A stretch of 64,000 nt of DNA, taken from assembly GCA_026770705.1 (NCBI GenBank), contig JANJGN010000163.1, forward strand, positions 372,001 through 436,000, in the 5' to 3' direction. Shown here piece after piece: positions 1-64,000 of the stretch. The position numbers were made by a program, and so were the translations under genes. A model generated the notes under the pieces. It worked only from the letters and a program-made list of their open reading frames with translations. It was not told the DNA's origin and made no database searches. Origin of the DNA: Isurus oxyrinchus (taxonomy: Eukaryota). Positions within the stretch are counted from its first letter, which is position 1. Each line of letters begins with the position of its first letter.

Positions 1-3000
1 GTCACTACTGAACTCTCCATGTGTCACTACTCGACACTCCATGTGTCACTACTGGCACTCCATGTGTCACTACTGGACACTCCATGTGTCACTACTGAAC
101 TCTCCATGTGTCACTGCTGGACACTCCATGTGTCACTGCTCGACACTCCATGTGTCACTATTTGACACTCCATGTGTCACTACTTGACACTCCATGTGTC
201 ACTACTGGACTGTCCATGTGTCACTACTAGACACTCCATGTGTCACTACTGGACACGCCATGTGTCACTACTGGACATTCCATGTGTCACTACTGTACAC
301 TCTATGTATCACTACTGAACTCTCCGTGTGTCACTACTGAACTCTCCATGTGTCACTACTGGAAACTCCATGTGTCACTACTAAACTCGCCATGTGTCAC
401 TACTGGACACTCCATGTGTTACTACTGGACACTCCATGTGTCACTCCTGAACTCCCCATGTGTCACTACTCGACACTCCATGTGTCACTACTGGACACTC
501 CATGTGTCACTACTGAACTCTCCACGTGTCACTACTGGACACTCCATGTGTCACTACTGAACTCCCCATGTGTCACTACTCGACACTCCATGTGTCACTA
601 CTGAACTCTCCGTGTGTCACTACTGAACTCTACATGTGTCACTACTGAACTCTCCATGTGTCACTACTGAACTCTCCATGAGTCACAACTGGACACTCCA
701 TGTGTCACTACTGAACTCTCCATGTGTCACTACTGAACTCTCCATGAGTCACTACTGGACACTCCATGTGTCACTACTGAACTCTCCATGTGTCACTACT
801 CGACACTCCATGTGTCACTACTGGACACTCCATGTGTCACTACTGGACACTCCATGTGTCACTACTGAACTCTCCATGTGTCACTACTGGACACTCCATG
901 TGTCACTGCTCGACACTCCATGTGTCACTATTTGACACTCCATCTGTCACTACTTGACACTCCATGTGTCACTACTGGACTGTCCATGTGTCACTACTGG
1001 ACACTCCATCTGTCACTGCTGAACTCTCCATGTGTCACTACTAAACTCTCCATGTGTCACTACTGGACACTCCATGCATCACTACTGGACACTCCATGTG
1101 TCACTGCTCGACACTCCATGTGTCACTACTGAACTCTCCATGTGTCACTACTGGACACTGCATGTGTCACTACTGGACTGTCCATGTGTCACTACTGGAC
1201 ACTCCATCTGTCACTGCTGAACTCTCCATGTGTCACTACTGAACTCTCCATGTGTCACTACCAAACTCTCCATGTGTCACTACTGGACACTCCATGTGTC
1301 ACTACGGGGCACTCCATGTGTCACTACTGAACTCTCCATGTGTCACTACTGGACACTCCATGTGTCACTACTGAACTCTCCATGTGTCACTACTCGACAC
1401 TCCATGTATCACTACTGAACGTTCCATGTGTCACTACCGGACATTCCATGTGTCACTACTGAACTCTCCATGTGTCACTACTGGACACTCCATGTGTCAC
1501 TACCGGACACTCCATGTGTCACTACCGGACATTCCATGTGTCACTACTGAACTGTCCATGTGTCACTACTGGACACTACACGTGTCACTAGTAGACACTC
1601 CACGTGTCACTACTGAACTCTCCATGTGTCACTACTGGACACTCCATGTGTCACTACTGAACTCTCCATATGTCACTACAGGACACTCCATGTGTCACTA
1701 CCGGACACTCCATGTGTCACTACCGGACAGTCCATGTGTCACTACTCGACACTCCATGTGTCACTACTGAACTCTCCATGTGTCACTACTGGACACTCCA
1801 TGTGTCACTACTCGACACTCCATGCGTCACTACGGAACTCTCCATGTGTCACTACTCGACACTCCATGTGTCACTACTGAACTCTCCATGTGTCACTACT
1901 GGACACTCCATGTGTCACTACTGAACTCTCCATGTGTCACTACCGGTCACTCCATGTGTCACTACCGGACACTCCATGTGTCACTACTCGACACTCCATG
2001 TGTCACTACTGCACTCTCCATGTGCCACAACTGGACACTCCATGTGTCACTACTGGACACTCCATATGTCACTACTGGACACTCCATGTGCCACTACTGA
2101 ATTCTCCATGTGTCACTACTCGACACTCCATGTGTCACTACTGAACTCTCCATGTGTCACTACTGGACACTCCATGTGTCACTACTGAACTCTCCATGTG
2201 TCACTACTGAACTCTCCATGTGTCACTACTGGACACTCCATGTGTCACTACTGAACTCTCCATGTGTCACTACTGGACACTCCATGTGTCACTACTGAAC
2301 TCTCCATGTGTCACTACTGGACACTCCATGTGTCACTACTGAATTCTGCATATGTCACTACAGGAAACTCCATGTGTCACTACCGGACACTCCATGTGTC
2401 ACTACTGGACACTCCATGTGTCACTACTGAACTCTCCATGTGTCACTACCGGACACTCCATGTGTCACTACTGAACTCTCGATGTGTCACTACTGAACTC
2501 TGCATGTGTCACTACTGAACTCTCATGTGTCACTACTAGACACACCATGTGTCACTACTGAACTCTCCATGTGCCACTACCGGACACTCCATGTGTCACT
2601 ACTCGACACTCCATGTGCCACTACTGAACTCTCCATGTGTCACTATTCGACACTCCATGTGTCACTACTGAACTCTCCATGTGTCACTACTGGACACTCC
2701 ATGTGTCACTACTGAATTCTCCATGTGTCACTACTGAACTCTCCATGTGTCACTACTGGACACTCCATGTGTCACTACTGAACTCTCCATGTGTCACTAC
2801 TGGACACTCCATGTGTCACTACTGAACTCTGCATATGTCACTACAGGACACTCCATGTGTCACTACCGGACACTCCATGTGTCACTACTGGACAATCCAT
2901 GTGTCACTACTGAACTCTCTATGTGTCACTACCGGTCACTCCATGTGTCACTACCGGACACTCCATGTGTCACTACTCGACACTCCATGTGTCACTACTG

Positions 3001-3502
3001 CACTCTCCATGTGCCACTACTGGACACTCCATGTGTCACTACTGAATTCTCCATGTGTCACTACTCGTCACTCCATGTGTCACTACTGAACTCTCCATGT
3101 GTCACTACTGGACACTCCATGTGTCACTACTGAACTCTCCATGAGTCACTACTGAACTCTCCATGTGTCACTACTGGACATTCCATGTGTCACTACTGAA
3201 CTCTCCATGTGTCACTACTGGACACTCCATGTGTCACTACTGAACTCTCCATGTGTCACTACTGGACACTCCATGTGTCACTACTGAATTCTGCATATGT
3301 CACTACTGAACTCTCCATGTGCCACTACCGGACACTCCATGTGTCACTACTCGACTCTCCATGTGCCACTACTGAACTCTCCATGTGTCACTACTCGACA
3401 CTCCATGTGCCACTACTGAACTCTCCATGTGTCACTACTGGACACTCCATGTGTCACTATGGACACTCCATGTGTCACTACTGGACACTCCATGTGTCAC
3501 TA
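1..3502. repeat. 22-bp tandem repeat (minisatellite) array, about 159 copies; consensus CCATGTGTCACTACTGGACACT with major variants ...CTGAACTCT and ...CTCGACACT
   Basis: 22-bp periodicity is read directly from base 1 to about 3502 (ends ...catgtgtcacta|ttaccggg). 1-bp deletions were noticed near 2524 and 3460. The array is truncated by the window's left edge. Confidence 0.98.
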
Positions 3503-3542
3503 TTACCGGGAACAACACCCTTCCCGAGTGACTATCTCTTTT

Positions 3543-3569
3543 GGGGGGGGGGGGGGGGGGGTGGGGGGG
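3543..3569 (+). repeat. G homopolymer tract (G19-T-G7), potential G-quadruplex
   Basis: The tract is directly visible. Homopolymer length may be affected by sequencing error. Confidence 0.85.
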
Positions 3570-3738
3570 ACATGAGACGGGTCCGTCCCCTCAGCTGTTG
3601 GAAAGTGACCCCATAGTCCCTGTTGTTGTTGATGGGGAGGGGGAACAGCAGGGAGCTCCCCTGCGCCCTTTGCAAACTTCTGAAACCGACCAGCACCCTT
3701 TCAGCAAAGAAATAAATCCCCAAATCTATTGCCCCCTA

Positions 3739-3795
3739 ATGGTATTTGCTGTCTGGAATCTTGCTGCCTGCAATTTGGCGCTGGCCTTATCCGCA
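3739..3795 (+). other. Candidate leader (signal peptide) exon for the V segment, MVFAVWNLAACNLALALSA, lacking a usable phase-1 donor
   Basis: A hydrophobic ATG-initiated peptide lies about 150-200 bp upstream of the V acceptor, a typical L-V distance. The only GT at its end (GCA|GTGCCT) is weak and phase 0, and the frame stops at TGA 3808-3810. Confidence 0.3.
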
Positions 3796-3917
3796 GTGCC
3801 TGCTCTTTGAGAATAGAAACAGCCTTTGGGTGGGAAGCGCTTTGGAAAAGGCCTGAGGCTTTAATTTGTCTCTTTCCAGGCACCCCTCCTTCATAGCAGC
3901 AGGACTGGAAATGTGAA

Positions 3918-3941
3918 CCTGCTCCATGTTCCACTCCACAG
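3918..3941 (+). promoter_or_regulatory. Splice acceptor of the V exon (pyrimidine-rich tract + CAG, AG at 3940-3941)
   Basis: The sequence reads cctgctccatgttccactccacAG|GAATTCTG. Splicing here splits the Gly codon G|GA (phase 1), as in Ig/TCR leader introns. Confidence 0.8.
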
Positions 3942-4236
3942 GAATTCTGGCCTCTTATGTGGAGCAGTTCCCTTCTACCGAGTCTCTGTCAGCAGGAGAA
4001 TCCACAACCCTCGAGTGCACTCTGAGCAGTACTGCATCTCGCTCCATGTCCTGGTACACACAACAGGCAGATCGGGCAACGGAAGGTCTGTTCTATTCTG
4101 CTGGGAAAGATATGGTGACAAATGACACCGCCGACTCTCTGAGCACCAACAGGCCCAGCGATACCCTGTTTACCCTGGAATTGAGAGGCGCCTCTCTCTC
4201 TCACGCCGCTCTCTACGTCTGTGCTTGTAGTTATTG
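3942..4236 (+). CDS. TRBV: T-cell receptor beta variable gene segment (V exon), TRBV30-like, germline/unrearranged
   Basis: Open frame (G)ILASYVEQFPSTESLSAGESTTLECTLSSTASRSMSWYTQQADRATEGLFYSAGKDMVTNDTADSLSTNRPSDTLFTLELRGASLSHAALYVCACSY. V-set hallmarks are present: first Cys (4016-4018), Trp (4052-4054) and YxC second Cys (4220-4222). Motifs QxP, LECT, WYxQxAxR, LFYSxG, LSxxRPxDxxFxL and YxCAxS match my recollection of TRBV30-clade sequences. The exon ends 14 nt after the second Cys codon and is immediately followed by a 23-RSS. V-segment identity is strong; the subfamily call is from memory, not a search. Confidence 0.88.
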
Positions 4237-4275
4237 CACAGCCAGTGAGAAAGCGGATCTGCAGGCACAAAAACC
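4237..4275 (+). promoter_or_regulatory. Recombination signal sequence, 23-bp spacer (RAG1/2 target)
   Basis: Heptamer CACAGCC at 4237-4243 (5/7 to CACAGTG with the critical CAC intact; a heptamer commonly seen at TRBV genes). Spacer of exactly 23 bp at 4244-4266. Perfect consensus nonamer ACAAAAACC at 4267-4275. Confidence 0.95.
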
Positions 4276-4321
4276 CGCATCGCATCGGTGGCCGGTTAGG
4301 GCTCATTTCCACCTCCCCTCC

Positions 4322-4465
4322 NNNNNNNNNNNNNNNNNNNNNNNNNNNNNNNNNNNNNNNNNNNNNNNNNNNNNNNNNNNNNNNNNNNNNNNNNNNNNNN
4401 NNNNNNNNNNNNNNNNNNNNNNNNNNNNNNNNNNNNNNNNNNNNNNNNNNNNNNNNNNNNNNNNN
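4322..4465. other. Assembly gap, 144 N
   Basis: Run of N flanked on both sides by C-rich low-complexity sequence. Confidence 0.99.
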
Positions 4466-4567
4466 CCCCTCTCCTCGCACCCCCCTCCCCCTCCCGTACC
4501 CCTCCCCTCCCGCCTCACCACACCCCCTCTCCCCCTCCCCCCTACCCCTCCTCCCCCTTTCCTCCCC
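4466..4567 (-). repeat. C-rich polypyrimidine low-complexity tract (G-rich, G4-prone on the minus strand)
   Basis: Many C3-C6 runs separated by single T/A/G bases. Confidence 0.85.
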
Positions 4568-4714
4568 GGTGCCAGCAGCGGATCATCGTTCAGGGCAAGT
4601 TTCCTTCCCAACAGGAGCTTGGAAACCACAGAATGAGACAGGGAGTGAATAAGCCCATCGTGTCCAGGCTGCTCCACACGGTGCCTGGAGAGAACTGCTC
4701 AGTAAATCACACAA

Positions 4715-4827
4715 CCCCACCCCCTCCCCCTCCGCCAATCACCCTCCCCCCACTCCTCCCCCTCCCCTCCCCCTACCCCCACCTCACCTCCCCCACCTCC
4801 TCCCCTCCCCCTCCCCTAAACCCTCCC
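4715..4827 (-). repeat. Second C-rich low-complexity tract (CCCCT-like), G4-prone on the minus strand
   Basis: Repeated CCCCT/CCCCA units. A shorter similar tract lies at about 4960-4986. Confidence 0.85.
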
Positions 4828-4996
4828 TGAACCTTCCAACGGTTTCCTCCATAGATCCACTCTTTTATCTTTCTGCAGCTATTCACCAATCTTGTTCCCA
4901 ACAGCGGTGCGTTCAAGGTCACGGAAATCATGACAGGTCCTGGCTCAGAATAGACATTTCCCCTTCTCCCTACCACCCCACCCTCCACTGCTGCGG

Positions 4997-7900
4997 AGAT
5001 ATCAGACTTGGGATGTCAACCTGGAATTGACAATCTCATTAGATATCAAACTTGGGATGTCAACCTGGAAATGAAAATCTAATTAGATATCAGACTTGGG
5101 ATGTCAACCTGGAATTGACAATCTAATTAGATATCAGACTTGGGATGTCAACCTGGAATTGACAATCTAATTAGATATCAGACTTGGGATGTCAACTTGG
5201 AATTGACAATCTAATTAGATATCAGACTTGGGATGTCAACCTGGAATTGACAATCTCATTAGATATCAGACTTGGGATGTCAACCTGGAATTGACAATCT
5301 AATTAGATATCAGACTTGGGATGTCAACCTGGAATTGACAATCTAATTAGCTTTTACACTTGGGATATCAACCTGGAATTGACAATCTAATTAGATATCA
5401 AACTTGGGATGTCAACCTGGAATTGACAATCTAATTAGATATCAGACTTGGGATGTCAACCTGGAATTGACAATCTAATTAGATATCAGACTTGGGATGT
5501 CAACCTGGAATTGACAATCTAATTAGATATCAGACTTTGGATGTCAACCTGGAATTGACAATCTAATTAGATATCAGACTTGGGATGTCAACCTGGAATA
5601 GACAATCTAATTAGAAATCAGACTTGGGATGTCAACTTAGAATTGACAATCTAATTAGATATCAGACTTGGGATGTCAACCTGGAATTGACAATCTAATT
5701 AGTTATCAGACTTGGGATGTCAACTTGGAATTGACAATCTAATTAGATATCAGACTTGGGATGTCAACCTGGAATTGACAATCTAATTAGATATCAGACT
5801 TGGGATGTCAACTTGGAATTGACAATCTAATTAGATATCAGACTTGGGATGTCAACCTGGATTTGACAATCAAATTAGATATCAGACTTGGGATGTCAAT
5901 CTGGAATTGACAATCTAATTAGATATCAGACTTGGGATGTCAACCTGGAATTGACAATCTAATTAGATATCAGACTTGGGATGTCGACTTGGAATTGACA
6001 ATCTAATTAGATATCAGACTTGGGATGTCAATCTGGAATTGACAATCTAATTAGATATCAGACTTGGGATGTCAACCTGGTATTGACAATCTAATTAGAT
6101 ATCAGACTTGGGATGTCAACTTGGAATTGACAATCTAATTAGATATCAAACTTGGGATGTCAACCTGGAATTGACAATCTAATTAGATATCAAACTTGGG
6201 ATGTCAACTTGGAATTGACAATCTAATTAGATATCAGACTTGGGATGTCAACCTGGAATTGACAATCTAATTAGATATCAAACTTGGGATGTCAACCTGG
6301 AATTGACAATCTAATTAGATGTCAGACTTGGGATGTCAACCTGGAATTGACAATCTCATTAGATATCAGACTTGGGATGTCAACCTGGAATTGACAATCT
6401 AATTAGATATCAAACTTGGGATGTCAACCTGGAATTGACAATCTCATTAGATATCAGACTTGGGATGTCAACCTGGAATTGACAATCTAATTAGATATCA
6501 AACTTGGGATGTCAACCTGGAATTGACAATCTAATTAGATATCAGACTTGGGATGTCAACCTGGAATTGACAATCTAATTAGATATCACACATGGGATGT
6601 CAACCAGGATTTGACAATCTAATTAGATATCAGACTTGGGATGTCAACCTGGAATTGACAATCTAATTAGATATCAGACTTGGGATGTCAACCTGGAATT
6701 GACAATCTCATTAGATATCAGACTTGGGATGTCAACCTGGAATTGACAATCTAATTAGATATCAGACTTCGGATGTCAACTTGGAATTGACAATCTAATT
6801 AGATATCAAACTTGGGATGTCAACCTGGAATTGACAATCTAATTAGATATCAGACTTGGGATGTCAATCTGGAATTGACAATCTAATTAGATATCAGACT
6901 TGGGGTGTCAACTTGGAATTGACAATCTAATTAGGTATCACACTTGGGATGTCAACCTGGATTTGACAATCTAATTAGATATCAGACTTGGGATGTCAAC
7001 CTGGAATTGACAATCTAATTAGATATCAGACTTGGGATGTCAACCTGGAATTGACAATCTAATTAGATATCAAACTTGGGATGTCAACCTGGAATTGACA
7101 ATCTAATTAGATATCAGACTTGGGATGTCAACCTGGAATTGACAATCTAATTAGATATCAGACTTGGGATGTCAATCTGGAATTGACAATCTAATTAGAT
7201 ATCCGACTTGGGGTGTCAACTTGGAATTGACAATCTAATTAGATATCAAACTTGGGATGTCAACCTGGAATTGACAATCTAATTAGATATCAAACTTGGG
7301 ATGTCAACTTGGAATTGACAATCTAATTAGATATCAAACTTGGGATGTCAACCTGGAATTGACAATCTAATTAGATATCAAACTTGGGATGTCAACCTGG
7401 AATTGACAATCTAATTAGATATCAGACTTGGGATGTCAACCTGGAATTGACAATCTAATTAGATATCAAAATTGGGATGTCAACCTAGAATTGACAATCT
7501 AATTAGATATCAGACTTGGGATGTCAACCTGGAATTGACAATCTAATTAGATATCACACTTGGGATATCAACCTGGAATTGACAATCTAATTAGATATAA
7601 GACTTGGGATGTCAACCTGGAATTGACAAACTAATTAGATATCAGACTTGGGAAGTCAACCTGGAATTGACAATCTCATTACATATCAGACTTGGGATGT
7701 CAACCTGGAATTGACAATCTAATTAGATATCAGACTTGGGATGTCAACCTGGAATTGACAATCTAATTAGATATCAGACTTGGGATGTCAACTTGGAATT
7801 GACAATCTAATTAGATATCAGACTTGGGATGTCAACCTGGAATTGACATTCTAATTAGAAATCAGACTTGGGATGTCAACTTGGAATTGACAATCTAATT

Positions 7901-10900
7901 AGATATCAGACTTGGGATGTCAACCTTGAATTGACAATCTAATTAGATATCAGAGTTGGGATGTCAACTTGGAATTGACAATCTAATTAGATATCAGACT
8001 TGGGATGTCAACCTGGAATTGACAATCTAATTAGATATCAGACTTGGGATGTCAACTTGGAATTGACAATCTAATTAGATATCACACTAGGGATGTCAAC
8101 CTGGATTTGACAATCTAATTAGATATCAGACTTGGGATGTCACCTTGGAATTGACAATCTAATTAGATATCAGACTTGGGATGTCAACCTGGAATTGACA
8201 ATCTAATTAGATATCAGACTTGGGATGTCGACTTGGAATTGACAATCTAATTAGATATCAGACTTGGGATGTCAACCTGGAATTGACAATCTAATTAGAT
8301 ATCAGACTTGGGATGTCAACCTGGAATTGACAATCTAATTAGATATCAAACTTGGGATGTCAACCTGGAATTGACAATCTAATTAGATATCAAACTTGGG
8401 ATGTCAACTTGGAATTGACAATCTAATTAGATATCAGACTTGGGATGTCAACTTGGAATTGACAATCTAATTAGATATCAAACTTGGGATGTCAACCTGG
8501 AATTGACAATCTAATTAGATATCAGACTTGGGATGTCAATCTGGAATTGACAATCTAATTAGATATCAGACTTGGGGTGTCAACTTGGAATTGACAATCT
8601 AATTAGATATCACACTTGGGATGTCAACCTGGATTTGACAATCTAATTAGATATCAGACTTGGGATGTCAACCTGGAATTGACAATCTAATTAGATATCA
8701 AACTTGGGATGTCAACCTGGAATTGACAATCTAATTAGATATCAGACTTGGGATGTCAACCTGGAATTGACAATCTAATTAGATATCACACTTGGGATGT
8801 CAATCTGGAATTGACAATCTAATTAGATATCCGACTTGGGGTGTCAACTTGGAATTGACAATCTAATTAGATATCAAACTTGGGATGTCAACCTGGAATT
8901 GACAATCTAATTAGATATCAAACTTGGGATGTCAACTTGGAATTGACAATCTAATTAGATATCAAACTTGGGATGTCAACCTGGAATTGACAATCTAATT
9001 AGATATCAAACTTGGGATGTCAACCTGGAATTGACAATCTAATTAGATATCAGACTTGGGATGTCAACCTGGAATTGACAATCTAATTAGATATCAAAAT
9101 TGGGATGTCAACCTAGAATTGACAATCTAATTAGATATCAGACTTGGGATGTCAACCTGGAATTGACAATCTAATTAGATATCACACTTGGGATATCAAC
9201 CTAAAATTGACAATCTAATTAGATATAAGACTTGGGATGTCAACCTGGAATTGACAATCTAATTAGATATCAGACTTGGGAAGTCAACCTGGAATTGACA
9301 ATCTCATTACATATCAGACTTGGGATGTCAACCTGGAATTGACAATCTAATTAGCTATCAGACTTGGGATGTCAACCTGGAATTGACAATCTAATTAGAT
9401 ATCAGACTTGGGATGTCAACTTGGAATTGACAATCTAATTAGATATCAGACTTGGGATGTCAAACTGGAATTGACAATCTAATTAGAAATCAGACTTGGG
9501 ATGTCAACTTGGAATTGACAATCTAATTAGATATCAGACTTGGGATGTCAACCTTGAATTGACAATCTAATTAGATATCAGAGTTGGGATGTCAACTTGG
9601 AATTGACAATCTAATTAGATATCAGACTTGGGATGTCAACCTGGAATTGACAATCTAATTAGATATCAGACTTGGGATGTCAACTTGGAATTGACAATCT
9701 AATTAGATAGCACACTTGGGATGTCAACCTGGATTTGACAATCTAATTAGATATCAGACTTGGGATGTCAACTTGGAATTGACAATCTAATTAGATATCA
9801 GACTTGGGATGTCAACCTGGAATTGACAATCTAATTAGATATCAGACTTGGGATGTCGACTTGGAATTGACAATCTAATTAGATATCAGACTTGGGAAGT
9901 CAACCTGGAATTGACAATCTAATTAGATATCAGACTTGGGATGTCAACCTGGAATTGACAATCTAATTAGATATCAAACTTGGGATGTCAACCTGGAATT
10001 GACAATCTAATTAGATATCAAACTTGGGATGTCAACTTGGAATTGACAATCTAATTAGATATCAGACTTGGGATGTCAACTTGGAATTGACAATCTAATT
10101 AGATATCAAACTTGGGATGTCAACCTGGAATTGACAATCTAATTAGATATCAGACTTGGGATGTCAATCTGGAATTGACAATCTAATTAGATATCAGACT
10201 TGGGGTGTCAACTTGGAATTGACAATCTAATTAGATATCACACTTGGGATGTCAACCTGGATTTGACAATCTAATTAGATATCAGACTTGGGATGTCAAC
10301 CTGGAATTGATAATCTAATTAGATATCAAACTTGGGATGTCAACCTGGAATTGACAATCTAATTAGATATCAGACTTGGGATGTCAACCTGGAATTGACA
10401 ATCTAATTAGATATCACACTTGGGATGTCAACCTGGATTTGACAATCTAATTAGATATCAGACTTGGGATGTCAACCTGGAATTGACAATCTAATTAGAT
10501 ATCAGACTTGGGATGTCAACCTGGAATTGACAATCTCATTAGATATCTGACTTGGGATGTCAACCTGGAATTGACAATTTAATTAGATATCAGACTTGGG
10601 ATGTCAACTTGGAATTGACAATCTAATTAGATATCAAACTTGGGATGTCAACCTGGAATTGACAATCTAATTAGATATCAGACTTGGGATGTCAATCTGG
10701 AATTGACAATCTAATTAGATATCAGACTTGGGGTGTCAACTTGGAATTGACAATCTAATTAGATATCAAACTTGGGATGTCAACCTGGAATTGACAATCT
10801 AATTAGATATCAAACTTGGGATGTCAACTTGGAATTGACAATCTAATTAGATATCAAACTTGGGATGTCAACCTTGAATTGACAATCTAATTAGATATCA

Positions 10901-13900
10901 AACTTGGGATGTCAACCTGGAATTGACAATCTAATTAGATATCAGACTTGGGATGTCAACCAGGAATTGACAATCTAATTAGATATCAAAATTGGGATGT
11001 CAACCTAGAATTGACACTCTAATTAGATATCAGACTTGGGATGTCAACCTGGAATTGACAATCTAATTAGATATCACACTTGGGATATCAACCTGGAATT
11101 GACAATCTAATTAGATATCAGACTTGGGATGTCAACCTGGAATTGACAATCTAATTAGATATCAGACTTGGGATGTCAACCTGGAATTGACAATCTCATT
11201 AGATATCAGACTTGGGATGTCAACCTGGAATTGACAATCTAATTAGATATCAGACTTGGGATGTCAACCTGGAATTGACAATCTAATTAGATATCAGACT
11301 TGGGATGTCAACTTGGAATTGACAATCTAATTAGATATCAGACTTGGCATGTCAACCTGGAATTGACAATCTAATTAGAAATCAGACTTGGGATGTCAAC
11401 TTGGAATTGACAATCTAATTAGATATCAGACTTGGGATGTCAACCTGGAATTGACAATCTAATTAGATATCAGACTTGGGATGTCAACTTGGAATTGACA
11501 ATCTAATTAGATATCAGACTTGGGATGTCAACCTGGAATTGACAATCTAATTAGATATCAGACTTGGGATGTCAACTTGGAATTGACAATCTAATTAGAT
11601 ATCACACTTGGGATGTCAACCTGGATTTGACAATCTAATTAGATATCAGACTTGGGATGTCAACTTGGAATTGACAATCTAATTAGATATCAGACTTGGG
11701 ATGTCAACCTGGAATTGACAATCTAATTAGAAATCAGACTTGGGATGTCGACTTGGAATTGACAATCTAATTAGATATCAGACTTGGGATGTCAATCTGG
11801 AATTGACAATCTAATTAGATATCAGACTTGGGATGTCAACCTGCTATTGACATTCTAATTAGATATCAGACTTGGGATGTCAACTTGGAATTGACAATCT
11901 AATTAGATATCAAACTTGGGATGTCAACCTGGAATTGACAATCTAATTAGATATCAAACTTGGGATGTCAACTTGGAATTGACAATCTAATTAGATATCA
12001 GACTTGGGATGTCAACCTGGAATTGACAATCTAATTAGATATCAAAATTGGGATGTCAACTTAGAATTGACAATCTAATTAGATATCAGACTTGGGATGT
12101 CAACCTGGAATTGACAATCTAATTAGATATCACACTTGGGATATCAACCTGGAATTGACAATCTAATTAGATATCAGACTTGGGATGTCAACCTGGAATT
12201 GACAATCTAATGAGATATCAGACTTGGGATGTCAACCTGGAATTGACAATCTCATTAGATACCAGACTTGGGATGTCAACCTGGAATTGACAATCTAATT
12301 AGATATCAAACTTGGGATGTCAACCTGGAATTGACAATCTAATTAGATATCAGACTTGGGATGTCAACCTGGAATTGACAATCTAATTAGATATCACACT
12401 TTGGATGTCAACCTGGATTTGACAATCTAATTAGATATCAGACTTGGGATGTCAACCTGGAATTGACAATCTAATTAGATATCAGACTTGGGATGTCAAC
12501 CTGGAATTGACAATCTAATTAGATATCAGACTTGGGATGTCAACCTGGAATTGACAATCTAATTAGATATCAGACTTGGGATGTCAACTTGGAATTGACA
12601 ATCTAATTAGATATCAAACTTGGGATGTCAACCTGGAATTGACAATCTAATTAGATATCAGACTTGGGATGTCAATCTGGAATTGACAATCTAATTAGAT
12701 ATCAGACTTGGGGTGTCAACTTGGAATTGACAATCTAATTAGATATCAAACTTGGGATGTCAACCTGGAATTGACAATCTAATTCGATATCAAACTTGGG
12801 ATGTCAACTTGGAATTGACAATCTAATTAGATATCAAACTTGGGATGTCAACCTTGAATTGACAATCTAATTAGATATCAAACTTGGGATGTCAACCTGG
12901 AATTGACAATCTAATTAGATATCAGACTTGGGATGTCAACCTGGAATTGACAATCTAATTAGATATCAAAATTGGGATGTCAACCTAGAATTGACAATCT
13001 AATTAGATATCAGACTTGGGATGTCAACCTGGAATTGACAATCTAATTAGATATCACACTTGGGATATCAACCTGGAATTGACAATCTAATTAGATATCA
13101 GACTTGGGATGTCAACCTGGAATTGACAATCTCATTAGATATCAGACTTGGGATGTCAACCTGGAATTGACAATCTCATGAGATATCAGACTTGGGATGT
13201 CAACCTGGAATTGACAATCTAATTAGATATCAGACTTGGGATGTCAACTTGGAATTGACAATCTAATTAGATATCAGACTTGGCATGTCAACCTGGAATT
13301 GACAATCTAATTAGAAATCAGACTTGGGATGTCAACTTGGAATTGACAATCTAATTAGATATCAGACTTGGGATGTCAACGTGGAATTGACAATCTAATT
13401 AGATATCAGACTTGGGATGTCAACTTGGAATTGACAATCTAATTAGATATCAGACTTGGGATGTCAACCTGGAATTGACAATCTAATTAGATATCAGACT
13501 TGGGATGTCAACTTGGAATTGACAATCTAATTAGATATCACACTTGGGATGTCAACCTGGATTTGACAATATAATTAGATATCAGACTTGGGATGTCAAC
13601 TTGGAATTGGCAATCTAATTAGATATCAGACTTGGGATGTCAACCTGGAATTGACAATCTAATTAGATGTCAGACTTGGGATGTCAACCTGGAATTGACA
13701 ATCTCATTAGATATCAGACTTGGGATGTCAACCTGGAATTGACAATCTAATTAGATATCACACTTGGGATGTCAACCTGGATTTGACAATCTAATTAGTT
13801 ATCAAACTTGGGATGTCAACCTGGAATTGACAATCTAATTAGATATCAAACTTGGGATGTCAACTTGGAATTGACAATCTAATTAGATATCAGACTTGGG

Positions 13901-16900
13901 ATGTCAACCTGGAATTGACAATCTAATTAGATATCAAAATTGGGATGTCAACCTAGAATTGACACTCTAATTAGATATCAGACTTGGGATGTCAACCTGG
14001 AATTGACAATCTAATTAGATATCACACTTGGGATATCAACCTGGAATTGACAATCTAATTAGATATCAGACTTGGGATGTCAACCTGGAATTGACAATCT
14101 AATTAGATATCAGACTTGGGATGTCAACCTGGAATTGACAATCTCATTAGATATCAGACTTGGGATGTCAACCTGGAATTGACAATCTAATTAGATATCA
14201 GACTTGGGATGTCAACCTGGAATTGACAATCTAATTAGATATCAGACTTGGGATGTCAACTTGGAATTGACAATCTAATTAGATATCAGACTTGGCATGT
14301 CAACCTGGAATTGACAATCTAATTAGAAATCAGACTTGGGATGTCAACTTGGAATTGACAATCTAATTAGATATCAGACTTGGGATGTCAACCTGGAATT
14401 GACAATCTAATTAGATATCAGACTTGGGATGTCAACTTGGAATTGACAATCTAATTAGATATCAGACTTGGGATGTCAACCTGGAATTGACAATCTAATT
14501 AGATATCAGACTTGGGATGTCAACTTGGAATTGACAATCTAATTAGATATCACACTTGGGATGTCAACCTGGATTTGACAATCTAATTAGATATCAGACT
14601 TGGGATGTCAACTTGGAATTGACAATCTAATTAGATATCAGACTTGGGATGTCAACCTGGAATTGACAATCTAATTAGAAATCAGACTTGGGATGTCGAC
14701 TTGGAATTGACAATCTAATTAGATATCAGACTTGGGATGTCAATCTGGAATTGACAATCTAATTAGATATCAGACTTGGGATGTCAACCTGCTATTGACA
14801 TTCTAATTAGATATCAGACTTGGGATGTCAACTTGGAATTGACAATCTAATTAGATATCAAACTTGGGATGTCAACCTGGAATTGACAATCTAATTAGAT
14901 ATCAAACTTGGGATGTCAACTTGGAATTGACAATCTAATTAGATATCAGACTTGGGATGTCAACCTGGAATTGACAATCTAATTAGATATCAAAATTGGG
15001 ATGTCAACTTAGAATTGACAATCTAATTAGATATCAGACTTGGGATGTCAACCTGGAATTGACAATCTAATTAGATATCACACTTGGGATATCAACCTGG
15101 AATTGACAATCTAATTAGATATCAGACTTGGGATGTCAACCTGGAATTGACAATCTAATGAGATATCAGACTTGGGATGTCAACCTGGAATTGACAATCT
15201 CATTAGATACCAGACTTGGGATGTCAACCTGGAATTGACAATCTAATTAGATATCAAACTTGGGATGTCAACCTGGAATTGACAATCTAATTAGATATCA
15301 GACTTGGGATGTCAACCTGGAATTGACAATCTAATTAGATATCACACTTTGGATGTCAACCTGGATTTGACAATCTAATTAGATATCAGACTTGGGATGT
15401 CAACCTGGAATTGACAATCTAATTAGATATCAGACTTGGGATGTCAACCTGGAATTGACAATCTCATTAGATATCAGACTTGGGATGTCAACCTGGAATT
15501 GACAATCTAATTAGATATCAGACTTGGGATGTCAATTTGGAATTGACAATCTAATTAGATATCAAACTTGGGATGTCAACCTGGAATTGACAATCTAATT
15601 AGATATCAGACTTGGGATGTCAATCTGGAATTGACAATCTAATTAGATATCAGACTTGGGGTGTCAACTTGGAATTGACAATCTAATTAGATATCAAACT
15701 TGGGATGTCAACCTGGAATTGACAATCTAATTCGATATCAAACTTGGGATGTCAACTTGGAATTGACAATCTAATTAGATATCAAACTTGGGATGTCAAC
15801 CTTGAATTGACAATCTAATTAGATATCAAACTTGGGATGTCAACCTGGAATTGACAATCTAATTAGATATCAGACTTGGGATGTCAACCTGGAATTGACA
15901 ATCTAATTAGATATCAAAATTGGGATGTCAACCTAGAATTGACAATCTAATTAGATATCAGACTTGGGATGTCAACCTGGAATTGACAATCTAATTAGAT
16001 ATCACACTTGGGATATCAACCTGGAATTGACAATCTAATTAGATATCAGACTTGGGATGTCAACCTGGAATTGACAATCTCATTAGATATCAGACTTGGG
16101 ATGTCAACCTGGAATTGACAATCTCATGAGATATCAGACTTGGGATGTCAACCTGGAATTGACAATCTAATTAGATATCAGACTTGGGATGTCAACTTGG
16201 AATTGACAATCTAATTAGATATCAGACTTGGCATGTCAACCTGGAATTGACAATCTAATTAGAAATCAGACTTGGGATGTCAACTTGGAATTGACAATCT
16301 AATTAGATATCAGACTTGGGATGTCAACCTGGAATTGACAATCTAATTAGATATCAGACTTGGGATGTCAACTTGGAATTGACAATCTAATTAGATATCA
16401 GACTTGGGATGTCAACCTGGAATTGACAATCTAATTAGATATCAGACTTGGGATGTCAACTTGGAATTGACAATCTAATTAGATATCACACTTGGGATGT
16501 CAACCTGGATTTGACAATATAATTAGATATCAGACTTGGGATGTCAACTTGGAATTGACAATCTAATTAGATATCAGACTTGGGATGTCAACCTGGAATT
16601 GACAATCTAATTAGAAATCAGACTTGGGATGTCGACTTGGAATTGACAATCTAATTAGAAATCAGACTTGGGATGTCAATCTGGAATTGACAATCTAATT
16701 AGATATCAGACTTGGGATGTCAACCTGCTATTGACAATCTAATTAGATATCAGACTTGGGATGTCAACTTGGAATTGACAATCTAATTAGTTATCAAACT
16801 TGGGATGTCAACCTGGAATTGACAATCTAATTAGATATCAAACTTGGGATGTCAACTTGGAATTGACAATCTAATTAGATATCAGACTTGGGATGTCAAC

Positions 16901-19900
16901 CTGGAATTGACAATCTAATTAGATATCAAAATTGGGATGTCAACCTAGAATTGACATTCTAATTAGATATCAGACTTGGGATGTCAACCTGGAATTGACA
17001 ATCTAATTAGATATCACACTTGGGATATCAACCTGGAATTGAAAATCTAATTAGATATCAGACTTGGGATGTCAACCTGGAATTGACAATCTAATTAGAT
17101 ATCAGACTTGGGATGTCAACCTGGAATTGACAATCTCATTAGATATCAGACTTGGGATGTCAACCTGGAATTGACAATCTAATTAGATATCAAACTTGGG
17201 ATGTCAACCTGGAATTGACAATCTAATTAGATATCAGACTTGGGATGTCAACCTGGAATTGACAATCTAATTAGATATCACACTTGGGATGTCAACCTGG
17301 ATTTGACAATCTAATTAGATATCAGACTTGGGATGTCAACCTGGAATTGACAATCTGATTAGATATCAGACTTGGGATGTCAACCTGGAATTGACAATCT
17401 CATTAGATATCAGACTTGGGATGTCAACCTGGAATTGACAATCTAATTAGATATCAGACTTGGGATGTCAACTTGGAATTGACAATCTAATTAGATATCA
17501 AACTTGGGATGTCAACCTGGAATTGACAATCTAATTAGATATCAGACTTGGGATGTCAATCTGGAATTGACAATCTAATTAGATATCAGACTTGGGGTGT
17601 CAACTTGGAATTGACAATCTAATTAGATATCAGACTTGGGATGTCAACCTGGAATTGACAATCTAATTAGATATCAGACTTGGGATGTCAACCTGGAATT
17701 GACAATCTCATTAGATATCAGACTTGGGATGTCAACCTGGAATTGACAATCTAATTAGATATCAGACTTGGGATGTCAACTTGGAATTGACAATCTAATT
17801 AGATATCAAACTTGGGATGTCAACCTGGAATTGACAATCTAATTAGATATCAGACTTGGGATGTCAATCTGGAATTGACAATCTAATTAGATATCAGACT
17901 TGGGGTGTCAACTTGGAATTGACAATCTAATTAGATATCAAACTTGGGATGTCAACCTGGAATTGACAATCTAATTCGATATCAAACTTGGGATGTCAAC
18001 TTGGAATTGACAATCTAATTAGATATCAAACTTGGGATGTCAACCTTGAATTGACAATCTAATTAGATATCAAACTTGGGATGTCAACCTGGAATTGACA
18101 ATCTAATTAGATATCAGACTTGGGATGTCAACCTGGAATTGACAATCTAATTAGATATCAAAATTGGGATGTCAACCTAGAATTGACAATCTAATTAGAT
18201 ATCAGACTTGGGATGTCAACCTGGAATTGACAATCTAATTAGATATCACTCTTGGGATATCAACCTGGAATTGACAATCTAATTAGATATCAGACTTGGG
18301 ATGTCAACCTGGAATTGACAATCTAATTAGATATCAGACTTGGGATCTCAACCTGGAATTGACAATCTAATTAGAAATCAGACTTGGGATGTCAACTTGG
18401 AATTGACAATCTAATTAGATATCAGACTTGGGATGTCAATGTGGAATTGACAATCTAATTAGATATCAGACTTGGGATGTCAACTTGGAATTGACAATCT
18501 AATTAGATATCAGACTTGGGATGTCAACCTGGAATTGACAATCTAATTAGATATCAGACTTGGGATGTCAACTTGGAATTGACAAACTAATTAGATATCA
18601 CTCCTGGGATGTCAACCTGGATTTGACAATCTAATTAGATATCAGACTTGGGATGTCAACTTGGAATTGACAATCTAATTAGATATCAGACTTGGGATGT
18701 CAACCTGGAATTGACAATCTAATTAGAAATCAGACTTGGGATGTCGACTTGGAATTGACAATCGAATTAGATATCAGACTTGGGATGTCAATCTGGAATT
18801 GACAATCTAATTAGATATCAGACTTGGGATGTCAACCAGCTATTGACAATCTAATTAGATATCAGACTTGGGATGTCAACTTGGAATTGACAATCTAATT
18901 AGATATCAAACTTGGGATGTCAACCTGGAATTGACAATCTAATTAGATATCAAACTTGGGATGTCAACTTGGAATTGACAATCTAATTAGATATCAGACT
19001 TGGGATGTCAACCTGGAATTGACAATCTAATTAGATATCAAAATTGGGATGTCAACCTAGAATTGACAATCTAATTAGATATCAGACTTGGGATGTCAAC
19101 CTGGAATTGACAATCTAATTAGATATCACACTTGGGATATCAACCTGGAATTGACAATCTAATTAGATATCAGACTTGGGATTTCAACCTGGAATTGACA
19201 ATCTAATTAGATATCAGACTTGGGATGTCAACCTGGAATTGACAATCTCATTAGATATCAGACTTGGGATGTCAACCTGGAATTGACAATCTAATTAGAT
19301 ATCAGACTTGGGATGTCAACCTGGAATTGACAATCTAATTAGATATCAGACTTGGCATGTCAACCTGGAATTGACAATCTAATTAGAAGTCAGACTTGGG
19401 ATGTCAACTTGGAATTGACAATCTCATTAGATATCAGACTTGGGATGTCAACCTGGAATTGACAATCTAATTAGATATCAGACTTGGGATGTCAACTTGG
19501 AAGTGACAATCTAATTAGATATCAGACTTGGGATGTCAACCTGGAATTGACAATCTAATTAGATATCAGACTTGGGATGTCAACTTGGAATTGACAATCT
19601 AATTAGATATCACACTTGGGATGTCAACCTGGATTTGACAATCTAATTAGATATCAGACTTGGGATGTCAACCTGGAATTGACAATCTAATTAGATATCA
19701 GACTTGGGATGTCAACCTGGAATTGACAATCTCATTAGATATCAGACTTGGGATGTCAACCTGGAATTGACAATCTAATTAGAAATCAGACTTGGGATGT
19801 CGACTTGGAATTGACAATCTAATTAGATATCAGACTTGGGATGTCAATCTGGAATTGACAATCTAATTAGATATCAGACTTGGGATGTCAACCTGCTATT

Positions 19901-22900
19901 GAAAATCTAATTAGATATCAGACTTGGGATGTCAACTTGGAATTGACAATCTAATTAGATATCAAACTTGGGATGTCAACCTGGAATTGACAATCTAATT
20001 AGATATCAAACTTGGGATGTCAACTTGGAATTGACAATCTAATTAGATATCAGACTTGGGATGTCAACCTAGAATTGACAATCTAATTAGATATCACACT
20101 TGGGATGTCAACCTGGATTTGACAATCTAATTAGATATCAGACTTGGGATGTCAACTTGGAATTGACAATCTAATTAGATATCACACTTGGGATGTCAAC
20201 CTGGATTTCACAATCTAATTAGATATCAGACTTGGGATGTCAACCTGGAATTGACAATCTAATTAGATATCAAACTTGGGATGTCAACCTGGAATTGACA
20301 ATCTAATTAAATATCAGACTTGGGATGTTAACCTGGAATTGACAATATAATTAGATATCACACTTGGGATGTCAACCTGGATTTGACAATCTAATTAGAT
20401 ATCAGACTTGGGATGTCAACCTGGAATTGACAATCTAATTAGATATCAGACTTGGGATGTCAACCTGGAATTGACAATCTCATTAGATATCAGACTTGGG
20501 ATGTCAACCTGGAATTGACAATCTAATTAGATATCAGACTTGGGATGTCAACTTGGAATTGACAATCTAATTAGATATCAAACTTGGGATGTCAACCTGG
20601 AAATGACAATCTAATTAGATATCAGACTTGGGATGTCAATCTGGAATTGACAATCTAATTAGATATCAGACTTGGGGTGTCAACTTGGAATTGACAATCT
20701 AATTAGATATCAAACTTGGGATGTCAACCTGGAATTGACAATCTAATTAGATATCAAACTTGGGATGTCAACTTGGAATTGACAATCTAATTGGATATCA
20801 AACTTGGGCTGTCAACCTGGAATTGACAATCTAATTAGATATCAAACTTGGGATGTCAACCTGGAATTGACAATCTAATTAGATATCAGACTTGGGATGT
20901 CAACCTGGAATTGACAATCTAATTAGATATCAAAATTGGGATGTCAACCTAGAATTGACAATCTAATTAGATATCAGACTTGGGATGTCAACCTGGAATT
21001 GACAATCTAATTAGATATCAGACTTGGGATATCAACCTGGAATTGACAATCTAATTAGATATCAGACTTGGGATGTCAACCTGGAATTGACAATCTAATT
21101 AGATATCAGACTTGGGATGTCAACCTGGAATTGACAATCTCATTAGATATCAGACTTGGGATGTCAACCTGGAATTGACAATCTAATTAGATATCAGACT
21201 TGGGATGTCAACCTGGAATTGACAATCTAATTAGATATCAGACTTGGGATGTCAACTTGGAATTGACAATCTAATTAGATATCAGACTTGGCATGTCAAC
21301 CTGGAATTGACAATCTAATTAGAAATCAGACTTGGGATGTCAACTTGGAATTGACAATCTAATTAGATATCAGACTTGGGATGTCAACCTGGAATTGACA
21401 ATCTAATTAGATATCAGACTTGGGATGTCAACTTGGAATTGACAATCTAATTAGATATCAGACTTGGGATGTCAACCTGGAATTGACAATCTAATTAGAT
21501 ATCAGACTTGGGATGTCAACTTGGAATTGACAATCTAATTAGATATCAGACTTGGGATGTCAACCTGGATTTGACAATCTAATTAGATATCAGACTTGGG
21601 ATGTCAACTTGGAATTGACAATCTAATTAGATATCAGACTTGGGATGTCAACCTGGAATTGACAATCTAATTAGAAATCAGACTTGGGATGTCGACTTGG
21701 AATTGACAATCTAATTAGATATCAGACTTGGGATGTCAATCTGGAATTGACAATCTAATTAGATATCAGACTTGGGATGTCAACCTGCTATTGACAATCT
21801 AATTAGATATCAGACTTGGGATGTCAAGTTGGAATTGACAATCTAATTAGATATCAAACTTGGGATGTCAACCTGGAATTGACAATCTAATTAGATATCA
21901 AAATTGGGATGTCAACTTGGAATTGACAATCTAATTAGATATCAGACTTGGGATGTCAACCTGGAATTGACAATCTAATTAGATATCAAACTTGGGATGT
22001 CAACCTGGAATTGACAATCTAATTAGATATCACACTTGGGATGTCAACCTGGATTTGACAATCTAATTAGATATCAGACTTGGGATGTCAACCTGGAATT
22101 GACAATCTAATTAGATATCAAACTTGGGATGTCAACCTGGAATTGACAATCTAATTAGATATCAGACTTGGGATGTCAACCTGGAATTGACAATCTAATT
22201 AGATATCAGACTTGGGATGTCAACCTGGAATTGACAATCTAATTAGATATCAGACTTGGGATGTCAACCTGGAATTGACAATCTAATTAGATATCAGACT
22301 TGGGATGTCAACCTGGAATTGACAATCTAATTAGATATCAAACTTGGGATGTCAACCTGGAATTGACGATCTAATTAGATATCAGACTTGGGATGTCAAC
22401 CTGGAATTGACAATCTAATTAGATGTCACACTTGGGATGTCAACCTGGATTTGACAATCTAATTAGATATCAGACTTGGGATGTCAACCTGGAATTGACA
22501 ATCTAATTAGATATCAGATTTGGGATGTCAACCTGGAATTGACAATCTCATTAGATATCAGACTTGGGATGTCAACCTGGAATTGACAATCTAATTAGAT
22601 ATCAGACTTGGGATGTCAACCTTGAATTGACAATCTAATTAGATATCAGAGTTGGGATGTCAACTTGGAATTGACAATCTAATTAGATATCAGACTTGGG
22701 ATGTCAACCTGGAATTGACAATCTAATTAGATATCAGACTTGGGATGTCAACTTGGAATTGACAATCTAATTAGATATCACACTTGGGATGTCAACCTGG
22801 ATTTGACAATCTAATTAGATATCAGACTTGGGATGTCACCTTGGAATTGACAATCTAATTAGATATCAGACTTGGGATGTCAACCTGGAATTGACAATCT

Positions 22901-25900
22901 AATTAGATATCAGACTTGGGATGTCGACTTGGAATTGACAATCTAATTAGATATCAGACTTGGGATGTCAACCTGGAATTGACAATCTAATTAGATATCA
23001 GACTTGGGATGTCAACCTGGAATTGACAATCTAATTAGATATCAAACTTGGGATGTCAACCTGGAATTGACAATCTAATTAGATATCAAACTTGGGATGT
23101 CAACTTGGAATTGACAATCTAATTAGATATCAGACTTGGGATGTCAACTTGGAATTGACAATCTAATTAGATATCAAACTTGGGATGTCAACCTGGAATT
23201 GACAATCTAATTAGATATCAGACTTGGGATGTCAATCTGGAATTGACAATCTAATTAGATATCAGACTTGGGGTGTCAACTTGGAATTGACAATCTAATT
23301 AGATATCACACTTGGGATGTCAACCTGGATTTGACAATCTAATTAGATATCAGACTTGGGATGTCAACCTGGAATTGACAATCTAATTAGATATCAAACT
23401 TGGGATGTCAACCTGGAATTGACAATCTAATTAGATATCAGACTTGGGATGTCAACCTGGAATTGACAATCTAATTAGATATCACACTTGGGATGTCAAT
23501 CTGGAATTGACAATCTAATTAGATATCCGACTTGGGGTGTCAACTTGGAATTGACAATCTAATTAGATATCAAACTTGGGATGTCAACCTGGAATTGACA
23601 ATCTAATTAGATATCAAACTTGGGATGTCAACTTGGAATTGACAATCTAATTAGATATCAAACTTGGGATGTCAACCTGGAATTGACAATCTAATTAGAT
23701 ATCAAACTTGGGATGTCAACCTGGAATTGACAATCTAATTAGATATCAGACTTGGGATGTCAACCTGGAATTGACAATCTAATTAGATATCAAAATTGGG
23801 ATGTCAACCTAGAATTGACAATCTAATTAGATATCAGACTTGGGATGTCAACCTGGAATTGACAATCTAATTAGATATCACACTTGGGATATCAACCTGG
23901 AATTGACAATCTAATTAGATATAAGACTTGGGATGTCAACCTGGAATTGACAATCTAATTAGATATCAGACTTGGGAAGTCAACCTGGAATTGACAATCT
24001 CATTACATATCAGACTTGGGATGTCAACCTGGAATTGACAATCTAATTAGCTATCAGACTTGGGATGTCAACCTGGAATTGACAATCTAATTAGATATCA
24101 GACTTGGGATGTCAACTTGGAATTGACAATCTAATTAGATATCAGACTTGGGATGTCAAACTGGAATTGACAATCTAATTAGAAATCAGACTTGGGATGT
24201 CAACTTGGAATTGACAATCTAATTAGATATCAGACTTGGGATGTCAACCTTGAATTGACAATCTAATTAGATATCAGAGTTGGGATGTCAACTTGGAATT
24301 GACAATCTAATTAGATATCAGACTTGGGATGTCAACCTGGAATTGACAATCTAATTAGATATCAGACTTGGGATGTCAACTTGGAATTGACAATCTAATT
24401 AGATATCACACTTGGGATGTCAACCTGGATTTGACAATCTAATTAGATATCAGACTTGGGATGTCAACTTGGAATTGACAATCTAATTAGATATCAGACT
24501 TGGGATGTCAACCTGGAATTGACAATCTAATTAGATATCAGACTTGGGATGTCGACTTGGAATTGACAATCTAATTAGATATCAGACTTGGGAAGTCAAC
24601 CTGGAATTGACAATCTAATTAGATATCAGACTTGGGATGTCAACCTGGAATTGACAATCTAATTAGATATCAAACTTGGGATGTCAACCTGGAATTGACA
24701 ATCTAATTAGATATCAAACTTGGGATGTCAACTTGGAATTGACAATCTAATTAGATATCAGACTTGGGATGTCAACTTGGAATTGACAATCTAATTAGAT
24801 ATCAAACTTGGGATGTCAACCTGGAATTGACAATCTAATTAGATATCAGACTTGGGATGTCAATCTGGAATTGACAATCTAATTAGATATCAGACTTGGG
24901 GTGTCAACTTGGAATTGACAATCTAATTAGATATCACACTTGGGATGTCAACCTGGATTTGACAATCTAATTAGATATCAGACTTGGGATGTCAACCTGG
25001 AATTGATAATCTAATTAGATATCAAACTTGGGATGTCAACCTGGAATTGACAATCTAATTAGATATCAGACTTGGGATGTCAACCTGGAATTGACAATCT
25101 AATTAGATATCACACTTGGGATGTCAACCTGGATTTGACAATCTAATTAGATATCAGACTTGGGATGTCAACCTGGAATTGACAATCTAATTAGATATCA
25201 GACTTGGGATGTCAACCTGGAATTGACAATCTCATTAGATATCAGACTTGGGATGTCAACCTGGAATTGACAATCTAATTAGATATCAGACTTGGGATGT
25301 CAACTTGGAATTGACAATCTAATTAGATATCAAACTTGGGATGTCAACCTGGAATTGACAATCTAATTAGATATCAGACTTGGGATGTCAATCTGGAATT
25401 GACAATCTAATTAGATATCAGACTTGGGGTGTCAACTTGGAATTGACAATCTAATTAGATATCAAACTTGGGATGTCAACCTGGAATTGACAATCTAATT
25501 AGATATCAAACTTGGGATGTCAACTTGGAATTGACAATCTAATTAGATATCAAACTTGGGATGTCAACCTTGAATTGACAATCTAATTAGATATCAAACT
25601 TGGGATGTCAACCTGGAATTGACAATCTAATTAGATATCAGACTTGGGATGTCAACCAGGAATTGACAATCTAATTAGATATCAAAATTGGGATGTCAAC
25701 CTAGAATTGACACTCTAATTAGATATCAGACTTGGGATGTCAACCTGGAATTGACAATCTAATTAGATATCACACTTGGGATATCAACCTGGAATTGACA
25801 ATCTAATTAGATATCAGACTTGGGATGTCAACCTGGAATTGACAATCTAATTAGATATCAGACTTGGGATGTCAACCTGGAATTGACAATCTCATTAGAT

Positions 25901-28900
25901 ATCAGACTTGGGATGTCAACCTGGAATTGACAATCTAATTAGATATCAGACTTGGGATGTCAACCTGGAATTGACAATCTAATTAGATATCAGACTTGGG
26001 ATGTCAACTTGGAATTGACAATCTAATTAGATATCAGACTTGGCATGTCAACCTGGAATTGACAATCTAATTAGAAATCAGACTTGGGATGTCAACTTGG
26101 AATTGACAATCTAATTAGATATCAGACTTGGGATGTCAACCTGGAATTGACAATCTAATTAGATATCAGACTTGGGATGTCAACTTGGAATTGACAATCT
26201 AATTAGATATCAGACTTGGGATGTCAACCTGGAATTGACAATCTAATTAGATATCAGACTTGGGATGTCAACTTGGAATTGACAATCTAATTAGATATCA
26301 CACTTGGGATGTCAACCTGGATTTGACAATCTAATTAGATATCAGACTTGGGATGTCAACTTGGAATTGACAATCTAATTAGATATCAGACTTGGGATGT
26401 CAACCTGGAATTGACAATCTAATTAGAAATCAGACTTGGGATGTCGACTTGGAATTGACAATCTAATTAGATATCAGACTTGGGATGTCAATCTGGAATT
26501 GACAATCTAATTAGATATCAGACTTGGGATGTCAACCTGCTATTGACATTCTAATTAGATATCAGACTTGGGATGTCAACTTGGAATTGACAATCTAATT
26601 AGATATCAAACTTGGGATGTCAACCTGGAATTGACAATCTAATTAGATATCAAACTTGGGATGTCAACTTGGAATTGACAATCTAATTAGATATCAGACT
26701 TGGGATGTCAACCTGGAATTGACAATCTAATTAGATATCAAAATTGGGATGTCAACTTAGAATTGACAATCTAATTAGATATCAGACTTGGGATGTCAAC
26801 CTGGAATTGACAATCTAATTAGATATCACACTTGGGATATCAACCTGGAATTGACAATCTAATTAGATATCAGACTTGGGATGTCAACCTGGAATTGACA
26901 ATCTAATGAGATATCAGACTTGGGATGTCAACCTGGAATTGACAATCTCATTAGATACCAGACTTGGGATGTCAACCTGGAATTGACAATCTAATTAGAT
27001 ATCAAACTTGGGATGTCAACCTGGAATTGACAATCTAATTAGATATCAGACTTGGGATGTCAACCTGGAATTGACAATCTAATTAGATATCACACTTTGG
27101 ATGTCAACCTGGATTTGACAATCTAATTAGATATCAGACTTGGGATGTCAACCTGGAATTGACAATCTAATTAGATATCAGACTTGGGATGTCAACCTGG
27201 AATTGACAATCTCATTAGATATCAGACTTGGGATGTCAACCTGGAATTGACAATCTAATTAGATATCAGACTTGGGATGTCAACTTGGAATTGACAATCT
27301 AATTAGATATCAAACTTGGGATGTCAACCTGGAATTGACAATCTAATTAGATATCAGACTTGGGATGTCAATCTGGAATTGACAATCTAATTAGATATCA
27401 GACTTGGGGTGTCAACTTGGAATTGACAATCTAATTAGATATCAAACTTGGGATGTCAACCTGGAATTGACAATCTAATTCGATATCAAACTTGGGATGT
27501 CAACTTGGAATTGACAATCTAATTAGATATCAAACTTGGGATGTCAACCTTGAATTGACAATCTAATTAGATATCAAACTTGGGATGTCAACCTGGAATT
27601 GACAATCTAATTAGATATCAGACTTGGGATGTCAACCTGGAATTGACAATCTAATTAGATATCAAAATTGGGATGTCAACCTAGAATTGACAATCTAATT
27701 AGATATCAGACTTGGGATGTCAACCTGGAATTGACAATCTAATTAGATATCACACTTGGGATGTCAACCTGGAATTGACAATCTAATTAGATATCAGACT
27801 TGGGGTGTCAACTTGGAATTGACAATCTAATTAGATATCAAACTTGGGATGTCAACCTGGAATTGACAATCTAATTCGATATCAAACTTGGGATGTCAAC
27901 TTGGAATTGACAATCTAATTAGATATCAAACTTGGGATGTCAACCTTGAATTGACAATCTAATTAGATATCAAACTTGGGATGTCAACCTGGAATTGACA
28001 ATCTAATTAGATATCAGACTTGGGATGTCAACCTGGAATTGACAATCTAATTAGATATCAAAATTGGGATGTCAACCTAGAATTGACAATCTAATTAGAT
28101 ATCAGACTTGGGATGTCAACCTGGAATTGACAATCTCATTAGATATCAGACTTGGGATGTCAACCTGGAATTGACAATCTCATGAGATATCAGACTTGGG
28201 ATGTCAACCTGGAATTGACAATCTAATTAGATATCAGACTTGGGATGTCAACCTGGAATTGACAATCTAATTAGATATCAGACTTGGGATGTCAACTTGG
28301 AATTGACAATCTAATTAGATATCAGACTTGGCATGTCAACCTGGAATTGACAATCTAATTAGAAATCAGACTTGGGATGTCAACTTGGAATTGACAATCT
28401 AATTAGATATCAGACTTGGGATGTCAACGTGGAATTGACAATCTAATTAGATATCAGACTTGGGATGTCAACTTGGAATTGACAATCTAATTAGATATCA
28501 GACTTGGGATGTCAACCTGGAATTGACAATCTAATTAGATATCAGACTTGGGATGTCAACTTGGAATTGACAATCTAATTAGATATCACACTTTGGATGT
28601 CAACCTGGATTTGACAATATAATTAGATATCAGACTTGGGATGTCAACTTGGAATTGACAATCTAATTAGATATCAGACTTGGGATGTCAACCTGGAATT
28701 GACAATCTAATTAGAAATCAGACTTGGGATGTCGACTTGGAATTGACAATCTAATTAGAAATCAGACTTGGGATGTCAATCTGGAATTGACAATCTAATT
28801 AGATATCAGACTTGGGATGTCAACCTGCTATTGACAATCTAATTAGATATCAGACTTGGGATGTCAACTTGGAATTGACAATCTAATTAGTTATCAAACT

Positions 28901-31900
28901 TGGGATGTCAACCTGGAATTGACAATCTAATTAGATATCAAACTTGGGATGTCAACTTGGAATTGACAATCTAATTAGATATCAGACTTGGGATGTCAAC
29001 CTGGAATTGACAATCTAATTAGATATCAAAATTGGGATGTCAACCTAGAATTGACATTCTAATTAGATATCAGACTTGGGATGTCAACCTGGAATTGACA
29101 ATCTAATTAGATATCACACTTGGGATATCAACCTGGAATTGAAAATCTAATTAGATATCAGACTTGGGATGTCAACCTGGAATTGACAATCTAATTAGAT
29201 ATCAGACTTGGGATGTCAACCTGGAATTGACAATCTCATTAGATATCAGACTTGGGATGTCAACCTGGAATTGACAATCTAATTAGATATCAAACTTGGG
29301 ATGTCAACCTGGAATTGACAATCTAATTAGATATCAGACTTGGGATGTCAACCTGGAATTTTCAATCTAATTAGATATCACACTTGGGATGTCAACCTGG
29401 ATTTGACAATCTAATTAGATATCAGACTTGGGATGTCAACCTGGAATTGACAATCTGATTAGATATCAGACTTGGGATGTCAACCTGGAATTGACAATCT
29501 CATTAGATATCAGACTTGGGATGTCAACCTGGAATTGACAATCTAATTAGATATCAGACTTGGGATGTCAACTTGGAATTGACAATCTAATTAGATATCA
29601 AACTTGGGATGTCAACCTGGAATTGACAATCTAATTAGATATCAGACTTGGGATGTCAATCTGGAATTGACAATCTAATTAGATATCAGACTTGGGGTGT
29701 CAACTTGGAATTGACAATCTAATTAGATATCAGACTTGGGATGTCAACCTGGAATTGACAATCTAATTAGATATCAGACTTGGGATGTCAACCTGGAATT
29801 GACAATCTCATTAGATATCAGACTTGGGATGTCAACCTGGAATTGACAATCTAATTAGATATCAGACTTGGGATGTCAACTTGGAATTGACAATCTAATT
29901 AGATATCAAACTTGGGATGTCAACCTGGAATTGACAATCTAATTAGATATCAGACTTGGGATGTCAATCTGGAATTGACAATCTAATTAGATATCAGACT
30001 TGGGGTGTCAACTTGGAATTGACAATCTAATTAGATATCAAACTTGGGATGTCAACCTGGAATTGACAATCTAATTCGATATCAAACTTGGGATGTCAAC
30101 TTGGAATTGACAATCTAATTAGATATCAAACTTGGGATGTCAACCTTGAATTGACAATCTAATTAGATATCAAACTTGGGATGTCAACCTGGAATTGACA
30201 ATCTAATTAGATATCAGACTTGGGATGTCAACCTGGAATTGACAATCTAATTAGATATCAAAATTGGGATGTCAACCTAGAATTGACAATCTAATTAGAT
30301 ATCAGACTTGGGATGTCAACCTGGAATTGACAATGTAATTAGATATCACTCTTGGGATATCAACCTGGAATTGACAATCTAATTAGATATCAGACTTGGG
30401 ATGTCAACCTGGAATTGACAATCTAATTAGATATCAGACTTGGGATCTCAACCTGGAATTGACAATCTAATTAGAAATCAGACTTGGGATGTCAACTTGG
30501 AATTGACAATCTAATTAGATATCAGACTTGGGATGTCAATGTGGAATTGACAATCTAATTAGATATCAGACTTGGGATGTCAACTTGGAATTGACAATCT
30601 AATTAGATATCAGACTTGGGATGTCAACCTGGAATTGACAATCTAATTAGATATCAGACTTGGGATGTCAACTTGGAATTGACAAACTAATTAGATATCA
30701 CTCCTGGGATGTCAACCTGGATTTGACAATCTAATTAGATATCAGACTTGGGATGTCAACTTGGAATTGACAATCTAATTAGATATCAGACTTGGGATGT
30801 CAACCTGGAATTGACAATCTAATTAGAAATCAGACTTGGGATGTCGACTTGGAATTGACAATCGAATTAGATATCAGACTTGGGATGTCAATCTGGAATT
30901 GACAATCTAATTAGATATCAGACTTGGGATGTCAACCAGCTATTGACAATCTAATTAGATATCAGACTTGGGATGTCAACTTGGAATTGACAATCTAATT
31001 AGATATCAAACTTGGGATGTCAACCTGGAATTGACAATCTAATTAGATATCAAACTTGGGATGTCAACTTGGAATTGACAATCTAATTAGATATCAGACT
31101 TGGGATGTCAACCTGGAATTGACAATCTAATTAGATATCAAAATTGGGATGTCAACCTAGAATTGACAATCTAATTAGATATCAGACTTGGGATGTCAAC
31201 CTGGAATTGACAATCTAATTAGATATCACACTTGGGATATCAACCTGGAATTGACAATCTAATTAGATATCAGACTTGGGATTTCAACCTGGAATTGACA
31301 ATCTAATTAGATATCACACTTGGGATGTCAACCTGGAATTGACAATCTCATTAGATATCAGACTTGGGATGTCAACCTGGAATTGACAATCTAATTAGAT
31401 ATCAGACTTGGGATGTCAACCTGGAATTGACAATCTAATTAGATATCAGACTTGGCATGTCAACCTGGAATTGACAATCTAATTAGAAGTCAGACTTGGG
31501 ATGTCAACTTGGAATTGACAATCTCATTAGATATCAGACTTGGGATGTCAACCTGGAATTGACAATCTAATTAGATATCAGACTTGGGATGTCAATCTGG
31601 AATTGACAATCTAATTAGATATCAGACTTGGGGTGTCAACTTGGAAATGACAATCTAATTAGATATCAGACTTGGGATGTCAACCTGGAATTGACAATCT
31701 AATTAGATATCAGACTTGGGATGTCAACCTGGAATTGACAATCTCATTAGATATCAGACTTGGGATGTCAACCTGGAATTGACAATCTAATTAGATATCT
31801 GACTTGGGATGTCAACTTGGAATTGACAATCTAATTAGATATCAAACTTGGGATGTCAACCTGGAATTGACAATCTAATTAGATATCAGACTTGGGATGT

Positions 31901-34900
31901 CAATCTGGAATTGACAATCTAATTAGATATCAGACTTGGGGTGTCAACTTGGAATTGACAATCTAATTAGATATCAAACTTGGGATGTCAACCTGGAATT
32001 GACAATCTAATTCGATATCAAACTTGGGATGTCAACTTGGAATTGACAATCTAATTAGATATCAAACTTGGGATGTCAACCTTGAATTGACAATCTAATT
32101 AGATATCAAACTTGGGATGTCAACCTGGAATTGACAATCTAATTAGATATCAGACTTGGGATGTCAACCTGGAATTGACAATCTAATTAGATATCAAAAT
32201 TGGGATGTCAACCTAGAATTGACAATCTAATTAGATATCAGACTTGGGATGTCAACCTGGAATTGACAATCTAATTAGATATCACTCTTGGGATATCAAC
32301 CTGGAATTGACAATCTAATTAGATATCAGACTTGGGATGTCAACCTGGAATTGACAATCTAATTAGATATCAGACTTGGGATCTCAACCTGGAATTGACA
32401 ATCTAATTAGAAATCAGACTTGGGATGTCAACTTGGAATTGACAATCTAATTAGATATCAGACTTGGGATGTCAATGTGGAATTGACAATCTAATTAGAT
32501 ATCAGACTTGGGATGTCAACTTGGAATTGACAATCTAATTAGATATCAGACTTGGGATGTCAACCTGGAATTGACAATCTAATTAGATATCAGACTTGGG
32601 ATGTCAACTTGGAATTGACAAACTAATTAGATATCACTCCTGGGATGTCAACCTGGATTTGACAATCTAATTAGATATCAGACTTGGGATGTCAACTTGG
32701 AATTGACAATCTAATTAGATATCAGACTTGGGATGTCAACCTGGAATTGACAATCTAATTAGAAATCAGACTTGGGATGTCGACTTGGAATTGACAATCG
32801 AATTAGATATCAGACTTGGGATGTCAATCTGGAATTGACAATCTAATTAGATATCAGACTTGGGATGTCAACTAGCTATTGACAATCTAATTAGATATCA
32901 GACTTGGGATGTCAACTTGGAATTGACAATCTAATTAGATATCAAACTTGGGATGTCAACCTGGAATTGACAATCTAATTAGATATCAAACTTGGGATGT
33001 CAACTTGGAATTGACAATCTAATTAGATATCAGACTTGGGATGTCAACCTGGAATTGACAATCTAATTAGATATCAAAATTGGGATGTCAACCTAGAATT
33101 GACAATCTAATTAGATATCAGACTTGGGATGTCAACCTGGAATTGACAATCTAATTAGATATCACACTTGGGATATCAACCTGGAATTGACAATCTAATT
33201 AGATATCAGACTTGGGATTTCAACCTGGAATTGACAATCTAATTAGATATCAGACTTGGGATGTCAACCTGGAATTGACAATCTCATTAGATATCAGACT
33301 TGGGATGTCAACCTGGAATTGACAATCTAATTAGATATCAGACTTGGGATGTCAACCTGGAATTGACAATCTAATTAGATATCAGACTTGGCATGTCAAC
33401 CTGGAATTGACAATTTAATTAGAAGTCAGACTTGGGATGTCAACTTGGAATTGACAATCTCATTAGATATCAGACTTGGGATGTCAACCTGGAATTGACA
33501 ATCTAATTAGATATCAGACTTGGGATGTCAACTTGGAAGTGACAATCTAATTAGATATCAGACTTGGGATGTCAACCTGGAATTGACAATCTAATTAGAT
33601 ATCAGACTTGGGATGTCAACTTGGAATTGACAATCTAATTAGATATCACACTTGGGATGTCAACCTGGATTTGACAATCTAATTAGATATCAGACTTGGG
33701 ATGTCAACCTGGAATTGACAATCTAATTAGATATCAGACTTGGGATGTCAACCTGGAATTGACAATCTCATTAGATATCAGACTTGGGATGTCAACCTGG
33801 AATTGACAATCTAATTAGAAATCAGACTTGGGATGTCGACTTGGAATTGACAATCTAATTAGATATCAGACTTGGGATGTCAATCTGGAATTGACAATCT
33901 AATTAGATATCAGACTTGGGATGTCAACCTGCTATTGAAAATCTAATTAGATATCAGACTTGGGATGTCAACTTGGAATTGACAATCTAATTAGATATCA
34001 AACTTGGGATGTCAACCTGGAATTGACAATCTAATTAGATATCAAACTTGGGATGTCAACTTGGAATTGACAATCTAATTAGATATCAGACTTGGGATGT
34101 CAACCTAGAATTGACAATCTAATTAGATATCACACTTGGGATGTCAACCTGGATTTGACAATCTAATTAGATATCAGACTTGGGATGTCAACTTGGAATT
34201 GACAATCTAATTAGATATCACACTTGGGATGTCAACCTGGATTTGACAATCTAATTAGATATCAGACTTGGGATGTCAACCTGGAATTGACAATCTAATG
34301 AGATATCAAACTTGGGATGTCAACCTGGAATTGACAATCTAATTAAATATCAGACTTGGGATGTTAACCTGGAATTGACAATATAATTAGATATCACACT
34401 TGGGATGTCAACCTGGATTTGACAATCTAATTAGATATCAGACTTGGGATGTCAACCTGGAATTGACAATCTAATTAGATATCAGACTTGGGATGTCAAC
34501 CTGGAATTGACAATCTCATTAGATATCAGACTTGGGATGTCAACCTGGAATTGACAATCTAATTAGATATCAGACTTGGGATGTCAACTTGGAATTGACA
34601 ATCTAATTAGATATCAAACTTGGGATGTCAACCTGGAAATGACAATCTAATTAGATATCAGACTTGGGATGTCAATCTGGAATTGACAATCTAATTAGAT
34701 ATCAGACTTGGGGTGTCAACTTGGAATTGACAATCTAATTAGATATCAAACTTGGGATGTCAACCTGGAATTGACAATCTAATTAGATATCAAACTTGGG
34801 ATGTCAACTTGGAATTGACAATCTAATTGGATATCAAACTTGGGCTGTCAACCTGGAATTGACAATCTAATTAGATATCAAACTTGGGATGTCAACCTGG

Positions 34901-37900
34901 AATTGACAATCTAATTAGATATCAGACTTGGGATGTCAACCTGGAATTGACAATCTAATTAGATATCAAAATTGGGATGTCAACCTAGAATTGACAATCT
35001 AATTAGATATCAGACTTGGGATGTCAACCTGGAATTGACAATCTAATTAGATATCAGACTTGGGATATCAACCAGGAATTGACAATCTAATTAGATATCA
35101 GACTTGGGATGTCAACCTGGAATTGACAATCTAATTAGATATCAGACTTGGGATGTCAACCTGGAATTGACAATCTCATTAGATATCAGACTTGGGATGT
35201 CAACCTGGAATTGACAATCTAATTAGATATCAGACTTGGGATGTCAACCTGGAATTGACAATCTAATTAGATATAAGACTTGGGATGTCAACTTGGAATT
35301 GACAATCTAATTAGATATCAGACTTGGCATGTCAACCTGGAATTGACAATCTAATTAGAAATCAGACTTGGGATGTCAACTTGGAATTGACAATCTAATT
35401 AGATATCAGACTTGGGATGTCAACCTGGAATTGACAATCTAATTAGATATCAGACTTGGGATGTCAACTTGGAATTGACAATCTAATTAGATATCAGACT
35501 TGGGATGTCAACCTGGAATTGACAATCTAATTAGATATCAGACTTGGGATGTCAACTTGGAATTGACAATCTAATTAGATATCACACTTGGGATGTCAAC
35601 CTGGATTTGACAATCTAATTAGATATCAGACTTGGGATGTCAACTTGGAATTGACAATCTAATTAGATATCAGACTTGGGATGTCAACCTGGAATTGACA
35701 ATCTAATTAGAAATCAGACTTGGGATGTCGACTTGGAATTGACAATCTAATTAGATATCAGACTTGGGATGTCAATCTGGAATTGACAATCTAATTAGAT
35801 ATCAGACTTGGGATGTCAACCTGCTATTGACAATCTAATTAGATATCAGACTTGGGATGTCAAGTTGGAATTGACAATCTAATTAGATATCAAACTTGGG
35901 ATGTCAACCTGGAATTGACAATCTAATTAGATATCAAAATTGGGATGTCAACTTGGAATTGACAATCTAATTAGATATCAGACTTGGGATGTCAACCTGG
36001 AATTGACAATCTAATTAGATATCAAACTTGGGATGTCAACCTGGAATTGACAATCTAATTAGATATCAGACTTGGGATGTCAACCTGGAATTGACAATCT
36101 AATTAGATATCAGACTTGGGATGTCAACCTGGAATTGACAATCTAATTAGATATCAAACTTGGGATGTCAACCTAGAATTGACAATCTAATTAGATATCA
36201 GACTTGGGATGTCAACCTAGAATTGACAATCTAATTAGATAACAGACTTGGGATGTCAACCTGGAATTGACAATCTAATTAGATATCACACTTGGGATGT
36301 CAACCTGGATTTGACAATCTAATTAGATATCAGACTTGGGATGTCAACCTGGAATTGACAATCTAATTAGATATCAAACTTGGGATGTCAACCTGGAATT
36401 GACAATCTAATTAGATATCAGACTTGGGATGTCAACCTGGAATTGACAATCTAATTAGATATCAGACTTGGGATTTCAACCTGGAATTGACAATCTAATT
36501 AGATATCAGACTTGGGATGTCAACCTGGAATTGACAATCTCATTAGATATCAGACTTGGGATGTCAACCTGGAATTGACAATCTAATTAGATATCAGACT
36601 TGGGATGTCAACCTGGAATTGACAATCTAATTAGATATCAGACTTGGCATGTCAACCTGGAATTGACAATCTAATTAGAAGTCAGACTTGGGATGTCAAC
36701 TTGGAATTGACAATCTCATTAGATATCAGACTTGGGATGTCAACCTGGAATTGACAATCTAATTAGATATCAGACTTGGGATGTCAACTTGGAAGTGACA
36801 ATCTAATTAGATATCAGACTTGGGATGTCAACCTGGAATTGACAATCTAATTAGATATCAGACTTGGGATGTCAACTTGGAATTGACAATCTAATTAGAT
36901 ATCACACTTGGGATGTCAACCTGGATTTGACAATCTAATTAGATATCAGACTTGGGATGTCAACCTGGAATTGGCAATCTAATTAGATATCAGACTTGGG
37001 ATGTCAACCTGGAATTGACAATCTCATTAGATATCAGACTTGGGATGTCAACCTGGAATTGACAATCTAATTAGAAATCAGACTTGGGATGTCGACTTGG
37101 AATTGACAATCTAATTAGATATCAGACTTGGGATGTCAATCTGGAATTGACAATCTAATTAGATATCAGACTTGGGATGTCAACCTGCTATTGAAAATCT
37201 AATTAGATATCAGACTTGGGATGTCAACTTGGAATTGACAATCTAATTAGATATCAAACTTGGGATGTCAACCTGGAATTGACAATCTAATTAGATATCA
37301 AACTTGGGATGTCAACTTGGAATTGACAATCTAATTAGATATCAGACTTGGGATGTCAACCTAGAATTGACAATCTAATTAGATATCACACTTGGGATGT
37401 CAACCTGGATTTGACAATCTAATTAGATATCAGACTTGGGATGTCAACTTGGAATTGACAATCTAATTAGATATCACACTTGGGATGTCAACCTGGATTT
37501 GACAATCTAATTAGATATCAGACTTGGGATGTCAACCTGGAATTGACAATCTAATTAGATATCAAACTTGGGATGTCAACCTGGAATTGACAATCTAATT
37601 AAATATCAGACTTGGGATGTTAACCTGGAATTGACAATATAATTAGATATCACACTTGGGATGTCAACCTGGATTTGACAATCTAATTAGATATCAGACT
37701 TGGGATGTCAACCTGGAATTGACAATCTAATTAGATATCAGACTTGGGATGTCAACCTGGAATTGACAATCTCATTAGATATCAGACTTGGGATGTCAAC
37801 CTGGAATTGACAATCTAATTAGATATCAGACTTGGGATGTCAACTTGGAATTGACAATCTAATTAGATATCAAACTTGGGATGTCAACCTGGAAATGACA

Positions 37901-40900
37901 ATCTAATTAGATATCAGACTTGGGATGTCAATCTGGAATTGACAATCTAATTAGATATCAGACTTGGGGTGTCAACTTGGAATTGACAATCTAATTAGAT
38001 ATCAAACTTGGGATGTCAACCTGGAATTGACAATCTAATTAGATATCAAACTTGGGATGTCAACTTGGAATTGACAATCTAATTGGATATCAAACTTGGG
38101 CTGTCAACCTGGAATTGACAATCTAATTAGATATCAAACTTGGGATGTCAACCTGGAATTGACAATCTAATTAGATATCAGACTTGGGATGTCAACCTGG
38201 AATTGACAATCTAATTAGATATCAAAATTGGGATGTCAACCTAGAATTGACAATCTAATTAGATATCAGACTTGGGATGTCAACCTGGAATTGACAATCT
38301 AATTAGATATCAGACTTGGGATATCAACCTGGAATTGACAATCTAATTAGATATCAGACTTGGGATGTCAACCTGGAATTGACAATCTAATTAGATAGCA
38401 AACTTGGGATGTCAACCTGGAATTGACAATCTAATTAGATATCAGACTTGGGATGTCAACCTGGAATTGACAATCTAATTAGATATCACACTTGGGATGT
38501 CAACCTGGATTTGACAATCTAATTAGATATCAGACTTGGGATGTCAACCTGGAATTGACAATCTAATTAGATATCAGACTTGGGATGTCAACCTGGAATT
38601 GACAATCTCATTAGATATCAGACTTGGGATGTCAACCTGGAATTGACAATCTAATTAGATATCAGACTTGGGATGTCAACTTGGAATTGACAATCTAATT
38701 AGATATCAAACTTGGGATGTCAACCTGGAATTGACAATCTAATTAGATATCAGACTTGGGATGTCAACCTGGAATTGACAATCTAATTAGATATCAGACT
38801 TGGGGTGTCAACTTGGAATTGACAATCTAATTAGATATCAAACTTGGGATGTCAACCTGGAATTGACAATCTAATTCGATATCAAACTTGGGATGTCAAC
38901 TTGGAATTGACAATCTAATTAGATATCAAACTTGGGATGTCAACCTTGAATTGACAATCTAATTAGATATCAAACTTGGGATGTCAACCTGGAATTGACA
39001 ATCTAATTAGATATCAGACTTGGGATGTCAACCTGGAATTGACAATCTAATTAGATATCAAAATTGGGATGTCAACCTAGAATTGACAATCTAATTCGAT
39101 ATCAGACTTGGGATGTCAACCTGGAATTGACAATCTAATTAGATATCAGACTTGGGATGTCAACCTGGAATTGACAATCTAATTAGATATCAGACTTGGG
39201 ATGTCACCCTGGAATTGACAATCTCATTAGATATCAGACTTGGGATGTCAACCTGGAATTGACAATCTAATTAGATATCAGACTTGGGATGTAAACTTGG
39301 AATTGACAATCTAATTAGATATCAAACTTGGGATGTCAACCTGGAATTGAGAATCTAATTAGATATCAGACTTGGGATGTCAACCTGGAATTGACAATCT
39401 AATTAGATATCAAACTTGGGATGTCAACCTAGAATTGACAATCTAATTAGATATCAGACTTGGGATGTCAACCTAGAATTGACAATCTAATTAGATAACA
39501 GACTTGGGATGTCAACCTGGAATTGACAATCTAATTAGATATCACACTTGGGATGTCAACCTGGATTTGACAATCTAATTAGATATCAGACTTGGGATGT
39601 CAACCTGGAATTGACAATCTAATTAGATATCAAACTTGGGATGTCAACCTGGAATTGACAATCTAATTAGATATCAGACTTGGGATGTCAACCTAGAATT
39701 GACAATCTAATTCGATATCAGACTTGGGATGTCAACCTGGAATTGACAATCTCATTAGATATCAGACTTGGGATGTCAACCTGGAATTGACAATCTAATT
39801 AGATATCAGACTTGGGATGTCACCCTGGAATTGACAATCTCATTAGATATCAGACTTGGGATGTCAACCTGGAATTGACAATCTAATTAGATATCAGACT
39901 TGGGATGTAAACTTGGAATTGACAATCTAATTAGATATCAAACTTGGGATGTCAACCTGGAATTGAGAATCTAATTAGATATCAGACTTGGGATGTCAAT
40001 ATGGAATTGACAATCTAATTAGATATCAGACTTGGGATGTCAACCTGGAATTGACAATCTAATTAGATATCAAACTTGGGATGTCAACCTGGAATTGACA
40101 ATCTAATTAGATATCAGACTTGGGATGTCAACCTGGAATTTACAATCTAATTAGATATCAAACTTGGGATGTCAACCTAGAATTGACAATCTAATTAGAT
40201 ATCATACTTGGGATGTCAACCTGGAATTGACAATCTAATTAGATATGAAACTTGGGATGTCAACCTGGAATTGACAATCTAATTAGATATCAGACTTGGG
40301 ATGTCAACCTGGAATTGACAATCTAATTAGATATCAGACTTGGGATGTCAACCTGGAATTGAGAATCTAATTAGATATCAGACTTGGGATGTCAACCTGG
40401 AATTGACAGTCTAATTAGATATCAGACTTGGGATGTCAACCTGGAATTGACAATCTAATTAGATATCAGACTTGGGATGTCAACCTGGAATTGACAATCT
40501 AATTAGATATCAGACTTGGGATGTCAACCTGGAATTGACAATCTAATTAGATATCAGACTTGGGATGTCAACCTGGAATTGACGATCTAATTAGATATCA
40601 AACTTGGGATGTCAACCTGGAATTGACGATCTAATTAGATATCAGACTTGGGATGTCAACCTGGAATTGACAATCTAATTAGATATCACACTTGGGATGT
40701 CAACCTGGATTTGACAATCTAATTCGATATCAGACTTGGGATGTCAACCTGGAATTGACAATCTCATTAGATATCAGACTTGGGATGTCAACCTGGAATT
40801 GACAATCTAATTAGATATCAGACTTGGGATGTCACCCTGGAATTGACAATCTCATTAGATATCAGACTTGGGATGTCAACCTGGAATTGACAATCTAATT

Positions 40901-43900
40901 AGATATCAGACTTGGGATGTCAACTTGGAATTGACAATCTAATTAGATATCAAACTTGGGATGTCAACCTGGAATTGACAATCTAATTAGATATCAGACT
41001 TGGGATGTCAATCTGGAATTGACAATCTAATTAGATATCAGACTTGGGATGTCAACCTGGAATTGACAATCTAATTAGATATCAAACTTGGGATGTCAAC
41101 CTGGAATTGACAATCTAATTAGATATCAGACTTGGGATGTCAACCTGGAATTTACAATCTAATTAGATATCAAACTTGGGATGTCAACCTAGAATTGACA
41201 ATCTAATTAGATATCATACTTGGGATGTCAACCTGGAATTGACAATCTAATTAGATATGAAACTTGGGATGTCAACCTGGAATTGACAATCTAATTAGAT
41301 ATCAGACTTGGGATGTCAACCAGGAATTGACAATCTAATTAGATATCAGACTTGGGATGTCAACCTGGAATTGAGAATCTAATTAGATATCAGTCTTGGG
41401 ATGTCAACTTTGAATTGACAATCTAATTTGATATCAAACTTGGGATGTCAACCTGGAATTGACGATCTAATTAGATATCAGACTTGGGATGTCAACCTGG
41501 AATTGACAATCTAATTAGATATCACACTTGGGATGTCAACCTGGATTTGACAATCTAATTAGATATCAGACTTGGGATGTCAACCTGGAATTGACAATCT
41601 AATTAGATATCAGACTTGGGATGTCAACCTGGAATTGACAATCTCATTAGATATCAGACTTGGGATGTCAACCTGGAATTGACAATCTAATTAGATATCA
41701 GACTTGGGATGTCAACTTGGAATTGACAATCTAATTAGCTATCAAACTTGGGATGTCAACCTGGAATTGACAATCTAATTAGATATCAGACTTGGGATGT
41801 CAATCTGGAATTGACAATCTAATTAGATATCAGACTTGGAGTGACAACTTGGAATTGACAATCTAATTAGATATCACACTTGGGATGTCAACCTGGATTT
41901 GACAATCTAATTAGATATCAGACTTGGGATGTCAACCTGGAATTGACAATCTCATTAGATATCAAACTTGGGATGTCAACCTGGAATTGACAATCTAATT
42001 AGATATCAGAGTTGGGATGTCAACCTGGAATTGACAATCTAATTAGATATCAGACTTGGGATGTCAACCAGGAATTGACAATCTAATTAGATATCAGACT
42101 TGGGATGTCAACCTGGAATTGACAATCTAATTAGATATCAGACTTGGGATGTCAACCTGGAATTGACAATCTAATTAGATATCAAACTTGGGATGTCAAC
42201 CTGGAATTGACGATCTAATTAGATATCAGACTTGGGATGTCAACCTGGAATTGACAATCTAATTAGATATCAGACTTGGGATGTCAACCTGGATTTGACA
42301 ATCTAATTAGATATCAGACTTGGGATGTCAACCTGGAATTGACAATCTCATTAGATATCAGACTTGGGATGTCAACCTGGAATTGACAATCTCATTAGAT
42401 ATCAGACTTGGGATGTCAACCTGGAATTGACAATCTAATTAGATATCAGACTTGGGATGTCAACTTGGAATTGACAATCTAATTAGATATCAAACTTGGG
42501 ATGTCAACCTGGAATTGACAATCTAATTAGATATCAGACTTGGGATGTCAATCTGGAATTGACAATCTAATTAGATATCAAACTTGGGATGTCAACCTGG
42601 AATTGACAATCTAATTAGATATCAAACTTGGGATGTCAACTTGGAATTGACAATCTAATTAGATATCAGACTTGGGATGTCAACCTGGAATTGACAATCT
42701 AATTAGATATCAAAATTGGGATGTCAACCTAGAATTGACATTCTAATTAGATATCAGACTTGGGATGTCAACCTGGAATTGACAATCTAATTAGATATCA
42801 CACTTGGGATATCAACCTGGAATTGAAAATCTAATTAGATATCAGACTTGGGATGTCAACCTGGAATTGACAATCTAATTAGATATCAGACTTGGGATGT
42901 CAACCTGGAATTGACAATCTCATTAGATATCAGACTTGGGATGTCAACCTGGAATTGACAATCTAATTAGATAGCAAACTTGGGATGTCAACCTGGAATT
43001 GACAATCTAATTAGATATCAGACTTGGGATGTCAACCTGGAATTGACAATCTAATTAGATATCACACTTGGGATGTCAACCTGGAATTGACAATCTAATT
43101 AGATATCAGACTTGGGATGTCAACCTGGAATTGACAATCTAATTAGATATCAGACTTGGGATGTCAACTTGGAATTGACAATCTAATTAGATATCAGACT
43201 TGGCATGTCAACCTGGAATTGACAATCTAATTAGATATCAGACTTGGGATGTCAACTTGGAATTGACAATCTAATTAGATATCAAACTTGGGATGTCAAC
43301 CTGGAATTGACAATCTAATTAGATATCAGACTTGGGATGTCAATCTGGAATTGACAATCTAATTAGATATCAGACTTGGGGTGTCAACTTGGAATTGACA
43401 ATCTAATTAGATATCAAACTTGGGATGTCAACCTGGAATTGACAATCTAATTCGATATCAAACTTGGGATGTCAACTTGGAATTGACAATCTAATTAGAT
43501 ATCAAACTTGGGATGTCAACCTTGAATTGACAATCTAATTAGATATCAAACTTGGGATGTCAACCTGGAATTGACAATCTAATTAGATATCAGACTTGGG
43601 ATGTCAACCTGGAATTGACAATCTAATTAGATATCAAAATTGGGATGTCAACCTAGAATTGACAATCTAATTCGATATCAGACTTGGGATGTCAACCTGG
43701 AATTGACAATCTAATTAGATATCAGACTTGGGATGTCAACCTGGAATTGACAATCTAATTAGATATCAGACTTGGGATGTCACCCTGGAATTGACAATCT
43801 CATTAGATATCAGACTTGGGATGTCAACCTGGAATTGACAATCTAATTAGATATCAGACTTGGGATGTAAACTTGGAATTGACAATCTAATTAGATATCA

Positions 43901-46900
43901 AACTTGGGATGTCAACCTGGAATTGAGAATCTAATTAGATATCAGACTTGGGATGTCAATCTGGAATTGACAATCTAATTAGATATCAGACTTGGGATGT
44001 CAACCTGGAATTGACAATCTAATTAGATATCAAACTTGGGATGTCAACCTGGAATTGACAATCTAATTAGATATCAGACTTGGGATGTCAACCTGGAATT
44101 TACAATCTAATTAGATATCAAACTTGGGATGTCAACCTAGAATTGACAATCTAATTAGATATCAAACTTGGGATGTCAACCTGGAATTGACAATCTAATT
44201 AGATATCAGACTTGGGATGTCAACCTGGAATTGACAATCTAATTAGATATCAAAATTGGGATGTCAACCTAGAATTGACAATCTAATTCGATATCAGACT
44301 TGGGATGTCAACCTGGAATTGACAATCTCATTAGATATCAGACTTGGGATGTCAACCTGGAATTGACAATCTAATTAGATATCAGACTTGGGATGTCACC
44401 CTGGAATTGACAATCTCATTAGATATCAGACTTGGGATGTCAACCTGGAATTGACAATCTAATTAGATATCAGACTTGGGATGTAAACTTGGAATTGACA
44501 ATCTAATTAGATATCAAACTTGGGATGTCAACCTGGAATTGAGAATCTAATTAGATATCAGACTTGGGATGTCAATCTGGAATTGACAATCTAATTAGAT
44601 ATCAGACTTGGGATGTCAACCTGGAATTGACAATCTAATTAGATATCAAACTTGGGATGTCAACCTGGAATTGACAATCTAATTAGATATCAGACTTGGG
44701 ATGTCAACCTGGAATTTACAATCTAATTAGATATCAAACTTGGGATGTCAACCTAGAATTGACAATCTAATTAGATATCATACTTGGGATGTCAACCTGG
44801 AATTGACAATCTAATTAGATATGAAACTTGGGATGTCAACCTGGAATTGACAATCTAATTAGATATCAGACTTGGGATGTCAACCTGGAATTGACAATCT
44901 AATTAGATATCAGACTTGGGATGTCAACCTGGAATTGAGAATCTAATTAGATATCAGACTTGGGATGTCAACCTGGAATTGACAGTCTAATTAGATATCA
45001 GACTTGGGATGTCAACCTGGAATTGACAATCTAATTAGATATCAGACTTGGGATGTCAACCTGGAATTGACAATCTAATTAGATATCAGACTTGGGATGT
45101 CAACCTGGAATTGACAATCTAATTAGATATCAGACTTGGGATGTCAACCTGGAATTGACGATCTAATTAGATATCAAACTTGGGATGTCAACCTGGAATT
45201 GACGATCTAATTAGATATCAGACTTGGGATGTCAACCTGGAATTGACAATCTAATTAGATATCACACTTGGGATGTCAACCTGGATTTGACAATCTAATT
45301 CGATATCAGACTTGGGATGTCAACCTGGAATTGACAATCTCATTAGATATCAGACTTGGGATGTCAACCTGGAATTGACAATCTAATTAGATATCAGACT
45401 TGGGATGTCACCCTGGAATTGACAATCTCATTAGATATCAGACTTGGGATGTCAACCTGGAATTGACAATCTAATTAGATATCAGACTTGGGATGTCAAC
45501 TTGGAATTGACAATCTAATTAGATATCAAACTTGGGATGTCAACCTGGAATTGACAATCTAATTAGATATCAGACTTGGGATGTCAATCTGGAATTGACA
45601 ATCTAATTAGATATCAGACTTGGGATGTCAACCTGGAATTGACAATCTAATTAGATATCAAACTTGGGATGTCAACCTGGAATTGACAATCTAATTAGAT
45701 ATCAGACTTGGGATGTCAACCTGGAATTTACAATCTAATTAGATATCAAACTTGGGATGTCAACCTAGAATTGACAATCTAATTAGATATCATACTTGGG
45801 ATGTCAACCTGGAATTGACAATCTAATTAGATATGAAACTTGGGATGTCAACCTGGAATTGACAATCTAATTAGATATCAGACTTGGGATGTCAACCAGG
45901 AATTGACAATCTAATTAGATATCAGACTTGGGATGTCAACCTGGAATTGAGAATCTAATTAGATATCAGTCTTGGGATGTCAACTTTGAATTGACAATCT
46001 AATTTGATATCAAACTTGGGATGTCAACCTGGAATTGACGATCTAATTAGATATCAGACTTGGGATGTCAACCTGGAATTGACAATCTAATTAGATATCA
46101 CACTTGGGATGTCAACCTGGATTTGACAATCTAATTAGATATCAGACTTGGGATGTCAACCTGGAATTGACAATCTAATTAGATATCAGACTTGGGATGT
46201 CAACCTGGAATTGACAATCTCATTAGATATCAGACTTGGGATGTCAACCTGGAATTGACAATCTAATTAGATATCAGACTTGGGATGTCAACTTGGAATT
46301 GACAATCTAATTAGCTATCAAACTTGGGATGTCAACCTGGAATTGACAATCTAATTAGATATCAGACTTGGGATGTCAATCTGGAATTGACAATCTAATT
46401 AGATATCAGACTTGGAGTGACAACTTGGAATTGACAATCTAATTAGATATCACACTTGGGATGTCAACCTGGATTTGACAATCTAATTAGATATCAGACT
46501 TGGGATGTCAACCTGGAATTGACAATCTCATTAGATATCAAACTTGGGATGTCAACCTGGAATTGACAATCTAATTAGATATCAGACTTGGGATGTCAAC
46601 CTGGAATTGACAATCTAATTAGATATCAGACTTGGGATGTCAACCAGGAATTGACAATCTAATTAGATATCAGACTTGGGATGTCAACCTGGAATTGACA
46701 ATCTAATTAGATATCAGACTTGGGATGTCAACCTGGAATTGACAATCTAATTAGATATCAAACTTGGGATGTCAACCTGGAATTGACGATCTAATTAGAT
46801 ATCAGACTTGGGATGTCAACCTGGAATTGACAATCTAATTAGATATCAGACTTGGGATGTCAACCTGGATTTGACAATCTAATTAGATATCAGACTTGGG

Positions 46901-49900
46901 ATGTCAACCTGGAATTGACAATCTCATTAGATATCAGACTTGGGATGTCAACCTGGAATTGACAATCTCATTAGATATCAGACTTGGGATGTCAACCTGG
47001 AATTGACAATCTAATTAGATATCAGACTTGGGATGTCAACTTGGAATTGACAATCTAATTAGATATCAAACTTGGGATGTCAACCTGGAATTGACAATCT
47101 AATTAGATATCAGACTTGGGATGTCAATCTGGAATTGACAATCTAATTAGATATCAAACTTGGGATGTCAACCTGGAATTGACAATCTAATTAGATATCA
47201 AACTTGGGATGTCAACTTGGAATTGACAATCTAATTAGATATCAGACTTGGGATGTCAACCTGGAATTGACAATCTAATTAGATATCAAAATTGGGATGT
47301 CAACCTAGAATTGACATTCTAATTAGATATCAGACTTGGGATGTCAACCTGGAATTGACAATCTAATTAGATATCACACTTGGGATATCAACCTGGAATT
47401 GAAAATCTAATTAGATATCAGACTTGGGATGTCAACCTGGAATTGACAATCTAATTAGATATCAGACTTGGGATGTCAACCTGGAATTGACAATCTCATT
47501 AGATATCAGACTTGGGATGTCAACCTGGAATTGACAATCTAATTAGATAGCAAACTTGGGATGTCAACCTGGAATTGACAATCTAATTAGATATCAGACT
47601 TGGGATGTCAACCTGGAATTGACAATCTAATTAGATATCACACTTGGGATGTCAACCTGGATTTGACAATCTAATTAGATATCAGACTTGGGATGTCAAC
47701 CTGGAATTGACAATCTAATTAGATATCAGACTTGGGATGTCAACCTGGAATTGACAATCTCATTAGATATCAGACTTGGGATGTCAACCTGGAATTGACA
47801 ATCTAATTAGATATCAGACTTGGGATGTCAACTTGGAATTGACAATCTAATTAGATATCAAACTTGGGATGTCAACCTGGAATTGACAATCTAATTAGAT
47901 ATCAGACTTGGGATGTCAATCTGGAATTGACAATCTAATTAGATATCAGACTTGGGGTGTCAACTTGGAATTGACAATCTAATTAGATATCAAACTTGGG
48001 ATGTCAACCTGGAATTGACAATCTAATTCGATATCAAACTTGGGATGTCAACTTGGAATTGACAATCTAATTAGATATCAAACTTGGGATGTCAACCTTG
48101 AATTGACAATCTAATTAGATATCAAACTTGGGATGTCAACCTGGAATTGACAATCTAATTAGATATCAGACTTGGGATGTCAACCTGGAATTGACAATCT
48201 AATTAGATATCAAAATTGGGATGTCAACCTAGAATTGACAATCTAATTAGATATCAGACTTGGGATGTCAACCTGGAATTGACAATCTAATTAGATATCA
48301 CTCTTGGGATATCAACCTGGAATTGACAATCTAATTAGATATCAGACTTGGGATGTCAACCTGGAATTGACAATCTAATTAGATATCAGACTTGGGATGT
48401 CAACTTGGAATTGACAATCTAATTAGATATCAGACTTGGGATGTCAATGTGGAATTGACAATCTAATTAGATATCAGACTTGGGATGTCAACTTGGAATT
48501 GACAATCTAATTAGATATCAGACTTGGGATGTCAACCTGGAATTGACAATCTAATTAGATATCACACTTGGGATGTCAACCTGGATTTGACAATCTAATT
48601 CGATATCAGACTTGGGATGTCAACCTGGAATTGACAATCTCATTAGATATCAGACTTGGGATGTCAACCTGGAATTGACAATCTAATTAGATATCAGACT
48701 TGGGATGTCACCCTGGAATTGACAATCTCATTAGATATCAGACTTGGGATGTCAACCTGGAATTGACAATCTAATTAGATATCAGACTTGGGATGTAAAC
48801 TTGGAATTGACAATCTAATTAGATATCAAACTTGGGATGTCAACCTGGAATTGAGAATCTAATTAGATATCAGACTTGGGATGTCAATCTGGAATTGACA
48901 ATCTAATTAGATATCAGACTTGGGATGTCAACCTGGAATTGACAATCTAATTAGATATCAAACTTGGGATGTCAACCTGGAATTGACAATCTAATTAGAT
49001 ATCAGACTTGGGATGTCAACCTGGAATTTACAATCTAATTAGATATCAAACTTGGGATGTCAACCTAGAATTGACAATCTAATTAGATATCATACTTGGG
49101 ATGTCAACCTGGAATTGACAATCTAATTAGATATGAAACTTGGGATGTCAACCTGGAATTGACAATCTAATTAGATATCAGACTTGGGATGTCAACCTGG
49201 AATTGACAATCTAATTAGATATCAGACTTGGGATGTCAACCTGGAATTGAGAATCTAATTAGATATCAGTCTTGGGATGTCAAATTTGAATTGACAATCT
49301 AATTTGATATCAAACTTGGGATGTCAACCTGGAATTGACGATCTAATTAGATATCAGACTTGGGATGTCAACCTGGAATTGACAATCTAATTAGATATCA
49401 CACTTGGGATGTCAACCTGGATTTGACAATCTAATTAGATATCAGACTTGGGATGTCAACCTGGAATTGACAATCTAATTAGATATCAGACTTGGGATGT
49501 CAACCTGGAATTGACAATCTCATTAGATATCAGACTTGGGATGTCAACCTGGAATTGACAATCTAATTAGATATCAGACTTGGGATGTCAACTTGGAATT
49601 GACAATCTAATTAGCTATCAAACTTGGGATGTCAACCTGGAATTGACAATCTAATTAGATATCAGACTTGGGATGTCAATCTGGAATTGACAATCTAATT
49701 AGATATCAGACTTGGAGTGACAACTTGGAATTGACAATCTAATTAGATATCACACTTGGGATGTCAACCTGGATTTGACAATCTAATTAGATATCAGACT
49801 TGGGATGTCAACCTGGAATTGAAAATCTCATTAGATATCAAACTTGGGATGTCAACCTGGAATTGACAATCTAATTAGATATCAGACTTGGGATGTCAAC

Positions 49901-52900
49901 CTGGAATTGACAATCTAATTAGATATCAGACTTGGGATGTCAACCAGGAATTGACAATCTAATTAGATATCAGACTTGGGATGTCAACCTGGAATTGACA
50001 ATCTAATTAGATATCAGACTTGGGATGTCAACCTGGAATTGACAATCTAATTAGATATCAAACTTGGGATGTCAACCTGGAATTGACGATCTAATTAGAT
50101 ATCAGACTTGGGATGTCAACCTGGAATTGACAATCTAATTAGATATCAGACTTGGGATGTCAACCTGGATTTGACAATCTCATGAGATATCAGACTTGGG
50201 ATGTCAACCTGGAATTGACAATCTCATTAGATATCAGACTTGGGATGTCAACCTGGAATTGACAATCTCATTAGATATCAGACTTGGGATGTCAACCTGG
50301 AATTGACAATCTAATTAGATATCAGACTTGGGATGTCAACTTGGAATTGACAATCTAATTAGATATCAAACTTGGGATGTCAACCTGGAATTGACAATCT
50401 AATTAGATATCAGACTTGGGATGTCAATCTGGAATTGACAATCTAATTAGATATCAAACTTGGGATGTCAACCTGGAATTGACAATCTAATTAGATATCA
50501 AACTTGGGATGTCAACTTGGAATTGACAATCTAATTAGATATCAGACTTGGGATGTCAACCTGGAATTGACAATCTAATTAGATATCAAAATTGGGATGT
50601 CAACCTAGAATTGACATTCTAATTAGATATCAGACTTGGGATGTCAACCTGGAATTGACAATCTAATTAGATATCACACTTGGGATATCAACCTGGAATT
50701 GAAAATCTAATTAGATATCAGACTTGGGATGTCAACCTGGAATTGACAATCTAATTAGATATCAGACTTGGGATGTCAACCTGGAATTGACAATCTCATT
50801 AGATATCAGACTTGGGATGTCAACCTGGAATTGACAATCTAATTAGATATCAAACTTGGGATGTCAACCTGGAATTGACAATCTAATTAGATATCAGACT
50901 TGGGATGTCAACCTGGAATTGACAATCTAATTAGATATCAGACTTGGGATGTCAACCTGGATTTGACAATCTCATGAGATATCAGACTTGGGATGTCAAC
51001 CTGGAATTGACAATCTCATTAGATATCAGACTTGGGATGTCAACCTGGAATTGACAATCTCATTAGATATCAGACTTGGGATGTCAACCTGGAATTGACA
51101 ATCTAATTAGATATCAGACTTGGGATGTCAACTTGGAATTGACAATCTAATTAGATATCAAACTTGGGATGTCAACCTGGAATTGACAATCTAATTAGAT
51201 ATCAGACTTGGGATGTCAATCTGGAATTGACAATCTAATTAGATATCAAACTTGGGATGTCAACCTGGAATTGACAATCTAATTAGATATCAAACTTGGG
51301 ATGTCAACTTGGAATTGACAATCTAATTAGATATCAGACTTGGGATGTCAACCTGGAATTGACAATCTAATTAGATATCAAAATTGGGATGTCAACCTAG
51401 AATTGACATTCTAATTAGATATCAGACTTGGGATGTCAACCTGGAATTGACAATCTAATTAGATATCACACTTGGGATATCAACCTGGAATTGAAAATCT
51501 AATTAGATATCAGACTTGGGATGTCAACCTGGAATTGACAATCTAATTAGATATCAGACTTGGGATGTCAACCTGGAATTGACAATCTCATTAGATATCA
51601 GACTTGGGATGTCAACCTGGAATTGACAATCTAATTAGATAGCAAACTTGGGATGTCAACCTGGAATTGACAATCTAATTAGATATCAGACTTGGGATGT
51701 CAACCTGGAATTGACAATCTAATTAGATATCACACTTGGGATGTCAACCTGGATTTGACAATCTAATTAGATATCAGACTTGGGATGTCAACCTGGAATT
51801 GACAATCTAATTAGATATCAGACTTGGGATGTCAACCTGGAATTGACAATCTCATTAGATATCAGACTTGGGATGTCAACCTGGAATTGACAATCTAATT
51901 AGATATCAGACTTGGGATGTCAACTTGGAATTGACAATCTAATTAGATATCAAACTTGGGATGTCAACCTGGAATTGACAATCTAATTAGATATCAGACT
52001 TGGGATGTCAATCTGGAATTGACAATCTAATTAGATATCAGACTTGGGGTGTCAACTTGGAATTGACAATCTAATTAGATATCAAACTTGGGATGTCAAC
52101 CTGGAATTGACAATCTAATTCGATATCAAACTTGGGATGTCAACTTGGAATTGACAATCTAATTAGATATCAAACTTGGGATGTCAACCTTGAATTGACA
52201 ATCTAATTAGATATCAAACTTGGGATGTCAACCTGGAATTGACAATCTAATTAGATATCAGACTTGGGATGTCAACCTGGAATTGACAATCTAATTAGAT
52301 ATCAAAATTGGGATGTCAACCTAGAATTGACAATCTAATTAGATATCAGACTTGGGATGTCAACCTGGAATTGACAATCTAATTAGATATCACTCTTGGG
52401 ATATCAACCTGGAATTGACAATCTAATTAGATATCAGACTTGGGATGTCAACCTGGAATTGACAATCTAATTAGATATCAGACTTGGGATGTCAACTTGG
52501 AATTGACAATCTAATTAGATATCAGACTTGGGATGTCAATGTGGAATTGACAATCTAATTAGATATCAGACTTGGGATGTCAACTTGGAATTGACAATCT
52601 AATTAGATATCAGACTTGGGATGTCAACCTGGAATTGACAATCTAATTAGATATCAGACTTGGGATGTCAACTTGGAATTGACAAACTAATTAGATATCA
52701 CTCCTGGGATGTCAACCTGGATTTGACAATCTAATTAGATATCAGACTTGGGATGTCAACTTGGAATTGACAATCTAATTAGATATCAGACTTGGGATGT
52801 CAACCTGGAATTGACAATCTAATTAGATATCAGACTTGGGGTGTCAACTTGGAATTGACAATCAAATTAGATATCAAACTTGGGATGTCAACCTGGAATT

Positions 52901-55900
52901 GACAATCTAATTAGATATCAAACTTGGGATGTCAACTTGGAATTGACAATCTAATTGGATATCAAACTTGGGCTGTCAACCTGGAATTGACAATCTAATT
53001 AGATATCAAACTTGGGATGTCAACCTGGAATTGACAATCTAATTAGATATCAGACTTGGGATGTCAACCTGGAATTGACAATCTAATTAGATATCAAAAT
53101 TGGGATGTCAACCTAGAATTGACAATCTAATTAGATATCAGACTTGGGATGTCAACCTGGAATTGACAATCTAATTAGATATCAGACTTGGGATATCAAC
53201 CTGGAATTGACAATCTAATTAGATATCAGACTTGGGATGTCAACCTGGAATTGACAATCTAATTAGATATCAGACTTGGGATGTCAACCTGGAATTGACA
53301 ATCTCATTAGATATCAGACTTGGGATGTCAACCTGGAATTGACAATCTAATTAGATATCAGACTTGGGATGTCAACCTGGAATTGACAATCTAATTAGAT
53401 ATAAGACTTGGGATGTCAACTTGGAATTGACAATCTAATTAGATATCAGACTTGGCATGTCAACCTGGAATTGACAATCTAATTAGAAATCAGACTTGGG
53501 ATGTCAACTTGGAATTGACAATCTAATTAGATATCAGACTTGGGATGTCAACCTGGAATTGACAATCTAATTAGATATCAGACTTGGGATGTCAACTTGG
53601 AATTGACAATCTAATTAGATATCAGACTTGGGATGTCAACCTGGAATTGACAATCTAATTAGATATCAGACTTGGGATGTCAACTTGGAATTGACAATCT
53701 AATTAGATATCACACTTGGGATGTCAACCTGGATTTGACAATCTAATTAGATATCAGACTTGGGATGTCAACTTGGAATTGACAATCTAATTAGATATCA
53801 GACTTGGGATGTCAACCTGGAATTGACAATCTAATTAGAAATCAGACTTGGGATGTCGACTTGGAATTGACAATCTAATTAGATATCAGACTTGGGATGT
53901 CAATCTGGAATTGACAATCTAATTAGATATCAGACTTGGGATGTCAACCTGCTATTGACAATCTAATTAGATATCAGACTTGGGATGTCAAGTTGGAATT
54001 GACAATCTAATTAGATATCAAACTTGGGATGTCAACCTGGAATTGACAATCTAATTAGATATCAAAATTGGGATGTCAACTTGGAATTGACAATCTAATT
54101 AGATATCAGACTTGGGATGTCAACCTGGAATTGACAATCTAATTAGATATCAAACTTGGGATGTCAACCTGGAATTGACAATCTAATTAGATATCAGACT
54201 TGGGATGTCAACCTGGAATTGACAATCTAATTAGATATCAGACTTGGGATGTCAACCTGGAATTGACAATCTAATTAGATATCAAACTTGGGATGTCAAC
54301 CTAGAATTGACAATCTAATTAGATATCAGACTTGGGATGTCAACCTAGAATTGACAATCTAATTAGATAACAGACTTGGGATGTCAACCTGGAATTGACA
54401 ATCTAATTAGATATCACACTTGGGATGTCAACCTGGATTTGACAATCTAATTAGATATCAGACTTGGGATGTCAACCTGGAATTGACAATCTAATTAGAT
54501 ATCAAACTTGGGATGTCAACCTGGAATTGACAATCTAATTAGATATCAGACTTGGGATGTCAACCTGGAATTGACAATCTAATTAGATATCAGACTTGGG
54601 ATGTCAACCTGGAATTGACAATCTAATTAGATATCAGACTTGGGATGTCAACCTGGAATTGACAATCTAATTAGATATCAGACTTGGGATGTCAACCTGG
54701 AATTGACAATCTAATTAGATATCAAACTTGGGATGTCAACCTGGAATTGACGATCTAATTAGATATCAGACTTGGGATGTCAACCTGGAATTGACAATCT
54801 AATTAGATGTCACACTTGGGATGTCAACCTGGATTTGACAATCTAATTAGATATCAGACTTGGGATGTCAACCTGGAATTGACAATCTAATTAGATATCA
54901 GATTTGGGATGTCAACCTGGAATTGACAATCTCATTAGATATCAGACTTGGGATGTCAACCTGGAATTGACAATCTAATTAGATATCACACTTGGGATGT
55001 CAACTTGGAATTGACAATCTAATTAGATATCAAACTTTGGATGTCAACCTGGAATTGACAATCTAATTAGATATCAGACTTGGGATGTCAATCTGGAATT
55101 GACAATCTAATTAGATATCAGACTTGGAGTGTCAACTTGGAATTGACAATCTAATTAGATATCACACTTGGGATGTCAACCTGGATTTGACAATCTAATT
55201 AGATATCAGACTTGGGATGTCAACCTGGAATTGACAATCTAATTAGATATCAAACTTGGGATGTCAACCTGGAATTGACAGTCTAATTAGATATCAGACT
55301 TGGGATGTCAACCTGGAATTGACAATCTAATTAGATATCAGACTTGGGATGTCAACCTGGAATTGACAATCTAATTAGATATCAGACTTGGGATGTCAAC
55401 CTGGAATTGACAATCTAATTAGATATCAGACTTGGGATGTCAACCTGGAATTGACGATCTAATTAGATATCAAACTTGGGATGTCAACCTGGAATTGACG
55501 ATCTAATTAGATATCAGACTTGGGATGTCAAGCTGGAATTGACAATCTAATTAGATATCACACTTGGGATGTCAACCTGGATTTGACAATCTAATTCGAT
55601 ATCAGACTTGGGATGTCAACCTGGAATTGACAATCTCATTAGATATCAGACTTGGGATGTCAACCTGGAATTGACAATCTAATTAGATATCAGACTTGGG
55701 ATGTCACCCTGGAATTGACAATCTCATTAGATATCAGACTTGGGATGTCAACCTGGAATTGACAATCTAATTAGATATCAGACTTGGGATGTCAACTTGG
55801 AATTGACAATCTAATTAGATATCAAACTTGGGATGTCAACCTGGAATTGACAATCTAATTAGATATCAGACTTGGGATGTCAATCTGGAAATGACAATCT

Positions 55901-58900
55901 AATTAGATATCAGACTTGGGATGTCAACCTGGAATTGACAATCTAATTAGATATCAAACTTGGGATGTCAACCTGGAATTGACAATCTAATTAGATATCA
56001 GACTTGGGATGTCAACCTGGAATTTACAATCTAATTAGATATCAAACTTGGGATGTCAACCTAGAATTGACAATCTAATTAGATATCATACTTGGGATGT
56101 CAACCTGGAATTGACAATCTAATTAGATATGAAACTTGGGATGTCAACCTGGAATTGACAATCTAATTAGATATCAGACTTGGGATGTCAACCTGGAATT
56201 GACAATCTAATTAGATATCAGACTTGGGATGTCAACCTGGAATTGAGAATCTAATTAGATATCAGTCTTGGGATGTCAACTTTGAATTGACAATCTAATT
56301 TGATATCAAACTTGGGATGTCAACCTGGAATTGACGATCTAATTAGATATCAGACTTGGGATGTCAACCTGGAATTGACAATCTAATTAGATATCACACT
56401 TGGGATGTCAACCTGGATTTGACAATCTAATTAGATATCAGACTTGGGATGTCAACCTGGAATTGACAATCTAATTAGATATCAGACTTGGGATGTCAAC
56501 CTGGAATTGACAATCTCATTAGATATCAGACTTGGGATGTCAACCTGGAATTGACAATCTAATTAGATATCAGACTTGGGATGTCAACTTGGAATTGACA
56601 ATCTAATTAGCTATCAAACTTGGGATGTCAACCTGGAATTGACAATCTAATTAGATATCAGACTTGGGATGTCAATCTGGAATTGACAATCTAATTAGAT
56701 ATCAGACTTGGAGTGACAACTTGGAATTGACAATCTAATTAGATATCACACTTGGGATGTCAACCTGGATTTGACAATCTAATTAGATATCAGACTTGGG
56801 ATGTCAACCTGGAATTGACAATCTCATTAGATATCAAACTTGGGATGTCAACCTGGAATTGACAATCTAATTAGATATCAGACTTGGGATGTCAACCTGG
56901 AATTGACAATCTAATTAGATATCAGACTTGGGATGTCAACCAGGAATTGACAATCTAATTAGATATCAGACTTGGGATGTCAACCTGGAATTGACAATCT
57001 AATTAGATATCAGACTTGGGATGTCAACCTGGAATTGACAATCTAATTAGATATCAAACTTGGGATGTCAACCTGGAATTGACGATCTAATTAGATATCA
57101 GACTTGGGATGTCAACCTGGAATTGACAATCTAATTAGATATCAGACTTGGGATGTCAACCTGGATTTGACAATCTAATTAGATATCAGACTTGGGATGT
57201 CAACCTGGAATTGACAATCTCATTAGATATCAGACTTGGGATGTCAACCTGGAATTGACAATCTCATTAGATATCAGACTTGGGATGTCAACCTGGAATT
57301 GACAATCTAATTAGATATCAGACTTGGGATGTCAACTTGGAATTGACAATCTAATTAGATATCAAACTTGGGATGTCAACCTGGAATTGACAATCTAATT
57401 AGATATCAGACTTGGGATGTCAATCTGGAATTGACAATCTAATTAGATATCAAACTTGGGATGTCAACCTGGAATTGACAATCTAATTAGATATCAAACT
57501 TGGGATGTCAACTTGGAATTGACAATCTAATTAGATATCAGACTTGGGATGTCAACCTGGAATTGACAATCTAATTAGATATCAAAATTGGGATGTCAAC
57601 CTAGAATTGACATTCTAATTAGATATCAGACTTGGGATGTCAACCTGGAATTGACAATCTAATTAGATATCACACTTGGGATATCAACCTGGAATTGAAA
57701 ATCTAATTAGATATCAGACTTGGGATGTCAACCTGGAATTGACAATCTAATTAGATATCAGACTTGGGATGTCAACCTGGAATTGACAATCTCATTAGAT
57801 ATCAGACTTGGGATGTCAACCTGGAATTGACAATCTAATTAGATAGCAAACTTGGGATGTCAACCTGGAATTGACAATCTAATTAGATATCAGACTTGGG
57901 ATGTCAACCTGGAATTGACAATCTAATTAGATATCACACTTGGGATGTCAACCTGGATTTGACAATCTAATTAGATATCAGACTTGGGATGTCAACCTGG
58001 AATTGACAATCTAATTAGATATCAGACTTGGGATGTCAACCTGGAATTGACAATCTCATTAGATATCAGACTTGGGATGTCAACCTGGAATTGACAATCT
58101 AATTAGATATCAGACTTGGGATGTCAACTTGGAATTGACAATCTAATTAGATATCAAACTTGGGATGTCAACCTGGAATTGACAATCTAATTAGATATCA
58201 GACTTGGGATGTCAATCTGGAATTGACAATCTAATTAGATATCAGACTTGGGGTGTCAACTTGGAATTGACAATCTAATTAGATATCAAACTTGGGATGT
58301 CAACCTGGAATTGACAATCTAATTCGATATCAAACTTGGGATGTCAACTTGGAATTGACAATCTAATTAGATATCAAACTTGGGATGTCAACCTTGAATT
58401 GACAATCTAATTAGATATCAAACTTGGGATGTCAACCTGGAATTGACAATCTAATTAGATATCAGACTTGGGATGTCAACCTGGAATTGACAATCTAATT
58501 AGATATCAAAATTGGGATGTCAACCTAGAATTGACAATCTAATTAGATATCAGACTTGGGATGTCAACCTGGAATTGACAATCTAATTAGATATCACTCT
58601 TGGGATATCAACCTGGAATTGACAATCTAATTAGATATCAGACTTGGGATGTCAACCTGGAATTGACAATCTAATTAGATATCAGACTTGGGATGTCAAC
58701 TTGGAATTGACAATCTAATTAGATATCAGACTTGGGATGTCAATGTGGAATTGACAATCTAATTAGATATCAGACTTGGGATGTCAACTTGGAATTGACA
58801 ATCTAATTAGATATCAGACTTGGGATGTCAACCTGGAATTGACAATCTAATTAGATATCAGACTTGGGATGTCAACTTGGAATTGACAAACTAATTAGAT

Positions 58901-61900
58901 ATCACTCCTGGGATGTCAACCTGGATTTGACAATCTAATTAGATATCAGACTTGGGATGTCAACTTGGAATTGACAATCTAATTAGATATCAGACTTGGG
59001 ATGTCAACCTGGAATTGACAATCTAATTAGAAATCAGACTTGGGATGTCGACTTGGAATTGACAATCGAATTAGATATCAGACTTGGGATGTCAATCTGG
59101 AATTGACAATCTAATTAGATATCAGACTTGGGATGTCAACCAGCTATTGACAATCTAATTAGATATCAGACTTGGGATGTCAACTTGGAATTGACAATCT
59201 AATTAGATATCAAACTTGGGATGTCAACCTGGAATTGACAATCTAATTAGATATCAAACTTGGGATGTCAACTTGGAATTGACAATCTAATTAGATATCA
59301 GACTTGGGATGTCAACCTGGAATTGACAATCTAATTAGATATCAAAATTGGGATGTCAACCTAGAATTGACAATCTAATTAGATATCAGACTTGGGATGT
59401 CAACCTGGAATTGACAATCTAATTAGATATCACACTTGGGATATCAACCTGGAATTGACAATCTAATTAGATATCAGACTTGGGATTTCAACCTGGAATT
59501 GACAATCTAATTAGATATCAGACTTGGGATGTCAACCTGGAATTGACAATCTCATTAGATATCAGACTTGGGATGTCAAACTGGAATTGACAATCTAATT
59601 AGATATCAGACTTGGGATGTCAACCTGGAATTGACAATCTAATTAGATATCAGACTTGGGATGTCAACTTGGAATTGACAATCTAATTAGATATCAGACT
59701 TGGCATGTCAACCTGGAATTGACGATCTAATTAGATATCAGACTTGGGATGTCAACCTGGAATTGACAATCTAATTAGATATCACACTTGGGATGTCAAC
59801 CTGGATTTGACAATCTAATTAGATATCAGACTTGGGATGTCAAACTGGAATTGACAATCTAATTAGATATCAGACTTGGGATGTCAACCTGGAATTGACA
59901 ATCTCATTTGATATCAGACTTGGGATGTCAACCTGGAATTGACAATCTAATTAGATATCAGACTTGGGATGTCAACTTGGAATTGACAATCTAATTAGCT
60001 ATCAAACTTGGGATGTCAACCTGGAATTGACAATCTAATTAGATATCAGACTTGGGATGTCAATCTGGAATTGACAATCTAATTAGATATCAGACTTGGA
60101 GTGTCAACTTGGAATTGACAATCTAATTAGATATCACACTTGGGATGTCAACCTGGATTTGACAATCTAATTAGATATCAGACTTGGGATGTCAACCTGG
60201 AATTGACAATCTCATTAGATATCAAACTTGGGATGTCAACCTGGAATTGACAATCTAATTAGATATCAGACTTGGGATGTCAACCTGGAATTGACAATCT
60301 AATTAGATATCAGACTTGGGATGTCAACCAGGAATTGACAATCTAATTAGATATCAGACTTGGGATGTCAACCTGGAATTGACAATCTAATTAGATATCA
60401 GACTTGGGATGTCAACCTGGAATTGACAATCTAATTAGATATCAAACTTGGGATGTCAACCTGGAATTGACGATCGAATTAGATATCAGACTTGGGATGT
60501 CAACCTGGAATTGACAATCTCATTAGATATCAGACTTGGGATGTCAACCTGGAATTGACAATCTAATTAGATATCAGACTTGGGATGTCAACTTGGAATT
60601 GACAATCTAATTAGATATCAAACTTGGGATGTCAACCTGGAATTGACAGTCTAATTAGATATCAGACTTGGGATGTCAATCTGGAATTGACAATCTAATT
60701 AGATATCAAACTTGGGATGTCAACCTGGAATTGACAATCTAATTAGATATCAAACTTGGGATGTCAACTTGGAATTGACAATCTAATTAGATATCAGACT
60801 TGGGATGTCAACCTGGAATTGACAATCTAATTAGATATCAAAATTGGGATGTCAACCTAGAATTGACATTCTAATTAGATATCAGACTTGGGATGTCAAC
60901 CTGGAATTGACAATCTAATTAGATATCACACTTGGGATATCAACCTGGAATTGAAAATCTAATTAGATATCAGACTTGGGATGTCAACCTGGAATTGACA
61001 ATCTAATTAGATATCAGACTTGGGATGTCAACCTGGAATTGACAATCTCATTAGATATCAGACTTGGGATGTCAACCTGGAATTGACAATCTAATTAGAT
61101 ATCAAACTTGGGATGTCAACCTGGAATTAACAATCTAATTAGATATCAGACTTGGGATGTCAACCTGGAATTGACAATCTAATTAGATATCACACTTGGG
61201 ATGTCAACCTGGATTTGACAATCTAATTAGATATCAGACTTGGGATGTCAACCTGGAATTGACAATCTAATTAGATATCAGACTTGGGATGTCAACCGGG
61301 AATTGACAATCTCATTAGATATCAGACTTGGGATGTCAACCTGGAATTGACAATCTAATTAGATATCAGACTTGGGATGTCAACTTGGAATTGACAATCT
61401 AATTAGATATCAAACTTGGGATGTCAACCTGGAATTGACAATCTAATTAGATATCAGACTTGGGATGTCAATCTGGAATTGACAATCTAATTAGATATCA
61501 GACTTGGGGTGTCAACTTGGAATTGACAATCTAATTAGATATCAAACTTGGGATGTCAACCTGGAATTGACAATCTAATTCGATATCAAACTTGGGATGT
61601 CAACTTGGAATTGACAATCTAATTAGATATCAAACTTGGGATGTCAACCTTGAATTGACAATCTAATTAGATATCAAACTTGGGATGTCAACCTGGAATT
61701 GACAATCTAATTAGATATCAGACTTGGGATGTCAACCTGGAATTGACAATCTAATTAGATATCAAAATTGGGATGTCAACCTAGAATTGACAATCTAATT
61801 AGATATCAGACTTGGGATGTCAACCTGGAATTGACAATCTAATTAGATATCACTCTTGGGATATCAACCTGGAATTGACAATCTAATTAGATATCAGACT

Positions 61901-64000
61901 TGGGATGTCAACCTGGAATTGACAATCTAATTAGATATCAGACTTGGGATCTCAACCTGGAATTGACAATCTAATTAGAAATCAGACTTGGGATGTCAAC
62001 TTGGAATTGACAATCTAATTAGATATCAGACTTGGGATGTCAATGTGGAATTGACAATCTAATTAGATATCAGACTTGGGATGTCAACCTGGAATTGACA
62101 ATCTAATTAGATATCACTCTTGGGATATCAACCTGGAATTGACAATCTAATTAGATATCAGACTTGGGATGTCAACCTGGAATTGACAATCTAATTAGAT
62201 ATCAGACTTGGGATCTCAACCTGGAATTGACAATCTAATTAGAAATCAGACTTGGGATGTCAACTTGGAATTGACAATCTAATTAGATATCAGACTTGGG
62301 ATGTCAATGTGGAATTGACAATCTAATTAGATATCAGACTTGGGATGTCAACTTGGAATTGACAATCTAATTAGATATCAGACTTGGGATGTCAACCTGG
62401 AATTGACAATCTAATTAGATATCAGACTTGGGATGTCAACTTGGAATTGACAAACTAATTAGATATCACTCCTGGGATGTCAACCTGGATTTGACAATCT
62501 AATTAGATATCAGACTTGGGATGTCAACTTGGAATTGACAATCTAATTAGATATCAGACTTGGGATGTCAACCTGGAATTGACAATCTAATTAGAAATCA
62601 GACTTGGGATGTCGACTTGGAATTGACAATCGAATTAGATATCAGACTTGGGATGTCAATCTGGAATTGACAATCTAATTAGATATCAGACTTGGGATGT
62701 CAACCAGCTATTGACAATCTAATTAGATATCAGACTTGGGATGTCAACTTGGAATTGACAATCTAATTAGATATCAAACTTGGGATGTCAACCTGGAATT
62801 GACAATCTAATTAGATATCAAACTTGGGATGTCAACTTGGAATTGACAATCTAATTAGATATCAGACTTGGGATGTCAACCTGGAATTGACAATCTAATT
62901 AGATATCAAAATTGGGATGTCAACCTAGAATTGACAATCTAATTAGATATCAGACTTGGGATGTCAACCTGGAATTGACAATCTAATTAGATATCACACT
63001 TGGGATATCAACCTGGAATTGACAATCTAATTAGATATCAGACTTGGGATTTCAACCTGGAATTGACAATCTAATTAGATATCAGACTTGGGATGTCAAC
63101 CTGGAATTGACAATCTCATTAGATATCAGACTTGGGATGTCAAACTGGAATTGACAATCTAATTAGATATCAGACTTGGGATGTCAACCTGGAATTGACA
63201 ATCTAATTAGATATCAGACTTGGGATGTCAACTTGGAATTGACAATCTAATTAGATATCAGACTTGGCATGTCAACCTGGAATTGACGATCTAATTAGAT
63301 ATCAGACTTGGGATGTCAACCTGGAATTGACAATCTAATTAGATATCACACTTGGGATGTCAACCTGGATTTGACAATCTAATTAGATATCAGACTTGGG
63401 ATGTCAAACTGGAATTGACAATCTAATTAGATATCAGACTTGGGATGTCAACCTGGAATTGACAATCTCATTTGATATCAGACTTGGGATGTCAACCTGG
63501 AATTGACAATCTAATTAGATATCAGACTTGGGATGTCAACTTGGAATTGACAATCTAATTAGCTATCAAACTTGGGATGTCAACCTGGAATTGACAATCT
63601 AATTAGATATCAGACTTGGGATGTCAATCTGGAATTGACAATCTAATTAGATATCAGACTTGGAGTGTCAACTTGGAATTGACAATCTAATTAGATATCA
63701 CACTTGGGATGTCAACCTGGATTTGACAATCTAATTAGATATCAGACTTGGGATGTCAACCTGGAATTGACAATCTCATTAGATATCAAACTTGGGATGT
63801 CAACCTGGAATTGACAATCTAATTAGATATCAGACTTGGGATGTCAACCTGGAATTGACAATCTAATTAGATATCAGACTTGGGATGTCAACCAGGAATT
63901 GACAATCTAATTAGATATCAGACTTGGGATGTCAACCTGGAATTGACAATCTAATTAGATATCAGACTTGGGATGTCAACCTGGAATTGACAATCTAATT
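4997..64000. repeat. 44-bp satellite DNA array, 1341 monomers, consensus AGATATCAGACTTGGGATGTCAACCTGGAATTGACAATCTAATT
   Basis: The array starts abruptly at 4997 (ctgcgg|AGATATC). 59004 bp / 44 = 1341 exactly. Monomers usually differ from the consensus by 0-3 substitutions, all are head-to-tail in one orientation, and no insertions of other sequence were seen. The consensus has an EcoRV site (GATATC) and no CpG. Confidence 0.99.

Follow-up and report, generated by a model that had tools for sequence, protein, structure and literature searches.

A T-cell receptor V gene of the shark Isurus oxyrinchus has its recombination signal sequence (RSS) pointing into a large satellite array, which raises the question of where its D-J-C partner lies and whether V(D)J joining would remove the satellite from T-cell DNA. 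The gene was found in a window of 64,000 nucleotides (positions 372,001 to 436,000 of contig JANJGN010000163.1, here C163). We followed it through the genome assembly, in which a conventional TRB region is found on contig C31. An earlier note on the window had proposed that recombination could excise or invert at least 59 kb of satellite.

The V gene and its recombination signal

The V frame (3941-4240 of the window) was open, with the hallmark Cys, Trp and Cys residues. The two top PDB matches were TCR V-beta chains, the V of a rearranged TCR-beta cDNA from nurse shark (ADW95896.1) was 54% identical to it, and in a 10-row tree it clustered at 100/100 with the V1-type rows as against two rows of the second V family described below, which places the sequence among TRBV. 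Protein searches with this V gave no matches. A leader exon was not found when sought inside the window. It was located just upstream, it matches the leader of the C31 paralogue in position, and its phase agrees with the acceptor phase of the V exon. The leader, in-phase splice sites, hallmarks and 23-RSS together make up a V gene (Table 1).

Both strands of the window were scanned with spacers of 11-13 and 22-24. A single RSS was detected, on the + strand and with a perfect nonamer, and it faces the satellite 3' of the V as the earlier note had described. In agreement with the note, the two-strand scan found no 12-RSS in the window. An RSS of this quality did not occur in 160,000 bases sampled from C31, and none of 3000 base shuffles of the window's non-satellite island produced one. 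Sequencing runs X1, X3, X5 and X6 gave no contig over window positions 3700-4300, which says nothing either way on use of the V.

Table 1. Features of the V gene, its flanking satellites and the D segment. Positions are those of the window unless a contig is named.
Feature	Position	Strand	Remarks
Leader exon	C163:368,085 (donor)		MFPGVYSLISVAAILP; phase-1 GT donor, just 5' of the window
22-bp satellite	1..3502	+	found with TRF; 7.2 kb in all, from C163:368,306; within the leader-to-V intron
TRBV exon 2	3942..4236	+	open frame; splice acceptor AG at 3940-3941
23-RSS	4237..4275	+	heptamer CACAGCC, 23 nt spacer, nonamer ACAAAAACC; faces the satellite
Spacer from RSS to satellite	4276..4996	.	C-rich low-complexity tracts at 4466-4816; includes a stretch reading N
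44-bp satellite	4997..64000	+	95% matches between copies; runs on to C163:481,450
D segment	C2826:35,453-35,464	-	

Satellites around the V gene

As the leader exon lies upstream of the window, the 22-bp satellite is intronic. On the RSS side, the stretch reading N is no assembly gap: in the genome assembly itself the stretch is free of N, and of the 9 full copies of the window V, 8 have the 44-bp satellite 773-1029 nt past the RSS. The join across 4322-4465, about which the note had been cautious, therefore stands. The whole 44-bp array beside the window V measures 104,454 bp (104.5 kb), so that 59 kb was an underestimate. This satellite is likely inside the interval predicted to be deleted.

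The suggestion that the array might be centromeric or pericentromeric was not supported by the genome search. A 27-mer probe of the 44-bp repeat had 1,694 of its 1,714 exact genome matches on C163, about 202 kb in all, in a test that would miss diverged variants and unassembled arrays. By this test the repeat does not form a high-copy family in large arrays beyond one locus, as a centromeric satellite would, and the satellites are private to the locus. In four other units the 44-bp repeat is just 0.9-4 kb long. Behind near-identical V copies the 44-bp arrays span 0.9-104 kb, and the 22-bp arrays in the leader introns of such copies span 3-129 kb. A simple CTCF-like motif was absent from the 10 kb scanned in each of four satellites.

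A contig of V segments

All 1,117,549 bp of C163 (1.12 Mb) were read. Tandem repeat makes up 72% of the contig, compared with just 1.5% in 160 kb (16 pieces) sampled from the TRB region of C31. C163 carries 46 V segments, all on the + strand, with 7 copies of the window V and 39 members of a second family. The V ends on this contig read CACS or CAASE/CAAGE. Two of the 7 copies are damaged, by a stop at 797k and a Y-to-C change at 915k, and the copy at 799k has no leader of its own. In the second family 29 of 39 segments combine an open frame and the hallmarks with an RSS of no more than 4 mismatches, the other 10 fail this intactness test, and a leader was recognised for 18. This family is 68% identical to an expressed horn shark V (rearranged cDNA AAA61563.1); its closest relative on C31 shares 44% identity over the full length. 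Judged by sequence identity, both V families are present in rearranged shark cDNAs.

No D, J or C and no strict 12-RSS were found on C163, and tblastn with two C exons returned no C exon in the window or elsewhere on the contig. N bases are absent outside the masked stretch of the window. Only 7 bases in 10 kb separate the units at 182-192 kb and 356-366 kb, so that one of them may be a false duplication. Between other units the difference is 1.4-3%. The interval from the window V is unaffected by this suspect pair.

A D-J-C cluster next to a 36-bp satellite

Read on its minus strand, contig C2826 carries a 36-bp array running off the contig end, then a D, six J, a C1-set exon and a transmembrane (TM) exon; no V was found on it. 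The D has a 5' 12-RSS about 25 bp past the array and a perfect 3' 23-RSS. The six J have the FGxG motif, a 12-RSS (spacers 12-13, 3-8 mismatches in the RSS) and GT donors. The C gene consists of a C1-set domain, a connecting peptide and a TM exon with the conserved Lys motif. Its last (cytoplasmic) exon was not located. The C exon is 60% identical to horn shark TCR-beta C and 51-57% identical to the C31 copies (57% to the conventional TRB there). Protein searches with it gave no matches, a Pfam C1-set search (150 of 973 candidates scored) was dominated by immunoglobulin clusters, and C-region trees of 6 and 7 rows left orthology and duplication age without resolution.

The upstream DNA of the C31 D is missing from the C2826 D and satellite stands in its place, a replacement that could impair use of the D. 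When the 36-bp unit was compared with six pieces from around the D-J regions of C31, no match exceeded 12 nt. Essentially every monomer of the array has a heptamer-like CACAGAG on the convergent strand (28 per kb, as against 0 on the other strand).

Transcript-like contigs were sought in four sequencing runs that were guessed to be RNA, none of them being on record as such. Two of these, X6 (organism A, study P3) and X9 (organism B, study P5), yielded a contig that spans the J1 RSS and has its end precisely at the GT donor of J1. This points to germline transcription from J1 to C, where the C is presumed, as the sequence spliced to J1 was not displayed. The records listed from the runs were dominated by a SINE-like repeat, and no V-D-J junction was among them. 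Organism B holds 0.39 of the C exon words of C2826 in several studies. In X1, X2 and X9 the J3 bin alone had depth, with both neighbouring bins at zero, which is a weak signal.

The probable link between the two contigs

C163 ends in 114 kb of the 36-bp satellite, and 23 kb of it abuts the D on C2826. A 36-bp probe had 1,963 of 1,966 exact genome matches on these two contigs and 3 elsewhere. The long arrays are in matching orientation, each off a contig end, their top monomer variants are common to both, and similarity between the contigs equals that of the within-array control. The shared private satellite strongly suggests that V and D-J-C are on one molecule in an orientation fit for recombination. 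Since the two ends share no overlap, their longest exact match being 273 nt, we infer both the physical contiguity and the length of the gap. On the question of an orphon V cluster, C163 itself gave no C match and no strict 12-RSS, but C2826 likely adjoins it. The other end of C2826 is tied to C4065 (152 of 152 matches in an equivalent probe test), which bears a truncated relative of the window V; a search extending C4065 matched a dispersed repeat alone. Further units with no colinear best match on C163 were found on C1134 and C1481, and these may be either haplotypes or extra units.

On its RSS side, where the note had expected a partner, the window V most likely has a D-J-C cluster past the array, that of C2826, and beyond the contig end its 23-RSS likely faces a D segment. 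The rule behind that expectation, that the partner is always on the RSS side, probably holds at this locus, as the genome shows, but is not universal, since orphon V genes and V-kappa genes facing away from J are exceptions. The window V is likely part of a second, diverged TCR-beta locus that arose by an old duplication.

C31 was also considered. Its D-J-C was rejected as the partner, as C31 supplies V genes of its own on either side and sampled pieces (20 of 10 kb, 19 of them from the first 850 kb) showed a different terminal satellite, no N and neither probe. C163 as a haplotype of C31 was rejected on identities of 44-55% for V and 57% for C.

The predicted deletion

The predicted interval for the window V is at least 764 kb, of which 557 kb (73%) is tandem repeat, and that for the nearest V is at least 148 kb, with 98% tandem repeat. 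Inversional joining was rejected, as all 46 V of C163 share the inferred orientation of the C2826 D-J-C. This orientation likely fits deletion, so the excision half of the earlier proposal, with the satellite inside the interval, is kept and the inversion half dropped. In a T cell that uses the window V, joining would likely remove at least 0.76 million bases, most of them satellite. Open reading frames of the rhodopsin GPCR family are passenger genes within the interval, a parallel to the trypsinogen genes held by mammalian TRB.

Under the 12/23 rule D would join to J first and V to DJ afterwards, and in this later step RAG would remove the satellites on a large excision circle. Growth in place from short minisatellites is the probable origin of these arrays, within a unit of about 50-240 kb that underwent seven duplications. 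Receptor assembly would remove them incidentally and not as its purpose. The predicted joining mechanism is ordinary RAG deletion; the satellite-filled architecture is the new part.

Alternative explanations

We consider it probable that I. oxyrinchus has a second TCR-beta locus, with a satellite contig of 46 V, a D-J-C cluster beyond at least 137 kb of 36-bp satellite, and satellites that RAG joining would delete. The anatomy of V, D, J and C is intact, all V of C163 are co-oriented and the 36-bp satellite is common only to the two contig ends. An unlikely alternative course is that the locus is linked but largely silent, with heterochromatin blocking V-to-DJ joining, sterile J-C transcripts only, and satellites that are never excised. 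The only well-resolved transcript-like contig is germline and would suit such a locus, as would the satellite upstream of the D, the 10 of 39 second-family copies that fail the intactness test and the lack of a V-D-J junction among the records listed. However, the C, the TM exon, the D and all six J have stayed intact, with RSS that are usable, although the C exon is so different from those of C31, the C exon words of organism B come from several studies, and the second V family is closer to the expressed horn shark V (68%) than to its best C31 relative (44%). The J3 depth points weakly in the same direction.

It is more improbable still that C163 is an orphon V cluster apart from C2826, with two separate 36-bp arrays and a C2826 that uses other V or none. 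Near the D one monomer variant has a frequency of 0.24-0.29, above the 0.09-0.21 of C163, but at the open end of C2826 its frequency (0.14-0.17) is inside the C163 range. The contig ends do not overlap, and the units on C1134 and C1481 mean that the order of the pieces is not unique; against this, both arrays run off contig ends in matching orientation, 3 of 1,966 probe matches are unaccounted for, and a C2826 without V and a C163 without C are complementary. Least probable of all is that the giant arrays or the unit count are partly an assembly artefact (false duplication or mixed haplotypes) and the real interval much smaller. Such an artefact would fit the two units that are 99.9-100% identical over 10 kb, and a 10-kb piece of the other giant 44-bp array contains 271 of the 1,270 500-mers sampled from the window. 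The divergence of the other units, the absence of N from the rest of C163 and the heterogeneous monomer variation along the arrays argue against it, and the suspect pair has no bearing on the 36-bp array that separates the last V from the D.

Comparison with known loci and meaning

Our preferred reading of a second, recombining locus can be compared with mouse Tcrb. As described in PMC10772921, deletional joining in the mouse spans distances up to 3 Mb, so the 0.15-0.94 Mb of the shark are within range, and the same order of V-23RSS, 12RSS-D-23RSS and 12RSS-J-C with convergent RSS leads to deletion. Unlike conventional TRB, the shark interval is 70-98% tandem repeat, the D RSS is about 25 bp from an array of at least 137 kb, and V leader introns hold 3-129 kb of satellite.

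In salmonids the TRB region exists as two paralogues whose constant genes have diverged (67% in salmon), and the head-to-head D-J-C pairs of these fish resemble the two clusters on C31 (PMC9247247, PMC10464911). Whole-genome duplication gave rise to the salmonid copies, and expression is shown for both, whereas the shark locus looks segmental in origin and its rearrangement is predicted. The word 'satellite' does not occur in the text of PMC10464911. Squamate TRE is likewise an extra locus, from a translocated TRB V-D-J-C block, but it has few segments in most squamates as compared with at least 46 V in the shark, and no satellite architecture appeared for TRE in the sections consulted (PMC11754216).

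The predicted loss also differs from programmed DNA elimination. In nematodes, lamprey and hagfish, satellite-rich DNA is lost from somatic cells embryo-wide with dedicated machinery. In the shark the loss would be clonal, limited to T cells, per allele and a by-product of RAG, in line with the clonal, lymphocyte-only loss that the RSS anatomy predicts.

The models of scanning and contraction rest on loci with many CTCF sites and active promoters, according to PMC10772921. The shark locus is a natural test of how RAG reaches distant V across a path of 70-98% tandem repeat, and its near-identical V copies behind unequal arrays are built-in controls for effects of distance and heterochromatin. 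The whole locus is split over unplaced satellite contigs, and shark TRB repertoires are perhaps under-annotated for this reason. Three D-J-C clusters raise the question of allelic and locus exclusion. As a tentative and rather doubtful extension, in a second working TRB every V-to-DJ join would excise at least 137 kb of satellite, the circles would measure 0.15 to more than 0.9 Mb, and array length, that in the V introns included, may heritably tune both V use and the exclusion between the two loci.

Results

The non-satellite island between the two satellites of the window carries an open V exon, whose closest solved structures are TCR V-beta chains, followed by a 23-RSS at 4237 on the + strand. 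As the earlier note had read it, this RSS lies to the right of the V. It is the only one detected in the window, and neither 160 kb of control DNA nor 3000 shuffles yielded one as good. The note's reservation that a D-J-C might be hidden in an N gap, or that the join might be wrong, is met by two findings: the masked bases do not mark a gap in the assembly, and the RSS-to-satellite adjacency is repeated in eight of nine full copies of this V. The odd residues around the second Cys characterise the family and recur in the V of a rearranged nurse shark cDNA. Within 3503-3941, no hydrophobic leader in phase was detected. The leader sits just 5' of the 22-bp satellite, which is therefore intronic; it has a phase-1 GT donor compatible with the acceptor at 3941 and is homologous to the leader region of a paralogue on C31, the contig with the conventional TRB. 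The window V gene is complete. On C163, the contig whose positions 372,001-436,000 make up the window, six leaders were located for seven V copies, at 3.7, 4.4, 7.9, 7.9, 17.4 and 129.5 kb from the exon, compared with about 0.6 kb for the leader intron of the C31 paralogue. The V copy behind the 129-kb intronic 22-bp array has a stop.

C163 was covered end to end (1,117,549 bases). Tandem repeats make up 72% of it, compared with 1.5% of the sequence in 16 pieces taken from the C31 TRB region. It consists of seven related units containing TG and GA microsatellites, GPCR ORFs, a 32-bp array, leader, 22-bp array, V and 44-bp array, and five of the units also hold a block of V segments from a second family. 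Array size varies between units from short to giant (44-bp array: 0.9, 2.2, 2.8, 4.1, 87.6 and 104.5 kb). All V segments, seven of the window type and 39 of the second family (29 passing the intactness test), are on the + strand. Neither a constant exon nor, by strict scan, a 12-RSS was found on C163; its last 114,422 bp are a 36-bp satellite. Two units differ by only 7 bases over 10 kb and could represent an artefactual duplication. The GPCR ORFs are intronless, belong to two rhodopsin-family subtypes and were duplicated together with the V units.

A 44-bp probe had 1,694 of its 1,714 exact matches on C163, which argues against the centromeric or pericentromeric array considered in the earlier note; the repeat behaves like a locus-private minisatellite expanded in place. 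Seven of 17 reverse matches were located on contig C1481, which also has a copy of the window island that lacks most of the V exon, and contig C1134 has two short 44-bp arrays. Array-length polymorphism is plausible but unproven, because C1134 and C1481 could represent either further units or the alternative haplotype.

The D-J-C region of C31 has V on both sides and on both strands, and the C exons of its two opposed clusters are 92% identical. With the C31 C exon as query, the 150 candidates scored out of 440 included a third intact-looking C on contig C2826 (58.5 kb; 57% identity), as well as a broken C on C31. The first 23 kb of the C2826 minus strand are 36-bp satellite. About 25 bp beyond it comes the 12-RSS that precedes a 12-nt D; a perfect 23-RSS lies on the other side of this D, followed by an inverted piece of the satellite, six J and the C exons as far as the TM lysine motif. 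As the inverted piece lies between D and J1, D-to-J joining would remove satellite too.

Features of the loci (numbers without a contig are window positions; interval sizes are minima that leave out the gap between contigs)
Feature	Position or size	Remark
22-bp satellite	1-3502	repeat annotation
Non-satellite island	1.5 kb, between the two satellites	V exon and RSS
44-bp satellite	4997-64000	repeat annotation
Leader of window V	C163:368,085	
Island copy	C1481:304-3,569	matches query 1-266 and 541-621 only
GPCR ORFs	C163 at 11 places (e.g. 358,177; 924,759), C1134, C1481, C4065:16,447	
C31 TRB features	C31:850,000-1,605,000	
Conventional TRB	C31, D at 1,182.6 kb, C at 1,200 kb	+; about nine J
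Second D-J-C of C31	1,347-1,330 kb	inverted
Broken C	C31, 1,099 kb	
J-like segment	C31:1,182,154	no RSS; upstream of first D
TCATG-based 26/57-bp satellite	C31:1-60,000	contig start, in both pieces sampled; about 0.8 Mb from TRB V genes
Inverted 36-bp satellite piece	C2826:34,599-35,010	11 copies; between D and J1
Window V interval	at least 764,400 bp	557,194 tandem (73%)
Nearest V interval	at least 148,347 bp	98% tandem
Farthest V interval	at least 938,733 bp	70% tandem

A 25-nt probe of the 36-bp satellite gave 1,966 exact genome matches, with 1,685 on C163 and 278 on C2826; the remaining three probably lie across boundaries between pieces. Each array extends off the end of its contig, the two orientations match and the main monomer variants are common to both, and no overlap between the arrays was found. 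From these sequence features we infer that C163 and C2826 are very probably contiguous. The earlier note's placement of the D-J-C partner on the RSS side of the V is thus probably right, but on evidence from outside the window. CACAGAG, the heptamer of the second V family, is part of the 36-bp monomer, with a density of 28 per kb on the strand that converges with the D 12-RSS; in a strict RSS scan of the 36-bp arrays no position passed. A second private satellite links the far end of C2826 to contig C4065 (152 of 152 matches), which carries a relative of the window V truncated at its 5' end. This relative would sit inverted and 3' of C, similar to the inverted TRBV of amniotes described in PMC11754216.

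The C exon of C2826 was found, whole or in part, in 19 runs (two organisms, eight studies; none recorded as RNA). The J1-J4 stretch was matched by contigs from run X6 of organism A (1,181 nt, depth 93) and run X9 of organism B (581 nt), both of which read through the J1 RSS and end exactly at the J1 GT donor. This fits a putative spliced germline J1 transcript. The germline contig extends towards the inverted satellite piece. Isolated depth was seen in the J3 bin in three of four runs. No V-D-J junction was found among the records listed for the J1-J4 stretch, a minority of all records. The window V gave no contig from four runs, which is uninformative as to its use.

Discussion

In the order proposed here, the 23-RSS of the V and the 12-RSS of the D are convergent, and convergent RSS give deletional joining (PMC10772921). 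Where the earlier note had allowed excision or inversion of at least 59 kb of satellite, deletion is therefore predicted and inversion is not; the satellite does fall inside the interval, which is far larger. Any V-to-D join from C163 would remove no less than 137 kb of 36-bp satellite. That some V of C163 rearranges is reasonably likely in our judgement, and use of the window copy itself is a somewhat doubtful, near-even matter. RAG-type V(D)J deletion is already known as a mechanism; the locus architecture is the new part.

Full-text literature searches on satellites in antigen-receptor loci listed few papers, of which one is irrelevant and another mentions satellite, and no second shark TRB locus was among the papers listed; the primary shark TCR-beta papers fall outside their scope, and a second constant gene may have been described before. 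In horn shark, the TCR-beta constant regions of gene models P0006-P0010 are near-identical and lie on contigs with four distinct lengths, and three of the models carry a V of the second family. Many Ig constant clusters were seen in the present genome; together with the named relatives of its sequences, they mark the organism as a cartilaginous fish. With the horn shark C on several contigs, it may not be unusual for sharks to have several TRB clusters. At the locus described here, a V-to-DJ deletion would take GPCR ORFs along with the V units.
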